Below, in pieces: positions 1 to 64,000 of a stretch of 64,000 bases of DNA. The stretch comes from Psammoneis japonica (Eukaryota). The stretch spans positions 310,001-374,000 of the forward strand of contig QPGO01000059.1 of the NCBI GenBank assembly GCA_008632985.1, in the 5' to 3' direction. A model generated the notes under the pieces. The model was not told the DNA's origin, searched no databases, and was given only the letters and a program-made list of their open reading frames with translations. Numbering within the stretch: the first letter of the stretch is position 1; every line of letters begins with the position of its first letter. The translations under genes and the position numbers were made by a program.

Positions 1-1359
1 ATATCCGCACAACAAGAACAATTAAACATTAAATCGTTTCCACTAGCCTTTACGGACATTACGAGACATGCAAAGTGTGTGGGTTACTCATGCTACACAA
101 GCCGTAATGACTACTACGTGTATGAGGCGTTTGTGCTACTGTTGGAGGCAAACGGCCGCGAGAATCCAAAGTCATCCGAGCAGCAACAACAAGATTTCAA
201 CAACTCGTCTTCGTCCTTGAATTCAAAGCAACAAGAATCATCCGAAAAGACGAAAACAAACAAGTCTGAAACGAATCATCAATCATGGCTTGTACTGAGA
301 CAATCGTCACGAACCGAAACAAAAAAACAAAAATCGACACTGGTGGAGCATATCGTTGCCCTATCCTTTCGACCACTCTCGCCCATTCTATCCGAAATTC
401 CAATATCCAATGACGAAACACTTGTAGGAATTTGGGTCGGTAGCGCCGATGATACTCAAGTACGGCTATACGTTCCAAGCAACAACGATGATTCTTCATC
501 ATTGACTCTTGTCAATGTTCAAGTCAAATCTACCAAGGAAACACAAGGACGAAACAATAAGCGTACCGCCTTTTCTCTGTCGAGTCCCGTCATGGCCTTG
601 GCGGCGGCGGTACATGACGACGACGAATTTATAATTGCCATGGCGTGTCAAGATGGAACGATTCAAATTGTAGAATTATTGAATCATCATGGCTCATCGT
701 CCATTGTGTACGACCAGGAATTGAACACTATGGAACTATCCGACCTTATCCTGTATCAAGCACTTGTCGATGGACCGATTGTTTCCTTGTGTTTTTCACA
801 CAAAGATTCCACACGTCGTCTCTTTGTTGGTTCGCTCTGTGGATTTGTTTGTCAAGTTTGTCAAAACGATGATACATCATGGCAAGAACCCACCATGGTG
901 TTTGAATGCCACAAGGACGACCCTGTCATGACCATGTCGGCATGGAATAATGTAGTGGCGATTGGAACCTTTTCGGGAAGAGTCATCTTGTTGCAACGAC
1001 ACGAAAAAGACTATTATGAACAAGTGTGGCACTGTCAATTGCCGCAACCCATCCATGGGATTGCACATGACGACGGAAATTTGGTAGTGACAACCAAGTG
1101 GGACGTGCACCTCTTTGGTCGTATTCCTAGTTACAAGTATTCGGCAGACGTGGCCAAGCAACGAGTCTTGGAGTTGATGCAGCAACGAAACATTTCTCCG
1201 ACAAAGGCGAACGAAAATGACATTGAACGTAAAGAGGAGGTGAGTGATACGGACGATGGCCCAGCGGAAGAAATCAATAATGAGATTGCAGACAACGAGA
1301 CCAAAGCTGCGGAGGAAGAGCCTGCGAGTGTAATAAATGACGACACCGTCATCAAATAA
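1..1359 (+). CDS. KPTN: Kaptin (KICSTOR subunit)-like beta-propeller protein, 5' partial
   Basis: Frame open from base 1 to TAG at 1359. Ordered motifs SSPVMAL, IAMACQDGTIQI, VDGPIVSL, VAIGTFSG, VWHCQLPQPIHGI, LVVTTKWDVHLF parallel Kaptin as I recall it (SSVLWL, ALGCQSGYV, QDGPISRV, VATYG, LWQRSFSSPL, LAVVSLKGVHIL). Confidence 0.65.
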   Translation: MSAQQEQLNIKSFPLAFTDITRHAKCVGYSCYTSRNDYYVYEAFVLLLEANGRENPKSSEQQQQDFNNSSSSLNSKQQESSEKTKTNKSETNHQSWLVLRQSSRTETKKQKSTLVEHIVALSFRPLSPILSEIPISNDETLVGIWVGSADDTQVRLYVPSNNDDSSSLTLVNVQVKSTKETQGRNNKRTAFSLSSPVMALAAAVHDDDEFIIAMACQDGTIQIVELLNHHGSSSIVYDQELNTMELSDLILYQALVDGPIVSLCFSHKDSTRRLFVGSLCGFVCQVCQNDDTSWQEPTMVFECHKDDPVMTMSAWNNVVAIGTFSGRVILLQRHEKDYYEQVWHCQLPQPIHGIAHDDGNLVVTTKWDVHLFGRIPSYKYSADVAKQRVLELMQQRNISPTKANENDIERKEEVSDTDDGPAEEINNEIADNETKAAEEEPASVINDDTVIK

Positions 1360-1433
1360 TAGACAAAAAGTTGGCTGCTCCTGCTAGCTTCATATCACCT
1401 GTGCTTTTGTGTTTCTCTACCTGGGTATAAGTT

Positions 1434-1859
1434 TTAATTGACAAATCCCGCTGCAATACAAAACGATAGCAACTCCTTCATGGTCCGATAAATTCGAATA
1501 CTTTGTGCCGTCTTGGAAACACGCACAATTTCAATCCACTCGGATTTGAGAGTGGAGAGTCGTTTTCGTTTGGTCTTGAGGGAGCTGAGAAATCGTCCCA
1601 CATCGCACTCGGTCGATCCCTCGTATTTTAAAAATTCCATACCCAACGACGATATCTTGTATCCAAAGGGATGCCAACCCGCTGGTATGAGTCGTTTGAT
1701 CCATGGAGTGTGACTGTCGCCACCGCGAGGAAAATCAATGATGCATTTCGGAGCGGGAGGACTGACTTGCGCGTTTTTCACATTGCAGCTAGTGCATTCA
1801 ACGATTGATATCCAACAGAGCAAAGTAAACAATAATATCAATTTCAGGGTACGAAGCAT
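1434..1859 (-). CDS. Hypothetical 141-aa protein with N-terminal signal peptide
   Basis: ATG-initiated ORF of normal composition with hydrophobic N-terminus (LKLILLFTLLCWISIVEC). Confidence 0.7.
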   Translation of the reverse strand: MLRTLKLILLFTLLCWISIVECTSCNVKNAQVSPPAPKCIIDFPRGGDSHTPWIKRLIPAGWHPFGYKISSLGMEFLKYEGSTECDVGRFLSSLKTKRKRLSTLKSEWIEIVRVSKTAQSIRIYRTMKELLSFCIAAGFVN

Positions 1860-2209
1860 TTCTTTTGTGGGGTATTAGAAGATGATGGAAAACACTTGTC
1901 ATTTAGATAGTCAACACGAGCGATTGCGAAGCAAGAAAATCCGACGGATCTTCGATCCAATCGACTAAATCCATTTCGATTTTTCGAAATCCAAAAAATT
2001 ATTAGTTCACGAGGGAATTCAATCTTCCCCATAGATCCTGCTTGGGAAATCTTTCCGCGCAAGATCACGCGAGACAAGACGGCCATGACGGAAAACCGTC
2101 ACAACATAACATCAGCGCCCTCACTCACACCGCATCTCACAATCACAAGAAGCTGGTCACACGAGTTGCTCTTTCTCTCTACACACAGCAAGTAACACAA
2201 TCAAAAGCC

Positions 2210-4446
2210 ATGAGCCAAACCGAATTTGATTCCGATCTGGAGGAAATCGCCCAAGCCTTTCAGAAAAACGTCAAGGTGTCGGATCAGCGTTATCATTTAA
2301 AAACGTACAAGAACTGCTTTATTGGCTCGGATGCGGTCGACTATCTCGTCTCATCCGGTACGGCTGCATCTCGTGAGGATGCTGTTCACATTGGACGAGC
2401 GCTTGCCGAACAGTATCACTTGTTTGAACACGTGGCTCGTGACCATGCCTTTAAGGATGAACACTTGTTTTATCGTTTCCTAAAACAGGGCGAGCGTGGA
2501 CAAACGGCCGTCGACGCCAAGACGGGAGAAAACGTGGGTTGGTCTGACTTTTTGGCGCCTCTTGGAGGACCCAGTGGATCGTCCCTTCAACCCAAGCTGC
2601 CTCAACCCGATTTGGAGAGTATTGCCAAGAATGATGAGCACGTGGTGAGTCAGGTTTGGCCGTTGGACGATTTGAACGTTCAGCTTTTGGATCATGTACA
2701 TCCTGCGAATTGGAAAGACCCGTTGCCCAATCAAGGAGATGATTCCTTTTATGATTTGGTGGTTATTGGTGGAGGTACGGCTGGGCTAGTCACGGCGGCC
2801 GGGGCGTCGGGTGTGGGAGCCAAGGTGGCCCTGATTGAGGCGCACATGCTTGGTGGGGATTGGTAAGTTGTAGCAGACAGAAACGTGTAGTTGAGGAGTG
2901 TTTACATTGTTTCGTCCGTTTCTCAATATTCTGCATCTTGTCGGTCACATTCTGAATTCTCTAGTCTTAACGTGGGCTGTGTTCCATCCAAGTCGATTAT
3001 TCATTCTGCCAAGCTGGCTCATACGCTCAAAGATGCTGAACACTTGGCAGAGAATGGAATTAGCATCGATCCGTCGTCGATCAAGGTTGACTTTGGAAAA
3101 GTCATGGAGCGTGTCCGTCGTATCCGTACCGACATTTCTCATCACGATTCTGCGGACCGCTACACCAAAGAATTTGGTGTCCACGTTTACATTGGACATG
3201 CCGTTTTCAACAGCAACAAATCGGTATTGGTGAATGGAAGGACGATTTCTTTCAAACGTTGCTGCATTGCCACCGGAGGATACCCGACATTGATTCCCAT
3301 GCCTGGACTCAAAGAGCTTCATGACAAGGCGGTGTCAAAGGAAGAAGTACGCCCAATCGTCATGACAAACGAAACGTTCTTTAATCTTACAGTTCAACCC
3401 AAGAATATGGTTGTAATTGGTGCCGGTGTAATCGGTAAGTAAGACCCGCACGACGATCAAGTTAGTTCACGATATGTTTCTGTGCTCACGAACGCTATTC
3501 ATTCTTACCAACGCCGATGCACTATTCAGGATTGGAACTGGCGCAGTCCATGCAGCGTCTCGGAACCTCTGTCACTGTGCTGGGTCGCTCGGGAAAAATC
3601 CTCCCGAAAGAAGACGAAGACATGGCACAAGTCGTCAAGGACCAGCTGATCAGGGATGGCGTAACCTTTATGCTCCAAGTTGGCGACTACAAGAGCATCG
3701 AATTGACAGGCAAGACTCTCGACAATGGTCTGCCGGAAATGAAAATTATAGTGACGGAAAAAGGCAAAGCCGGTCAAACGGAATTGTTGTGTGATGCACT
3801 CTTGGTTGCTGCTGGACGCCGTCCCAATGTGACGGGGATGAACTTGGAAGTGGCGGGGGTTGAGTACGATGTCAAGGCCGGAATCAAGGTCAATGACAAT
3901 CTCCGCACAACCAATCCCATCATTTATTCCGCCGGTGATTGCTGTTCGCAATTCAAGTTTACGCACGCGGCTGACTTTATGGCTCGTACCGTAATCAAGA
4001 ATAGTCTCTTTTTTGGCAAGGAGAAAATGTCCAAGTTGCTCATCCCCTATGCCACCTTTACAGATCCAGAAATTGCCAGTGTCGGCTTGTACGAACAAGA
4101 CCTCAAGGATTCAAACACACCGTATCGTATCATTGAAAAGCACTTTGCCAACAATGATCGTGCCATTTGTGACGGTGAGACACGGGGCTTTGTTCGGTTC
4201 CGTATTGACGCCAAGACGGACAAGATTTTGGGTTGCTCCATTGTCGGTCCTGGCGCCGGCAACATGATTAGCGAGGCAACGCTCGCCATGCAATCTGGCA
4301 CGGGTCTCGGGTCCCTGGCCGCCGTCATTCACCCGTACCCCACAAACGCAGAGGTGTTGAGGCAGAGTGGCGACTTGTACAATAAGACGCGCCTGACGCT
4401 GACTGTCAAGAAGCTGCTTCGAGGGGTGATTGGTATTCAACGTTAA
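2210..4446 (+). CDS. DEP domain fused to a pyridine nucleotide-disulfide oxidoreductase (mercuric reductase/lipoamide dehydrogenase-like); exons 2210-2862, 2965-3434, 3530-4446
   Basis: DEP motif (RYHLKTYKNCFIGSDAVDYL...FKDEHLFYRF). GGGTAG FAD motif. Splicing GTAAGT...AG introns restores GGDCLNVGCVPSK and GAGVIGLELAQ. C-terminal HPYPT. Confidence 0.92.
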
Positions 4447-4556
4447 GATATACCAATTATTCAAAAACAACAATAGTTTCAGTCTTGATGAAATGGTGCA
4501 TTTTTATGTACAGGTAGAGAATTATTTATTCATACAAAGTTGAGATACAAGACCCA

Positions 4557-5801
4557 TCATAGAGAGCTGTCATAGCTAGAATTCTGCATGCTCTCGTCTA
4601 CACTCAGGTTGACTGTATCTTGCGACTCAGCAGTGGTAGGCCTTCCTTGTTCACCCGGTCTATCCAACAGTAAAGAATTGCAAAAGCTAAAGCCACACTG
4701 ACGAACCAAATCAACCAATGGTAATAGAATGCATCCCAAAGTGACGCGCAAGCCCCGAATCGGCGCAAAATGTAGCCCAGCACTTATTGTAGGTGCTTCT
4801 CGTCCATCTTTCTCCTTCAAGAGCGAACCACACATGAAACAACAGCCACAGCACCCAGATACCAAACTCAAAAGGGTAGCTACAACTAGATACACAACAA
4901 TGGCTGGAAAGCAAAGGAGCGCATGGACGCATGCTCGACACCGTACTTTTCCCATTTTGCGATGATCCAGAAAGGATTGCCGACACTTGGCACAGGACCG
5001 AATCTCATCACCGCTCAAATACAAATGCGTCCCACACTTGTAACAAAAGTCTTGCTTACAGGATTGACACACGACGTGGTCGCAACCACCCGCAATTTGA
5101 ATGGGTACTTTGCAATGAGAACAGGGCTTGGAGAGCAAACGGACGGCACGGCGGGACTTGGCGTCCTGCTTGCCACGGAGGGTTTTGTAGTATTCTTCGC
5201 ATGTCTGGTTTGGATGGAGAGTTCCGTGAATGGCACAAAACTCGAGCATACATTGTGGACATGATAGTTCGGTATTTTGCGCTTCTTCTTCTTGGTCGTC
5301 GTCGTAATGCTGCTGCTCAGATTCTCCTTGAGTCGGATCAAACAGTTGGTGGCATCCGGGACAAGGAACGAGATTGGGATTCGCCTTTATTTGTAAGAGT
5401 TGCTGGTACCTATTCCAATCGCTAAAGATATGACTCGAGTCATCCCCATGGCTTGCTTCACTGTCGCCTTGGTCTTTACAGAGTATCTCCTTCACTTGTT
5501 CGTCATGCATCGCGTATGGGCATCTCTTTGATTTCTCGGACGACTCATTTCCGTTTTGTGCCGGACAAGGAATCGGAACTGTACATTCCTGAATGGATTG
5601 AATACAATGCTGTTTCAAACACTCATGACAAAATTCATGATGGCAAGACGTGAGAATCACTTGTTGACACGGCTCGTCTGATGCTGTTTTCTCAAGAGAT
5701 GTGAGCGTGCCTTCTTCGAGTCGTCGTTCCAGAATAGCAAACTCTTGGTAGCAAATGGGACACTCTCCCTCTCGCGAAACACTCATAGATGATTCGTCCA
5801 T
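4557..5801 (-). CDS. RBR (RING-IBR-RING) E3 ubiquitin ligase with C-terminal hydrophobic/Cys-rich segment
   Basis: CPIC..CHHEFCHEC..CP (RING1), CPGC..CPQC..FCAIH..H (IBR), KPCSHC..GGCDHVVC..C..FCYKC (RING2), followed by a TM-like stretch. Confidence 0.9.
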   Translation of the reverse strand: MDESSMSVSREGECPICYQEFAILERRLEEGTLTSLEKTASDEPCQQVILTSCHHEFCHECLKQHCIQSIQECTVPIPCPAQNGNESSEKSKRCPYAMHDEQVKEILCKDQGDSEASHGDDSSHIFSDWNRYQQLLQIKANPNLVPCPGCHQLFDPTQGESEQQHYDDDQEEEAQNTELSCPQCMLEFCAIHGTLHPNQTCEEYYKTLRGKQDAKSRRAVRLLSKPCSHCKVPIQIAGGCDHVVCQSCKQDFCYKCGTHLYLSGDEIRSCAKCRQSFLDHRKMGKVRCRACVHALLCFPAIVVYLVVATLLSLVSGCCGCCFMCGSLLKEKDGREAPTISAGLHFAPIRGLRVTLGCILLPLVDLVRQCGFSFCNSLLLDRPGEQGRPTTAESQDTVNLSVDESMQNSSYDSSL

Positions 5802-5924
5802 GGCACCGGTATGCAGAAGTGTTGCTTTGGTAAACTACAATGAGAAAGCAGCTATGCGTCGGTCGCCGAATTTCATGGTGCACTTGAATCAAGGGTGGAA
5901 TCAAAATTCGGAAATTCATTTCTC

Positions 5925-6180
5925 GGACGCGCGTGCGTTGTGTCGTGCGTGTGACATCAATCTTTCTTTCGCGCCAAATATCGCGCAAAAAAGGCGGGAA
6001 AACGAATATATTAATATTCATGTATTTTGAATGGATTTCACTTGTTTCTTTGCAACGGGGACGTGCGTGCGTGTCGGTCGTGCGTGTGACATCAGTCTTT
6101 CTTGCGCGCGAAAAGAATCGCGCGAAAAAGGCGGGAAAATGAATGTAAATCTACATGCGTGATGAATGGATTCAACTTGC
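5925..6180. promoter_or_regulatory. Two diverged ~135-bp tandem copies carrying E2F-like sites in a divergent promoter
   Basis: Both copies contain gtcgtgcgtgtgacatca...ggcgggaaaa...gaatggatt. TTTCGCGCCAAA at 5967-5978, GGCGGGAAAA at 5993 and 6130, GCGCGAAAA twice in 6106-6128. Confidence 0.55.
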
Positions 6181-6341
6181 TGCTGCCGTGGCAATCTTTC
6201 TCACAGAATGCATCTTTGCAACAGCAGGAACACAACTGAGTTCTTCCAAAGCGCCACAAGACGACAAGAACTTGGCCGTTGTTGCGTTGTTTTCGAAACG
6301 AAAAGACAGCACAGCATGTCTATTGTAAATGCTGAGTCGAT

Positions 6342-7592
6342 ATGAATGGCCATGTCACGAAAATTGACAATTCCGATGCTTCCGTGGAACGCTTTGTTGT
6401 TGTTCGATACTACCTGGACCGTCCAGGATACGACATTCGTCATGCGAGCGCCCGTTTATGGAAGAATCCACCTCCGACCTGTACCGCACGAGACATTGCC
6501 ACCTTTTTAACGCAGCAGGGTCTTGTGCCACTGTCGGAAATCAACAATGATGATCCGTCGCTTCTTGTGGAGATTTATCTGGACAAGTTTGAATCCTACA
6601 TGTTGTTGCAAGCGTGTGAAACGGGTGGAATCTGTTTTGATTTTTCTCATGCCACACAGGAAAATCCGGGTATTTTAGCCATTCGCTTTACCGATACCAT
6701 TGCGGGTCAACAGCAGCAACAAGGACTCGAGGGACAAGTAACAAAAGCCGATGCTCCTACAAATAATGTTCCAAGGATTTGCAACACTTCCCAGATTGGT
6801 TTGTTTGCTTTTTCCATGACGGTTGGACTCGAAATGACAGAAGTTACACGGACCTTGGTGGGCGGTGACAATATTCACGAGAGCTTTGTCTTGACGTGGG
6901 GACCGTATGCATTCTTTGTGAGTGGATTGCTTCAATTAATAGTCGGGCAATGGGAAGTAACGAGAAACAATGTGTATGGTGCCACGGCCTTTATGGCGTT
7001 TGGTAGCTTTTGGTTGGCCAACGGATTGAGACTGATCTTTCTTAATTACTTTCCGGGAGAAATCCCCGAGGAACTCTTGAATGGAAGTGATCCGTGGGGT
7101 GAATTCATTCGTCACATGTACATTTTGGCCTTTGCGTGTGCCTTGTGGTATCAAACCTTGACGATCAACAAATACACAACCTTTTTGGTGTCCTTGTTGA
7201 TTGTCATGTTGTTTGGAGCGACCTTTGCTGGATGGAGCACTGGTATGAAATGGATTCAAATGATTGTTGGTTGGATGACGAGTGCTTGGGCATTCTTTGT
7301 GTTCTTTGCCGAGTTTACAAACGAAGTCTACCATCGACAAGTGTTTCATTTGTTTCCATGGAATGAAAGCAGTTCCAACGAAGTATTTGGTGCGGCTGGT
7401 CGAGCAAACACGTTGACTGCCCGAGCCTACAAACTTCGTTCTGCGGCAATTTCCGTCAAGTCCACGACAGGCGAATGCACGGAGGAAGCTCCAAAGGAAG
7501 ACACTTACACCTTTCATGGCTTGCGTGCTGTGCAACCACAAAAAGTACCTGTGGAGACTGTGGCAGAAGAAGACAAGGCCAAGTACTTGTAG
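6342..7592 (+). CDS. GPR1/FUN34/YaaH (SatP/Ady2) family acetate/ammonia transporter with N-terminal soluble extension
   Basis: NTSQIGLFAFSMT (NPAPLGL-like), GLLQLIVG..NNVYGATAFMAFGSFWL, about six hydrophobic helices. Confidence 0.85.
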   Translation: MNGHVTKIDNSDASVERFVVVRYYLDRPGYDIRHASARLWKNPPPTCTARDIATFLTQQGLVPLSEINNDDPSLLVEIYLDKFESYMLLQACETGGICFDFSHATQENPGILAIRFTDTIAGQQQQQGLEGQVTKADAPTNNVPRICNTSQIGLFAFSMTVGLEMTEVTRTLVGGDNIHESFVLTWGPYAFFVSGLLQLIVGQWEVTRNNVYGATAFMAFGSFWLANGLRLIFLNYFPGEIPEELLNGSDPWGEFIRHMYILAFACALWYQTLTINKYTTFLVSLLIVMLFGATFAGWSTGMKWIQMIVGWMTSAWAFFVFFAEFTNEVYHRQVFHLFPWNESSSNEVFGAAGRANTLTARAYKLRSAAISVKSTTGECTEEAPKEDTYTFHGLRAVQPQKVPVETVAEEDKAKYL

Positions 7593-8153
7593 GGCGATCG
7601 ATGGGAGGGACTCTGAAATCTTGTAGAATTAGAAACACTTTGTATTTTGCGTTCATGAGATTCTTCACCTGCACAATACCAGCTCATCCTATCTTATCGT
7701 ACGAGCCTGTTACCTGCGTATTTCGATTATTGATCCTATCGGGAGGACCACGGTCTTTATCTAGCTCTAGAGTAGAGGTACTCTAGCTGGTAGAATAGAG
7801 AGAAGTTTCCAGAAGCCGCAAAATGACATTCGAATCAATCGTGATGATGATTCGTGATAAAGGTTATGAGGTCACAACCCTTTAGATAGCAAAAAATCAC
7901 AGTTTTTCGTATTCTTGCACAGAGACAGTACGCAAGTCGATGAGGTTCTTACCGATGGCTGCGTGTTGCTAATTGCAAACTAATGAGCTAGACTGTGATG
8001 GTGCGCAAGTGCCTGAACGAATCTTTGTCACCCCTTGTGGGTCCCCTTTTATCGTTGATATCGTGTGCAAGACGATTGACAAAGCCCTCAACGTGATGCT
8101 GTGTTGAGTGACGGTGGTCCGTAGTTCGATTCTCGTTGAAAAATCATAAAAAT

Positions 8154-8768
8154 ATGGAAAGTTTCAATGAAGTATTCCCAGGTTTGTGGATTGGGAACCT
8201 ATCATCCCTAAAGAACCTTGATTGCATGCAAACAACGAAAAGAAATTGTGCCGCTGCCGATAACAAGGTTCGCCTCACAGTGATATCTGTCATGTCTTCA
8301 GAAAAGCTGATACTACTCGCTTCGACGATGATCGAAAAACAAAAGCAAAGTGCTAGTACCGAGGGTATTTCTCAGTATCGTTCAATAAGGCATGTTGTGT
8401 GGAGACTACAAGATAGTGTGAAGGCTGACTTTCTATCGGACGATCTGAAACGTGTATTGGGTGAAATGGACGTGGCGTTGTCTGGTGGACGAGCTGAAGA
8501 CGAATCTTTAGGAGGAGCCGGCGGATCTTGTCTTGTACATTGCGCCCAGGGTGTTTCTAGATCCGCTGCCGTTTGTGCGGCCTGGCTCATTTCACGGCGA
8601 GGTTATTCGTTGGAAGACTCTCTAGAAACTATTCGTCGAGCTAGGTCTATTGCCAATCCTAATCTCGGATTCATTGCGGCGTTGCGGTCGATTGAGCAGT
8701 GTCGCGGAAACGTGGAGGACGCCGTGCATCGCTGGAAAAAAATAGAGCGAGTACAAACGAGGAGCTGA
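8154..8768 (+). CDS. Dual-specificity protein phosphatase
   Basis: EVFPGLWIGN, catalytic VHCAQGVSRSA, ANPNLGF. Confidence 0.92.
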   Translation: MESFNEVFPGLWIGNLSSLKNLDCMQTTKRNCAAADNKVRLTVISVMSSEKLILLASTMIEKQKQSASTEGISQYRSIRHVVWRLQDSVKADFLSDDLKRVLGEMDVALSGGRAEDESLGGAGGSCLVHCAQGVSRSAAVCAAWLISRRGYSLEDSLETIRRARSIANPNLGFIAALRSIEQCRGNVEDAVHRWKKIERVQTRS

Positions 8769-8850
8769 ATCAGGTAATTGGTTTTTCATGGTTACGCTAC
8801 CTGTACGTGATTGTGAATTGGGGTTTCACCGCATTGCTTTGAGCTCGTCA

Positions 8851-9882
8851 TCATCTTCTTCCATTGGGCTTTTTGTGAGACTTGTCCATTTCCCACCATT
8901 CTCGAAATGACTCTGGAAAGGCTTGAACGATTTTGTTAAGTGCCGCTGTCCCATTTCCTGCTACACTGTCTTCAAATGGAATCTCCACACGTTTTTCTGA
9001 AGGTATGCTCGACCGCACGAACGAGAACCAGTCCTTGTGTTTCTTCCGGAAATCGCACAGCTTCCATATTGTTTTGTTCTTGCAGACTTCGTCGGTCTTG
9101 GAAGCATTCACTGGCGGTATCGTGCCGTCTACTGCCAAAATATTGGCTTTGTGATCTTCGGTTCCCTTTGTTCGCCAATCCCCAGAGGTGTAGGCTACCC
9201 AAGAAGATTTCCAGCGGTCCTCGATATTCCTCTCCAACACAATGGGAAGTGTGTTTGGCACATTTTTCCACATCCAGCGATGTTGGTCGGGAGTCAGCTG
9301 ATCTGCAAATTCTTTGTATCCCACAACGCACTTTCCTAGGCATCTTGCCGCATTTTTGGGGTTTTTGAAACAACGTTCTTGTGCTAGCTTCCACACGTGA
9401 TGGTAGAGTTCTGCTGGGTCGGCTTCTTTTACAACGGTCGTATTGGGCATCCTGCCTTCTTCAAAAATAGTGCAGGCTGTGCAGCCTTCTTGATGTTGTT
9501 TTATAAAGACCTCATTCAGTCCGACGACACAGGGTTTTTCCTTGGTGATTACTTCATTCAACAAGTGAGTCGAGCTGGATCGTTGCATAGAAAGGATGGG
9601 CAGCCACAAAATATCGATCGGCTCACTCTCGTTGTATGGAGGGAAGTAATCAGGAACCACCTCATCTTCATTTTTCTGATCAATCGTTGACTCTGGAGAG
9701 AGAGAAAGGAGGTCACCAAGCGGCTCCAACGTCCACGCAGAAATCACCATCAGCATTCCCGTAACTACCATCAGTTTCGCAAATGAACTTTGCGCAAAGC
9801 CCGTGAGTCTTATCGTTCTCTTGGCATCATGCTCGGGTATTTGCCTGTGTTGAATCGACGAGTCGGATGTGCTTCGCTGCAT
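8851..9882 (-). CDS. Type II membrane sulfotransferase-like protein
   Basis: One N-terminal TM segment. SMQRSSSTHL resembles the PAPS 5'-binding loop and VLERNIEDRWKS the 3'-binding motif. Confidence 0.6.
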   Translation of the reverse strand: MQRSTSDSSIQHRQIPEHDAKRTIRLTGFAQSSFAKLMVVTGMLMVISAWTLEPLGDLLSLSPESTIDQKNEDEVVPDYFPPYNESEPIDILWLPILSMQRSSSTHLLNEVITKEKPCVVGLNEVFIKQHQEGCTACTIFEEGRMPNTTVVKEADPAELYHHVWKLAQERCFKNPKNAARCLGKCVVGYKEFADQLTPDQHRWMWKNVPNTLPIVLERNIEDRWKSSWVAYTSGDWRTKGTEDHKANILAVDGTIPPVNASKTDEVCKNKTIWKLCDFRKKHKDWFSFVRSSIPSEKRVEIPFEDSVAGNGTAALNKIVQAFPESFREWWEMDKSHKKPNGRR

Positions 9883-10209
9883 GTTGACAAAATGTGACGG
9901 CGATCGATGCAAACTAATGGCGGCAATGCAAAGACAAATTTTCTTCGATTTTGTTCCACTTCAAAATTATTGGAACCGAACTTGCGTCGTTTGCTCCTAC
10001 AATTCTTCGTACGTGGGATCTTCGTATGATCTTACGTAGGTGGTCGCGGTTAAGTGAGTTCCGGGTTTCAGAATCATGATTTTGGATTTTTTGGAGCTGA
10101 GCCTCTGCCACCATGAAGCAGCCGCCGTTCATTTGGACCGCACGATACCAATAGACTGCTTTCTAAGCGTTTCCTCTAATAGAGAGAACATAACGAATCA
10201 CCCGTTAAA

Positions 10210-11625
10210 ATGGCCACTCATATTTGCTGTGCAACGTTCTTTCAAGAAGGTGATTATTCGGGAATCTACGATGGTAGTCCTCTGCTTCGGTGTGGAAGAT
10301 GCAAAGCTACATGGTATGTGGACAGGGATGCTCAAAAGAGTGTTTGGAAAGCTCATAAGCATCTTTGCAAAGAGCTTACCAAAAATGACAGGCAACGCAT
10401 TGATCAGCTTTCCCTGGCAGAATCTGCTGAGCTCCTACGACGCTCTGTTGATGGGACCACCACGTTCGGCAGGCATGATGCGGTTTATCTGATGAAGCAC
10501 GTTCGCAAAATGTTTGATGAAAACGCACCTGACCCCGAAGACGTGGAGCTATCCATCCATACCACCGGTCGCAGTCTGATTTTTCGTCCGTCGTTGTACA
10601 TGAGGATGTATCAGCAACCGGGTTTCACAGACTATGTCCTTACGGACAACCAGGAAGACCTCCTCAACGACAAGACTCGCTTTCTCAAGAATCACCTTTC
10701 TCGGTACAACGGAAGGCCGGCTGATGAATATGTGGAACATTTGATTAGCAATCAAGACGAAAAGAAGCGTGTTGTGGCTGCTGTTGAAGAATACGATGAA
10801 ATGGAGGAGGCGCAATTATCTACCTTTGATTCTCCGTCCTCCATGAAGTACTGCTATCTGTACTTCAACTTACTAGTCGCCACGGCAGTCCAGTCACCTC
10901 CAAGCGCGTCTTCAGTCCATGACGGCTGTGGTACATTGCGTTTGGGAGCACCACGAGGATCCATATCCCGTCTGGCGGTACTAGCTCTTCGACGTGCAAT
11001 GCGGCTTTGGACGGAACCGTTCGTTCGTTCTTCGTGCGGCGACGCCATGGCTCCAGCAGCTAGTTTGGCTCTCACGGCACTTGAGACCTTTGGTGAAGGA
11101 CGAACTGAACTCGATCAGCATCGGGAGTCTGTGGATGAGTTGGCTCCAGGTTTGAAAATTGATTCCACAGTCAAGGCGTGCTTGTCGGAGCTGAGCGAAC
11201 ACGCTGCCAGCTCGCATTTCTCGAGGCGGGTTCTCGACCATATTGCCAATGTGCGTAGCAACACCTGGGATTATCTTGAAGCAGAACGGCGTGCTGCGGT
11301 TCTGTTGGCGATGATTGCGTTTCTTATGGACTCGGGTGATGCTGCTGAAGGAGATGGCGACAGCTTTCAATGCTTGTTGTCGCTGAACAGAATGCTGAGT
11401 GCAGTTTGCGGAAAGGACGAAATTCGCGACAGTGTTTGGAAAGTTGCCTCTGAAAGCGAGTTGCTCGGTCCTGAACCCGCCGGTCACAATGGATACAGTC
11501 GAGCTGTTGTTCATTACTGGATCCGCAAAGATGTGGATGACTATGGGATGAGTGATTGGAATGATGCTTCCGATATCGAGAAGGAAGAATGTTTGGCGTT
11601 GGCAAATAGCCCAATGATGCAGTAA
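10210..11625 (+). CDS. Protein with N-terminal degenerate MYND-type zinc finger
   Basis: LLRCGRCKATWY..DAQKSVWKAHKHLC in an intact 471-aa ORF. Confidence 0.8.
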   Translation: MATHICCATFFQEGDYSGIYDGSPLLRCGRCKATWYVDRDAQKSVWKAHKHLCKELTKNDRQRIDQLSLAESAELLRRSVDGTTTFGRHDAVYLMKHVRKMFDENAPDPEDVELSIHTTGRSLIFRPSLYMRMYQQPGFTDYVLTDNQEDLLNDKTRFLKNHLSRYNGRPADEYVEHLISNQDEKKRVVAAVEEYDEMEEAQLSTFDSPSSMKYCYLYFNLLVATAVQSPPSASSVHDGCGTLRLGAPRGSISRLAVLALRRAMRLWTEPFVRSSCGDAMAPAASLALTALETFGEGRTELDQHRESVDELAPGLKIDSTVKACLSELSEHAASSHFSRRVLDHIANVRSNTWDYLEAERRAAVLLAMIAFLMDSGDAAEGDGDSFQCLLSLNRMLSAVCGKDEIRDSVWKVASESELLGPEPAGHNGYSRAVVHYWIRKDVDDYGMSDWNDASDIEKEECLALANSPMMQ

Positions 11626-12037
11626 CGCCTTGTTGTAACACTTTCGCTGCACTGGACAAGGGGGTGAAATGCCATTCACCCGCAAAAGGGACGCGACCTC
11701 GAATGGTGGAAGTACATCACACTATGTAGAATGTCAAATTTTGATCGTGTGCTGGCGATTTCAGGTACAAGTACATACCAATTCTAGTCAAAAGCTATGT
11801 ATGAAATGGAACTGTCAACTGCGTTTTCAAAACTAAGGGATCTAACCATAACAGGAACGGCTTACACTGCGATTCGGTGGAACGAACCCGTTCTGTGCTT
11901 TTTGTCGTCTACGGTATCTAGAAGCCTCTGATAGTTCGATCAGCAGATGCATCGTGAAGCGCGGGCAGGCTTTACGTCCCCTATCACCAGCTTGCTACTA
12001 TGAATCCCCCCCCGAATCATTGCTTAGGCCTAGCTCG

Positions 12038-12936
12038 CTACATATCGAACACGTGCTTGCTCTCCAAGAAGATCTCGACCTTCTCTTGAGAAGCCGTGTG
12101 AAAACGAATCATGGTTCGTTTGCGACAGCAGGGAGGCTCGTTTGGTGCTTTGAAAGACACATGGGCCATGGCAACATCGACCGCAGGGAAAAAACCCTCT
12201 ATGGAACAAGTACCGTCAGTAAACACCAGAAAAAGCATCCGAAGAAACCGCTCAGCAGAAACTTCGACAGATACCCCACAGGGATCGGCTAGATAGCTTG
12301 GAAGAATGCCATATTCCACTTCTTTACTGACCATCTTGTGCACACGTTGGCAAAGCTGGCAAAGATTCTTGCCCGTGACACGATCAAACGAAAGTTGGAC
12401 CGAAGGATTACGACGGCGCTTGCGATCATTCTGGTCATTTGGAAAGTCGGGCGTCAGTCTAAATTCGCCCTTTTCAATGAGCAGCCGTCGAGCCTGCTTC
12501 ATATCCAATTCCTTGGTAACACCGTTAGCTCGAAAGAAGGGCGTCTCCCTTGTCCCCGGACAATCTTGTCTACGTTCACAATTACTGCCATGGAAGCAGC
12601 GGCACGATACCATCCAGAGCGCTTCCTCAATGGCATCGTTACGGCAGGTCAGTACCTCAGACCAACCGCGACGCGCATCGGCCCGAAACCACGATGTCAG
12701 ATCGTATCGATCAAACGCAATGGGAAGCCAAGTTTGTATTGCATCATTCGCAGAGAAGCCGCTTTGAAATCCTTACAAACAAACGTAGCGTCATAGCCTG
12801 TTCCTCGAACGGGATGAACGAGACGACATTGTCTAGAACCTTTTCGGCCTGGATCCAGACGTTCGACTGTTGTGGCAATGTACTCGCAGTCACATCGCCC
12901 CCTTTCGTCGTGTATCCAATACCACGCTTCATCAAG
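12038..12936 (-). pseudogene. F-box-like gene remnant (frameshifted, with stop)
   Basis: VLDNVVSFIPFEEQAMTLR plus a 1-bp shift near 12780 to VCKDFK gives an F-box-like motif; a further break precedes the 12038-12613 frame. Confidence 0.4.
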
Positions 12937-13003
12937 GCGCGCAAGTAGCTGCACATGTGGTACCGACTGCAAATTGATGATTCATCAGGGCTTGGCGATA
13001 TGT

Positions 13004-13933
13004 TCAACTTTCAATGCAAACGTGTTCAACCGTTATTCGACAAAGATCGAGAGTAGTCGAGAGGCACAAACTTTCTATATGTGGGTACTCCAGAAAGTCC
13101 AGTTGATTTTCCATTCTCTGAAAATCAGCATCCGTAAGGTGCCGATAGAAAGGAGACCCACGATGAGGTGATCCATAAAGCCAAGGTACAGTCTCAGCAT
13201 TATCGAAAATTCTTGGGCAGTTTGTGCACAAGTCATCAACATCTCCTCCTGGCTCATCTTACAATAGTGTCATTATCTGACATGCCTCTGTATCTATGAC
13301 GTGCACCGTTAGCCGAAAGGTGGAATCCAAGTTGTGCTAATGTCATTGTACAGCCTTTTCCAAGTGACACAGTCATTGGCTTTACATAAAGCATCGATCC
13401 AACAGCATACATCATCATCCAAGTCTGGCAACTCAAAAGATTGCCCAATTCTCATACCAATTGTCATACCATTCATCATCTACGGTGAGATTGTCGAAAG
13501 TCTCGAAATAAGAATTCTTTTCCCACTTCAGAAATCCGCAAGAATTGGGATACTTCCATAGTCGAACAATAAACACCAGCGCATCCACATCTTTTTGTGC
13601 GTTTTGTTGTGAAGTGCGTTGCCAAGGAATAACAACACGTTCGTTCCAGCTTCTTAGGTGGAAGTTTCCACCGGTTCTTAAAAGACTTTAAATCTTCTTG
13701 TAGGACAAAGACGAGCTAGAATCGTCATCAGTTCGCTTTTGAAAAGCTTCCACAAGGCGGTCTCCTTCTGGAAAGTCGGCGTGCAAATGCGTCTTAAACA
13801 CGCTGTTGGAGTGCGTATTCAAGAGGCAACAGAAGCCTTATTGACTGACGCAATGTAAACGAAGCGTATCGTTCCCAGACAAGAAGGAGACAATCTGTAG
13901 AGTCACGTCAGTATTTTGAAAAAGATTATCCAT
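13004..13933 (-). pseudogene. F-box-like pseudogene
   Basis: ATG at 13933 gives MDNLFQNTDVTLQIVSFLSGNDTLRLHCVSQ*, followed by protein-like frames with several in-frame stops and shifts. Confidence 0.45.
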
Positions 13934-14190
13934 CGTTCGCCTTTAACGGTAGAAGTTGTTTCATATTGTTGTTACCAGTTCCGCATCCACCGAAGATATC
14001 TTTACTGTACTGCCGGTTTCACAATTAGACTATCGTGCTCTCCAGAATTTTTGGCTTCAGTAAGTAGACGCTCTCTCTCTACAGTGCTGTACGTCCAGAG
14101 AGCTATGATACTACTAGAGTAGACTCTAATAGAGACTAGAGCTAGAGTGATGTACTGGTACGCTTGGCTGGATACTCTCTATAACTCTCT

Positions 14191-17100
14191 CTATTGAAGC
14201 GCAAACACATTATCGGGAGCATGATACTTGATATCGAGTCGTTGTCCACCGAATGGTAATCCGTCCGTTCGCGTTACGTCAAAGATGATCCCTTGGCGTT
14301 GGTAACTGACGTACATGTGAAGCTTGTCGGGAGAAAATGCGAGACCTGTCGTCTCTCCGCTTAGGTCGCTTTGGCTGGACAAGCGAGAGGAGAAACAGCA
14401 ATGTGAGTGATTGTGGAAAACATCACCCTCTCCAGCAGGCCTTCCTTTGCCTTACCCTGAGTTTTCCAGAATCGTAAAGAAGTTGCCATTCGAATCCCGA
14501 CCATGGACACCATTGTTCAGCTCCCCGCCATCCTCGCAAAAGTACAAAATGTCCTCTCCGTTGTCTCCTATAATGCTAGCGATCTGATCAGGTTGGTTAT
14601 TAAACGCCCCTGTGTTGGTCGAATGGCTGGAATACCTCATGGTATCGAGGTTGAGAATATGAAGCAGCTTTGGGTCTTTGCAGGTAATGTAAAGAATCCC
14701 ATTGCGACTATCAATGCCCTCCGAGTTCTCATAGTAGGCCTTTGCATTCGTCTCGGCCGCCGAAAAGTCATCCGTCCAACTGAAGTTACCCAAAGAGCCA
14801 TCAGCGGGAGCGTTGGGGCCATCAGGTTGAAGAATAAGAAACTCTCTCTTGGCTGTAAAGGTGTCATTCTTATGCAACAACTCCGTGTTGTTTCCAGATG
14901 AGAGAGCGTCAGCCACGGCTTGGACGTCAGGAGTGAATTTTACCACGGGCCCATATGAGCGATCGGTGGTCACGTAAAATGTAGGATTGCTGGTATCTCT
15001 ATTGTCGTAAGCAACAGATTCAAAATCATCACCGACTGGACCGCCGAGAAGTGTTTTTCTGGGGGGGACATTGCCCCATGGATCAACCTCATAAACTTGG
15101 CCTCCATCTGTTTCCTCGCACGATAGCCATGCATTCCAAAACATTTTTCCTAAAGGGAGTCGGTGGGCAAAAGGGAGTTAGAACGCAGTTCTCACCACCT
15201 AACGAATTTCGTTTTCCGTGAAAACTTACCGCCCCCGCAATTTCTACGAGTGTCACCCTCGGGGATGAGCATCTTATAATCGACCACGTTACCGCCGGAA
15301 TCAAAGACAAGAGCGCCAACACCACCGTAATCCATACTCTCCGCGTTGGAAACGTACATCCATCCTCCCGTACTCGGGTCAGCAAAGACAGCCGCCCCAT
15401 CAGGATTGCGATGGAACTCTTCAGTTGAAAGTTGTCCATTTGCGAGCTGCACATATTCTCTCTTCGTCGCAATGATTCTCGCCGTCAACCCCTTTGAGAG
15501 CAGCAGACCGTTTTCGACTGTTCCGGCTTCGCCAGGCACATAAGTTGCAGTGACTGGTTCTGTTGGTGCCGCCGAGGTCGTTGGTTGGAAAGTTGGTGCA
15601 CTAGTGGTGGGGCTCGGGGTGCCACACGATATGACTTGATTTCTATTCCGGGAACCTTTAGTATTTTCCGCGCACTCTGCCATGTAAAGTCGCTGTATGC
15701 GCAACCAATGCCTCCAAGCTGCAACGAAAGCCCGGAGGCGAATCCCATCTCTCTCGTACCCCAATGTCTGTAGATTCCATGCCAATTGGCAGCGCCTCTG
15801 CAGCTGTAAAGGTTCCGCCATACGACAAGAATTGAAGAACTACACCCCTAGAGTCGACCAAAGCAATGCCATGTCCGCCATTGTATCCGTCAAAAATTGG
15901 CCCACCATCCAAATGGCAAAATGAAAATCCATCAACTGTGTCTTGCAACGTGCAACTAGAGAGAGAATCTGTGCGGTACTCGAGTTGGTTACTACCTTTG
16001 TAGAACTCGAGGGAGTAAGAAGAAATATCCAGTCCTGCGGTAAAGGCAATCTCCACAAACTCATTCACATCCTCGCCTAAAACATGCACGAGGTCACGAT
16101 GGATTCATCAGTTGACTTATTCAATAAGGTCCAGTACAAGGACACACACAGATGTTTCTTGAACAGAGCAAGGTCGTAACTCACCGGCATTATCATGATG
16201 AAACTCGTTGATAAAAGCGGTCTTGATAGAAAAGGCGAAACAAAAGCATCTTAGCTGATATGTGAAGGTATCGAACGTTGACAAACGGACAGCGTGAATC
16301 CTTAACTCACCTCTTCTAGTGGCGGGGGTACAATAGTGCTAGTAGGTTGCGGGGTTACCGCTGCAACTGTGGCTGTGGAGTAGATGGGGTGGGAGCAGGG
16401 ATGTTGATACGATCGCATGATATTTCTTGATTGGCATTCAGGGAACCTTTGGTATTTTCCAATGCACTCTGCCATGTGAAGTCATTGTATATGCAACCAG
16501 TGCCTCCGAGCTGCAACGAAAGCCCCGGATCCGCATCCCATCTCTCTCGTACCCCAATGTCTGTAGATTCCATGCCGATGGCAGCGCCCTCTGCAGCTGT
16601 AAAGGTTCCGCCATACGACAAAAACTGAAGAACTGCCCCTGAAGGATCAACCAAAGCAATGCCATGTCCGCCATTGTATCCGTCGTAAATTGGCCCACCA
16701 TCCAAATGGCAAAATGAAAATCCATTAATTGTGTCCTGCAATGTGCAATTAGAGAGAGAATCTGTGCGGTACTCGAGTTGGTTACTAGCTTTGTAGAACT
16801 CGAGGGAGTAAGAAGAAATATCCAGTCCAGCGGTGAATGTAACCTCCACAAATTCATCAATATCCGCCCCTACCAGATATGCACGAGGTCGAAATGGATT
16901 CGTTAGTTCACATAATCATTAAGGCCCATTGCAAGGACGAAAAAGTTGTTTCTTGAACAGGGCAAGGTTTTAACGCACCAGCATTATCATGATGAAACTC
17001 GTTGATAAACGCTATAGGCTGTTGAAGCGATTCATGAAACGAGCGAATTCATTAAAAAATTAGAAAACATCGATTTTGCAACATCACAGGCAATGCAAGG

Positions 17101-19550
17101 CTTACCCCTTCTTGTGGCGGTGATGGTGTTGGTGGCGGCGTCGGTGCTGGCGGGCTACCCCAGGTTGTTTCATACACGAGAGGGCACCCCTCTTCACCAT
17201 ATGTTACTCCATGTTGATCAATCTGGAATGTGACACTGCTGTCAGCCGGGTTTCGTACGACCGAGACTAACAATGGCGGAGCATTGAACCCATCATCCAC
17301 CGAAGTCTCGACCAGGTAGTCAAGGCCATCGTCGGGACGAGTTACGCAAAATCGGTGCGAGTCCCCATGCAAGTAGAGCACGGGCAAGTAGGGGTAGGAT
17401 GCTTTCAACAGATTTATCAACGGTGTCCCAAAATACTGCTCCCTTGAGACCCCAAGAGAAGCATGCGCAAAAATCACAACCGCCGCAAGTGGTTCCGTTG
17501 CATGTATCGAAAGTTGCGCTTCAACCCATAAATAGTTCTGCCAAACCCGGCTTCCCTACAAATCGCAATGGATGACAAAAATGAGAGGTTGAGTTCAATT
17601 CCGAAAAAGGCAAAAAGTGGCACGAAAAGATGAGTAACGTACTTCGTCACCCCAACCCTCCGCTGGCCCACCAACGTTGTTAACTCCGACGAACAAGACA
17701 GAGTCCTGGACGAAGGCAAAATTCTCCAAGCGTTCGAACATGTTAGAACCAAACGTTCGATTCACGCCCTCCTGTCGATTCACTGTAACTCCCGACGTCA
17801 GCTCACCAAATCCATATGGATTACCCGGGCCAAAATGTTGCATATACCAACTCCAAGCTTGATCGGGATCGGCGCAATCAACCCATTCGTTGTCACCAAC
17901 AACAAATAGAACGTTGCTTGCATTATAGGAGATGCTATTATTTGGGTGCGTGAAGATGTCGCCAATGTCACTGTACGTTGTAGCTGCGCATGGTGTAGAC
18001 CCTACTCCGCCACCCTTGCGAATGTCACCCAGGTGAATAACAAAGGAGGCGGAGTCAGGGGACGTCAGGTCAAGACCTCTCAGTGCAGAGTTGAGACAGT
18101 ATCTCTCGTCGGTTGAATACGGAATGTCTCCCATCGCATAGAAGCTGATCAGGACTTCTGGAGTTACCGAGGGAGGAAAGGAGGGTATGTTCGAAAGACT
18201 ACACCCGGGCGTGGCCGGAGGTTGGGGTGGTGGTGTTGGCTGCGGGGTGGGAGAAGGCGTTGGACTTAATGTCGGGGTTTTGGAGGGAGACTCGCTTGGG
18301 GAGGTTGTAGGCGCTTGTGAAAAGCCGTTTGTTGGAGAATCCGACGGTGAATCAGACGGAGCATCCGATGGAGTATGCGAGGGGCTAATAGTTGGATTCG
18401 GAGTATGCGCATTAGTTCCGGCATCTGTCGGCGTGGAAGTACCTTCGGCTGATGCTGTCGGGGAAGAACTCGCAGCCGATGGAGAATCCGACGGAGCGTC
18501 CGACTGAGCATGCGTGGGGCTACTAGCTGGATTTGAAGTCTGTGTGGTAGTTCCAGCATCTGTTGGCGCGGAACTTCCTCCAGCGGATGGTGGGGAAGAA
18601 CTCGCAGCCGATGGAGAACCCGACGGAGAATCCGACGGAGCATGCGTGGGGCTGCTAGTTGGATTCGAAGTCTGTGTGGTAGTTCCAATATCTGTCGGCG
18701 CGGAACTCCCTCCAGATGTTGGGGAAGAACTCGCAGCCGATGGAGAATCCGACGGAGGATCCGACGGAGCATGCGTGGGACTACTAGTTGGATTCGGGGT
18801 CTGCGCGGTAGTTTCAGCATCTGTCGGCGTAACCGACGGAGCAACAGATGGAGCATCCGACGGGATACTAGTTGGATTCGAAGTCGGCGATTCGGAAGGA
18901 ATTTGACTTGGTGATTGCGATGGACTGTCGGTGGAAGGAGAAGGATCCTGCGAGATCAGCCCCTGGAAACGAACTTCGTCAATATAAATCCTATCGTCAT
19001 TGCGTGACGCATCGCATCGGAAACGGATTCTCGCTTGAGATGTTGGAGTGAACAAGTCACTAAAGTCTACGGAACTGTAAGTGAACTCGCCGCTTTCAAA
19101 CTCGAATCCAGTGTTGTACTCCTTCACTACGGTCCAGCTCGACCCACCATCGGACGAGAACTCGAGAAAAAAGTCTTCCCATCTCTCCATACTTCGAGCG
19201 TAGAACCAGAACTGGACTCGAAGATCAGAAAAGCCTGACACATCATGATCATCCTTATGAAAAACGGACGATTGAGCTCCCGAGTTGTCTCGAATACGCA
19301 GAGATCCTTGACCTTGGTAAGCATACTGTGCTTCGTTTCCTCCAGACCATTTGGCATCACTACCACCTGACTCGAAGTTACCGAAACCGTTCTCAAAGGT
19401 ATCATAGGTGATATCCATCCAATTCTCTACTTCTAGCTGACGTTTTGTTGAAGGTGAGCTATTCTCGCGCTTCCATTGAAACATCGAAAAAGCCCTGCCA
19501 AAAGCCGAAAATGAGAGTGTCGCAACAAAAACAAGTCGCAGATTCTTCAT
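14191..19550 (-). CDS. Large secreted multi-domain phosphatase: signal peptide, beta-sandwich domain, P/S/T linker, calcineurin-like metallophosphoesterase, two lamin-tail-like domains, PhoX/DUF839-like domain; exons 19550-17643, 17555-17106, 17018-16979, 16869-16311, 16221-16185, 16076-15230, 15149-14456, 14374-14191
   Basis: All seven introns are GT-AG and phase-compatible. Metallophosphoesterase motifs GDIPY, HLGD, GDNEW, HGDSH. FINEFHHDNAG.D..EFVE twice. PhoX-like NPDGA, NCGGG, WLSCEE, FESVA, PDQI, CEDG, ETTGLAFSPD. Needs three 1-bp corrections (~16371, ~15732, ~15668). Confidence 0.8.
15620..17018 (-). repeat. Intragenic tandem duplication of the lamin-tail-like module (micro-exon + intron + exon)
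   Basis: About 16420-17018 aligns with about 15620-16221, including similar introns 16870-16978 and 16077-16184. Confidence 0.9.
18330..18900 (-). repeat. Coding tandem repeats (~130 bp) making a mucin-like PSDSPSAASSSP/PT linker
   Basis: ggggaagaactcgcagccgatggagaa recurs at 18460, 18592 and 18721. Confidence 0.9.
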
Positions 19551-22301
19551 CTTATCGAACTGTTTCTGTCACCGAGCACGGAGATTTGGAGTTGGGGCAG
19601 GGAATGCGTTCTGGCTCGTTGACGAATTTAAACTGAGCTGTTTCGTCTTAAACTCCCAGCGAAAGAATGAGCACCCACATCGAATGCATTGTTACGTTTT
19701 TCTAGCTTTTGTGAACTGGTCGTGAAATCCTTGGCCCATGATGTTCACCGCACTTAATGAAAGAAAAGACTCCAAACGCGTAGTGCCTCAGTAATGCCTT
19801 CTGATATATGTCATCGATAAGTCATGCGAGGAAAGGTTCTTTATGAAGGTCTTTCATGAATCTTGGATCATCGATGTCATACAGTAGGGCCCTAGCTAGA
19901 GGACTTTGTTAGCCTAGAGACATAATTGCAGTGACCCGCGGGATCGAAAAAATGACTCCAAACGCGCGAGACAGTTATGTAGTGAACTGAATCATCTCTG
20001 TTCGCTCTCCCTGTGCGTGATGCTGCCAGATAAAGTGGGGCCGTCGAGAGCACTTGTGCGTGAACGCCAAGCTACGACATTCACGAGAAATGCCTTTGAA
20101 GAAGGTCGGGACCGTTGGTTCATCGCAGTTGCATCACGAGGGATGTTTAGACTGGCGTGGTTGCACGGGCCATTTCAGCCACCACTCTTGCCCCGTGTTG
20201 ACAACACCTCTCCTCTGATGTGCGTGCATTGCCTGACATGCCAGACATTGTCCAAGCTGTGCAGGAAGGGTTCTTGTCCTTTGTCTTGCTTTGTTGTGGG
20301 ACACCCTCAACGCAAAAGTGCAAACTGTCAAAAAAAAAGAAGAAAAAGACATTGATCTGCTGAGCTTGGAAAATTGGGCTTGCAAAAGAGCAGAAAGTTG
20401 CAGCCACACAGGTGAAAGTGGAGACATGGCAGAGCATGCCACTTCATCAGTCAAAGATGTCATGCTCATGTGAGTGCTCAATGAAGGCTTGAAATGCACT
20501 TGGCCACAATTGCCCTGCTTTTGCTGAAAAACATGGGCTGAAGTGCTGTCTTGTGTCGCTGATCATTTTTGCAGACTGGCCATGCATTCTTTGGCCATTT
20601 TGAAAATTGTTTGCATCATGTTGTGCCAAAGAAAATGGGGTTGAGTGCCAATGTGCCAGTGCTGCTTGAGCTGGTCTTCACACTGCTGCTGCTGGCTTTG
20701 ATGAGGCAGTGCAGCCAGTGCACGTTTGTCATGTGAAGCCTGCTGATTGTGATGTTGCAAGAGAGCACACCTGCCCACCTGCAAGACAGGGCTCAGTCAA
20801 AACCACTGAGTGCACACACTGGCTTCATGAAGAAACACACTGTTCTGCAGTGCTGGCCACATTTGAGTGGAGCTGTCCCCATTTGAGCAGAGCAGAAGAT
20901 GGGCACATTTTGCTCCTGAGTTTCCTGTTGGGGTGGCAACAACCTCACGTGCAAGCAAGCAAGAGCCCTGCTGCCAGTGCAGGCCTTGACCTTGAGATGT
21001 GCGCAGGAAGCAAGCAAGTTTCCATGGCAGCCATGGACAGAAAGGGGGGAGCAAAATGTGGTGAAATCCCAACAGCATGCATCCCATGGAGGCTGCTGTG
21101 TCTGGGATGTCACATCAGGATGCAATGCTGTGACAACCAACAAAATCTCAAACAGCAAGGTCCTTGTCAAGGCCCAGAGGGCAGTCATGGAGGTAAAGAA
21201 AATTTGGAGGCTGTGGAAGTCATGGCAGCCATGGCAATGGCAGCAGATGCAATGGCGTCAATGGAGGTGGCCAAAGAGGCCACAGCAACAGCTGCAAAAT
21301 CACAACAAATCTCAAAGCAAAACCATCAAAAGGCAGCCAGCATTGCCATGTGGCAGCCAAAGCTAAAATTCTTGTGTTGGTGATGCCAGCTGCTCTTCTG
21401 ACACTTGAAGACAGAGCCAGGCTGCTGATGATGCAGACGAGTGACAGTGTGGCAGCCCAGGCTGGAATGGCTCCTCATGGCAAAACGCGCCACTTTGATT
21501 GGATCACAAACAGATGGTGTCCTTGACGCAGTTGATCACAAGAAACAGAGAGTGCCTTAAAGCCAGGTGCTGCCACCAGGAAATTTTTTTGTTTTGTGTT
21601 GAAAAAATTTGAGCTCTGGACAAATTGATGACAACACGTGATTTGATCATCCTGTTGCTTTGACCCATCCCTGAAGAGAAGTGCTCACACACATGAAAAC
21701 CAAGCTGTGGCATTTGTGAGTCATGCCTCTTTTTGAAGAATGTCAGGACCAGCATCTCAGCTGTTGCATTGTTGCAAGACTTGCTGAGAGTGGCATGATT
21801 GCAGCAACCCAAGGAAAGTTGTTGTTGGCATGATTTCTTAAAAAAGAAATGCAGCTCCAGCACTTGACAGTCACCCTTGCGTGCAAATTGTGCCAAGCAG
21901 GGGGGCACAGCAAAAGCCCATTTGCTGCTTTCATTTTTCTTTGGTGTTTTCATGGTTGTGCCATCCCTTCATGAACTTTCCCTTGATCCACAGCAGGCCA
22001 GACTTTTGATCATCTCCCAACATGTTCCAGCTGTGTGCAAGCCAGAGTGTGTGCTGAAAAATGACACACCCGCAGGATGTGAGCCAAATTTTCCCATGCT
22101 CAACAATGCTGGCATGCATGGCCACAAAACCTGCTGTGTTTTTTGTGCAGCACTTTGTGGTTGTTGTTGCAAAGCCAACAAAAAATCCTGCACAAACAGA
22201 AATGACAATTTTGACTCAAAAACATTGTGCCAAATGACACATTTCCTGACATCACTCTGTGCATGATGACCCCTTCTTTGTGTGAGCTAATTTGCCTGGT
22301 G

Positions 22302-22406
22302 GTGTGTCAGATGTGTCAATGAGGGGGTGAAGCAATGTGCTGCAGCAATGGCAGAGGTGGCAGTCCTGGAAGGATGTCATGCAAAAATCATGTGCACCAG
22401 TGTTGC
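22302..22406 (+). pseudogene. PHD-finger-like relic
   Basis: VCQMCQ*GGEAMCCSNG...SCKNHVHQCC; the TGA is compatible with CGA>TGA. Confidence 0.4.
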
Positions 22407-25400
22407 CATTTCTGTGTTGCTGGAGGAAGAAGTGTGACTGTGCACAATCTGATGCTCAAGACTGACAGACTGTTTGCACAATCAGATGTTCTGCAGGACA
22501 TCAGACTGCTGGTGCAGTTGGATGTTCTGCAGAGAGGGTGTCTTCAACAGGGTGCCAATGCTCTGCAAAGAGAACACCTCCAATGTCACACTCCAGCAGC
22601 CACCAGCCCACTGGTCTTGAACACACCAAATTTTTGTCATGTTTGATGACTCTGACATTGTCATCATTTGAGACAGATTTTGCAGCAGGTTGGTTGACCA
22701 AGTTGTCTGACATGTGTGCCTGAATGCAACAAACACCCAAAACAGCAAAAACTGTGAATGTTGGTCATGTGTTGAGCTGAAGAGCTGCAGTCAAAGTGGC
22801 AACTTGAAGCTTGCGTGGCACTCCTGCAAGGCTTGTTCAAAAATCAAAAAGCTGGGATTGCCGCAAAGCAAAAAATCAAATCTCAAGCAGACACCAGAAA
22901 TGTTGTCAAAGCACGGTGAGCTCAAAACTGGGTGCAATGTCCCTTCTCTGTGGGGTAGCACAGCATCTGAGATGTGCGCACTGACTTTCACTCACACACT
23001 CAAATTCTGCAAATTTTCTCTCACATTGTTGATGATTTTCAGTTGGTTGGGTCTCTGTGGAGAGTGCAAGCACATCACACAACAAAGATGACAACAGCGC
23101 CACTCAATGTGGACCATGCTTTGACTGTGTGTTCAAACACGGTGGTTGTTGCTTTGTTGTGGATGAGGCTTTTCAGACTTTGGAAGATGTTGAAGCCATG
23201 GAATCTGGTGCCAATGTTGCCACCACTAAAACAGCCAAGCGCACAGTGGCTTTCATCAATGCAAAGGTCACAAAAGCCTCAGAAAATTTCAACCAAAAGG
23301 ACTCAAGCCTCAGTTTGGTGCATTTGCAATGGGTGTCAAGCATGGGAAGGATTTGGTTGCTGCAGAGATTGCCCCTCTCTCATTGAAAAGAAAAGTGTTT
23401 GGGTGGAAGATGGCTGGAAGCTTGGCCACATTCAATCTGGAGGAATGTGGTGTGCACATGGGTGTGCTTGTAACTTGCCTTGCTGGTGCTGAAAGTGGGC
23501 ATGTTGAAGGCACCATTGCATTGTGGCTGCAATGAGCATGGCATGTGTCAGCTGCTGCTTGTTGGCTCAGCATTTGACAAGGACAATCACCAGGTCCGTC
23601 GCATGTTGAAAGAGTTCTTGGTTGATGCCTTTGGGTTGGTTTGGATTTCCCAATTGTTGTGGTGCTTTTTGATCTTGAGATTGTTGTCAAAATGTGACAA
23701 AGAAGGAGAGAGCTCATTGAGCACACTGCTTTGGCCAAGAGCATCATCAAAGTGGCTCATCGTGGAATGAAAAGGCACGTGTCCATTCAAAGCTCTCATG
23801 GAGCAGCTCACAAAGACGTCATCCAGACTTGAGGAACTTTGGCCAACAAATGGTCAAAGTGCTTTTTTGGGTGGTGCTCGGGCATCTGTGTTGTGTGGGT
23901 GGCACACAAAGAGCTGTTTCTCCAGCAAATGTTGCACAAGAGACTTTTTCAGAAGCTGGCACACACATTTCTCATCCCAAGTGCATCATTTTTTGCATGG
24001 AGAAGCTCAGCTTGAGGCTGCAGTTTGTCAAAATGGAAGATTTCTGAGACAGCAAATGGTTTGCCTGGACATGGTCATGGCAGATGGGGCAGTTTTTTCT
24101 GGAGGTGACTGAGATGGTCAAGGAGATGACAGCAGAAGTGGTTGAAGCCAGTGCACTGCTCAGAGAGGATTGTGGTGATGCCGGTCTTGAAAGCAGCAAG
24201 ATCATGGGATCAAGTGGTGGCTTTGCCATGGAGTTCAGTGTGATTGCCTCTGGATGTGATGTGCACTTTGACAGGGATCTCTGTGTGGCAGGCAGTGCTG
24301 AAAATGTGAGTGTGAGTGACTTTGTGATGATGGGTGGCACAGCTCATGTGATGAGCTGGAAGGCAGCATGTGGGGAGCAAGTGAAAGCAAGCCTTGAGTG
24401 AAAGGCAAGTCAGCAATGGTCATGTCAGCAATGGTCAGATCAGACAGGACAAAATCCTGGCACCAGATTGCTCAGCGGGCTCTGGAAAAAGTGAAAAAGT
24501 CTGTTCTCTTGGGCAACAATGTGGAGATGAATGACAAGTTGCCACAAATCATGTTCTTTCATTCCCTCTTGCCAATTCCCGCACTTCTCAGTGAAGTGAC
24601 AACAAACTGCTGTAAAAGTGGCGGGTTGCTTTGGAGTTGTCTTCACTTTTTTGATGTTTTCACATGTTTTGGTGGCGAAAAAAACTGCCATTGAAACAAC
24701 TCATTCCCATGGCTGCAGACTGTGAAGCACAGCAAGAGACTTCCAGCAGCGATGCAGGAAATGCCAGTGCTGCCACCACAGCAGCTGCACAACTGTTGTG
24801 CTGTGAATGCATCATTGTCATGAGCACTGACAAAATGGCTTGGCACTCCTTTTTGGGATTGACACAGTGCGGCAAAGTCTGGTCAAATCAAGTGCTGCAG
24901 TTCTTCAATCACACATTTGCTTGAGGGTGACAGTGCTTGGATCACTTGTTCCAACAAAGGAACATGACAACTGTCATGCATGTCACTTGGCATGAATGAT
25001 GGTCAAATTGCGGTGCAAGTGAAATGAGCACAAGTTGAAATCATGCATGGAATGTTTTCATGGCAAGAAGTTGCCTGGAGAAAGTGACGTGGCTTGAAAG
25101 CTCAAACTTGCTCACAAACTTGGCAAGAATTTTTGTGCCATTCTCTGGCATGTGCAGATCTGAGGTGTCTTTCTCTTGGCACGGGCCCACAGCAAATTGC
25201 CTGTGAGAACATTCTTTTTTGTTTGTGCACATGTTTTCAATTTTGGTGCCTTCAGCCTCCAGTTTTTTCCATCAGTCTCCAATGCAAGTGCATGAGTGTG
25301 GCTGCACCACAGCTTGCAAGTGCCAGAGCTGCTGGAGCCAGGGGCAGCTGATCACAATTTTTTTGTTTGGGGGGTTGCTCCCCAGATTGCTTGCTTTTTG

Positions 25401-26203
25401 AAGGCAAGCACATGTTCCCCAGCCATCTTCATTTGTCGCAGTTCCCCCCATCAAAGAGCAGCATGTCATGATGCATTGTCTCAAAGTTGTTCAAAGCAAG
25501 AATTCAAAATGTCCCAAAGTTGGTCAATGCAAGATGAAGACAATGCCCGCAGGTGGTTGGTCAGTTGGAGTGTCAACTTTTGTGGTGAAATTTGTTTCCA
25601 TGCGGATGATGTGCAGATGCAAGGAAGAACAGCCACTCCAATCCTTTTGAGCATGGATTTGGAAAAAGCTCAACAAGCTGATTCCAGATCTGATTGCTGA
25701 TGGTTTAGAGCTCCTGTCCATCACACTGTTGGGTTTCACACACTGTCCCACAACAAGCACACCATGTGCCACATGGTGCAGCCAAGCTGCATTGACACCA
25801 TGTGGGGTGAAAAAGAGCAAGGTGTTGTGATTGTGATTGTCACTTTGATGAGGAAGCAAAAAATGTTCCAAACAAGAAGAGACAACTGCCAAGACCCAAA
25901 TGGGAGACTGGGAGAGTTGCAGGCACCAACAGTTGTTTTGCAGTGCCTGACAACTGTGTTCACTGCTTGAGTTGGCTCATCTTCTCTCTTTGAAAAGAAG
26001 CACATTCCACCACTCCTTTTCTACATCACACATGGTGTGTTGTCCACGCTGGAAATCAAACGTCATTGTCTGCATCTGCCATGGGAAAATTGAAACTGGC
26101 AGAAGCAAAAACAATGTTGTTCATGTGTGTGCATGTTCCTTGGACATTAAAAATTGCATCTGCAGCAGAAATGAACCCAGTGATGGGGCCATTGTAGACT
26201 CAT

Positions 26204-26520
26204 TTACACAGCGGTTGTGAGAGCTGAGAGCCCTGCAGAAACATCAGCAAACACACTGCTTGTTTGCATGTCCAAATGCGGCATGATGGTCAATGGTGCC
26301 AAGAAATCCAGTGCAGCCATTGAAGCAAGCACTGTTTTAAGGTGGTGTGACTGCTCCATCATCTTGACAAACATTGCGGCCATCAATCTACAAACAATCA
26401 AGTCCCATGGTGGCAGATGCAGTGTTTCTTGTTGTTCTGAGTGTTGCATGAGATGCAACTTAAAAATCCCACATTGTGTGCTGCAACAACATGCAGCTTC
26501 ACATGTCAAACATGGGGTGA
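26204..26520 (-). pseudogene. MYND-finger-like relic
   Basis: PCLTCEAACCCSTQC matches CxxCxxxxYCSxxC with Y>C (TAT>TGT). Confidence 0.35.
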
Positions 26521-28210
26521 TGATGTTGTGTGAACCTCAAGTGACCAGGAGGTGACAGCTGTTCAACCCGCCCAAAGCAGCCCACAGGTTGGGTTTCTTA
26601 ATTTGCCAAAATCAGGTGATTTTGCTGAATCTAACCAGCCATTCACCCCCACACTTGACAAGGACCAGCCAAATGTGCTGAGCACATTTTGAAGATTTTG
26701 GGGATCATTTTGCTCCAAATGCACAAAAATGCACCAACATGTGGAAATGTTCAAGGACTCACAGCATCATGCCGAGATGTTGCGGCATGCTCGCGATGAG
26801 CCAGCAACTACAATGGAGTCAATTGGATGGCTGCAACAACCACAAAACTCACTGACGTGTGCATTTGCAGCTGTTGGCTGCTCAAGGAAGTGGCAGCACT
26901 TGCCATTCAATCATTCAAACATGAGAGTTCTTTTCATCTGAGAGGAGAGAGAGAGCACACGCTCCAAAGAGACACTTGACATTTGAGCCAGCACTGCCAA
27001 GTGTGCAGCAAGCTTTTTCTTCAAGTTCTTTGAGACTTCAAAAAGTTTGTCCACCTCCTCCAAAGCTTTTGCTCAGTGAGATGTCTGTTCCAGCCAGCAT
27101 CTGCTTCCATCTCCTGCACTGCCATCTGCTCCACAGCTTCTTTCAGTGCCATGGCAAGACCTCCTCATCCATCTTTTGCTGAAGCACTGCCCAAGTCTCT
27201 GATGGTCCATTGTTCTCAACCTCTGACTCTCATCAGAAGTTGATGAATCACTCCTCAACCCTTTTGCAAGTCTCCTCTTGCTTTTGCAACAGCTGTCAGT
27301 GCTGCACCTGCACCCCTTGGCTGAGCAGTGGTGGCTTCTTTTTTGCTGGCGGCCGGGGGGGGGGGGGGGGGGGGGTCATCATTGGATGGTGGATGGTGCA
27401 ACCATGCCTCCTCCCTGTGCCTCTTCTTTGTCCTTGGCATGCTTGGCCCCTCTTTGCTCAATGACAGCAACAGCAGCATGAGGCCATGGGCAGTGGGCAA
27501 TGGATTTGTCAATTGTTGTAATTTGTTGACATTGGTGAAGAGCACGAAGTGCACATGCAGTGCAGCACTCCCCTCACATGGGAGGGAGACTGTGACATCA
27601 TCGATTGGCATTGCTTCTGTGCAGTCCACACACAGCCAGTTTCAGCATGCAAAGCCTGCTTCTGACTGCACTGCTGCCACTGGCTGGTGCTGGCACCAGT
27701 GGGGCCCTGACAATTGATGACAGAATGAAGCAGTGGGCCAATCACACACCATCCACCAGACCTGCCACATGATGTGCTGCTGCATGTGACCAACCCCTGA
27801 TGGTTGACAAGCACACACAGCAGGTTCCTGGTTCCTCTCTCTCTGGAGAGTCCACTCTGCTGCACTGGCAGAGCTCTGGAGTCTGCTCTGCTCTCTCCAG
27901 AGAGAGACTCCACAGTGATGGAGAGTTGAGAGTGGTGCGCGACCCCGACGAAACAGCAACAACAGCAGCGCCAACCCAAGGACAGCAACAGCACCATGAA
28001 AATGACCACTGTGCCTGTCTGATGAACATGCTGTGAGGGTCGCTGCCACAGAGTCTGAGAAGACAGAGATCCTGACATGGGCTCCTTTTTTGTGCCAGGA
28101 TGGTTTGTGTTTTGGGAGTGCAATGCAAATGCTGCCAGCCGACCCACTTCACAGCTTTCCATTGAACAATCACTCCTGTTGTCAATGTTTGGAGAAAGCC
28201 CAGTGAAAAG

Positions 28211-29432
28211 GTGATGAAGTTGAATCCTTGCCAAGAGACATTTGCAGGCATGTTTGAAAATGCCGCTGAACTTGCCAACTGTTCCTCTACGAGAATGGAA
28301 AGTGACAAGGGCACTGCAGCGAAAACCGCAATCTGGCCCATTGACATTTCCGTCAAAAATCAAATTGGTCAACCACACACAAGGAAAGAACATCAAATGG
28401 CCCATCTGCTCCCTGTGGGTGTGTCAAAGAGCACAAAGAGTGGCTTGGAGTGGTGGCAGCTGTGCTTGGGCTTCCAGAGTGCACCAGCATCAAGAACAAC
28501 TCAAAGCAACTGGGGGACACCTGAAACCACCTCTGGAAGTGAGGCACAAATTGGGAAAGGAAGGGAGGGTGGCAAAAAACCAAAAGCTTGTGCAAAAGGT
28601 TCAAAATCAGGGGAATCAGAAGAAGAAACACCAAGTTGTCAGGACTGCACTGGTGTGGTGCACTTTGTCTCCAATGAGGTGTGACTGAGTGGTGAAGAAA
28701 CACACTGGGATGGGTCAACTGCTTCTGTCATTCTTGTTCCGTGCATGGACTTGGTGGAGGCAAAAGACTGGGAAGGGTCAAGCACACAAAGCTCTTGTTC
28801 TGGCTGGGCTCCCTTGTGGTCAAGCACCACCAGATGCATGCCAAGTGTCTGACCCCAAAGATGTGATTGGACTGGCAAAGGACGCTCACAGGCACACAGG
28901 TTTTGGTGCAGAGGGATTCTGCAAGTGTTGTGTTCAAATGAAAGAACAAGGTCTTTTGCCAGGAGGCCAAGAGCATGCTCACCTTCTGTGAAAAGCACAA
29001 AATCTCCTCAAGACTGCTGTGTTGGCCCTGGCCCAGTGCATTGAGAGCTTCGCGATGGCTGACCTCACAAGCCTGCTGAAGGATGGTCAAGAGCTGCTGC
29101 TGAGGAAACGTGGCTTGGATTTGGCTGAAGAGGTGCTGGCACCCATGGAGTTGTGTTCAAGCAGAGACCATCATCTCAGGTCACTGCTCTTTGTTGACTT
29201 CAGGCCCCAACTTGGTGGGGAAGCCAGCCACCAAGCCCCAAATCCCTTGTTGTTGGCAGCCAAAGCGGGAAATGTCTTTGGAAGGATGACAGACTTTGAG
29301 TTTCTTGCCAGTGCTGCACTGAACCATGCAATGAAGACAAAGAAGACAGTTTGGGCTGCCTGGGTGAAGAACAGTGGTTGGCCACATGCCCATCACAGCC
29401 AGCCCCGCCACTCCCTGGAGTCATTTCTGTGA
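28211..29432 (+). pseudogene. Relic of an HNH-like nuclease-type gene
   Basis: Fragments in shifting frames: IWPIDI..AHLLP, TGVVHFVSN, HWDG..VILVP, HQAPNPLLLAAKA. Family assignment is from recalled motifs only. Confidence 0.3.
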
Positions 29433-31588
29433 CCTGACATGGGGACCGCTTGTCAGCTTGCATTGATGCTGCAGGGCTGACTTCACACTCCCCGCCTGGC
29501 GAACTTGTTTCGTGCTGTGACCTTGTTTGGGAGGACTTGATCACTCCTTTCCCACACCCAACAGTCGCAGCTTGTCATCTGGACATTGTGCAGGGGTTTG
29601 TGGTTGACCTCGTCAATCAAAACTCAGATGAGTCACTTGAGGGGCAATGTCACTTTGAGAGCAGACAACAATGCAGACCACTCAGCTTCAGTGGAGTCAG
29701 CTCAGGAATTGCACTCACCAAATCCTCTGGATCCCCTTGACAAAGTGTCCACAGTGTTCAGCATTGATGTGCTTCCAACCTGATGCACTTGCAATTGGCT
29801 CCATTCAAACCTCCCAAGCTTTTTGTTCAACAAGTGAGTTGGGCAGATGTGACAGTGTCCCTTTTGCAAAAAGACTGTTTTGATTTGCAAATTGCACCAT
29901 GCCTTTGCAGAAGATGGGTGATGGCGTTTCTGCAAAGTGTTTGTCAGGCCGCCTGGTGTGCAAAATGTAAACATCTTTCATTCAAAATGGCAAAAGCACA
30001 TTGGGGTCATCTTTGTGCTGTTTTTTGCCATGATGAAAGCTCTTTTTGCCACACTGCTGAAGAAAACACAGCCTGAGCTCAGGTCATGCACCTGCAGCAG
30101 ATTGACATGTGCGCGCACTTTGTGCTTGCATGCGCAAATTGCTGATGCAGAGAGGGCAAGAAATGGAAACTCCACTGGGGCCATCCTTCTCTTGTTTGAA
30201 ACAAGACCAACAACAGAGGCAAGGCAACCCTGAAAGAGAGGGGCGCTGAGTCTCATTGCCTCCCACTGTGCTGCATCTCTCCCTCGCTGCTGTCAGGGCT
30301 GCTGCAGTGTCAACCAGTGTTTTTCCTGGCACTCCCAACCTGTCCACCATTGCCAATGACAACCCCTCACATTTTGTGACCAGGGGAGGGATTCCCACAG
30401 TGCAGAGGAAGTGCAAAACAAGGCTGCCAAGTGTGCTCAAGCTTTGACCCAGGTGCCCATGATGCACCAACATTGCTCCAATGTCTCACCCAACATCCTT
30501 TGTGGTCAATTGTCTGTTGGCTGTTGAAATTGTTCTTGGGCACAAGACTCCTCATCTCATTCAGAGCAATTGTTGTGGGGGCTGTTGTGTTGATCTTTTT
30601 GTCGAAAACTCGGGCGGGGGTTGGTGTGCGCATGCTGGAGGAGGCTTTTTGGCAACATTGCTGCCCCTTTTGATCTTTTGCAATGTGTTGAGCTGACCAT
30701 TTTTTGTCTCATCTGGTTGTTTGCTGCCTTGCATTGTTGGCAAGGCATCCTCTGCAACACACTGCTGCTCCGCCCCTTCTTTCTTTGTGCCCAGCTGCGT
30801 TGTCTGGCAACGGACATTGCAGATCAGGGGAGGGTGCCAGCAAGCCAACTCTGCAGATGACAGTCAGACTTGGGTTGCTGAGTGGATGCCTCTGAGATCT
30901 TCTTTTTGCTCTCTCTCTCACTGATGCTCATGTTGTCAAAAACGCCCGTTTGCAGGAAACTCTTGACGCCATTGCTGGTGTGGCTCCCTGCTCTGATGCA
31001 TGGTGCAGCGACATCAGGTCAAATTGAGTGTCACATTTCTTTGATCACTTGTCCGGGTGGCAGTGCTTGGATCCTTTGTCCCAAATGGGGGCATGCATGT
31101 GGCATCGGTCAGTGCTGCTTCCTGCGGTGTGTGTGGGGGGGGTGACATCATGCTGGCTGGGGGCGCGAAGTCGAAATCACAACATGCACCCGGTACGTCA
31201 TGGTTCAGTAACAAAAGTCGCATGTAGAAAATGTATGATGTGTTACGTATGGTGTTTGGTTGCCATCCATCATCGCCACAATCGCGCTGTCGCGTTCGTT
31301 CGTTGCAGTGAAGCTCTCAACGACCTGCTGTACTCTCGCCGCAAGAGCTTCATATTCATTGACGTTGCGTAAAGGTCGGTGTTTTATATGTTTTTGTCAT
31401 GGTGTCGATGGTTTGGTGTTTCATCTTTTCGAAAAGCAGTTTTTTTGCGGCGACTCGATGCCATCTTCTGTTCGCTGTGACGCCGTCGTATGACAGACAG
31501 GCCTTGATCGTTTTGTTGTTACAGTTAGTAGTCGGCTCACTTTTTTCTTGCCGTTCCGGTATTGTAGTAGACACGCTCTATTGCAACC

Positions 31589-31969
31589 ATGCCTTATTCG
31601 GATCCCAAGTACCCAGTGGTCAACCCTGATCCAGAGGTTGATGATTGCATTAAATCTATGAGGTTCCGCGATTATGCCGTGTTGGCTGGTATTACCTCTG
31701 GTTCTTGGGCGTACGGCTACGTGATGGGAAAGCCGGTTCGCATGCCGACCGCCTCGACAGCTGCCGCCTTGGGTTTTACCTTTGCCACCTTTGTGGTGAT
31801 TCAAGACACACGCGCACGTCTCATGGGCTACAAGGAAAACGCAAAGGAGGTTGCCAAGGCCGGAGGCGTTGCGACTCCACCCATTGCTCGGCCAACACAG
31901 AACGAGCGATTCCCGACCGCACTCAAGGAACCCACAATGAAACCACTGGATTGGAAAAATTATCAATAA
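31589..31969 (+). CDS. Mitochondrial complex I accessory subunit, NUXM/20.9-21 kDa family
   Basis: YPVVNPDP..DY..two TM helices..QDTRARLMGYKEN, matching the YPVxD..DY..Q.S..RLMG..N family pattern. Confidence 0.85.
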   Translation: MPYSDPKYPVVNPDPEVDDCIKSMRFRDYAVLAGITSGSWAYGYVMGKPVRMPTASTAAALGFTFATFVVIQDTRARLMGYKENAKEVAKAGGVATPPIARPTQNERFPTALKEPTMKPLDWKNYQ

Positions 31970-32077
31970 ACAAGGAAAGCAAGACTTTTGTTTTCAACAG
32001 TTACACAGCACGCAGTAAATAATAGTCGTTCAAATAACGTTCAGAATAATCATACTACTGGCGTCTCTTGCTTGTTT

Positions 32078-33209
32078 TTACACCCTCGGAATGAGCCTTT
32101 CAAAATGAGGCCTTGCATTCTTGATGTTCAAAAGCGTTGCAGCCGTATGCACGGTATCATTGTTGTTGGAAACAATCACCATAATGTACGTGTTGACGGT
32201 AAAGGCGTCAATAAAGGCTGAGAATTTGGAATTGCGAACCTCCATGCCTTGAAACTGCGACTGAGCCTTGCCGCAAGATAGCTTGAATTGCTTGACAATG
32301 TTGGATATCTTTTCAAACCGATGGGCATCAAAGTGCTGGAGCGAGGGCGGAGTTGCGTCAATCTCACCATGGTCGGGAGGAGGAGACGCCACCTCGTCGG
32401 GTGGCTGTTGGGAAGCAGATGTGACGGACGCAGCGGAAGGATTATCGTCAGTTGCAGCCACTGCATCATCAACTCCTGTTTCTGGAGATGAAGCGTCAAC
32501 CTCAATAGCAGCAGTACCATTTGGAACAGAAGATTCCGCGTCTGCTGCGGCTTGTTGCTGATGCGCATGTGAAATCACCAAAAAGGTGGCCCGCTCAAAA
32601 AGTACCACTTCATCGGCGTCACAGATCCGACAAAAGTTGTTCAAATGAGTCTCTAGCAGACCAATGTTGGGATAAGATTCGTTACAATCTCGGACCACGC
32701 CTTGTACAGAGTTTCATCCCAGATGCTCGTTCCAAAGCACGCAAAGTTCTGAACACCACAACCCTGACAGGATGCCGCAATCTGCTCTTTACGCTCTTGC
32801 AAAATCAACTCTCGGTCTTCTTGTGCAACTAGATCCATCTTGTGTACCAATACAAAGATTCGTGCATCCGGCGAGTTCTCTTCAATCGCCGTCAGGACTC
32901 CGTTAAAGTGATCAAAGTCCTTTTCGGGACAATCGGATTCAATGTCAAAGACATAAATCAGCAATTCGACACTCCGAAAAATCGTTTCTCGATCGCGATC
33001 AAAGTATGATTCGAAAAAAGCGTCCTGACCACCACAATCCCACAAGTTGAGCACCAAGTCACCCAAAAAGCGAACGTGGTGGTGTTCGACATCGAGTGTG
33101 GGAGAGAGGCGTGTCGTGTCGCGAGCCAAGTAATTTGCAAAAATGATGGACCGCATACTCGTCTTGCCTGAGTGGGCCTTACCCATAAGTAGCACCTTCT
33201 TCTTGCCAT
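32078..33209 (-). CDS. RRAGA: Rag GTPase RagA/B (Gtr1); two apparent 1-bp deletions (~33206, ~32670)
   Basis: [83 protein letters not shown]. Low-complexity insert in the C-terminal domain. Confidence 0.93.
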
Positions 33210-33377
33210 GGTCTTTATTAATACGTTGTGTTACGGACGAATAAAACAAAGATCACATTACAACAGCGCTGTTTTAGGTTGCTTTCACGTTGTTGTGTTG
33301 CAAAAAAAAGTACGAAGAAGAAGATCTTTCATGAGTCAGTCAGATGAGATTCCGAATTCCTTTTCCAAAGCAGTGAC

Positions 33378-33432
33378 TGACGTCAGCGTCACTTAAGTAT
33401 ATGTGTGACGTCAGATCGGTCTCTTTCCCGCC
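33378..33432. promoter_or_regulatory. Two TGACGTCA (bZIP/CRE-type) sites and a TTTCCCGCC E2F-like site in a divergent promoter
   Basis: TGACGTCA at 33378 and 33406; TTTCCCGCC at 33424. Confidence 0.4.
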
Positions 33433-33587
33433 ACCACCAGAAAATTCTCACTTTTTCAAGGCGAAAGCAAATCGTTGGATTTCGACTTCGAAGCTCTCGT
33501 CGTGGCTCTGTTCAGCTGTTCCGTCCTCGTTGACCTTTGTAACGTTCTTGCCAAAATTTTTTGTCGAAAAAAAACAATGAAATCGCA

Positions 33588-33958
33588 ATGATCAATAGTG
33601 GTTTCGTGAGAAACAGTTCCACATGGGCGCGGCGGTTGGCACAACGACAAGGCAGCAGTATGACTCCATTTAGGTGCTTTTCGGGTGATGCCCCTAGTGA
33701 TTCTATTCACTCGACAGAGTAAGTGCGGAATGAGGCTTTAGTCGCGGCTGGATTTTATGTTTATCAAAAGTAACATTGTCGCCATCTAACGCAAATCAAT
33801 TCTTGTCGTCTACACGATGTAGCATTGCGTTCAAGCCTGCCGAAAGTGGATGGGGTGCCGGTAGAAAATACAACGACAATTTCGATGCAATTTTTGGGAA
33901 AAAGGAAACAAATCAAGAAACGCAATCCGAGTCGTCCAAAGACAAGCAGCAGCAATGA
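33588..33958 (+). CDS. Small (88 aa) putatively mitochondrial protein; exons 33588-33718, 33823-33958
   Basis: Arg/Ser-rich presequence ending RCFS. GTAAGT donor, CTAAC branch point at 33786 and TAG acceptor join to HSTDIAFKPAESGWGAGRKYNDNFDAIFGKK. Confidence 0.65.
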
Positions 33959-34685
33959 ATGTTGGCGCAAAGGCTTTAGACAACGGAGCTTTCTTGGAAT
34001 GTGGAAAGCGATGTATACAATATATTTCAGAGATAGTCACAGTAGGAAGAATACGATGATGCCAGAGCTGAATTGCGTTGTCCTCTGAGTCTAGACTCAG
34101 CTGGATTCCCAGGAGAATGCCACGAAACAATAGATCTACTTCAATTTACACAGCCTTTCTGTACTACACTTTATCAGTAGAAACAAAATAATGTCTCACC
34201 AGAAAAGAAAATGGATCCGTGGAGCGGACTCAAAATAGTTGTAAAACTGGGTTGCATCCACACGCGCCCTTAATTTGCAATGACCTGTCACAGGTGATGC
34301 GCAATGCCGATCCTCCCAAACTGAAAGTCTAAATCTTTGTTTACCGCTGCCACATGTACTGTACATACACACTTTTCTGATGAACTAGAAGCTAGAGTGC
34401 ACAGTAGACAGAGGTGATTACTAACTGCATGCATCATAGTGTTTCCGACTCCGACTCACGCACCACACTTGTGGGTAGGAATGTAGAGTCTTTTCTACCT
34501 AATTTGTGTACCAGAAACAACGTAGAGACGCACCCCACAAAAAATGGCGCGAAGGCAAAATTTCTCGCACCTTCATCATGCGGACAACGCACGGAGGTTG
34601 TGTTTGGCATGCAGTTGATTGTATCGCTGTCTATCTCTCCATACATATACATCCAATAAGCTTATCGCTGTCTCCTTATAATAAC

Positions 34686-35483
34686 ATGTCTTCTTCAGCA
34701 ACGGCTCCTCCAACCACATCGGCAGCTACGACAAGCAGCACACAAGAAGATCTGAAACGTCATCAATGCAGCGGCTTTCTGGCTGGTGACGAAAACGTTG
34801 TTTTCGTCCCGAGCTTTACACACGAAAAACCCATGGAGCTTTTATGCCGCACCAGTATCGGTCCCTTTCGTGCCGGTCTCGACACGGTTGTTCCGCTGTG
34901 GTTGGCTGTCTTGCTGCGTCAGCGAAACATGGGCCGCATCGTGCCTCCGGTGTGGATGGATGTGACGGTACTGAAAGGCGTCCTGGCCCACGAACGGGAC
35001 GCCTCCAAGGCTTCCTTTTCGAGCGAATTGCCCTTTCGTTATCAAGAAGTGGCACGCAGTATTCTGGCGTTTGACGATTTGGACCATGCGGCGGAAATCC
35101 GTCTGTTGTTACAGGATATCATGACGGTGCGTATGGATAAAATCAAGCAGAATTTGCATACGCTTTCCCAACAATCGCTTTCGCAAGCAACAACCTTGCC
35201 CATTATTGATGTGACGCATATTGGGTCTCTCGAGTTGGCAGTGTATCGGCCCTTTATTACTCGGGCCTTTCGAAATCATTTGACACTGACGAGAAAGGAA
35301 ACCAAGTCGGGCAACAACAAGCTGTCGTCGAGTGAAAACGTCAGGTCTGCGGCACGCCGTGCTTCTAAAATCCAACAGCAAGAGGCAGACAGTGATGATG
35401 ATGATGATGCAGAAGAAAGCGATCTCGAAACGCCAAAGCCGCAGCAACCAGTCCAGTCTCGGATTCGTCGTCGCCTCCGATAG
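34686..35483 (+). CDS. PSF2: GINS complex subunit Psf2
   Basis: FLAGDENV.FVPSF, IGPFRAG..VPLWLAVLL, IVPPVWM, LPFRY.E, LLQDI..VRMDK, IGSLEL...RPF. Confidence 0.92.
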   Translation: MSSSATAPPTTSAATTSSTQEDLKRHQCSGFLAGDENVVFVPSFTHEKPMELLCRTSIGPFRAGLDTVVPLWLAVLLRQRNMGRIVPPVWMDVTVLKGVLAHERDASKASFSSELPFRYQEVARSILAFDDLDHAAEIRLLLQDIMTVRMDKIKQNLHTLSQQSLSQATTLPIIDVTHIGSLELAVYRPFITRAFRNHLTLTRKETKSGNNKLSSSENVRSAARRASKIQQQEADSDDDDDAEESDLETPKPQQPVQSRIRRRLR

Positions 35484-36588
35484 GTTTAAGCTCTAGCGAA
35501 CTAGAAGATGCTGTAAGTCTGGATAAAAGAGACATACACGCACTCTGGCGTATCTTTGAAATAGACGGAGTCTCGGGAAGATATTACATTTGCACTCTAG
35601 TGAATATTTGTCCTATAATTACTGCCTAGCACCCAGTAGATGTGAAATATGTGAATGAATAAACGTTCATCCATGCGGCATTAACTGTTACCGTACCACG
35701 ACGAAATTGGGCCTTCTCAAAGTGAATACAGTATTTACTACTTGCTCGTCATGTGAGACGACTGAATGAAATTTTCTATTTTCCTTTCGTAACATGTCTT
35801 TATCACAACGTGTTTTGCGGTTGGGACTGCCACAGCCGACATCCAAAAGCCTTTTTGTCGTTCTGATTGTTGCTTTTCTCGTTGACACGACAACATTGAT
35901 CTGCTTATTTTGTGTCACAGCTTGGGCATCTAATCCTCATTTCTTGCTGCTGTTCTTTCCTCTGTGAGTTGTGCCATCATTTTGAGAGGTGTGTCCCTCT
36001 CTTGCAACCATTGCCTGGGTTTGCTTGACACCAGTGCAAGCAGCCCAGCTCACTCTCCAAAGCACAGTTCTGCTCCGGCACTTGAATTCAAGTGCAATCA
36101 GGACCAGACCAGGACAGCAAAACCAAACATTTTGACAAAAAAATCAACATCTGGCTACAAGCATGAGCTCTTGCCACAAATTTGCGCAGTGCCGAGAAGG
36201 CAGCTGTTGGAGCCCGCATCAGCTCCAGAAATTCAATGTGTTTGTGTTGGGCCAGTCCAACATCAACTGGAGCAGCAGCATGGGGTCATCCCTTGACAAA
36301 GCTGCCATGCATCAACTCATGTGTGCTCAGCTGCATGGTCGAAAAACATTGTTGCATGCCAAGACAGCTGACGCGGGCATCACCACACCCCCACACAAAA
36401 GCCAAAAGGGCTGTTTTGCCAAGAGCTGCAATGTCAGGTTTTTTGTGCTGGCCATGGTCATCTGCCAAGCAACAGCTGGCATCTCAAATCTCAAAAACCT
36501 GGAAATGAGGGCGGCTGCTGTGGTCCCCTGCATGGAAGTTGTTGGGCACAAAAGAGACCCCCCCAATTTGGCTTTGTGGGGAGTTCCT

Positions 36589-36737
36589 CCCTTGATGATG
36601 TGGTGTGGCCCCATTTGTGGGCCAGCAGTTTGATGACCATCTTGCTGCCTCTCATGCCAGCACCCTTGATGATCTGGTGTGGCCCCATTTGTGGGCTGGC
36701 AGTTTGATGACCATCTTGCTGCCTCTCATGTCAGCAC
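36589..36737. repeat. 74-bp tandem duplication
   Basis: cccttgatgat...ctcatgYcagcac starting at 36589 and 36663. Confidence 0.9.
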
Positions 36738-37760
36738 TGTTGAGCAAGATGAGCCAAAGCAGTTGTTGTGAAATTCATGTGCAGCAAAAGTGAGCAGCAC
36801 AGCTCAGTCATCAAGGGTCATCAGGAAATTTTGGGGTGGGGCAACGCCTTTGATTGACAGCTGAGCACTCAGCAAGAGGAAAGTCAAAACATTTCTTTTT
36901 GCCATGTCCCAAACTTTGGCTCCTAAAAACATGAACAGCAAGAATGGGAAATGAGAGAGGGGACAAAGTGTGCTTTGTTTTGGAAAATCTTTCAACAACT
37001 GCTCAGGCTTTCCTTTGCCTCTGCAGCATGATGATGCTGCAGGAAGAAGAAGACAAGAGACAGTTGTGGTTGTGCACTGAACTCATTCTCAAGTTCCATG
37101 TGGTGTGACACAAAAGGGTGTTGGCAAGTGCAAAAGCCACTGACAGGCAATGCTGAACAATGAAAGAAAAGAAAGATGGCACAACAAGCCAAGCTCCTGG
37201 GGCTTGGTTGCAAGAGTGAATGATTGAACTCAAAATTGTGGTGGGCTCTCCTTTCCACCACTTGTCACCTCTGCCATCATTCTTTGTGCATGACACAGGC
37301 AGCTCATTGTCAGTGTGGAACAACAATCAACTTTCCACATGATTTCACCCATGCTGCATTTGTGACATGTGCCCATTTTCTTGCTCACAGAAAAAGAACA
37401 TCACAGAAGCATGACTCCTGATCATGAAGAGCGTTTCTCTGTTCTTCTTTTGGAGTGGACAAAGGCAAAAGAAGATCATGCGTGATCAATGATGTGCCAT
37501 GAGTTGTGGTGGTCATGATGTTTGGGTTAGGGCCCCAGAGCAATTTTCTGAGAGAGGGGGCTGGAGGCATCGTGGGACCGATCTCCAGCATGTGTTTTAC
37601 GTCGTGGTGTTTGCCGTTGAAGAAAGCTGTGAACTTGTCGCCGACCGCTGGACACTTTCAACTCTTTTGGCAGAGCCAAGAAGAAGACAGACACAAAAGA
37701 GTGGCATGAACAACAATCTGAAAGCCATTTAGCATGGATCCCTCACAGAGCAAAAAATCA

Positions 37761-38558
37761 TTAGCTCTGCTGACCTTCCTTTTCCTGATGGCGTCGACAG
37801 AGGTGTTTGTGTCTCTTCCAATCACCTTTTTGACACTCTCCACCACAACGCATTGCCACATGACATTCACTGCACCGCAGTTTTGCTGCAAGTTTCTTTC
37901 CACAGCAATCACACTCCAGATGCTCCTCCGCACCAGCCTGCAACCTCGAGAACAATTGGATGTCTTCGAGTCCCATGGCCTGATCCAACAGATTGGCATG
38001 GTTGCGGTCACAAAAGAGTTCCCATGCCAGCTTGCAAGCTGCAAAGAAAAACTTCTTCATCTGTGCCGGTCCATGCAGCAAAGCATGTTCCAATTCGGTT
38101 TTGGAAAGACGCTCCGCAAAGCAAAGCACATTCCATGTGCGCAAAACAATTTCACTCTTTGAAAGTTCCCTTTCTGCCCCATCGGACCGTCCGTCAAAGA
38201 CCAGTTCTTGTTTGTCCACTCCAAATGCATTTCCAAATTCTTCAATGACATCCTCTCCACCCATCATTTCGTCACATTCCTCTGGCAGCGGCCCATTGAC
38301 GTCTCCCGAACCATCACACAGGACTCCACAGTTGAGAAGGGAACGAAATTTTTCCACCACACTGGCAATGCCCGCCACACGAGGAGAGTGCCAATCATCT
38401 CCCAGTGGCATGGGCAGCGGAATGGGTTCGTAACCCGCCTCGCGCATCATTTTGTGGGGATTCACATGAAAGCCCACATCCCAATCAATGTTGGCAAAGT
38501 TGCTGTTGCAGAGTCGCGCCGTGTGCCCACTCCGTTGATGCGGTGGAAGACTGCGCAT
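37761..38558 (-). CDS. MYND zinc-finger protein; open frame but TpA-eroded (possibly pseudogenising)
   Basis: CDCC..LRCSECHVAMRCGGECQKGDWKRHKHLC. Only one Tyr in 265 aa, and the canonical YC reads RC (CGT). Confidence 0.6.
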   Translation of the reverse strand: MRSLPPHQRSGHTARLCNSNFANIDWDVGFHVNPHKMMREAGYEPIPLPMPLGDDWHSPRVAGIASVVEKFRSLLNCGVLCDGSGDVNGPLPEECDEMMGGEDVIEEFGNAFGVDKQELVFDGRSDGAERELSKSEIVLRTWNVLCFAERLSKTELEHALLHGPAQMKKFFFAACKLAWELFCDRNHANLLDQAMGLEDIQLFSRLQAGAEEHLECDCCGKKLAAKLRCSECHVAMRCGGECQKGDWKRHKHLCRRHQEKEGQQS

Positions 38559-38910
38559 GACGCGTTCCAGCCCTAGGTGGGACTCCGTGTGACATTGGGC
38601 CCGTAGAATTCTACGTGCGAGCTCCGTAGTACGAGAATTTAATTAATGGATACATTTATCTTCAACATCAAATAAACGGCCAAGTTTGTGGTACAATTAT
38701 GCCTCTTACCACTCGACGTTTTTGCAAATGCACCTGCCCTACGCGATTCTTAAGACATTATAGAATCGCGCTGTAACAATAAATGTCAAAAGTTTTTGGA
38801 CGGATCGCTCAATAAGTGTACCGTAAAATGACACAAAATATCGAAAAAATCACGTAGAAATCTACGTGCGCGACATACGACGTGATTCAAAAAACTGTCG
38901 ATGTCACAGT

Positions 38911-39213
38911 TCAGTAGTGCGAGGTCCCACCTAGACCTGGAACACGTCGCATCCACAACTGAATCGTATTTGCATAGTCGGTGGCGGCCAAGGCTTGTTC
39001 CATCTGTGTCCGACTGAAGCGGCTGTGCAAGTAGAGCGACTTGAAGGCGTTGTAGAGATTCCGGCCCGCGTCGCCAGACGTGCCCAAGACCTTTTCTGCA
39101 TCCGTGTCGGGGAGATAATCTGCATCGCGAGATTCAATATACTTTTGCACAATGAGTGCGTAGACCTTGTAGGCATATGGTACCAACTCAGAGGCGTTGT
39201 TGGTCGACGCCAT
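38911..39213 (-). CDS. Small 100-aa orphan protein
   Basis: ATG at 39213 (MASTNNASELVPYAYKVY...). GC-richer ORF between AT-rich flanks with normal Tyr content. Confidence 0.55.
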   Translation of the reverse strand: MASTNNASELVPYAYKVYALIVQKYIESRDADYLPDTDAEKVLGTSGDAGRNLYNAFKSLYLHSRFSRTQMEQALAATDYANTIQLWMRRVPGLGGTSHY

Positions 39214-39628
39214 GGTCTGTGTTGATCTTTGCAGATTGAAGATGCTTGATGGAATAGATTGGAGATGCGACGATGATGCATGCATTGTCCGTTGAAGAAA
39301 CTGAGCATTTTGAAATATATAAATTCTTATATATAATAAAAGATTATTATCCTCGTGTTAGAAAACAAATAATTTTATTAAACATTTAAGACACATATAG
39401 TTTCATAATTTTTTGGGCGATCAGCTTATTATGTTCGCCTTCATTTCTGTTGATGAATAGAATGATTTGGCGGCACGTGCCTCACATTTCATCGGCATTT
39501 CCTCATCAAATCTTCTCGGCGACTTCAACAACATTGATGTTATTGTGCATTATCTGTTGCCTTTGCAATCAATCAATCAGTAGTTCCATTCCGTACTTCA
39601 GTATTAGGCACTGCTATATGGTTCAAAG

Positions 39629-41513
39629 ATGAGCTCGACAATAAACATCGACGTTGTGCCTTCGCATGCGCCGTCTGATGAGAAACCGGAATCGATGTAT
39701 CATTCGCTTACAGAGTCTGGCGAAGCCCAGGGGATTGGTCTCACAAGCGGTTTAAATAACGACGATGACAGTGGAAACCCCCCTACCAAGATGGAAGTAT
39801 TTGAGCAGGAACAATACCAAGAACGAAATACGGGATCCATCTTTCATTCTTCGGACATACACTTGCGTTTTACAGACGCCCAATACAAGAATATCATTAA
39901 CGCACTGTACTTGTCCGTGGGCGCCATTTTTGGATCCTCTTTCGCATCATCGTGGCTCAGATTTTTGGTGAGAGCTGTAGGAATCCAGACACTATTGGTT
40001 GGTAAGAGTGAAAAAAGTTGTGTCGAACGTATATGCGCACTACAGGTAATGTGGCATGCACAACTCACTTTTTGTTTTTGCTCCTTCAGGCTAGCCGCGT
40101 CTTCGCCCTTGTGCGTCACTGCCGACGGAGAAGTTGGATCTGTCAATGGAATTGTCTTTGCGGTATGTAGACAGGTCCATTCGTTATGGGGTCTAATGTA
40201 TCACGACCCCACTTGACCTTTCTGATTTTATTCTCGTCTGTCTTGATCTTGCTTTTTGTCAATAGGATTTTCCTGCAAATATGCTTGGATGTTTCATTAT
40301 GGGCTTCATGGTATCGACAGATGTGCTTGGCTTACCTGTGAGCGCTCCCATTACCTGGTTGCCACCGGAACACTTTTTTCAAAGTTACGATGCTTTGCAT
40401 TTGGCAATTCGTACAGGATTCTGCGGCTCATTGACTACATTTTCGTCTTGGAACTCGGACATGGTTGTCATGATGTATGCGACCGGCGTTGCCAACACAA
40501 AGAGCATGGTAATTCGTGCAATGATTGGTTACATTGTCGGTATGGAAACAGCATTGGGCTCCTTTGCGTTTGGACGGACCATTGCCTTGTGGATCCATCG
40601 TTGGACGAATCCAATCTTGAGACAAGAAGAAGATGCAGTTTTTCGACGAAAAGCGGAAGGTGTTTACATTAATAACAAACTGCCAGAGTTTGAACGTCGA
40701 TTTCTTCCGGACCTTGATATGGATAGTACAGAAGACATTGATCCGAAACAGGTGGCATTTTTGGAGCGGTGGCGAGTGTCAACCAAGGAAGCTCGTAGAG
40801 TTGGTCATGTGCTGCTTCCTACGTTGATCGAGATTGAAGAGTGTGTCCTCATTCAACGAAAAAAGGCTACTCCTGCTTTGTATGCTGATGCCACACAAGC
40901 AGATTGGGACTTGGCGGCTCTTGAAGTTTGGGTAGAAGTTCGGGATGCCGACAATCCTGTCCATATTCAACCGCATATGCCAGATAGATACTATTCCTGG
41001 AAGGCCGCTCTATTGATATTTTCTCTCTGCATGGCTCCACTCCTGGTGGCCGTGTTTTTCCTAAATGGAGAGGACGATTATAGTGTAACATATCGCACCA
41101 TGGTGTTTGCCGCTCTGCTGGCGTCCCCGGGTGCCTTGTTGCGGTGGAAGTTGTCAAAGTTAAACGGGAAATTGCCGATTGCTTCGTTGAGTTGGCTGCC
41201 GATTGGAACACTGGCAGCAAACGTTGTGGGTTGTATGATTTCTATTTCGGCCATTGCTATCGAGCTCCGTCTTGACACCCATGCGTGGGAGTATGGAATC
41301 GAATACGGATTCGTTACCATTGGCTCCTTGCGAGCGATCAAAGTTGGGTTTGCTGGCAGTCTCACAACAGTGTCGACATTTGCCTCGGAGGTCGCAAACT
41401 TTATCAAGTGCTCCCTTACAGGATACAGGGCGTACATCTACACCACCATCACTATTGGCAGTTCGTGCGTCGTGTCTGTTCTTATTTATGGCCTGATTGT
41501 TTATGTTTTCTAG
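39629..41513 (+). CDS. FEX: Fluoride exporter FEX (tandem CrcB/Fluc domains); exons 39629-40001, 40090-40162, 40266-41513; 1-bp deletion near 39932
   Basis: GAIFG..R, ANMLGCFIMG, TGFCGSLTTFSSW, PGALLRW.L, GTLAANVVG, GFAGSLTTVSTF. Confidence 0.88.
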
Positions 41514-41783
41514 AGGAGGTACCGAACATTATCTGTGTGAACAAACTTACGCTTAGATTAAATTCGTAGATTTCATTCACTGAGAATGTAAGACTTAGGC
41601 AATCTTCTTCCAACTGGTAAAGCAACGACAGCGGCGAGAATCACTGCCATGCCAATCTAAAAGTGAACACAGGAATCCTTCACACTACGCGCAATGGCAA
41701 GCAATATCATAGTGATAATAATCTAAGTAGGTATGTCTAAGTCTCGTGTGAGAACAATCTAATTCCTAACTGTGTGTCAAATA

Positions 41784-43349
41784 TCAAGCGGACCCATTCT
41801 TGTTGTCACGAAGTTCTCGTTTAAGGATCTTGCCTGTGGCCGATTTGGGTAGAGCGTCAACAATCTCCACAACGCGAGGATATTTGTAGGCAGCAATGTT
41901 GGATTTGCAATACTCGATAATCTCTTGAGGTGCCAATTCTTTGTCTGGCTTGAGGACAATGACAGCCTTGACTTCTTCTCCAAGACGTTCGTCTGGAATA
42001 CCAATCACTGCCGCTTCCGCGATTGCTTCATGACGATAGAGCACTTCTTCCACCTCGCGACTGTACACATTGTATCCGCCGCGAATAATCAAGTCCTTTT
42101 TGCGGTCCACAATGAAATAATATCCATCCTCATCCACTGTGCCAATGTCACCCGTGGCGAACCATCCGTTTCCACGCGAAAAGACTTCTTCGTTGGCTTC
42201 AGGAGCCTCGTAGTAGCCCTTCATCACATTGACTCCGCGGATATGAATTTCACCACGTTCGTGGGGTTTGGTAATGACATTCCCATCATTATCCACAAGA
42301 CAGAATTCCACAAAATCAATCGGAACACCAATCGATCCTACCTTCTTGGGACGATCCAAGACGTTAAAGGACGCCACGGGCGGCGTTTCGGAGAGGCCAT
42401 ATCCCTCCAAGATGTTGACGTTGTACTTGGTATCAAACTCCTCCATGACGCTCTTGGGCATGGCACTTCCACCGCAGACACAATACTTGAGTGAATCAAT
42501 CTTGTATTCTTCCGCCTTGGGGTGATGAAGCAGTGCAAAGTACATGGTTGGGACACCCGCAAAAAAGTTAATCTCGTGCTGCTTTAAAAGTTTCAAGGCA
42601 CCCTCCGCGTCAAATCGTGGCATAAGAACAATGGTAGCACCGACACTCACACCACCATTCTGCACCACGGTTTGACAAAAGGAATGAAACAAGGGCAAGA
42701 CGGCCAAAAACTTGTGTTGCGACTTCAAGGGCAGAAGCGATCGAGTCAGGCATTGGGCGTTTTGAAACAAATTAAAATGGGATAATTCGGCACCCTTGGG
42801 TTTTCCGGTCGTGCCGGACGTGTAGAGAATGACAGCCGTATCGGTGGGCTGCGTGACGGCCATTTCTTGACGTGGCGCTGCCTTGCTTATCAAGGAGTTC
42901 CAATTGTACATACCATCACCCTCGTACTCCTTGACATTGGTGGGATCTTGCGGTACAACAATCAAATGTTGACACTTCTCCGCCCCCTGAAAACCAGCTT
43001 GAGCGTGTTCTAGAAAACCTTCCCATGCAATCAATACCTTGGCGTTGGAATTCTCCAAATGATACTGGACCTCACCCGATTTCAGCAACACATTGAGAGG
43101 CACTACGGAGGAACCACGGTATAGCGCACCAAAGTAGGCAGCTGTGAAATAAGGTACATTAGGCAACATGAGTGCAACATTGGCGGATGCTTCAGAATCA
43201 TCAAGTAGTGTATCCAGCACGGATGCAACCTTTTGCGACAAGCCTAGCAACTGACGGTACGTGACGGATGTTTCACCAATCACGAGTGCAGCCTTATCAG
43301 GGTACTTGGAGGCTGACGTTGTAAGCAGAGTAGAAAGGTTGAGAGACAT
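41784..43349 (-). CDS. Long-chain fatty acid-CoA ligase (FadD/LcfB-like), intronless
   Basis: YTSGTTGKPKG, EGYGLSET, GWFATGDIG, DRKKDLIIRGGYNVY..EVE, LPKSATGKILK. Confidence 0.93.
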   Translation of the reverse strand: MSLNLSTLLTTSASKYPDKAALVIGETSVTYRQLLGLSQKVASVLDTLLDDSEASANVALMLPNVPYFTAAYFGALYRGSSVVPLNVLLKSGEVQYHLENSNAKVLIAWEGFLEHAQAGFQGAEKCQHLIVVPQDPTNVKEYEGDGMYNWNSLISKAAPRQEMAVTQPTDTAVILYTSGTTGKPKGAELSHFNLFQNAQCLTRSLLPLKSQHKFLAVLPLFHSFCQTVVQNGGVSVGATIVLMPRFDAEGALKLLKQHEINFFAGVPTMYFALLHHPKAEEYKIDSLKYCVCGGSAMPKSVMEEFDTKYNVNILEGYGLSETPPVASFNVLDRPKKVGSIGVPIDFVEFCLVDNDGNVITKPHERGEIHIRGVNVMKGYYEAPEANEEVFSRGNGWFATGDIGTVDEDGYYFIVDRKKDLIIRGGYNVYSREVEEVLYRHEAIAEAAVIGIPDERLGEEVKAVIVLKPDKELAPQEIIEYCKSNIAAYKYPRVVEIVDALPKSATGKILKRELRDNKNGSA

Positions 43350-43649
43350 GGCGTTTTGGCGTTCTTGTAGCTTTATGGGTAACAATCATTCGCTAGAGTA
43401 GAGAGAAGGATATCGCAGCAACAGGAACAGCAACGAGAACAGCAGAAGTGAACCCGGTAACTGTAAGGCGAACTAGTAGACCCTATTGTGCGTGATTGAA
43501 GTTTGTGTTGAAGGAAGGTGTCACCTCAAAGATCGCGCCACATCGCGCCAAAAAGTCTCAACGTCAATGACCCAAATCTTGGTTTTTATGACATACAACG
43601 CTACTGTACGTAGGGCCCTACCTAGAGAGCAGGGCCCTGTTTATTTTAG

Positions 43650-46600
43650 AACGACCATGCCATGGATGAACACAACCCCAGTGGCATTTCTTGCCGACCG
43701 TCAACACAAATTGGAGCCAAGACGGCAGGCCAAGCACAATGAGAGGACATCTCTTGGGTGGCCGTGCTCTTGGAGTGTCGCCGCGCGACAGACAGCAGCC
43801 TGCGCAGGTGCAATGGATGGACAGATGACGGACGATGACGAGATGCCGCCCAGTCCCCCTCATTGTTCTTGGCAGACGATCAGTGACAATGGGATCAGAT
43901 GCGTTGACCCACTTGGGTCAACAATGCTGAAAATTCCCACCCAACCCATCCCTCTGTTCACACATCAGCGCAGGGGAACAAATGGACGGAATTAGATCTA
44001 CGGATTTGTCCCCTGTTTTCCCAGCCACTGTCACAGCAGCAACACATGAATGCACATGTTTGTGTGTGTGTCACACATTGGGTGCATTTGTCCATGGTTG
44101 TTGCTCCCATTTGGTGGTGTCACTGTGTTGTCATGTCATCGAAGTGCAGTCCAGCTGAGGCTGCAGTGGCAGGGAATCTCCGATTCATGACGACATCAGC
44201 CGCTGCGATCATCAAGATTCTGGAGAAGAGTCTCAACAATCTTGGAATTGCAGAGACCTCCAAGAAGATTTGGTGCCCCAAGCTCCCATTGGCACACATC
44301 AAACCTGTCATTTGTTGCAAGGTGTTCAATGGCATGGAGCTCATTTTTGCTGAACATGGCAAGTCATTGCACAAAATGACACTTCCCCTTCCCACCCATG
44401 ATGATGTTGTCACGTGGGCCCCATCAAAACGTCAAAATGAATTCAACAAAAACATCAAGTGGGCAGCATGCCCTGAGTTGGAATGACCCAATGTTGCACC
44501 TGTCATGCATGAATTTTGTGGCTGTTTCTGTGTGGTGTGGGATTGAGGAAAAGTGTCCGAGGGTTTTTGTGCCACATTGACACAGGTTCCATCCAGCCAG
44601 TGTGCTGCAAACCTCCCAATGCGGTCCGCATGTGAGTGGGCCATGATGAACCAACTGACAAGTCACCCAGACAACAACAGACTGACCAAGCCCAACTTGG
44701 ACAGCCCACGGGGTGCGCTTGTTGTGCTGGTGGCCAAACCCAATCAAGAGGACAACCCATGGTTCCAGCACATCTGGCACTCATGCATCTCATGTCAGAA
44801 ACTGAGCCAGGCAATGCATCCTTTTGCACGCATGCCCCCCTTGGTGCAACGATGCAGCACAAGACATTCCCCCACATGCCAAGTCTTTGTCAGCTTTGAT
44901 TTGGAGATTGTGGGTGCTGGCAAATTCATCATGACAAGGAAACCTGCTGCCACAAGACTGACTGTGGATTGCAACATGCTGGCACACTGCAACACATCTG
45001 CCAAAGCATGCATGAGGGGAGCAACTGAACACTGGAAGCTCCCCCACAACTGTGTTGATGGCCATCCCACAGCACCATGGCCCCCTCAATGAACAAACCT
45101 CCCCACTTTGGCACAACCCACACCACCCCTCACCTTCAGTGGTGCACTCACTTTAAACCATGCATCCAACCTTGCCCAAGAAGCCAATTGAGCCCAAAGA
45201 ATCATCGCACGGGGCCCCATCACACAGCCCTCATCCTCAAGCCTCTTGACAACATCAAAATCATTGCAAACAACCCTGTCTTTCTGGATGATCATGTGCA
45301 GAAAAATCAGCAGGACCATGCATTGGTGACCAATGCCAAGTTGTTCTTTGAAGATGGGTCACATCATTCACCCCAAGACAACCATGTTGATTGGCACATC
45401 ATGGTGTGCACACCAGAAAACCCAAAACCACCACTGTCTGACAAACAAGAAGAAGAGTTCCAGACATGGTGTTCGACAGCCCTGCTGGAACACACCAATC
45501 TTCTCATTGGGTGCGGTCATGCAAGAGCAGCCTTGTTGTTGTTTCCTCATTTTCATGGCAACCCAACCAAGTTCATCAAGCACAATGCCAAGCTGCGTGT
45601 CGATTGGTCAGCTGCAGCTGCCATGGTGAGCAACACCACTCATGGTGGTTCCATCAAGAGAGACCACATCCTGGTGCTTGTAGCCCCTGCAAGCATGGCC
45701 AAACAGCTCTGCTTTCCCCCCTCCTCAAAAACCCCAGATCCCATGCACAAGCATCTGGGCACACACTTGTCATCAAGCATCTTCCTTGATCTTGATGATG
45801 CAACCAAAACTGACCTGATGCCAGTTGCCAAAGCCATGGCAGAGAACATGACACATCAGCAACTGTCACCTGGTTTGCCAAGCCAAGTGCAATGAGCTCC
45901 CTCTGTGAGGGCTTTTCCAGCATTCTCTGACACCAACCCAGCTCCGTCGATTGCCGCACCCTGAGTCAAAGGAGATTTCTTCAATGGCCCATTTGCCACA
46001 TGGGGATGTCTTGCAACAACTGCCAGCATCACCACCCAGCCCATCTGTGTGAGATCATGAACCCGCTCGGTGTTGACCAGAGTCATGCCAAATGCTTGGT
46101 TCACCATGATGAGAGCACCCCACTCAAGTCATTGCACAAGCAGCACCAGGCAAAGCTGGATTGTGCATGATGCTCCATGCTTTGCACATGGCCGAATCCT
46201 TGTGCAAACCAGACAGTCAAAACATGAGGAGTTGGCCAACAAAGCCAACATCCAGCCAACTGCAGCACACATGTCTTTGGCCCCGGCAATCAACAGAGCA
46301 ACTGTGGTGCCATTTCCTGATGATGGCAAGTGGTGACAAGCAACGACACAAGATCATGACCACAAAGCAGTCCTGTCACACCTCCAACATGGCACAGCTC
46401 CCACTGGAGCCAACTTCAGCAACAAAGGTTGTGCTCGGGCATTCAAAGCTGACCAGTTAGAAGCAGATCAGGGCATCACATGCTTCTGTGAATGAATCAA
46501 GTTGAACAATCACTGCCAACTCTGAGCCAAAGTGGTGCCTGTCACATTGCGCTGAACGGTGATTGTGGCATGCCATGTGCCCCCATTTGCAGGACAAAGT

Positions 46601-48340
46601 GGCATCATCTGCATTTTGTTCCAGGTGCAAACAAGGTTCTGGTGGCTGGGCATGCTGCAAGACATCACAGAAGGCATCCATGGATGTGGACATTGCACTC
46701 TGGCCAACTGCACCTTGCATGAGGCTCAAATGCAGTTGACTGCATTGAGTGGTGATGTCCCATTTGATGTCATTTATCTTGATGTCTAGATGCCTGGTGA
46801 CATCCAAGATGTCCAAGGTCCAAAGAAAGTCCTCACATTTGTTGACTGCATGACTGGATTTGTCATGGCATCTTTCTTGGGAATTGCTTTTGACTCTTTG
46901 GTTGTTGCTGATGTCACAGTCTCACAGTTCTTTGTCTTTTGTGGACTGCCTGGACAGATTGCAGCAGGTGCTGGTTCAGTTTTCTGTGCTGTGTTTTTGT
47001 GGCTTTTTGATCTCCAAGTCCCCATCACAGCCATGTCCAGAACAAACCACAGAGCAGTGCACAATGAGAACTTCCACCATTGTCTGAATGAGGTTGAGAG
47101 CAGATTGATGCCGCAGACACCGGATCAATGATGCAATGGAAACTCAGCATCATCTTTGCTGCACATCCCTGGAGTGCTTCTCCCATTGATGCCACTGTCA
47201 TCCCATGAGCTGTTGCAGTGACAGGCAGAGAGTTCCCCTTCCCAATCAACCTGGTGCTGAACATGCCACATGACAGCAGCTCTGATGCCAAGAACAAATT
47301 GGCAGATCATTGCAAGGCTGCAACCCCACTGCCACTCAACAACATGAAATGCTCAACACACTGAACAATGAGAGGTGACAATGACACATGGAGCTGTGCA
47401 ACCACTCTGCTGCACAGTGCCAATTCTGCCCAGGGGATCTGGTCATCACAAGAAAAATGGTGCAATCTGATGCTTCATGTGGAATTGCAACCAAAGTGCT
47501 CTTCAAGGCCAAAGGTCCACATTGTGTGCTCAAGCAAATCTCTCCGGTGTCCTGTCGAGTGAAATGCATGCCGTTTCTCTGTGGACAAGGCCAGCCTGGC
47601 AAACCCTGGAAAGAGAATGCTGGGTGCATGACCCTGTCACCATCTCTGCTGATTTTTCACAAGCACGCAGACAGAGTGGACACACAGCTCCTTTGGCTGT
47701 TGAGTGACATCAAGCAATCACCACCACCGCACAAGTGGCTGGGAGTTTTGCAATGTGGTGGCTTCACCCAAGCTGCACCAGATGCCACTGGGGCATTTGA
47801 GCTGCTCCAAAGCATGTGGAGTGAAGACATGCCAGACCCTGACTCTGATTCCAACTCCAATTCAGACCCCAAAGATGACCCTCAATTGGCAGACAATCCC
47901 AGAGATGATGATGAAATCCAAGAAATCCCTGAGACTCCCCATGCTGAAACACCTTCCACCATGATCCTTCCAGGTGTTGATCTGTCTGCTGACCAACTCC
48001 TCAACAAACTCTGCTGGTCCATTGAGGATTCCACTGACAAGCCATTCTTCACAGCATGTCAACAATCAGAGGAGGACGAAAGTCCTGTGACAAAAATCAC
48101 TCAAGCGGACCTCCTGGAGACTGTCCCACATCAGGCAAAATGGCGTGGGATGCACCACATCAGATGGTGGTCTCAACACTTTCAAGACCAGGATGACAGA
48201 TCTGCAGTTGACAATTGACTCTGGCCAGATGCACACAGGAAATGAGCAGACAGCCATCAGCCACTCCAACTTGTTCCAGTGTGCCCGCAAAAGATTCAAG
48301 ATGTGCTGGCAACTGACTCCACTTTGGAGTGGAAGCACGA
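43650..48340. other. Block C: CpG/TpA-depleted DNA
   Basis: Visible dinucleotide bias; left edge 43651-43990 has 18 CG and 0 TA by hand count. Confidence 0.88.
44480..47900 (+). mobile_element. Degenerate Ty3/Gypsy LTR-retrotransposon pol (reverse transcriptase then integrase)
   Basis: RT remnants SPRGALVVLVAKP..WHSCISCQKL, SFDL..GCWQI. Integrase remnants PFDVIYLDV, VDCMTGF, GLPGQI, NENFHHCLN, GREFPFPI. Order RT>INT. Confidence 0.8.
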
Positions 48341-48478
48341 TTGTATTTACAAGATGATGTCCTTTTGGGAAGTGAAATCCAGTGTGGTCATTATCATGAT
48401 GATTGTCATTGTTGTCACCGTCAGCATCACTCATTCTGCAATCTATAATCTATAATGTTAACCTACACCACTGCGTCA

Positions 48479-49585
48479 CTAACATGACTCATCAATAGTG
48501 AGATGCAAGTCGCCAGGTTTTGCTTTCTTTGCAGACTCAGCTGCTCCGGTAGCCTTATCTAGAAGTAGCAAGCTTTTCTGAGACTGTAGAAGTCCCGCAA
48601 CTCGAGAAGCAATCCTCTGTACTCCCCCCTTCAAGTCATTTTCGTCGTCAATAATGAACGTGCGTAGTCGAATGGCACCAGCATCTTTCTTGCGCGTTGC
48701 TGATGGCTCCAATCGTAGAAGAATCCATTCCCTGTATGTTGTCGCTATTCCGTAGAATGGCAAGTCAACGCAAAATGAGCGTTTCTGACCACGCCCCTCA
48801 CCTGCCGCTGTTAGTTGCGCAAGATTCTGATATAAGCCTTGGGCGACGTTGTCCTTTTTGCCTTCCGTGATGCAGATTCTGTGGTTCCCGTAATGTGCCA
48901 TCCAGTCAACAGGTCCTTTCCCAAGACTGCCGTCGACTTGTTCTTCACATGCCAGTTTGACTTCTGCAATTGAAGCAGCAAGGACTAGGACTGAAGAAAT
49001 GAATTCTCGTCGCGTGTATTCACAGCCTTGTTCCAATGGATCATATAGTTTGTGCTTCAGGTTTAGATCTTTGACAGCATGGAGCAACAGATCATGGGTA
49101 TCTGGAATGCTAGCAGGTTGTGGGAATCGAGGATCGTCATTACGGACTATCTGGATCTCAGAAATACCGGCATAATCGAGCGCATCTTCTTCAGTGAATT
49201 CCGAGAACCCAATGTGTTTGGTTTTTATATAGAGCGTTCGTGGGTATTTCGCGTTCCGCAAGTAGTCGTCAGACACAACGTGGCGGCACTTGTCGTCCGA
49301 ATAGATGAAAAAATCAGCTTCTTTGAGATGCCCCTGCCACTTGGAAACAGCATGCTCGCTCAGGCAGGTGACGGTCACTGCGTTCCTGGCAATGTCGGGG
49401 ATCGTCACAGAACCATACTTGCTGTACTTGAGTGTTATCGTTACGAAATCGAAAGGGATTGTATTTCTAATAGCTGCATTCAACGTCTCGCATTCTTGGG
49501 CGCTCAAACTCACCAGTGAAGCCGCCGACGCCGAATTCTCCAGTTTGTTCTTCAAAGCCGAAAGGGGTGATAAGCCGCCGTTCAT
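48479..49585 (-). CDS. PD-(D/E)XK restriction-endonuclease-fold protein (Crinkler-type nuclease domain), intact
   Basis: EEQVDG..GKGPVDW..ICITEGKK..QGLYQNLAQL..YGIATT..W; normal CG and TA content. Confidence 0.75.
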   Translation of the reverse strand: MNGGLSPLSALKNKLENSASAASLVSLSAQECETLNAAIRNTIPFDFVTITLKYSKYGSVTIPDIARNAVTVTCLSEHAVSKWQGHLKEADFFIYSDDKCRHVVSDDYLRNAKYPRTLYIKTKHIGFSEFTEEDALDYAGISEIQIVRNDDPRFPQPASIPDTHDLLLHAVKDLNLKHKLYDPLEQGCEYTRREFISSVLVLAASIAEVKLACEEQVDGSLGKGPVDWMAHYGNHRICITEGKKDNVAQGLYQNLAQLTAAGEGRGQKRSFCVDLPFYGIATTYREWILLRLEPSATRKKDAGAIRLRTFIIDDENDLKGGVQRIASRVAGLLQSQKSLLLLDKATGAAESAKKAKPGDLHLTIDESC

Positions 49586-50099
49586 GGTGCTGCGTCTGCG
49601 ACGCTTGTGTCGGTGTCTTCGACGAGATGCGGTGTGCAAGCGCCTCCTACGCCGATAACGGACAGACGGACAGACGGACAGACGGATGACGAACCGTCAA
49701 AAATTGGACGCTTCGCTGAACGGCTGTATCTCATTGTCTTCATTTACAAACATTTTAAGATGAAACATCAGATGCTTCAAACAACACAATGACGTTGCAA
49801 TTGTTAAAATGTCAAAGAGAAGGATGTCCGTGGTGCTCTTTTGCTTCTTCATTTTGACACTCATCAGCCGCCAGCAGCAAATCATGACTTCACGACATCT
49901 GTGCAAGTTTCATGAAATGTTTCCTCAGTGTCATCTTCATCACACGCCTCTTCAATCAACTTGACAGTGGCCCACAAATGGTTGGGTGCAACAGGTGGAG
50001 AGTGCACAATGTTGCACAATGCATCATCATCAGCAGCATGTTCTGTCTTGCACTTTTTTGTCTCTTTTTGTGCTTTGTCGCCCAACTCTTGATGAGCTG

Positions 50100-51150
50100 A
50101 CGAAGCTGAAGACATCATTTGGCGGTGTTTTCATTGTTCATTGTGATCAGATTGGTCCTGACAGGCCATCCACTCTCCTCTGGATTTTCGTCATTTTTGC
50201 AACTGACTCTCATGGAAACATGTCTGAAAGTTAAAAACCTTGATCTGCCAGCGATCTTTTCCTCATGGAAAGTGACATCCCAAGCAATGCAACCTGTGCT
50301 GTTGCCACCAATCTTGACAGGAATGTGGTCAACAACGGCATTTTCAAGAAGGTGCCAGAGGGAGCACACTCAAAATCTCTTGCACAGCCACTTCCAACCC
50401 ACACCATTGTTGTCCTCTGAGCAAGCAAGAGCCTCAAGTGGAAAAATCGAACACACCAGGTGCGAGCATGTGGATTTTCAAGATGAGCTGTCCAAGGACA
50501 TTTTGCTTGCAGTTTGTCCAGATGCTCATGTCAAACAAGCTGGGAATGAATCAAGGCATGTGGACCCACTTCTCCAAAGCTTTGCATGGCCACCCTGTGA
50601 TGACGAGCCTCAATGAGAACGTGGAGAAAAAGGAGGCCAACGGCACTGTTGGCTTTTTTGAGGGAGTTGAGCTGAAGGAATGTGTTTCTTTGGATGATTC
50701 AATGATTGATGAGAATTGATGGTCATTGGGTGAGGTCAGCCTGTGTTTCACAAGTTGAGTCAATTGTCTTGAGGCATGAAGAAAAGGCAGGAGGAGGGCT
50801 GTTTTGTGTGGCTCCAAGGAGAGAGACATGCTGTGTTGTCAACTTTCCTGTCCCTGTGATGGGCTTCATTGACAAGAGAACCCCAAGAATCAGTCAGAGG
50901 AAGCAATTGACCCAGTTCCCAGTTTTGTGCAACAACGCAGCAACTGCACACAAGCTCCAGGCAGGGGACAAAATTGAGAGCCTGGTTGTTGTCCAACAAA
51001 ACAACTTTGACCGCAGAGACAGCTGGGTTCATGTGGTTCTGTCTGGAGTGACAACAAGAAAGGGACTTTGTCTCAGGAAGAAGTTTGACAGCAGGAAAAC
51101 AAAGGGCATGCCATTTGCATCAAGTGAATTCCCTGGTCACTTCAGGAGCA
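50100..51150 (+). mobile_element. Degenerate PIF1-family helicase (Helitron-like) remnant
   Basis: FGG..IV, VDPLL..PVM..NENV...ANGT.G, QFPVL.N.AATAHKLQ, WVHVVLSGVTTRKGLCL (motif VI, YVxLSRV). Confidence 0.7.
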
Positions 51151-53089
51151 CAAGAGAGGGTTCTAAGAAGGCTGTCAGGCTCCTCTGGTGTGCTGCAAAT
51201 GACTGTGCAAGGCATTCACAACAAAAGATTGCAGTCATCAGACAATGACTTTTAATTGACAATTTGTCAACAATCTGGGCTTGCATCATGTGATTGTCCT
51301 TGTCAGGTGCAGAGACAATTGAGGGTGTTGAGTGAGTCACAATCTCCGGTTTGAAAGCGAGCGAGCGCGCAAAAAGCACAAAATCACCACATCCATCATC
51401 TCAACGGAAAAAAGGGCCATGTCACATCCACAGATTGAGGGTTTAAAAAAGACAAAAGCAACTGGCATTCAAATGTTCAACATGAATGACCTCAAAATGG
51501 AAAAATGGCTGGTTGATTGGCCAGGAGTCGACAGCATCCCAACCCAAAAATGACTGAGGCAACATAAAATTCGGAGTGTTTTGTGTGTCAGCAAACAAAT
51601 TGATTTTTGTGAAACCTCGAACCATGCAAAAGTCATTGCACCCCATTTCGTCTACAAAGACTGCTTGCAAATTTGGTCATTTTGAAAGTGGTCAGCTCCA
51701 AACCTGCCCCAACTTTGTCTCACCCGTCTGTCGCCGGTCCGTTTGGGGTCAGGGCAGGGGGGAGACACAGACGGGTGAGACGCGGAAAGAAATGAACCAA
51801 ATGAGCGTGCCACCGAAGCTGTTGGTGTCATGGTCAAGAAAGCCAAATGAGAGTGCCCCATGCTGAGATGACTGATGCAACAATGAGCACAGGCATTGAC
51901 AGTGCATGCCATCTCAGGATGAGTGTCATTGGCAACACACTGGAGCATTCCAGGGGCAGATCGACAACTGAAGCTGCAGTCAAAAGCAAGAGAACTTTCA
52001 TTCTTGAAGAGTGGAGAAGCAACAGGAGTGATGCTGTGCATCAAGTGACTTTGGATTTGGATGCAATGGAGCAACCAAGACATGGAAGTCATGATCAAGA
52101 CACCCGCAAGAAAAGAGGTGCAGAAAGTCATCACAGTCCAGCCACAGCTCGAATTGCAAGCTGTGAATGAGTCCATGCGGGAACACTCTGGGACCAGTGA
52201 GAACCAGAAAGGAAGCACAAATGAGCTGGTGGACAAACCAATCCACAGGAAAAATGCAACAATGAGCAAAGAGCAAAGCTCTCCACACAAAACACAGCCA
52301 GCAAAGGATCCCATGAACGTTGTTGGGCACATGACCTGTCACAAGAAAATGGAGCCATGCAAAGACAGGGTGCAGAGGTTTTGGAAGAAACTGTGTGACA
52401 TGTCACATCACCTCAAGAAGATCTTCTGCTTTTTCAGAAAACAAAAGTGTCAGAATGTCAATGACCGAAATCTTGATGATTTGTCTTCAATGCTTGACAA
52501 CTGCAGCCAAGAGGGGTCATCCCCACATTCATCCAAGAATTGCCATTGGCAGTTGAATCAGAACATTTGTGGTGCTCATTTTTGAACACTGAGTTGCCCA
52601 TGTTCACACCCCATTGTGCACAAAAATGAGAACATCAGGCACCGTGATCGAAGCACGATGATGATGGCAATCTCACAACAACTCTCCAAAATGCAGTGGT
52701 CCGTCCACAAACATTTGATGCACAGCAACCTTTGACACACTGCAAACACAAAATGAATGAGAGTTGGCAGATGGACCACCTCTGTCACAGACTTGTGGCT
52801 TGATGTTTTCACCACGGTGAAGCACGGTGAAATTCAGGAAAAATCATTCGAGTCGAGAGCCATTTGGCCAAAATCAAGATAAAAAAGCAGCAAATGATCC
52901 CCCTTGTGGAGCGGCGTGCTTTCAAAACAGCGGCACACCACACTGGTCTACATGTGCAATTGGGTGTGTGGGGACATGCCAGATTTGCTTCTTTGAATTT
53001 TCTTTCTGACTGTGGTTGCTGCTGTTTCTGCCATTTCATCAAACATGCTGATGCACCACAGCCTTTTGCATCAGACAATGGGGATCGAC

Positions 53090-55620
53090 AATGGGTCAAA
53101 GGCCCTTGGTTGTGTTGACCACCTTTCATTTTCTGAGTTTCGTGCAGTTCTGTCAGACAAGGCTGAAAAATCAGGTCAAAAAGGGCAGCCAACAGTTGCT
53201 GTTGACATTTCATGGTTGGCATTCAATCTCAGAGGCAACTGAGGTGTGGTCGACACCAAGGACCTTGTTGTTGCATGTTTGGAGAAGTTTTTGTTTGAGG
53301 GCGTCCATGTTAAAGCCAGATTTGATCCATCAGAGCACCACAACTCAAAAAAAGGCTGCCATGGATTGACGAGCAAAGTGCAACCACAGTGTTGTTCAGG
53401 CCATCAAATTCAAGACAGAGATTTCAAGATGTCTTGCAATTAGAAACATGCAACACCATTGATGAGAAAAATGAGCTTGTAAAAAAGAGAGATGCTCTGG
53501 ATGTCAAAATGAAGGCCTGTGAGCAAAATTGCAGAAATGCAACATCCTCAGAGTTCAAAGCTGTCATCAAGATGGGCGTTTGTGACTTGCAAGCTGTGCA
53601 CCTGAGTCTTTCCATTGTGGTCGGCCAGCACCAAGTTGATGGCAAAATTCAGCAGCTGTTGGTTGATGGATTTGCTGATGCTGCCATGGGAAATGATGCT
53701 GATTTCTCCTTTGTCGCAGGCAAAGCATGCATCCAAGTGTCAAAGTTCAAATTTGAAATGAAGAAGAAGAAGAAGAAGAATGAGAAGAAGGGGAATGCCA
53801 GTGACCCAGAGCAGACATCAGAGACATTGCCATCATGAGTGGATGTGTGTCCACTGTTCAATCTTGTTGCTCAGTTTTGGGAGTTGATGTTTCAGCTTCA
53901 AAAGAAAGTGGCCGTTCAACATGCAAGCCGGCTGCACATCCTTTGTTGGACAGGATTTCAGACACACGGTCACAGTGTTTGCTTGGCGTCACTCTTGGCA
54001 GTGATGCATTTCCTCAAAGTTTGAAGAAGACTGCTGCTCTTGAAGGCATGTCACATGCCACCAAAGGAAATCACCCGCGGCCAACAGCAACATTGACTTT
54101 GATGACCTTTTGTTGATGGTTTCTGAAATGACACCTGCAAAGAACAAGAACCCAAATGCAAAGAAGCAGCTTCTGAGTGCTGAAACTGTCATGGCTTTTG
54201 TGGAAGCTGTGGCACATGAGCCGGCGGAAGTTCTTGCCGACGGCAGCATTGTTCACATTGGCGGAGCTCCCGACTCTCCAGCTTTGGTGCACATCAAAGA
54301 TTTCTTTGCTCTTCAGACAACTTGAAGAAATTGGATTGTGCCATGATGGAATGCAGCGGCTCATGTGCAGATGGCAAGCATTGTTTTTTTTGGGGGGGGG
54401 GGGGTGGAGGAAGAAGGATTTTCCAACTGTCAGTCTTGTTGCAACTTGACGTGCTGCCGAATCTGCGTGCCAGAAGGTGACACGCCATGTGCTCAATGTT
54501 CGGTTGATGGAACTGCTTGTCATCCTGACAGCAATGAATTTGCAAAGCTGTTGCAAGTGGAGCTAAGAAGTGCACTGGCAGAGAAGATTGAGATGCCAGC
54601 CGGTGCATTGATTCCAGAATTGCTGGAGCTTTGTGAGATGTGTCACTTGCATGACACAGCTGAAGGCCCAGAAGACCTTCTGGGAGAAGCAATGTTTCCC
54701 ACTCACCATCTAGAAGCAATGGAGACTTTGCCAGCAACAGCCAACACACAGACTTCCAAGATGGGGGGCACTTCATTGGAAATGAAAGGCTCACAAACGG
54801 TGTTTCACCAATGCAAGCTCACTTCATTGTTTGCATCTCTTGTGACTTTTGGAGAAAAAGATTTCAACTTTCCAAAGGTGGCAGAGGTTTTGCCGAATGC
54901 AATCATCGCTTTTGCACGGGGCTCATGCATCAACAGTGGGGAAAGGCTTGTGAAGCAGTGTGCGAGACACGCTTTGGATTCCAAGTGCCCGCCCTTGACT
55001 CATGCTGTTGGAGCTGTGTTTGAATTGGGTGATGAGGTGGGTGCTCGGATTGATGCCAAAGTGCCCCCGTCTTTCAAAGACGGGGTGCATGACATGCGTT
55101 TGGCATTTGCAGCAACGAATCTTGTGGCAACAAAATGTGGTTGCAAGGCAGGTCACAACAACAGCTCCAATGCGAGTGAATCGACAAACGCCCATGCTTG
55201 CTCGTTGTGCCATGATGGAGGGAATGTTGCAAAAGGTTCGCGAGGTCCCACCCAGAGCTGGAGCGCATCAGGCGGCACACTCTTCTTGCAGCTCAGCAGT
55301 TGACTTGGAGGTTGGGATGTTTGGCTGGGAGGTGCATCCAACACAGATTACTTTGAATGCAGCCAACTGCTGCAAACACAAGAGGAGTTTCAAAAGAAGG
55401 ACAGCTCGTCGACGCTGAAGTTTGCAAATGTGCTCGACAAAGGCTTTCGGAGCGTTCTTGCAGCAGCATGGCAATTTGGAGGACAGCTGTTGTTGCAACC
55501 TTTCTTTGCCAGGAGTGACCGCAAGTTCACAAGCAAAGAGGTGCTTTTGTCTGCAGCCATTGCTGCTGATCGCTCGGGGAATGAGCGCTCAGCAAATCTG
55601 CTCAAGAAAGTGGCATGATT
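53090..55620 (+). pseudogene. Degenerate XPG/FEN1-like nuclease followed by Cys-rich and SWIM-like zinc fingers
   Basis: VAVDISWL, ARFDP..HHNSK (XPG-N); VGQHQVDG..GFADAAMGNDADF (XPG-I); LGVTLGSD (H3TH-like); KVPPSFK..H.M..ATKCGCKAG (SWIM-like). Confidence 0.6.
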
Positions 55621-56124
55621 GCTCAGGGCGCACATTCACTCCACACAAGACCTTGCCGTTTTCTCAGACGTGTGGATTGCTTGGGGATTTCAGTGTAATT
55701 TCATGTTTATGCCTGTAGTTTAGAATGTAGTTTCAGATGATGCCGGAAATGGATTATGGGTGTTGCCATTCGATCAATGAGATGCATGACATGCGATGCT
55801 GTACATGCATGCCATGTCTGTCGTTGCGAATCGTCTGTCCTTTGACCGATGTGCGCACCGCACTTTTGGAAACAACTTACAACAATGACCGTTTTCCGAT
55901 TGGAGACATCGCAAGACACTTCCAAGAAAATCGAAGGCAGTTCCAGAACACAAAATCCATCACAAACTCAACAAACCGCAGTTTTTGTTCGATGATTCGT
56001 GCCCATCACCCGTCACATTGTTTGTGCATCTTCTTTGTTCGTAGTTGGACGACTGCATTTTTTGTCACCTCCCTCTTGTTTAACCATAGGTCCAGATTGT
56101 ATCTTTCATTAAGTCTCACAAAAG

Positions 56125-57641
56125 ATGTCACGCTTTGCGCTTCTCCTGGCCTTTTCATGGATTCTGCCCTTGTCACTAGCCGATGGAGGAGGGTCGTCCA
56201 AAGTCAAGGATGATAACCATCGGTACGTCTTGTCCTATGGTGAAGGCGTCACCTTGGACGACGTGGAGTCTGTCGTTCGACTTCTCGGTGCCAAGGTGGA
56301 GCGTCCCTTGACGTGTACTCGCGGCATCATAGTCTCCACAGATGGCAAGGCTGTCCTTGACGACGATGACCCTGTGTTAGGTGGATTCAATCTCCTTCCC
56401 ATTACCGACACGCATCTCATTTTGCTCAAGTTGACGAGAAAGATTGGAGATTCAGTCAAGGCGAGCGCCGTCTGAGGAAAAAGCATCGGCGTCATCGTCG
56501 CCGGCAAGTGCGTAATAATTTTCAGCGCCAAAGAACGAATGCCCTTACAGGCGGTCGCAGACATGAAGGGCCCGGACAGAGACAAGAAAGGCCAAACGGG
56601 CAACGCCGTCCTCGTCCTAGTCCTCGTCCTTGCGAGTGCACAAGTTTTGGCGACGTTTACGAAAACCAAGCGCTGAGTGAGGTAGACGCAACGACTCTCA
56701 AGGATGCAATCATTGCAAACATTGAGCTCGAATCAGAGTCATATGCGGGAAGCAAGACCGACTCAATAGGAGAGCTGTTGCGTCTCGTCTTTCATGATAT
56801 CGCTCCGTTTGATGTCAACAACAACGACGCCTCGAACCTTTCAGGTTTGAATGGCTGTGTTGATTTAGCCTTCCCAAGCAACTTTGGCCTACAAAGCGCC
56901 ATTGACTTTCTTCTACGACTCAGGAGAGACAAAGGAATTGTCACTTCTATGGCTGACCTCTTTGTGCTTGGTGCCATTGCAGCTGTTGAAGCTGCTGGTG
57001 GTCCACAGATTTCATTCCAATACGGACGAGCAGACATTCCTTGTCGCTGTGAGAGCAACTTCTTTCCCGATCCAGAATCCCCCGAGGCGCAGACAACGGC
57101 CGAGCTTGATAAATCAATGCGTGATCGCCTTGGCCTTACGCGAAGAGAGATCACTGCTCTTCTTGGTTCGCACACGGTTGGTCGTCTCGAGGTTGATAAT
57201 AGCGGATACGAGGGTGGGTGGATCCCTCCCGCGGAGCGCTCGAACTTTACCAACTTATATTATGTTGTCATGATTGATCGTCCGTGGGTGAAAACCACCA
57301 AAGAAATCCAAGGCAGGGTCCTTACGGAATGGCGATCACCCAAGGTCGAAATCGATGCCATGATGCTCAACATTGACGCCATTCTGGCGTTTGACATTAA
57401 GAATTGCAATGTCTTTGGTGACGATCCCTTGAATTTTCTTGGAACTGGCAGTCTTGAGGGCGGACCTGCCGAGTTTGTGCCTACTGCTATTGTCAATTGT
57501 ACCCGGCGCAATGATGAATACGGTACAGCTGTTGCTGAGTTTGCTAAAGACAATGATAGCTGGATCGATGCATACGTGTTGGCCTTTACCAAGATGGTGG
57601 AGACAACCTTTCCTTGCGGAGATCTTCGCTCGCCGCTATAG
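56125..57641 (+). CDS. Secreted heme peroxidase (ascorbate/cytochrome c peroxidase-like) with N-terminal prodomain; 1-bp deletion near 56399 joins two ORFs
   Basis: Signal peptide; distal LLRLVFHD; SMADL; AAGGP.I.F.YGRAD; proximal LLGSHTVG; F.N.YY; AFTKM. Confidence 0.85.
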
Positions 57642-57746
57642 CTAGAAGAAAAAAGCGGCATAGTGTCTAGATACTCAGTTTGTATGCGCTAAGATATCAT
57701 ACATATTTTGCTGAAGCTCTAATGCTGCTTACCTAATCTGTACTTT

Positions 57747-59012
57747 CTAGTGACACATGTCTGCCTGAGTGGGGCAACACGTAACGCATAGAGGCCCCAT
57801 GTTGGCTGGTTGAATCTGTATCGTAGCATGGCGTATTCCAAATGACTTGCAAACTTCGTACATTTCCATGAGTGCTTTCCCCGGGTCATTGTCGCTACTG
57901 ATTTGCGCATGCACACTTAGAATTGGGATGCCATGCGAGATGGACCAAATGTGTAAATCATGCAGATCCAAAACGCCGTCCACTCCACTCAGGGCAACGT
58001 GCACTTCTGCCCAGTTAACATGAGGAGGTACTTCTTCCAACAATACACTGATACTGGACCGTAACACTCCAAGAGTAGAGTAGAAGACAATTGCACAGAA
58101 AATAAGAGTGCAAATTGGATCCACCGCATGCCACGTTGGCTTCGCCCAAATCACAAGACCGGCAATCAAGACCGCCACGGACTGAGCCAAATCGCCCAAA
58201 ACATGAATGTACGCGGCGTGCAGATTAATGTTTCGCTTTTTCTTTTCAGCCGGGGAAGGTAGGACCTCACCACTGTGTAAAATTTCTTGGTGATAATGAC
58301 TGTCGCTTCCGTAAATGGAGGGATCGTGATCATGCTTATGGATCAAAGAACTAGATTCTTCGTCCTTTGAATGGCCATGCTGTTCTTCTTGGTGTGCATG
58401 TGAGTGTCCGTGCGAGTGCCCGCTGTGAGAGTGCTCACCGTGCGAATTGCCATGTGAGTGCCCGTGGGAGTGGTTTTCGTCCATCTCGACGCCGTGCCCA
58501 CCATCGCATTCATGTTCATGCGAATGATCGTGTCCACCTCCGCCTGGCATGTGCACATGATGTTCTCCCAAGACAAAGGCTAGCGCAACGTTAACAACCA
58601 CACCAATAGTTGCAATCCCACTCATGAGTTTTCCGTCCACCGCTGTGATTTTGGTATGGTCGTTTTGAACAATCATGGGCCATAACCGTCTTAGTGCTTC
58701 CCATGCCAATCCCACAGAAACGAGAGCAAGCGATACCATACTAAACAAGGCCGCCAGAGACTCGGTTCGTTTCAATCCGTACGTATGCTGCTGAGTCGAC
58801 GGCAAACTCGCCAAGTACGACGCTGCAATAGCTACACAAAAGGCCGCCAAGTCGGCAAACAAATGCGCCGCGTCTGATAAAATGGCCAAGGACCCCGACA
58901 ACCAGCCACCAATCACCTCCACCACCAAAAACGTGCTGCAGAGCAGCGAGGCAATCTGCAGCCGCCGCAGCACGTGCTGCCGTCTCGCAACTTCGTCGTC
59001 TGAATCAGACAT
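57747..59012 (-). CDS. Cation diffusion facilitator zinc transporter (ZnT/MTP1-like) with His-rich loop
   Basis: SLAILSDAAHLFAD, His-rich loop, NINLHAAYIHVLGD, LHDLHIWSI, HATIQI. Confidence 0.95.
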   Translation of the reverse strand: MSDSDDEVARRQHVLRRLQIASLLCSTFLVVEVIGGWLSGSLAILSDAAHLFADLAAFCVAIAASYLASLPSTQQHTYGLKRTESLAALFSMVSLALVSVGLAWEALRRLWPMIVQNDHTKITAVDGKLMSGIATIGVVVNVALAFVLGEHHVHMPGGGGHDHSHEHECDGGHGVEMDENHSHGHSHGNSHGEHSHSGHSHGHSHAHQEEQHGHSKDEESSSLIHKHDHDPSIYGSDSHYHQEILHSGEVLPSPAEKKKRNINLHAAYIHVLGDLAQSVAVLIAGLVIWAKPTWHAVDPICTLIFCAIVFYSTLGVLRSSISVLLEEVPPHVNWAEVHVALSGVDGVLDLHDLHIWSISHGIPILSVHAQISSDNDPGKALMEMYEVCKSFGIRHATIQIQPANMGPLCVTCCPTQADMCH

Positions 59013-59866
59013 ACTTTTGTCCAAGTAGCTTATGCTTTAACTTATCTCTCACTGAATCAAGTAGTAAACGCTGATGCACGCTTCTCCTTTAGACCGCTAT
59101 AAAGTCTTCTTACTTAACCAAGAGCAAAACGTTGATGATATCTTGAAAATGCGAAATCAAAATCAAAATGCAACGCGGTCGCGTCGCGGTCTCGTGTCGC
59201 GTTTTGTGTTGCTGACGTCGCATGACGGGTGATGGCAAGAAGTCACGTCTGTCCTCAGCCCGATTTTTACCACTTACCGCCCTGCAAATCATAGATACTG
59301 ATCCCAATAGTACAATTCTACGTGGGATATCCTACATAGGAATCAGTACATGGGCAACGTACAAGTTGACTTTGCCGGCACCAGCACACAGAAAGACGAT
59401 CGAGGTGTGTTTTCTGTCAAGTGTATTCGTTGACAATGGCGTATGCTGTGTTGATTGATTTTGAACTCGGGCGGCTGTATCTTGTCACGAGGATCCCGTT
59501 CAGTGTATGAGTGATGCGAAAAAGAGTTTGGTATAAAGGACCGCGGAAGAGACGCCATGGGCGAGCAGCGCTTCACTCAACTCACGCGGCAAACGAGGCG
59601 AGCGATCTTTACATGAAGTTTGTACTGGGTCCTACGGGAATGCTCATAACTCATTCATCGCGACTCATATCCTGAACGCTGCTCATCGCAAGCGCTGAAC
59701 AGCAAACCGCATTGATGGATGGCCTTGTTGTCGAAACGTGCCGCTCTTTGAACCAACCATTCACTCTCTATTCCAATCACGCAACCTTCTTACACGTCTC
59801 GGCTTTTTGCTTTCTCTGTTTCAACAGTTTTTTCTCATTTTATAGAGTACACTTGCCACTTGAATT

Positions 59867-60115
59867 ATGCCTGTCGATTTGTTGCACCCAACCCCAGAGC
59901 AGGAAGCCCGGACACACAAGTTGAAGCGACTTGTGCAGAGCCCAAACAGTTTCTTTATGGATATCAAGTGCCCCGGATGTTTCCAAATTACTACTGTCTT
60001 TAGTCACGCACAGACCGTTGTCTTGTGTGAGGGATGCAATGCTATGCTTTGTCAACCTACCGGTGGACGTGCCCGACTCACGGAGGGATGCAGTTACAGA
60101 AAGAAGGTTGACTGA
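59867..60115 (+). CDS. RPS27: 40S ribosomal protein S27 (eS27)
   Basis: DLLHP..E...[36 protein letters not shown]...[20 protein letters not shown]. Confidence 0.97.
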
Positions 60116-60689
60116 ATCATGCATCTAGTATAAAGAAAACGAAATAAACGAAAAAACTTGTACCGTCAAGGCTTGAGTGTTTTTCTAGTACTAGTCGTTT
60201 TCTGTTGTAGTTGTGTGTTGTGTGCGTACCGTTCGTGTTGTTTGCGGTGGAGAGAGCCGACAAGGTGTTCGAGTACCGAGAGGAGCTAGCGCCAGAGGAA
60301 TTGGTGAAAGGAGATGCCCTCGATTGTTCGTAGCGATGGCAGGTGGGAAAAGAATCTTTTGTTTTTGTTTCTTCTGTGTTCGCCAAACGCTAGCGAGAGA
60401 GATTGACACCATCGGTTGTTGCAGTGTTCTGATCGTGCACGCAATGTCTATCACCTCGTGTCTTGCTCAACCATGTCTCTTCTCAAAGAAGCGATGTGCG
60501 AATTTCCGAGAAGCAAAGGGCAACAGAGTACCATATGTTGATCCCTTTCGAGATTGTAGCTAGAGTTGTAGAGACGAAAAGAGATTAGGTAGTGAGTATG
60601 GTGCGGCTAGAGTGGGCACCAGTTTGAGAATAGAAACTCCTCACTTTAGAGCCTAGTCTAATGCCGCAATAGATGTCGTCAGTCTATCT

Positions 60690-60830
60690 ATGGATCTAGA
60701 GGGCCTACTCTAGTAACTAACTATTTTTCAACGAACTAGCTCTCTAGAGAGTAGAGAGAGGGCACTAACTAGACTACTTAACTACTTCTACTCGAGTAAA
60801 ACTAACTAACTAACTCTAACTAACTCTGTA
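60690..60830. repeat. CTAG/ACTA low-complexity intergenic tract
   Basis: ctagctctctagagagtagag, actaactagactacttaactac, actaactaactaactctaactaact. Confidence 0.7.
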
Positions 60831-61080
60831 CCTCACTTCGAAGCACTCACACCTAAATGTAATCAATAAATATTATATTATTCCATGCATAAAATATTAT
60901 CGAAAAAATTAGCGCGGCAAAACAGACTTGCTCACTTTTTCGATGAGAGCTTGGCAGGTTTGCAGGCGTGGAGACGGAAATCGCAAATGACCTTCTTCCG
61001 TTGGGCGTGCCACTGTTTAGCTTCAGAGGAGACAAGAGAAACTCATTATAGAGTATTGTTGACGTTGCGTGAGCAGCATC

Positions 61081-61989
61081 ATGAATGGCAATGCCACCCC
61101 TGATCCCCAAGCCAGCGCCTATTCGTTTTACCTCAATCTTGTCGTTCTCGATCATGTTGCTCCGTCGTTAAAGGATGAAGAGGAATCTAAAGACACTGAG
61201 CAACAAGAGGAGGGAACGGCTTCCTCTGAAAACCTGACGACGTCAGAACCAGCTTCGACTGTCGAGGCGGACTGTGAGAATGGTGTAGAGCCAGAGGTCG
61301 CTATGGACAAGGACCCAGTTGTTGCGGACGACGAAGATCATTATCAAGTCGAAGTAGAAGAAGAGGAGGAACTACACGATGAGGGACGCAGAAGGTCATT
61401 TCTCCCTTCTATGACTTCTCCCGGAGGAAAAGCGAAAAAGGCTGATTTGCTGAAAAAGTCCTTGCATGGTTTGGATCAGTCGCTTCGCAGCAACATGAGG
61501 GGCTTGTCGAAGCGATCGACGCGAGTCGCCAACAAGGCTGGCGCTTTTGCAGCGCGAAAAACAATGGTATCTCGGGCAATGCAAACGTTGAACAAATGCT
61601 TGCCCGAGTTGTCCGCTGACTATGATGAAGATTTGACAATCGGAAAGCGATTTAGTCAGGGAAAAGTGACTGTTCTTCATGTTGTGTTAAAGCCATCTGC
61701 CATGTCCCGTTATTTAGCTCAAGTCAAGGGCGACCACTCCGCGACAAGGTTTTCCGAAGCAATGTCCACGTTGGAGTCATTGGGCGCCACCGATACTATG
61801 AAATCTTTGGAGCGAGAAATGCTGATGCAAGTTAGAAACGGTTTAATGGACCAACTATCCACTTTGTTGCTGCAGAAGATGAATGAAAAGGGCAACGGGT
61901 TGGAACTCGAATGCATCGCGTTGGAGGAAGCCGAGGAGGCGAGATGGCTTTTCACGTTTATGGAGTTTCAAGAGCAAATGAAGCTGTAA
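61081..61989 (+). CDS. Hypothetical protein with acidic N-terminal region
   Basis: Intact ~302-aa ORF of normal composition; no recognised domain. Confidence 0.75.
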   Translation: MNGNATPDPQASAYSFYLNLVVLDHVAPSLKDEEESKDTEQQEEGTASSENLTTSEPASTVEADCENGVEPEVAMDKDPVVADDEDHYQVEVEEEEELHDEGRRRSFLPSMTSPGGKAKKADLLKKSLHGLDQSLRSNMRGLSKRSTRVANKAGAFAARKTMVSRAMQTLNKCLPELSADYDEDLTIGKRFSQGKVTVLHVVLKPSAMSRYLAQVKGDHSATRFSEAMSTLESLGATDTMKSLEREMLMQVRNGLMDQLSTLLLQKMNEKGNGLELECIALEEAEEARWLFTFMEFQEQMKL

Positions 61990-62874
61990 CGATGAAAACT
62001 ATGAATAGGCACGGTGGCGTGTGCTTCGCCAAAGTGTCAACACTTGATTGAAAAAGATTTATCGCGGACATCTGCAGTATCAACTTGCACGTATAACTGC
62101 AAAAGAGATAGTCAGAGTGTTGTCATATTGAATATCTAGTCGTCTTCTAATTTATATACATATTCTATCATTCTCAAGCAACAGGGATACGTCACTCTTC
62201 TTCGAGACTGAAGAACCTCAGAATGAAACTTGCTACCGCACGTTCGAAGATATCCGAAGCTCGTTCGAAGATACAAAGGTCCAACAAAAACCCTTGAGCA
62301 CGTAGTCTCCGCTGTGGAACCAATCAGGGAGATTTCACTCTTCGTCATGGTAGACGAGAGAGCAAGTCGTGTGGTCGCAGGTTCCATGTCCTTGCACGTA
62401 GGCGTTGATCTTGTCCACGTTCACACCGCATGCGTGGCAGGTCCACACTGGGGTGGCTAGGCTGATCCCGTCAGTGTTCTCCATTGTGGCTTCAGTGACT
62501 TCGATTGGCTTGGTTGACACCATCTTCCTGTACGAATGATGCGTTTTGAGCTTTTCACGTCTCTTGAAAAAGTGAGGCGACATCAGCATCTGACCGCGAC
62601 GACATGGCTGGAGGGTGTGTAATCGTGACGTCGATGATGACGTCGATGATCAAACCTGACGTGGTCTAGCCAATGAAAATGCAGTGAATTTCTCTCAGAA
62701 CTGTTTTCGGTTGGGGGACCTCGAACCGGTAAGGTTAGTTCATCTTCTTTGCCAACAGGTCACTAGGAACTAGACCAAAACATGTTCCCTCAAACCCTTT
62801 CCGTAAGTTCTCTATTGTAGCTAGAGAGTAGAGCAAGCTCTGAATCTGTCGGTTCTCATTGGCAATATGGTTCC

Positions 62875-64000
62875 CTAATCGAAATGTCTTGAACGCGTGT
62901 ATTGCCACAAAGCTGCTCTCTCCGCGAATTTCCCTGACGACAACGCCAGCTGGTCCAAGCCCTCTTCAAGCAATGAAGTAGAACTGTGACGAAAACTGAT
63001 GTCAAGACGTTTCCCAATCATTAGACGGTTACCATTCTCATCTGTCAAATCACTAGTCACGAGTCGATGGTATGTGCGTGAAAGTGGGTAGAGGAGATCC
63101 GGGTTTGTGCTTGGAAGTGGGGCCACATCATGTCGAAAGCTATCCATGGTAGGGTACGACCCCCACTCCAACAGACGCGTTTTGTTTCGAAGCAAGTTCC
63201 ATGAATAATCCGAATCGGTGGAAACGAAGATATGAAAGTCGGTATCTTGTAGGTTTTGTTGTACAGAAGCTTGTTTGAGAAGCTGTAAGACGACCTTCAG
63301 AGCATCATGACAGGCATATAGTGAACAACGATTCCTCGACGGGCGCAAGTACGGGAAACCCACAAGAATTGTGCCATCCGTGAAGTTGGACCCTCCTTCT
63401 ATACCAGGCATGATTTGTCCAAAGCTAGATTCGGCGGCTAAGCGAAGTCGTGTTGAAAACTCTGCGCCTCCCTGGCAAACTTGAGGAAAGTAAATAGACA
63501 CTCCTCCCGTACGTCGAATTCCACGCACACGATCAATGTCGTCAGGTGGATAGGCACGTCCTGAAACAAAGATTTCGAGGCACTCAACAGACGACTCATT
63601 TTTTCTAAGATGCTTGACTTGATATGTCGACTGGTGAATCGCTGCAATAAGACCCGTACTGTTTGAATCTACTTGCTCTGGGCGCTGCAATACTTCGTTG
63701 GTATCTGATGCCATTGGATAAGTTTCGTCATGGGTCCAAGAATTTGCTAGGTCAGTTTGTTTCGGAGCATTTTGAGTCGCCCCATATATGAACTTCATTC
63801 CATCCAGAGCTCGCCCATTCCGGATTGCGGCATACAGAGTAGAAACGTTGACATCGTACTCCGCAGCTGCGGCCCGTACACTCGGGAATTCTTCCAGAAT
63901 GTTCCCAGAGTCTTCCGATACAAGCAGCACACTGCGTTTTCTTCTCGGGGAACTTCTTCGCAAGAGCGCGTCCGACAATGAGGTTCCAGGGTCGCCAATG
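62875..64000 (-). CDS. NUMOD1-like DNA-binding motif plus degenerate RNase HI-like domain, 5' partial
   Basis: Frame open to the window end. EFPSVRAAA..YDV..STL..AI (NUMOD1-like). EIFVSG, GGVSIYF, NRCSLYA..AL, VSTDSDY, NPDL, ISFRH follow RNase HI motif order. Confidence 0.6.
   Translation of the reverse strand, partial: IGDPGTSLSDALLRRSSPRRKRSVLLVSEDSGNILEEFPSVRAAAAEYDVNVSTLYAAIRNGRALDGMKFIYGATQNAPKQTDLANSWTHDETYPMASDTNEVLQRPEQVDSNSTGLIAAIHQSTYQVKHLRKNESSVECLEIFVSGRAYPPDDIDRVRGIRRTGGVSIYFPQVCQGGAEFSTRLRLAAESSFGQIMPGIEGGSNFTDGTILVGFPYLRPSRNRCSLYACHDALKVVLQLLKQASVQQNLQDTDFHIFVSTDSDYSWNLLRNKTRLLEWGSYPTMDSFRHDVAPLPSTNPDLLYPLSRTYHRLVTSDLTDENGNRLMIGKRLDISFRHSSTSLLEEGLDQLALSSGKFAERAALWQYTRSRHFD

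Follow-up and report, generated by a model that had tools for sequence, protein, structure and literature searches.

We report that four blocks of a stretch of 64,000 nt from the diatom Psammoneis japonica (GCA_008632985.1 QPGO01000059.1:310001-374000, one strand; hereafter the window) have been stripped of nearly all TA dinucleotides and of most CG. This erasure is real and extreme. The blocks are probably dead insertions that were rewritten after integration by two transition processes, one at CpG and one at TpA, with a TadA/ADAT2-like deaminase the likely agent of the second.

Four blocks of the window are erased of TA and CG

The TA- and CG-erased blocks lie at 20148-31194 (block 1, 11.0 kb), 35900-38431 (block 2, 2.5 kb), 43647-48344 (block 3, holding a Ty3/gypsy-type retrotransposon relic on the plus strand) and 49805-55696 (block 4, 5.9 kb). 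An earlier, sequence-only reading of this DNA had described four such blocks; our limits fall within about 130 bp of its own, and a recount of its example, 20701-21300, matched exactly (4 CG, 1 TA, 69 TG, 77 CA). When the blocks are pooled (24,169 nt) and compared with the flanks (39,831 nt of the window), the observed/expected ratio (rho) of TA is 0.03 (55 occurrences) versus 0.58 (1600) and that of CG is 0.23 (328) versus 1.02 (2280), while TG stands at 1.83 (2741) versus 1.20 (3036) and CA at 1.79 (2722) versus 1.17 (2859). At the flank rate, the scarcity of CG has a binomial P of 1e-265, and the P for TA underflows. Each block shows the same pattern: 24 TA (rho 0.033) and 109 CG (0.166) in block 1, 8 TA (0.048) and 44 CG (0.293) in block 2, 8 TA (0.028) and 62 CG (0.209) in block 3, and 15 TA (0.037) and 113 CG (0.347) in block 4. 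The longest stretch without TA spans 1680 bp, and block edges are abrupt, taking up at most 200 bp.

The total of pyrimidine-purine steps is unchanged (0.2419 in the blocks versus 0.2454 in the flanks), the loss of CG and TA (-0.082) being nearly equal to the gain of TG and CA (+0.078). Since TG and CA have risen by the amount lost from TA and CG, transitions are responsible; GC content is 0.488 in the blocks versus 0.474 in the flanks. The change of adenine depends on its context, since AA shows no depletion (rho 1.20 versus 1.16) and neither do GA and CA. The base that follows also matters: 0.6% of TAT, 3.6% of TAC, 6.9% of TAG and 11.9% of TAA survive, so that TAY is removed more fully than TAR (Fisher P = 1e-11 for purine versus pyrimidine). 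In each block TA has been removed more thoroughly than CG, with log-survival ratios of 1.6-2.6. The sequence-only reading had proposed a strand-symmetric A>G/T>C change at TpA in the domains that lose CG; these dinucleotide counts and the relic columns described below agree on it, and the footprint supports TpA loss through A>G and T>C transitions on both strands.

A dead retrotransposon gives the direction and strand of change

A phmmer search with the translation of block 3 returned 1189 matches (best E 4.6e-65). In tblastn, the 1862-aa Pol homologue P0123 aligns at 44295-44906, 45275-47098, 47098-47331 and 47310-48347, which delimits two plus-strand relic segments: 44295-44906, the start of the reverse transcriptase (Pol residues 4-205 of P0123), and 45275-48347, which includes the integrase (residues 706-1771). 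Both are collinear with P0123 in the Ty3/gypsy Pol order (RT, RNase H, then integrase with H2C2), and a deletion of about Pol residues 205-706 separates them. P0123 has RVT_1 at residues 160-326 and RNase H at 403-556; it shares RVT_1, RT_RNaseH and Integrase_H2C2 with a second homologue, P0128, which also carries rve. Integrase_H2C2 is found directly in block 3 as well (about 46535-46708, E 7e-9). The in-frame TGA stops of the relic stand at Arg columns. A search for long terminal repeats found no direct repeats around block 3, and the homology stops inside Pol at 48347, next to the right edge of the block at 48344, from which it follows that the 3' end of the element is lost. By its homology, then, block 3 is a truncated, dead Ty3/gypsy-type retrotransposon relic.

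We compared this one relic with its homologues at columns covered by at least five of them with agreement of at least 50%. Tyr is kept in none of only 10 conserved columns (now 4 Cys, 3 His, 2 Phe and 1 Leu) and Arg in 8 of 25 (changes include 5 stops, 4 Cys, 3 Gln and 1 His), whereas Phe (18/20), Trp (9/11), His (10/11) and Pro (28/30) are kept at 82-93%. Tyr makes up 0.1% of the relic versus 2.8% of the homologues in the same columns; intact homologues put to the same kind of test retain it in 2/2, 6/7, 5/6 and 4/4 columns. The Y>C, Y>H and R>C/Q/H/stop substitutions that had been read from relic motifs are therefore real in block 3. The loss of Tyr and Arg columns while others were kept indicates that mutation, acting on both strands, removed TA and CG from a once functional element. 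At three metagenome loci that code for relatives, TA rho is 0.56-0.64 and CG rho 0.97-1.12, and judging from these the element family is not TA-free by nature.

In a stricter set of 193 conserved columns (at least eight homologues, agreement of at least 60%), 56 are changed and 26 of these are explained by TA or CG transitions. Counted as single steps on the coding strand, there are 5 TA>TG, 5 TA>CA, 8 CG>TG and 9 CG>CA, one column needing two. These transitions do not account for the other 30 changed columns, so the relic has also aged in the ordinary way, and no 'hyper' rates can be derived from it.

Blocks 1, 2 and 4 resemble neither known elements nor each other

Six-frame comparison with Pfam gave no match in block 1 or block 4. 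No homologue was found for the 304-aa ORF of block 1, nor a significant PDB or viral-contig match for the 318-aa ORF of block 4 (54347-55300); overall, the longest ORFs of the two blocks drew nothing in homologue, PDB and viral-contig searches. Block 1 has a weak period-3 signal in purine/pyrimidine space, and block 4 a modest one at 54000-54800. Block 2 contains a 74-bp tandem repeat (36589-36737) and returned a MYND finger alone in domain and homologue searches. This finger (zf-MYND, E 8e-7) belongs to an open minus-strand ORF of 265 aa (37761-38558) that lies mostly inside the block and counts 1 Tyr, 15 Cys and 13 His among its residues; at 37762-38431, TA is absent and about half of CG is retained. 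The ORF may be a host gene into which the process spilled over, or it may belong to an element. The transposon identity assumed by the sequence-only reading thus stood for block 3, by its Pol homology, and found no mobile or viral match in blocks 1, 2 and 4, which we infer to be old insertions, now dead, of mobile or foreign DNA. Among the four blocks, similarity did not exceed that of shuffled controls, either as DNA or in purine/pyrimidine space.

An independent contig set reproduces blocks 1 and 2

Blocks 1 and 2 and their borders were compared with contigs built with 31-letter words from the reads of a public run (X1; depth about 50-68, library type unrecorded). The contigs differ from the window by 13 letters and 15 gaps over 19000-25872 and by 17 letters and 2 gaps over 27386-30724, they span all four edges (20148, 31194, 35900 and 38431), and the TA-free, CG-poor state recurs in them. 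A base-calling artefact, a concern raised with the original observation, is thus unlikely for blocks 1-2, where independent read-derived contigs give the same sequence. Block 1 is mostly at single-copy word depth in X1, which together with the dissimilarity of the blocks leaves the earlier description of the process as repeat-targeted unproven. Among 34 listed differences between the window and X1 in block 1, the most frequent type is CG<->TG/CA (15), and 2 are TG in the window and TA in X1; they possibly hint at recent activity, although two TG/TA differences are too few to count. One sub-region, 26022-26809, holds 10 of the 24 TA of block 1; X1 word depth rises there to 160-269 versus about 63 around it, and the contigs omit 107-309 bp. 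A younger insert, present in several copies and mutated only in part, may account for this.

Comparison with known mutational processes

Fungal RIP changes C to T mainly at CpA, creates TpA and AT-rich DNA, and needs duplicated sequence. Like RIP, the process seen here imposes heavy, domain-restricted transitions that kill mobile DNA, but it destroys TpA (rho 0.03) with GC at 0.488 versus 0.474, and no duplication was detected among the blocks of the window; the direction is indeed the reverse of RIP, as first described. The natural substrate of TadA/ADAT2-ADAT3, A34, follows an invariant U33, and these enzymes and engineered adenine base editors share with our blocks the 'TA' context. We know of no report that either follows the order TAT>TAC>TAG>TAA. 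The CG component resembles decay by 5-methylcytosine deamination, which turns CG into TG/CA on both strands of transposon DNA and Arg CGN into TGN/CAN; its signature is present here (CG rho 0.23 with gain of TG and CA, Arg kept in 8 of 25 columns), but such decay is unable to remove TA. Diatom transposons are CG-methylated by DNMT5, according to the text available to us (PMC9998398).

The statement of the sequence-only reading that no mechanism had been described does not hold, since the TpA>TpG/CpA signature arises de novo in Bigelowiella natans, where the available text of a preprint describes hypermutation of integrated NCLDV and virophage DNA by A>G/T>C changes at TpA only (Mettrop et al., bioRxiv 10.64898/2026.01.13.699255, 2026). 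There, two integrated viral regions acquired 231 new mutations, of which 230 were A>G or T>C, each of these 230 at TpA; 124 clusters are TpA-poor and CpA+TpG-rich, and reverse transcriptase and DDE domains are enriched among TpA-poor genes (Mettrop et al., 2026). The authors propose an ADAT2/TadA-like deaminase, with ADAT2 as candidate, and cite the editing of DNA by the ADAT2 of amphioxus and the deamination of C in DNA by that of trypanosomes (Mettrop et al., 2026). As far as that text goes, the two cases share A>G/T>C changes from TpA to TpG/CpA on both strands (read here from the footprint), confinement to discrete regions (of inserted viral DNA there; here all with sharp edges, and with a mobile origin for block 3) and a long-term TpA-poor, CpA+TpG-rich footprint opposite in direction to RIP. 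They differ in host (a chlorarachniophyte there, a diatom and hence a stramenopile here), in extent (rho 0.45 in the NCLDV region, a saturated 0.03 here), in the sole identified target here being a retrotransposon relic, in the TAY over TAR preference visible here, and in the kind of evidence, mutations being seen de novo there and as a footprint alone here. CG is also erased in the same domains here, whereas 'CpG' does not occur in the preprint text available to us.

Our literature searches found no report of TpA hypermutation in diatoms. A diatom mutation-accumulation study names CG, CC and TG as mutagenic contexts and, in its available text, reports no TpA hotspot (PMC6604790). Saturated relics would give mutation-accumulation lines no TpA substrate.

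A model of post-integration rewriting and its alternatives

We propose that mobile or foreign DNA, a retrotransposon in the case of block 3, integrates into the diatom chromosome and would then undergo two context-specific transition processes that act on both strands and are confined to these domains. One would convert CpG to TpG/CpA; the simplest cause would be that 5-methylcytosine deaminates where silent DNA is CG-methylated. The other, faster and more complete, would convert TpA to TpG/CpA through A>G on either strand only after T, most likely because a TadA/ADAT2-like deaminase, brought to silenced chromatin, turns adenine in the DNA into inosine. What this model infers is that the changes arose in situ in all four blocks, that they are tied to silencing and methylation, and which enzyme makes them.

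TA loss might instead be a by-product of CpG methylation, with no dedicated TpA process: T:G mismatches would undergo error-prone patch repair by a Pol eta-like polymerase, leaving A>G changes nearby. TA and CG loss do have common domains and edges. Pol eta has a known bias at WA, however, and AA is not depleted (1.20 versus 1.16), which makes this polymerase, one of the candidates first put forward, a poor fit. TA loss moreover exceeds CG loss in all blocks, 37762-38431 lacks TA though about half of its CG remains, and the available preprint text reports TpA changes in B. natans with almost no C>T (Mettrop et al., 2026), so we consider a by-product improbable. Still less credit goes to hyperediting of retroelement RNA or cDNA before integration (by ADAR-like A-to-I editing or a cDNA deaminase), even though block 3 is a retroelement and ADAR-type enzymes prefer U before the edited A (Mettrop et al., 2026). 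Editing of one strand would leave an asymmetry, but the coding strand of the relic has 5 TA>TG and 5 TA>CA (with 4 Tyr>Cys and 3 Tyr>His), and every block carries TG and CA in about equal measure. CG loss also has the same borders. ADAR hyperediting of animal retroelement RNA likewise yields A>G with a preferred 5' U, but it acts on RNA, is one-stranded once in DNA and is partial, whereas here both strands are affected and about 97% of TA is removed; to our knowledge, known hyperediting falls far short of this completeness. The host is a diatom and ADARs are an animal enzyme class, which we know of nowhere outside animals.

We give very little weight to a sequencing or assembly artefact in which 5mC, or some modified form of A or T, is called as T or G. 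The pattern is one that miscalls at methylated CG and at a hypothetical modified TA would produce, and small indels between the window and X1 are such as a long-read assembly might show. But X1 contigs at a depth of about 50-68 have the same sequence and bridge the four borders of blocks 1-2, and that they could be built from 31-letter words means that the reads are accurate. About 97% of TA would have to be miscalled on both strands, and the in-frame stops and Tyr/Arg replacements are as in a real dead element. Equally hard to credit is an inherited or selected composition, with donors naturally poor in TA and CG or with selection having removed both, for which a parallel exists in some cytoplasmic RNAs and RNA viruses where, in the source text available, CpG and UpA are both scarce (PMC3829696). 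Conserved Tyr and Arg codons have been destroyed and stops created, so the state of block 3 is derived and non-functional, and relatives have normal TA and CG. A rho of 0.03 is also too extreme, selected dinucleotide biases known to us being nowhere near it.

Rewriting after integration, as preferred here, suggests that diatoms may also have TpA-specific hypermutation. More tentatively, and with considerable doubt, it could be a chromatin-directed diatom defence in which the adenine of TpA is edited or marked beside CpG methylation, to completion, as part of a SAR-wide counterpart of RIP. If so, silenced insertions would be rewritten for good at the two self-complementary pyrimidine-purine steps with GC unchanged, by a single targeting machinery with a measurable flank preference (TAY over TAR), and the presence of this signature in both a rhizarian (B. 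natans) and a stramenopile would make the defence old and SAR-wide.

TpA hypermutation of inserted DNA has been reported once so far, in the 2026 preprint, from an alga with few genetic tools and with the enzyme unknown. A saturated diatom footprint would mean that the process is not the peculiarity of one lineage, would tie it to transposon silencing and CpG methylation, and would move the question to a group with transformable model species in which deaminase, DNMT5 and chromatin mutants can be made. Relics of this kind are left with no Tyr codons and with neither TAA nor TAG stops; they consequently hold long spurious ORFs and are missed by domain-based transposon annotation, Pfam having found one domain in the 24 kb of blocks. 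They can also pass for orphan genes.

Four domains with sharp borders, depleted of TA and CG

In a 1-kb table of the window, four stretches stand out, with TA at 0-10/kb and CG at 5-22/kb and with TG and CA each reaching about 100-140/kb; outside them TA runs at about 30-55/kb and CG at about 45-70/kb. We set the block limits at 20148-31194 (block 1), 35900-38431 (block 2), 43647-48344 (block 3) and 49805-55696 (block 4). Pooled, the blocks (24,169 nt) hold 55 TA (observed/expected ratio, rho, 0.03) and 328 CG (0.23), as against 1600 TA (0.58) and 2280 CG (1.02) in the 39,831 nt of flanks, and the corresponding values are 2741 (1.83) versus 3036 (1.20) for TG and 2722 (1.79) versus 2859 (1.17) for CA. 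The longest run free of TA measures 1680 bp, and the block edges are sharp to within 200 bp for both dinucleotides. This confirms the composition described in a sequence-only reading of the region, including its example at 20701-21300, where the recount gave exactly 4 CG and 1 TA.

The summed frequency of pyrimidine-purine steps is unchanged (0.2419 in the blocks, 0.2454 in the flanks), and the loss of CG and TA (-0.082) is matched by the gain of TG and CA (+0.078), which is the outcome expected if transitions turned CG and TA into TG/CA. GC content is nearly flat, at 0.488 in the blocks and 0.474 in the flanks. Across blocks, TA loss is more complete and more uniform (rho 0.028-0.048) than CG loss (0.166-0.347): within block 2, the segment 37762-38431 has no TA at all and still holds about half of its CG. 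One patch of block 1, 26000-26850, is richer in TA than the rest.

Block 3 is the relic of a Ty3/gypsy-type retrotransposon

Block 3 contains a Pfam match to the Integrase_H2C2 zinc domain at about 46535-46708. A phmmer search with the frame spanning 46301-47800 (stops written as X) against 1.84 billion representative proteins returned 1189 hits, the best at E 4.6e-65 with 44-48% identity over about 260 residues. Among the database homologues, the full-length P0123 (1862 aa) carries RVT_1, RNase H and Integrase_H2C2 domains and P0128 has rve as well; by this domain content, such proteins are classed as Ty3/gypsy-type Pol. By tblastn, P0123 residues 4-205 lie at 44295-44906, residues 706-1328 at 45275-47098, residues 1328-1404 at 47098-47331 and residues 1398-1771 at 47310-48347, a layout that makes block 3 a retrotransposon relic with about 500 codons deleted internally and its 3' end lost. 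The Pol homology ends no more than 3 bp from the compositional edge at 48344.

The relic allows the direction of change to be read. Up to 150 homologues were aligned to it by tblastn, and in columns where at least 5 homologues agreed at 50% or more (n=297) the consensus residue was compared with the relic codon. Tyr was kept in none of 10 columns (4 Cys, 3 His, 2 Phe and 1 Leu in the relic) and Arg in 8 of 25, replaced mainly by stops (5), Cys (4), Gln (3) and His (1), as against retention of Phe in 18/20, Trp in 9/11, His in 10/11 and Pro in 28/30. Over the same columns Tyr makes up 0.1% of the relic and 2.8% of the homologues. At a stricter cut of 193 columns, 56 had changed, of which CG or TA transitions explain 26 and leave 30 unexplained; the single steps in the explained columns are 8 CG>TG, 9 CG>CA, 5 TA>TG and 5 TA>CA, one column requiring two steps. 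Four intact homologues subjected to the same kind of test kept Tyr in 2/2, 6/7, 5/6 and 4/4 columns, and kept Arg too. Levels are also normal in three metagenome loci that code for relatives, with rho at 0.56-0.64 for TA and 0.97-1.12 for CG. The TA- and CG-free state is thus derived, and, as far as relatives from elsewhere go, the objection that intact copies already lacked TA falls away. The loss of TA and CG hit both DNA strands and wrecked a formerly functional element.

A few of the 150 homologues resemble the relic in counts too small to use: P0175 shows Tyr>His in 2/2 columns, and in P0124, P0125 and P0145 Arg has decayed and Tyr is retained. Some of the short phmmer homologues (P0161, P0202, P0230 and P0175) have 0-2 Tyr and 7-13% Cys plus His, and hypermutated relic frames like that of block 3 may be filed under "proteins" in public gene sets.

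The adenine changes depend on neighboring bases

AA, GA and CA are undepleted in the blocks, and A>G is bound to a preceding T; had A>G proceeded regardless of context to the 97% removal seen for TA, the adenines would be gone. We scored TA survival by the base following the A, on both strands and relative to flank density. The survivors (n=50) are nonrandom, at 0.6% for TAT, 3.6% for TAC, 6.9% for TAG and 11.9% for TAA (Fisher P = 1e-11 for purine versus pyrimidine after TA, unchanged without the patch 26000-26850). Surviving CG is enriched where flanked by G/C. Given a common start, the log-survival ratio would put the per-site rate of the TpA process at no less than 1.6-2.6 times that of CpG decay in the same DNA, a lower bound because the residual TA may be at equilibrium.

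A second data set carries the same state in blocks 1 and 2

As read-derived sequence we used the public sequencing run X1 in the form of Logan contigs, compared over 19000-38900, that is, blocks 1 and 2. Of sampled words from 22000-30000, 91% are present in X1. Contigs with a word depth of about 50-68 match 19000-25872 apart from 13 letters and 15 gaps, and 27386-30724 apart from 17 letters and 2 gaps, and all four borders of the two blocks are bridged. The scattered substitutions and small indels between window and X1 show that the two are not one assembly, and for blocks 1 and 2 the X1 contigs display the TA/CG-free state too, which speaks against a base-calling artefact. Among the best-supported 40 of 96 differences, 34 fall in block 1; of these, 15 are CG<->TG/CA (11 with TG/CA in the window and CG in X1, 4 the opposite), so that CpG decay is still seen as polymorphism. 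TG in the window versus TA in X1 accounts for 2 of the 34, too few to count as evidence. Just outside block 2, in AT-rich intergenic DNA at 38256-38900, summed X1 contig depth jumps to about 110,000 with many loose ends, which may reflect a short repeat of very high copy number or matching sequence of other organisms contained in X1.

The blocks are not copies of one another

Six-frame Pfam searches with stops as X found no match in block 1 or block 4, and among 95 ORFs of at least 75 aa in blocks 2-4 Pfam matched zf-MYND and Integrase_H2C2 only, the former in a MYND finger ORF (37761-38558, minus strand) lying mostly in block 2. A word-based homologue search with a 304-aa ORF of block 1 was empty, no PDB sequence matched either of the two longest ORFs significantly (E 0.089, to a CroV protein, and 0.44), and two scans of viral contigs found no relative. 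Neither a repeat search nor blastn detected similarity among the four blocks; blastn after purine/pyrimidine recoding, which is blind to transitions, gave top scores of 97-108 against 81 for a shuffle, a marginal excess that is not taken as similarity. By these comparisons the blocks are judged not to be copies of one another, and the earlier description of the process as repeat-targeted stands unproven. The only clear repeat within any block is a 74-bp tandem pair at 36589-36737 in block 2 (94-95% identity). After purine/pyrimidine recoding, a codon-like signal of period 3 persists in the Pol part of block 3 and in a stretch of block 4 and hardly in block 1.

A proposed second process acting at TpA

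The loss of CG would fit deamination of 5-methylcytosine in the CG-methylated transposon DNA of diatoms; diatom transposon methylation and DNMT5 have been described (PMC9998398). TA loss calls for a second process, most probably one that is confined to such domains, specific to TpA and turns A in the DNA into a base that pairs like G, for which enzymatic adenine deamination is the simplest chemistry. A second process, TpA-specific and strand-symmetric, had been postulated for silenced DNA in the sequence-only reading, and the sequence evidence here supports it for dead inserted DNA. One of its suggested sources, repair by Pol eta with errors at WA, fits poorly: AA is untouched, TA loss runs ahead of CG loss, and TA is gone at places that still hold part of their CG. 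GC-biased conversion is ruled out, since the change is context-specific and GC content stays flat. Changes on both strands speak against RNA or cDNA having been edited prior to integration.

The mechanism had also been called undescribed, a claim now out of date. A preprint by Mettrop et al. (bioRxiv 10.64898/2026.01.13.699255) describes mutation-accumulation lines of B. natans in which two viral regions integrated in the genome received 231 of the 302 new nuclear substitutions. All but one of them (230) were A>G or T>C changes, every one at TpA; the rate was about 6e-7 per site and generation, roughly 1000-fold the background, and the effect was limited to some lines. The preprint further reports 124 TpA-poor, CpA- and TpG-rich clusters in the genome and 324 TpA-poor gene models enriched in reverse transcriptase and DDE domains, and proposes an ADAT2 homologue as the editor. 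The signature is the same as the one given there, but in the present case it occurs in a diatom and is saturated (TA rho 0.03 versus 0.45 in the B. natans NCLDV region), the identified target is a retrotransposon, and the same domains show CG erasure and a flank preference. Our literature search found TpA-directed hypermutation in this preprint only and none for diatoms. In the available text of a diatom mutation-accumulation study (PMC6604790), the contexts named as mutagenic are CG, CC and TG, with no mention of a TpA hotspot, which is no contradiction if the targets are already exhausted. Taken together, the blocks would represent a further case of this very recently described hypermutation.

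Annotation and neighboring features

With TAA and TAG gone from the blocks, TGA is almost the sole stop on both strands. Open frames of 270-318 aa occur inside them at 27509-28423, 54347-55300, 45059-45892 and 47385-48215, and gene callers could mistake these for orphan genes.

The flanking genes are ordinary eukaryotic ones (IBR, MYND, GINS Psf2, CrcB, a CDF transporter and a peroxidase). For the CDF transporter, the best matches that bear an organism name all come from diatoms (Attheya, Odontella, Fragilaria, Cyclotella, Nitzschia and others; 50-59% identity), which places the window in a diatom, as the sequence-only reading assumed, rather than in Bigelowiella. The sole Rfam match in the window is a U4 spliceosomal snRNA gene at 7911-8041 (plus strand, 53.5 bits). 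The closest matches of an intronless long-chain acyl-CoA ligase of 533 aa at 41784-43385 (minus strand) reach 58-65% identity, and those that bear a name are all Myxococcota or deltaproteobacterial MAG proteins. Being bacterial-like, these hits give no information on the taxon of the window, and the ligase appears to be a bacterial gene residing in the diatom nucleus. Within 15543-17159 a segment of about 0.8 kb is duplicated in tandem (15625-16218 versus 16416-17012, 86% identity), and a 651-aa ORF at 17595-19550 contains internal repeats of about 135 bp (18341-18832).

Follow-up and report, generated by a model that had tools for sequence, protein, structure and literature searches.

Fungal RIP is a regional, saturating and dinucleotide-specific transition mutation of unwanted DNA, and it can leak into neighboring unique genes. 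For TpA-specific hypermutation of DNA, the literature that we searched holds one report on one alga, a 2026 preprint (Mettrop et al., bioRxiv 10.64898/2026.01.13.699255). In mutation-accumulation lines of Bigelowiella natans, two integrated viral regions acquired 231 mutations, of which 230 were A/T to G/C changes, all of them on TpA, and the hypermutable regions mutated at ~6e-7 per site per generation, a rate ~1000-fold above background (10.64898/2026.01.13.699255). The same preprint reports 124 clusters in the B. natans genome that are depleted in TpA and enriched in CpA+TpG, gives a mean TpA frequency of 0.0018 for the low-TpA gene subset, and proposes an ADAT2-like DNA adenine deaminase as the responsible enzyme (10.64898/2026.01.13.699255). 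Its Discussion names RIP and describes the target A of ADAR as following T/U, and the term "CpG" occurs 0 times in its main text.

The window, that is, the whole 64-kb stretch of DNA analyzed here, contains eukaryotic genes, including GINS Psf2, an IBR protein, MYND fingers, a double CrcB/FEX, RagA, a peroxidase and U4 snRNA. Because of GINS, IBR, MYND, the double CrcB and the U4 snRNA, a bacterial reading was dropped. The window is intron-poor, and its genes are mostly long unbroken frames, unlike those of B. natans, for which 7.8 introns per gene and 159-bp exons are given (PMC12730881). The best protein match of an acyl-CoA ligase of 533 aa encoded in the window had 65% identity, in a database including NCBI and JGI proteins. 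By these two features, the window does not come from B. natans. No deaminase or methyltransferase genes were found among the scanned frames of the 64 kb.

Outside the islands described below, the background of the window has 40.4 TA/kb, 57.1 CG/kb and 147.9 CA+TG/kb, with observed/expected (o/e) ratios of 0.58 for TA, 1.02 for CG and 1.19 for CA/TG. Four islands, totaling ~23 kb, differ from it in having an o/e of 0.03 for TA, 0.21 for CG and 1.82 for CA/TG, and we know of no genome near this value for TA. The base composition of the islands is nearly equal to that of the rest of the window, and the o/e of AA, AT and TT remains at 0.87-1.21 in the islands (AT, 0.87). In the island cores, the densities are 2.05 TA/kb, 10.7 CG/kb and 228.8 CA+TG/kb. 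Compared with the background, CA+TG has thus gained 80.9/kb and TA+CG has lost 84.8/kb, so that 95% of the loss is covered, which indicates that transitions of TA and CG to TG/CA account for it; the balance requires the TA loss plus the CG loss together. The CpG depletion in the cores, with its matching TpG/CpA excess, has the composition of methylation decay. The gains of CA and TG are roughly equal and come without long strand-biased runs, and strand-coordinated (kataegis-like) conversion was rejected, since the standard deviation of z for the CA/TG skew in 500-bp bins was 1.44 in the islands vs 1.47 in the background.

Island 1 (20149..31193, 11 kb) is TA-free, CG-poor and TG/CA-rich, with change-points at 20149/31194 for TA and 20224/31106 for CG; no Pfam match was found in its six frames read through stops, and no internal repeats were detected in it. 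Island 2 (35932..38573; change-points TA 35932/38574, CG 35889/37571) is TA-free and retains CG in its right-hand 1 kb. Island 3 (43648..48343; TA 43648/48344, CG 44002/48596) is TA-free, and so is island 4 (49806..55695; TA 49806/55696, CG 49722/54894, the last with a wide support interval), in which CG is partly kept toward the right end. The support intervals of the TA change-points of the four islands are 46-174 bp wide, with normal DNA around, and 51 TA remain in all islands. Each island is present in single copy, and the majority of the frames in the islands belong to no Pfam family. Island 3 contains a putative retroelement-type remnant, an Integrase_H2C2 (PF17921) zinc-binding domain (46535..46708, plus strand; E = 6e-09, 36.3 bits against a cut-off of 25.5) in a frame read through stops. 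No repeats were found between or within the islands except one 74-bp tandem duplication in island 2 (36589..36743, plus strand, 92.6% identity). One of the three internal differences of this tandem is a CA/TG double difference, a single case, as would be expected if one ancestral TA or CG had been resolved independently in the two copies.

Like the B. natans clusters, the islands have lost TpA and gained CpA+TpG in clustered, kb-scale regions, and the TpA frequency is near 0.002 in both, with 0.00205 in the window cores and 0.0018 in the low-TpA class reported for B. natans. Many affected genes are without annotation in B. natans and in the window alike, and transposon-type domains occur among the affected sequences of both; one zinc-finger Pfam family is enriched in B. 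natans, and a MYND finger is affected here. The process was measured in the B. natans lines, whereas the purge described here is read from sequence. Beyond what the Results and Discussion of that preprint contain, the window adds co-located CpG loss, its nesting in a TA-free domain, a rule favoring the conversion of RTAY over that of YTAR, and the spread into a resident gene.

The other known systems resemble the islands in part. Fungal RIP shares the regional, saturating and dinucleotide-specific transitions, but it changes C to T at CpA and enriches TpA, giving a high TpA/ApT ratio, whereas in the islands TpA is abolished (o/e 0.03, against 0.87 for AT) and CpA/TpG are enriched. Furthermore, RIP is triggered by duplication, whereas the islands are single-copy, and a tandem duplication of ~600 bp (599 bp, 86% identity) elsewhere in the window is untouched, with 28 TA in each copy. 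CpG decay of methylated DNA resembles the islands in that their CpG is depleted with a TG/CA excess against a background CpG o/e near unity (1.02), but it cannot explain the loss of TA, and at 2-3 edges the CG loss does not reach as far as the TA-free domain. ADAT2/TadA, ADAR and AID/APOBEC share with the islands the logic of hypermutation as a defense; nevertheless, A-to-I deaminases and AID/APOBEC act mostly on RNA or single-stranded DNA. ADAR editing leaves a footprint on double-stranded RNA in which 5′ U/A and 3′ G are the preferred neighbors; in the islands the affected A always follows T, but the surviving TA sites give no hint that a G on the 3′ side is preferred. The survivor classes containing TAG are not specially depleted, with CTAC/GTAG at 1.57x and CTAA/TTAG at 3.5x expectation in the core table, in which the strand of each event is indistinguishable.

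The original prediction held that TA loss is decoupled from CpG loss at the edges of such islands, based on hand counts of 21 CG and 0 TA in 37801-38400 and of 18 CG and 0 TA in 43651-43990. These counts proved exact. Taken to their limits, the two gaps without TA span 37762-38431 (669 bp, 25 CG) and 43647-43993 (346 bp, 18 CG), and just one TA (38431) is present within 37762-38574. At the background TA rate, the Poisson probability of 0 TA is 3e-11 in 600 bp and 1e-6 in 340 bp, and among background windows none of 3675 of 600 bp (minimum 9 TA) and none of 3805 of 340 bp (minimum 4 TA) is free of TA. Both stretches have far more CG than the core rate would give (P = 4e-6 for the first and 6e-8 for the second); measured against the background rate, the second is level with it (P = 0.43) and the first slightly low (P = 0.01).

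Change-points of TA and CG were fitted separately by maximum likelihood at all eight island edges of the window. At edge 38574 the TA-free zone extends 1003 bp past the CG-poor core, and at edge 43648 it extends 354 bp past it, with non-overlapping support intervals in both cases; at edge 55696 the TA overshoot is ~802 bp, with a wide CG support interval. The first edge zone (37571..38573), in which TA is lost and CG largely kept, contains 5 TA vs 40.5 expected and 191 CA+TG vs 148.5 expected; its CG count is 44, where the core rate predicts 10.7 and the background rate 57.3. The second (43648..44001) has lost TA and has CG at background level, with 2 TA vs 14.3 expected and 19 CG vs 3.8 (core rate) and 20.2 (background rate). 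The third, a probable edge zone with TA lost and CG mostly kept (54894..55695), contains 2 TA vs 32.4 expected and 32 CG vs 8.6 (core rate) and 45.9 (background rate). The CG o/e of 0.63 in the edges is a mild reduction. At four of the eight edges, the TA and CG change-points lie within 43-88 bp of each other, and edge 48344 is reversed, with the CG-poor stretch reaching 252 bp past the TA-free zone. A TA-free zone beyond the CG-poor core is therefore clear at two of the eight edges and probable at one, whereas the boundaries coincide at four and are reversed at one; the two edges originally flagged are real, yet they are a minority rather than the rule. The CG-poor 252 bp at 48344 sits between island 3 and the next long frame, whose end is near 48480.

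The second part of the original prediction, that the loss of TA does not simply follow from CpG decay at the same positions, is supported by the edge geometry together with the codons, the flank rules and the B. natans data, although the separation is not general across edges. Its wording of TA "erosion" is too weak, as the loss looks saturating and enzyme-like rather than like slow decay. Compared with the background density, TA survival in the cores is 0.4% for RTAY, 4.3% for mixed flanks and 15.7% for YTAR (chi2 43.8, p = 3e-10), a range of about 40-fold over purine/pyrimidine flanks. In contrast, CG survival in the cores has no flank dependence, being 21% for RCGY-type flanks, 18% for mixed flanks and 17% for the opposite flanks (p = 0.45). 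None of the 51 island TA lies in ATAC/GTAT, ATAG/CTAT, GTAC or ATAT (the core-only table differs by one ATAC site), and TTAA (~5-fold) and CTAA/TTAG (~4-fold) are over-represented among the survivors. A simple model in which TA and CG share one dose fits only if TA is converted far more quickly than CG is lost. Since the flank rules of TA and CG differ, we read the pattern as two processes.

It is thus rather probable that a domain-wide TpA hypermutation has acted in place and that a separate, slower CpG decay has acted in the cores. The islands would be silenced or foreign-type DNA, ranging from the remains of a retroelement and lineage-specific pseudogenes to one half, the downstream one, of a resident MYND gene. 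In such DNA, TpA-specific hypermutation would convert TpA to TpG or CpA in place (A to G on either strand), near completely over a sharply bounded domain, with RTAY as the best and YTAR as the worst substrate; the chemistry could be adenine deamination on DNA, by analogy with the proposal for B. natans. The second process would turn CpG into TpG/CpA, indifferent to the flank rule of TA, and would most likely be deamination of methylated cytosine, with the cores presumably methylated; it could be confined to the island cores or have acted there longer. A TpA domain reaching past the CpG-decaying core would leave an edge without TA but with normal CG. The targeting may follow the extent of a chromatin domain or a transcript domain that has a transposon insertion at one of its ends. 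By our own arithmetic from the B. natans figures (6e-7 per site; TpA as 3.3% of dinucleotides, so that ~6.6% of bases are targets), the half-life of TpA in an active region is ~4e4 generations. This is far below a plausible time for CpG decay, so that TA-free, CG-intact margins are to be expected where the domain has been extended recently or is unmethylated.

A single deaminase, fast on A in TpA and slow on C in CpG, could also have produced both changes if the edges were younger or less exposed. Both are amino-to-keto deaminations that yield TG/CA, the zones are nested, the CG of the edges is mildly reduced, and one conserved CGG codon has become TGG in the edge-borne half of the MYND gene described below; in addition, ADAT2 enzymes that deaminate A and C in DNA are cited in the preprint (10.64898/2026.01.13.699255). 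The core part of the pseudogene in island 4 has a frameshift and two stops and its edge part is open, which fits an older core. Nevertheless, open edge frames tell little about age, because by the genetic code TA conversion cannot make stops, whereas CGA to TGA can. The flank dependence, strong for TA and absent for CG, argues against one enzyme, and so do the hypermutable regions of B. natans, where the 230 A/T to G/C changes were accompanied by 1 other (10.64898/2026.01.13.699255). We therefore consider a single deaminase unlikely.

Whether the TA-poor composition arose at the locus or elsewhere can be judged from the MYND-finger gene, which is split at the TA boundary by an intact, MITE-like, transposon-like element (38559..38948; 390 bp; 25-nt terminal inverted repeats, 88% complementary). 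The element is flanked by a 5-bp direct repeat and has kept ~30 TA. The 3′ half of the gene (37761..38558, minus strand; zf-MYND, E = 7e-07) is within the TA-free edge, and the 5′ half (38949..39285, minus strand) is outside the island, with normal composition and with TA and CG at background density; the N-termini of homologues map by tblastn to 38938-39213, with 59.6% identity to P0003. Tyr makes up 8 of 115 residues outside the island (with 0 Cys) and 1 of 266 inside, where the protein is Cys- and His-rich. Six homologues with 35-50% identity could be aligned to the 3′ half, and columns with Tyr in at least three of the six were taken as conserved. All eight such columns now read TGY (4), CAY (3) or CGT (1), one of the lost codons falling within the zinc finger, and of the conserved Arg columns five are still CGN and one has changed from CGG to TGG.

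Two sequences of island 4 have changed in a similar direction. A pseudogene of a lineage-specific gene, related to P0009 (53925..55210, plus strand; tblastn E = 2e-48), contains a frameshift near 54090-54100 and two in-frame TGA, and nine Tyr of P0009 align in it to H (5), C (2), F (1) and T (1), as judged from one homologue with 33-35% identity. At 55235..55275 (plus strand), a terminus of the MITE-like element family survives as a relic; it differs from the terminal repeat at 2 positions, and at one of them, a TA site, CTAGG of both intact element ends has become CTGGG. Taken together, TA is lost with AA/AT/TT near normal, and TAY has become TGY/CAY in 7 of 8 columns, the direction being taken from homologues rather than from new mutations. 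These comparisons show that the TA loss occurred in place.

At 38559-38574, the island border falls at the end of the intact, TA-rich transposon copy inside the MYND gene. By a rough estimate, the chance of a transposon end falling within 50 bp of any of the eight borders is p about 0.03, and this one case suggests that the insertion delimits the domain or helped to define it. A transposon-like end at the 43648 boundary was not counted, as the resemblance spans only 11 bases. The family of the MITE-like element is very abundant, as the summed depth of its contigs in a public sequencing run (X1) is 51,000-96,000 per bin vs ~60 in the flanks, about 1000x. A metagenome scan with its terminal-repeat pattern gave 120 loci, each a lone match attributable to chance in an unrelated contig, mostly of high GC, and none of them was similar to the element or the window.

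These observations bear on the proposal that the islands are foreign DNA that was already poor in TA and CG on arrival and has kept its inherited composition. The integrase remnant in island 3 and the single-copy islands, most frames of which have no Pfam family, are consistent with it, and the preprint ties such regions to viral and transposon DNA (10.64898/2026.01.13.699255). However, one and the same MYND gene, collinear with its homologues, is normal on one side of the transposon and Tyr-poor on the other, the terminus of a resident transposon family has its TA converted in island 4, and the gain in CA+TG is that from converting background-like DNA. Furthermore, 38 phycodnavirus genomes average a Rho_TpA of 0.75 according to the preprint (10.64898/2026.01.13.699255). 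Inheritance of the composition from a foreign source is therefore very improbable. A search of viral contigs turned up relatives of neither P0009 nor the MYND family, a weak negative since the method favors close relatives.

Under the two-process reading, a foreign origin of the targets is thinly supported, with one integrase remnant and one converted transposon terminus; island 1 gave no Pfam match, the viral contigs gave no relatives, and one target is half of a resident gene. More speculatively, and with some doubt on our part, the islands might reflect a domain-guided, DNA adenine-editing defense that would read the palindromic TpA in duplex DNA with a preference for RTAY. It would purge a whole chromatin or transcript domain in an evolutionarily short time, independent of cytosine methylation, and would spread from foreign DNA into host genes up to a boundary such as a transposon insertion; its presence in at least two eukaryotic lineages would make it an old, overlooked arm of defense. 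The island signature suggests additions to the once-described TpA hypermutation, namely the nesting of CpG loss, the flank rule, the spread into a host gene and the transposon-marked border, and it points to the same TpA signature in a second, intron-poor eukaryote. As the purge is separable from CpG loss both in space and in its flank rule, it does not appear to ride on cytosine methylation. The standing of RTAY well above YTAR offers a testable enzyme fingerprint, and the border at a transposon insertion provides a starting point for asking what sets the domain. With half of a resident gene consumed, such a defense would be costly to the host. Islands that are TA-free and CA/TG-rich, with or without CpG loss, could serve as a simple screen for other genomes.

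Contigs of X1 cover the islands and flanks at an equal depth of ~60, the island depth being that of the flanks once the likeness threshold is set to at least 80. The contigs bridging the junctions (34685-36654, 36973-38582, 38921-43770 and 43746-49591) have 0-4 differences each from the window, with 1 in 34685-36654, 2 in 36973-38582 and 4 in 43746-49591. X1 shares its sample with two other runs; it may stem from the sample of the window and may itself be the source of the window's assembly, so that its independence is not full; the window and X1 probably stem from different data types, the window from error-prone long reads. An artefact, in which modified bases at TA and CG were misread in sequencing or polishing, could resemble the islands in so far as near-total conversion specific to two palindromic dinucleotides looks like a systematic base-calling error, and single-base insertions that separate the window from X1 contigs at 32666 and 33204 hint at error-prone long reads. 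Nevertheless, the word-based X1 contigs have the same TA-free sequence over the junctions at even depth, misreads would be expected to vary by read strand rather than yield clean TG or CA per site, and flank-dependent survival together with intact frames fits biology. An artefact is thus even more improbable than the inheritance of a foreign composition.

The least probable explanation of all is selection against TA, for avoidance of TA-targeting transposons, nucleases or UA-cutting RNases and with incidental CG loss, for although some transposon families insert at TA and sharp domain edges could mark functional units, conserved Tyr codons are destroyed, one within the zinc finger, the loss spans non-coding DNA and pseudogenes with stops and a frameshift, and selection acting on ~900 separate sites in dead DNA is implausible. 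A link to dinoflagellates via 5-hydroxymethyluracil at TA was also considered and is an unsupported lead, given that no spliced-leader relic was found in the window and that the evidence for a TA preference in the literature consulted is mixed.

Differences of the CG to TG/CA type, in either direction, account for 7 of 11 differences between X1 contigs and the window in the islands vs 3 of 16 in the flanks, numbers too small to be read further. At the second edge zone, the X1 depth is 287 in the bin 43341-44007, which points to moderately repeated sequence there. Near the right end of island 1, the differences cluster at 30113-30133, where the depth is 2-3x that of the flanks, and this may reflect a second copy.

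Among the 51 TA sites remaining in the four islands of the window, the mostly CG-poor, TG/CA-rich blocks otherwise free of TA, nearly all have YTAR or mixed flanks, including TTAA, CTAA/TTAG, GTAA/TTAC and CTAC/GTAG, and none of the 51 lies in ATAT, GTAC, ATAC/GTAT or ATAG/CTAT. Ten of these residual sites are clustered at 26022-26809; this segment may have been inserted later, or it may be a patch that escaped the TA loss. In the minus-strand zf-MYND gene, the 3' half of which lies inside the second island, a CGT (Arg) codon at 37850 stands in a column of the MYND finger where Tyr is conserved. This codon would be the expected product if both adenines of one TpA had been converted (TA to CG) by the purge, the proposed TpA to TpG/CpA conversion running through the islands; if it did arise in this way, the purge itself would be able to create CpG.

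The same gene contains an intact transposon-like element of 390 bp (38559-38948) with 25-nt inverted ends. The summed depth of matching contigs built from the public sequencing run X1 was about 1000 times the flank depth, indicating that the element family is very abundant. Reading of the sequence places CAG and then GT at the upstream end and AG within the far terminal repeat; excision at this GT/AG would yield an open MYND frame with 9 additional codons, and because the frame stays open, the element might be spliced out as an intron. This copy carries TA at 38658, 38699 and 38915, where most of the X1 contig depth has TG or CA.

The gene at 41784-43385 (minus strand) encodes a 533-aa acyl-CoA ligase, and its closest named matches, at 57-59% identity, are long-chain fatty acid-CoA ligases from Myxococcota/Deltaproteobacteria assemblies; only three records, all unnamed, are nearer (62-65% identity). 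The gene may be of bacterial origin in this eukaryote.

Both copies of a 599-bp tandem duplicate (15625-16218 and 16416-17012; 86% identity) are normal in TA and CG, with 28 TA each, and 130-bp tandem repeats (18341-18885; 78-85% identity) occur within a 651-aa frame at 17595-19550. A U4 spliceosomal RNA gene was found at 7911-8041 on the plus strand (53.5 bits against a gathering score of 46). The plus-strand DEP and pyridine-nucleotide oxidoreductase gene (2006-4443) is broken into three frames separated by gaps of about 26 bp; either these gaps are introns of very small size or the breaks stem from indel errors. The minus-strand RagA gene (32078-33249) is split at 32666, where the X1 contigs contain a T absent from the window; this missing T is, as judged from the comparison, an assembly error of the window. 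A T8 G15-like homopolymer run is located at 54386-54412, inside the pseudogene of the fourth island.

Follow-up and report, generated by a model that had tools for sequence, protein, structure and literature searches.

To our knowledge, directed hypermutation of silenced DNA is known for cytosine only, in the form of RIP, methyl-CpG decay and APOBEC activity. In the RIP of ascomycete fungi, duplicated sequences undergo C>T change at CpA before meiosis, in dependence on a DNMT-like protein; the resulting TpA adds TA dinucleotides and many stop codons. Methyl-CpG decay in silenced transposons turns CG into TG or CA on both strands. Animal ADAR and APOBEC footprints are clustered directional transitions in dead retroelement copies, one-stranded and confined to the element. 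In diatoms, Ty3/Gypsy (GyDi) elements have been reported from Thalassiosira and Pseudo-nitzschia, in an account whose consulted part makes no mention of hypermutation of the kind described below (Maumus et al. 2009, PMC2806351). The locus studied here agrees with that description in that a Ty3/Gypsy-type pol sits in a diatom-like host. The literature searched, with subscription journals and supplements outside its scope, yielded no description of joint conversion of TA and CG to CA/TG in diatom or other transposons.

The window (the whole 64-kb stretch of DNA that was analysed) contains four sharply bounded blocks that occupy 24 of its 64 kb. Their TA o/e is 0.02-0.04, their CG o/e 0.17-0.35 and their CA/TG o/e 1.7-2.1, the opposite of the TpA excess and CpA/TpG deficit that RIP leaves. 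The 39.9 kb outside the blocks has a TA o/e of 0.58 and a CG o/e of 1.02. The blocks are:

20149..31193, no strand: block B1, 11 kb, with 23 TA (o/e 0.03) and 109 CG (0.17), without recognisable coding homology
35932..38558, no strand: block B2, with a core at 35932-37500 lacking both TA and CG, and a part at 37600-38558 lacking TA with CG retained
43648..48343, no strand: block B3, which holds the relic described below, with 7 TA (o/e 0.02), 62 CG (0.21), CA o/e 1.76 and TG o/e 2.09
49806..55695, no strand: block B4, of the same composition as B1-B3, its right end (54900-55700) lacking TA with CG retained

Block edges are sharp to ~100 nt, TA-free runs in B3 reach 1557 nt, a pattern well outside what chance would give, and a 1.4-kb gene of normal composition lies between B3 and B4. 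Each block has CA and TG in roughly the same number (607 and 513 in B3). If the ancestors resembled the background, the excess of CA and TG, 82 per kb, balances the ~84 TA and CG missing per kb. The 43 TA that survive in block cores include no RTAY, as against 477 of 1508 outside, and only three stand in ATA/TAT context, as against 721 of 1508 (p 2e-8). The sequence-only reading had dealt with the relic; beyond that, the relic belongs to one of four blocks, and TA can be lost without loss of CG.

Homology within the blocks is scarce. None of 81 ORFs of at least 90 aa in B1 or B4 matched Pfam, nor did any of six read-through frames of B4, and the protein Atlas gave no usable match for the ORFs at 54347-55300 and 27512-28423. 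Self-comparison by blastn and by a transition-blind purine/pyrimidine coding found no repeats within the 64-kb window and no relation between blocks or LTR pair above the shuffled score of 38. The same two methods found no paralogue within the window by which mutations could be compared between copies, and no direct repeat pair around the relic that would represent long terminal repeats, as expected for a relic. A single Pfam domain exceeds its cut-off in the 24 kb of blocks, and it lies in B3.

The segment at 44244-48365 is a dead Ty3/Gypsy pol. A phmmer (HMMER) search gave 1074 matches, the best with E 5.5e-69, and the segment is the only region to which 150 relatives map by tblastn. The sequence-only reading had recognised the Gypsy pol relic correctly; the span that it gave, 44590..47250, was too short. 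The relic is 29-48% identical to its nearest relatives. It has lost one large internal segment, its frame shifts three times, and 17 of its 1371 codons are in-frame stops (16 TGA and one TAG); its 3' end is truncated near 48365. Its features are:

44244..48365, plus strand: Ty3/Gypsy pol relic as a whole; its homology to the intact relative P0001 (1862 aa) covers residues 4-1771
44763..44825, plus strand: N-terminal RT motif FQHIWHSCISCQKLSQAMHPF, for which relatives have (S)QYVWRLCVSYRKLNAVVRPF; BLASTP to P0009, E 1e-12
44912..44926, plus strand: GCWQI, for which relatives have GYWQV, in a frame different from that of FQHIWHSCISCQKLSQAMHPF
44927..45275, plus strand: remnant of the large internal deletion, ~350 nt against residues ~205-706 of P0001 (the rest of RT plus RNase H)
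46535..46708, plus strand: Integrase_H2C2, the integrase zinc-binding domain, 36.1 bits against a Pfam cut-off of 25.5
46787..46789, plus strand: the sole TAG stop, at a position where 96% of 24 relatives agree on Trp (TGG>TAG)
46790..47128, plus strand: integrase core relic, with FHHCLN at 47072-47089 where relatives have FHRYLN
47098..47331, plus strand: short third-frame stretch, with frameshifts near 47098 and near 47310-47331 (tblastn HSP frames)

The zinc-binding domain was located at residues 979-1036 of the frame starting at 43601, and a separate scan gave it 34.4 bits. The rve domain scores only 13.8 bits, under its cut-off of 32.6; the integrase core aligns to P0003 at 47% identity (BLASTP, E 9e-24). 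The relic thus shows the Ty3/Gypsy combination of an H2C2 zinc domain and a DDE core. Its relatives have the order RVT_1, RT_RNaseH, Integrase_H2C2, rve, and the relic agrees in placing integrase last: the RT motifs (44763-44926) lie upstream of the integrase (46535-47128), colinear with P0001. A Pfam search of the relic detected no RVT_1; the surviving N-terminal motifs align to relatives that bear it, and the remainder is deleted. In the tblastn HSPs, residues 4-205 of P0001 fall at 44295-44906 and residues 706-1329 at 45275-47101. A frameshift near 44906-44912 follows from the change of frame at GCWQI. The lone TGG>TAG change indicates that new TA still arises through ordinary G>A changes.

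Codon by codon, the relic shows in which direction it mutated, as had been proposed from its letters. All three strings named in that proposal were found in place: FQHIWHSCISCQKLSQAMHPF at 44763-44825 within the stop-to-stop ORF 44547-45092, GCWQI beginning at 44912, and FHHCLN at 47072-47089 within the ORF 46790-47131. Its ancestral RT motif has now been aligned, with WFQHIWHSCISCQKLSQAMHPF of the relic over WSQYVWRLCVSYRKLNAVVRPF of the intact relative P0009 (BLASTP). Likewise, ENFHHCLNEVE lies over ERFHRYLNKVQ of P0003 (BLASTP), and the Tyr-bearing counterpart of GCWQI reads AGYWQV in P0001 and SGYWQV in P0009. Reversion by CA/TG>TA or CA/TG>CG holds up: the codons cac, cac, tca, tgt, cag, atg and cat are each one step from the relatives' Y, R, L, Y, R, T and R.

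Codons were tabulated from an HMM alignment together with BLASTP; a MAFFT alignment puts the SYR motif off by two residues. In the HMM alignment to 24 intact relatives, none of eight consensus-Tyr columns keeps Tyr in the relic, as against 83% in the relatives. The expected Tyr has become Cys (TGY, four columns) or His (CAY, three), with Phe (TTC) in the last. In intact relatives these positions are not Cys or His (of 162 residues, Y 135, F 16, C 2, H 0), and in 30 other, more distant matches the chief replacements for Tyr are F, I, L and V rather than C and H. Arg is kept in 6 of 19 consensus columns, and 11 now hold TGA (four), Q (three), C (three) or H (one), that is, TGA, TGY or CAN; in the MAFFT alignment, AGR accounts for seven of the eight Arg retained.

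The DNA of seven intact relatives from three clades gives the same picture. At their unanimous sites, none of six TA is kept (three are TG and three CA) and one of six CG is kept (three are CA and two TG). Against a relaxed ancestor supported by two of the three clades, the relic keeps 0 of 35 TA and 3 of 83 CG, as against 592 of 1555 other dinucleotides (Fisher p 1e-7 and 7e-13), a strong dinucleotide bias; the 83 CG became TG 27 times and CA 22 times. Because TG and CA outcomes both occur, both strands were hit, in agreement with the sequence-only reading, whose interpretation is supported; neither outcome that it had named as refuting was found. CG>TG/CA changes on either strand, with a CG o/e of 1.02 outside the blocks, agree with methyl-CpG decay of silent repeats. 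All 24 of the relatives' loci have a TA o/e of 0.48-0.74 and a CG o/e of 0.73-1.36, and therefore the relic's composition is derived; no TA-free block was found in these 24 fetched loci, in a scan whose patterns are biased towards intact copies. Judged by this reconstructed ancestry, the comparison shows that nearly all ancestral TA and most CG in the relic were replaced by TG or CA, through transitions on either strand.

A second gene, split by a MITE, allows the two losses to be told apart:

37764..38570, minus strand: C-terminal part of a MYND-finger gene, with 1 TA and 36 CG in 807 nt and all conserved Tyr lost
38559..38948, no strand: MITE lying between the two parts of the MYND gene, which it splits; its terminal inverted repeats (I1) are 25 nt long and its TA content is normal, 28 in 365 nt
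38938..39213, minus strand: N-terminal part of the MYND gene beyond the MITE, 59.5% identical to residues 6-89 of P0298, with 11 TA in 276 nt

In the C-terminal part, the eight Tyr-consensus columns outside the MITE now hold TGY (four), CAY (three) and CGT (one), 8 of 12 Arg columns are kept, seven of them as CGN, and identity persists in 95 of 132 conserved columns. TA loss is thus shown to be separable from CG loss, with seven conserved CGN Arg codons kept where no Tyr of eight survives; it extends beyond CG loss and can be complete where CG is retained. On the other side of the MITE, TA content is normal and six of eight aligned Tyr are kept. Loss of Tyr on one side only supports a DNA-level, domain-bound change. 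The edge of the TA-free domain coincides exactly with the MITE. Comparison of the MYND ORF with the MYND gene at 10183-11622 led us to reject the idea that it is a recent paralogue of that gene.

Domains that have lost both TA and CG point to an apparently undescribed mutation process on silenced DNA. Judged by the footprint alone, methyl-CpG decay probably acted here alongside a faster, strand-symmetric and domain-confined TpA>TpG/CpA process. Both would act in a silenced chromatin domain. The first would be the familiar one of methylated repeats, in which 5-methylcytosine is deaminated and CG becomes TG or CA. The second would be a distinct and faster reaction, specific to TpA steps, that converts A:T to G:C; an enzyme would drive it and would be directed to the domain in the way that fungal RIP is directed to repeats. 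The favoured chemistry would be deamination of adenine to hypoxanthine, read as G, on either strand, with 5'-TAY as a putative half-site; the same footprint would result if thymine at TpA were oxidised and then mispaired with G. The relic keeps long open frames because TA>TG/CA never makes a stop codon, which only CGA>TGA does.

Several findings go against this reading. Measured against the relaxed ancestor, an outcome other than TG/CA is seen at 15 of 35 TA and at 31 of 80 altered CG. Among single-step codon changes, the focal kinds make up 19 of 36 in columns conserved at >=80% and 33 of 75 at >=60%, by a scoring that favoured the four focal kinds in ambiguous cases. The remaining codon changes are other transitions and transversions, and ordinary decay is therefore also present. 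The MITE, too, is very abundant (summed contig word depth of 142,285 in its bin, against ~60 in the flanks) and has no TA depletion.

The best-surviving alternative, which we rate as unlikely, is passive decay: after long residence in methylated heterochromatin that replicates late, where spontaneous changes or repair errors have a context-dependent spectrum, TA and CG would drift slowly to a CA/TG equilibrium with no dedicated machinery. The age of the relic speaks for it, as judged by its low identity to relatives, its deletion and its frameshifts, as do the other transitions and transversions. CG has survived more often where the flanks are GC-rich, which spontaneous 5mC deamination would predict, and we know of no enzyme for the process. 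However, methyl-CpG decay, which accounts for one of the two components, cannot remove TA, and TA loss is here the more complete of the two (o/e 0.02-0.04 against 0.17-0.35). It is complete in the MYND fragment despite survival of the seven CGN codons and of most conserved columns. With 2 TA against 230 CA+TG per kb, removal of TA would run at ~100 times the rate of a generic transition, if equilibrium is assumed. The sharp edges also argue against slow drift, and we know of no spontaneous TpA-specific A:T>G:C lesion of such strength.

A further step, tentative and somewhat doubtful, would be that diatoms, or at least this lineage, possess a RIP-like defence of new chemistry, with a putative enzyme acting at TpA in silent chromatin. 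Such an enzyme would convert adenine or its paired thymine at TpA, with the putative half-site 5'-TAY on either strand, and would erase every TA of a domain in an evolutionarily short time, independently of cytosine methylation. Mobile DNA would be inactivated without the making of stop codons, and an expressed gene, a MITE or another boundary of that kind would halt the domain. The tRNA adenosine deaminase fold has UAC as its natural substrate, and a TAY half-site would be in keeping with a descendant of it that acts on DNA. Like RIP, the pattern consists of DNA-level, strand-symmetric transitions in one dinucleotide context, within bounded, silenced mobile DNA, and leaves a killed element and a dinucleotide skew. 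Unlike RIP, it destroys TA by A:T>G:C, in the opposite direction and at a different base, makes no stop codons through TA loss, and leaves a very abundant MITE untouched. B3 and B2, moreover, look unique: their word depth is at the single-gene level, which suggests uniqueness, although depth is not a copy number. Targeting of repeats as in RIP is therefore not supported by depth. Many variant contigs match the left part of B4.

The remaining explanations fare much worse. ADAR-like A-to-I hyperediting of a retroelement transcript before reverse transcription and integration, with later CpG decay, is very improbable. The preference of ADAR for a 5' U would yield UA>UG, and edited retroelement copies are known in animals. 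Editing of sense RNA gives TA>TG only, whereas TG and CA outcomes are about equal here (TGY 4 and CAY 3 at Tyr; TG 3 and CA 3 at unanimous TA), and neither one-strand changes nor changes ending at transcript ends were found. Where ADAR and APOBEC footprints are one-stranded and stay within an element, the changes here are saturating on both strands and include half of a host MYND gene, the other half being spared, and 11 kb of unidentifiable DNA without retroelement homology.

An artefact, in which modified bases were misread in sequencing or polishing and the true DNA has TA and CG, is hardly credible. Heavily modified DNA can give systematic miscalls on some platforms, and the sole run that contains the stretch may be the assembly's source. 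Contigs built from that run's reads contain 99% of sampled words, and one of them, of 5846 nt and possibly from the source sample, spans 43746-49591 with four letters different and has a word depth of 61, equal to that of flanking genes. The relic also has its deletion, frameshifts and non-focal substitutions, and apparent Tyr>Cys/His changes, seen by eye in pairwise alignments, occur in the public predicted proteins P0050 (with four metagenome cluster members) and P0042. Selection by element or host against TA and CG, for instance to escape a nuclease or an RNA sensor, is the least credible of all: CpG and UpA are jointly suppressed in many RNA viruses, but here conserved Tyr and Arg were destroyed, 16 TGA stops were made, intact relatives have normal TA and CG, and non-coding and host-gene DNA was hit as well.

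If true, a saturating, strand-symmetric, TpA-specific A:T>G:C process acting on domains would be a new mutational genome defence, or at the least a new heterochromatin mutation signature. Were an enzyme responsible, it would be a natural editor of adenine or thymine in double-strand DNA, relevant to genome biology and to base-editing technology. Such blocks conceal transposons and pseudogenes from domain searches and yield spurious long ORFs with much Cys, His, Trp and Gln, which gene callers report as 'hypothetical proteins'. The relic and the MITE-split MYND gene together offer an internal calibration of the process.

Contigs of run X2 cover 41730-43376 and 48435-49516 and none of B3, a missing cover that is not evidence of silence. 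The host looks diatom-like, as the neighbouring GINS Psf2 gene has its best named matches in diatom records. A search with the AMP-binding gene pointed to no taxon, its best named matches being bacterial.

A decayed Ty3/Gypsy pol lies at 44244-48365 (+), inside the third of four domains that are nearly devoid of TA and poor in CG. The sequence-only reading had named three protein strings in this relic as witnesses to the direction of mutation, and all three are present where it placed them:

44763-44825 (+): FQHIWHSCISCQKLSQAMHPF, within the stop-to-stop ORF 44547-45092
44912 (+): start of GCWQI, with the frame shifted
47072-47089 (+): FHHCLN, within the ORF 46790-47131

With the read-through frame 44912-47128 as HMMER query (stops entered as X), the full search matched 1074 proteins at E <= 1e-3, 29 of which reach 1e-30; the top match is P0001, a database protein of 1862 aa (E 5.5e-69). 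Pfam recovers Integrase_H2C2 in the relic at 34-36 bits (cut-off 25.5), a weak rve match and no RVT_1. The relatives show the domain order of Ty3/Gypsy elements: RVT_1, RT_RNaseH, Integrase_H2C2, rve. Within the window, the 150 listed relatives map by tblastn solely to 44244-48365, which is colinear with P0001 residues 4-1771. Only ~350 nt occupy the place of P0001 residues ~205-706, indicating a large deletion of the remaining RT and RNase H. Frameshifts lie near 44906-44912, 47098 and 47320, and Tyr makes up 0.1% of the relic frame, with Cys, His, Trp and Gln together at 18.7%. The host is probably a diatom, judging from one neighbouring gene, GINS Psf2, whose best named matches (47-58% identity) have records labelled Synedr..., Attheya and Thalassiosira.

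The four domains, termed blocks, cover 24 of the 64 kb and are alike in composition:

20149-31193: block B1
35932-38558: block B2
43648-48343: block B3, containing the relic
49806-55695: block B4

Block B3 holds 7 TA (observed/expected 0.02) and 62 CG (0.21), and its ratios are 1.76 for CA and 2.09 for TG; outside the blocks (39.9 kb) they are 0.58 for TA, 1.02 for CG, 1.18 for CA and 1.20 for TG. TA-free runs extend up to 1557 nt. Every block has similar numbers of CA and TG, which bears out the earlier proposal that both strands are hit. In the block cores the excess of CA and TG amounts to 82 per kb, matching the ~84 per kb of missing TA and CG if the ancestors resembled the background. Block edges are sharp to ~100 nt, and two of the blocks are separated by a 1.4-kb gene (48479-49696) whose composition is normal. 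Its ORF (minus strand, 405 aa) is without a Pfam domain, and TA-free edges lie ~100 nt away on both sides. No sequence common to different blocks was found, even in a purine/pyrimidine code blind to transitions, and recognisable transposon homology is confined to B3. Block B1, 11 kb long with TA at 0.03 and CG at 0.17 of expectation, gave no Pfam match in ORFs of at least 90 aa and no tblastn match from the Gypsy relatives.

The composition of the relic is derived and is no trait of its family. Among 24 metagenome loci coding for relatives, many with intact ORFs of 1770-1950 aa, all 24 have normal TA (0.48-0.74) and CG (0.73-1.36), and their longest TA-free run is at most 233 nt. A codon alignment of the relic with seven of these loci, from three clades, yielded 786 nt of unanimous sites. 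The dinucleotide bias expected by the sequence-only reading is seen there: six unanimous TA became TG (three) or CA (three) with none kept, and six unanimous CG became CA (three) or TG (two) with one kept. The remaining dinucleotides were kept at 41-90%, except AG (0/2). With a relaxed ancestor, defined as the state called by two of three clades, TA was kept at 0 of 35 sites (TG 14, CA 6, other 15; Fisher p 1e-7) and CG at 3 of 83 (TG 27, CA 22, other 31; p 7e-13); all remaining dinucleotides together were kept at 592 of 1555.

The same direction is read at the protein level. The ancestral motifs can be aligned by BLASTP to database relatives: WFQHIWHSCISCQKLSQAMHPF over WSQYVWRLCVSYRKLNAVVRPF in P0009, and ENFHHCLNEVE over ERFHRYLNKVQ in P0003. 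An HMM alignment of the relic with 24 intact relatives, picked from the 150, gave 276 columns with a consensus of at least 60%, at 172 of which the relic agrees. As had been claimed, Tyr has turned into Cys or His: none of eight Tyr columns is kept (TGY four times, CAY three times, TTC once), while the relatives there have 135 Y, 16 F, 2 C and no H among 162 residues. Arg is kept at 6 of 19 columns, the losses being TGA (four), Gln (three), Cys (three), His, Asn and Met (one each), against 87% retention in the relatives. Seven of the eight Arg kept in the MAFFT version are AGR codons, which contain no CG. Other residue classes were retained at 40-100%. Tyr content is 1.1-5.3% in all 57 matches of at least 450 aa, and 30 further matches with at least four Tyr columns, used as a control, retain a median of 61% of Tyr, replaced chiefly by Phe, Ile, Leu or Val. 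With scoring that leaned to the focal kinds of change (TA to TG or CA, CG to TG or CA) where ambiguous, these make up 19 of 36 single-step codon changes at columns conserved to at least 80% and 33 of 75 where the threshold is 60%, a several-fold over-representation by rough estimate. The remaining changes, of which 8 and 15 are other transitions and 9 and 27 transversions, indicate that ordinary decay is also present.

Stop codons carry the same imprint. Under the genetic code no stop can arise from TA to TG or CA, and of the focal kinds CGA to TGA alone makes one; in agreement, 17 stops occur among the 1371 codons of the relic's four frame segments, TGA in 16 cases and TAG in one. Arg is the relatives' commonest residue at 8 of the 12 alignable TGA. 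The sole TAG replaces a conserved Trp (TGG>TAG), so ordinary transitions still create TA, and surviving TA may be young. The 43 survivors in the block cores include no RTAY (477 of 1508 outside) and only three TA in ATA/TAT context (721 of 1508 outside; p 2e-8), with TTAA and CTAA/TTAG surviving best. This pattern would fit, indirectly, a half-site 5'-TAY on either strand. CG fares best where its flanks are G or C. At an assumed equilibrium of the blocks, densities of 2 TA and ~230 CA+TG per kb would place TA removal at ~100 times the rate of a generic transition, and that of CG (10.7 per kb) at ~20 times.

The loss of TA can be told apart from that of CG in three zones where TA has gone but CG remains, the first of which ends at a MITE:

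37600-38558: C-terminal part of a MYND-finger gene
38559-38948: MITE of 390 nt with 25-nt terminal inverted repeats (88% complementary), interrupting the MYND gene
43700-43990: second such zone
54900-55700: third such zone

The MYND-finger part has five homologues (E 1e-33 to 2.5e-55). Outside the MITE its eight Tyr-consensus columns read TGY (four), CAY (three) and CGT (one), and 8 of 12 Arg columns are kept, seven as CGN. The CGT, at 37850 (-), required two transitions (TAT>CAT or TGT, then >CGT) and may point to A>G or T>C substitutions also outside the TpA context. The MITE lies exactly at the edge of the TA-free domain and has a normal TA content (28 in 365 nt); its summed contig word depth is 142,285 against ~60 in the flanks. 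Beyond it, the N-terminal part of the gene (39213-38938; 59.5% identity to the database protein P0298) keeps six of eight aligned Tyr and has 11 TA in 276 nt, compared with 1 in 807 nt in the C-terminal part. That a single gene bears the signature up to a boundary and lacks it beyond rules out both an RNA-level origin and selection, and binds the process to a DNA domain.

Among known systems, methyl-CpG decay accounts for one component only; CG loss would be deamination of 5-methylcytosine. Repeat-induced point mutation (RIP), like the process recorded here, kills mobile DNA by a context-specific flood of transitions, but it makes TpA, which is destroyed here, so its defining feature is absent. 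RNA editing leaves one-stranded footprints, whereas both strands are hit here. For TA loss, a targeted and faster change of A:T to G:C at TpA would be responsible, with enzymatic deamination of adenine to hypoxanthine as the favoured chemistry and thymine oxidation with G mispairing as an alternative. Full-text searches outside subscription journals found no description of joint TA/CG conversion to TG/CA, and passages of a paper on diatom retrotransposons (PMC2806351) make no mention of such hypermutation. There is a real chance that a categorically new enzyme system lies behind the TA loss.

The sequence itself is backed by reads. One public run contains 99% of sampled words of the stretch, and a contig from its reads spans 43746-49591 with four differing letters at a word depth of 61, the same as flanking genes. 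A polishing artefact is thereby excluded, but the reads give no independent confirmation, since the assembly may have been made from them. Parts of B4 (49707-53041, 55043-55699) yield many variant contigs (summed depth 135-3493) that differ by 126 transitions versus 26 transversions. Among the variants are TG/CA doublets at 55326-55327 and 55364-55365, which independent mutation of the copies would lead one to expect. In other public records, the predicted proteins P0050 (with four cluster members, from metagenomes) and P0042 are integrase relics with 0-0.6% Tyr and, as it appears by eye in pairwise alignments, Cys, His or Gln where relatives have Tyr or Arg. P0042, which keeps 5.6% Arg, may have undergone TA loss alone. 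These protein records offer a lead that the signature may occur elsewhere too.

Other features of the window include an AMP-binding acyl-CoA synthetase gene at 41784-43385 (-), with 57-65% identity to its best matches; of those with a name, many bear the label Myxococcota or Deltaproteobacteria, and this eukaryotic gene may be of bacterial ancestry. A U4 spliceosomal RNA gene lies at 7911-8041 (+; 53.5 bits, gathering score 46). Long tandem repeats at 15543-17159 and 18341-18832, inside ORFs of normal composition, show 89-94% identity on self-comparison in purine/pyrimidine code.
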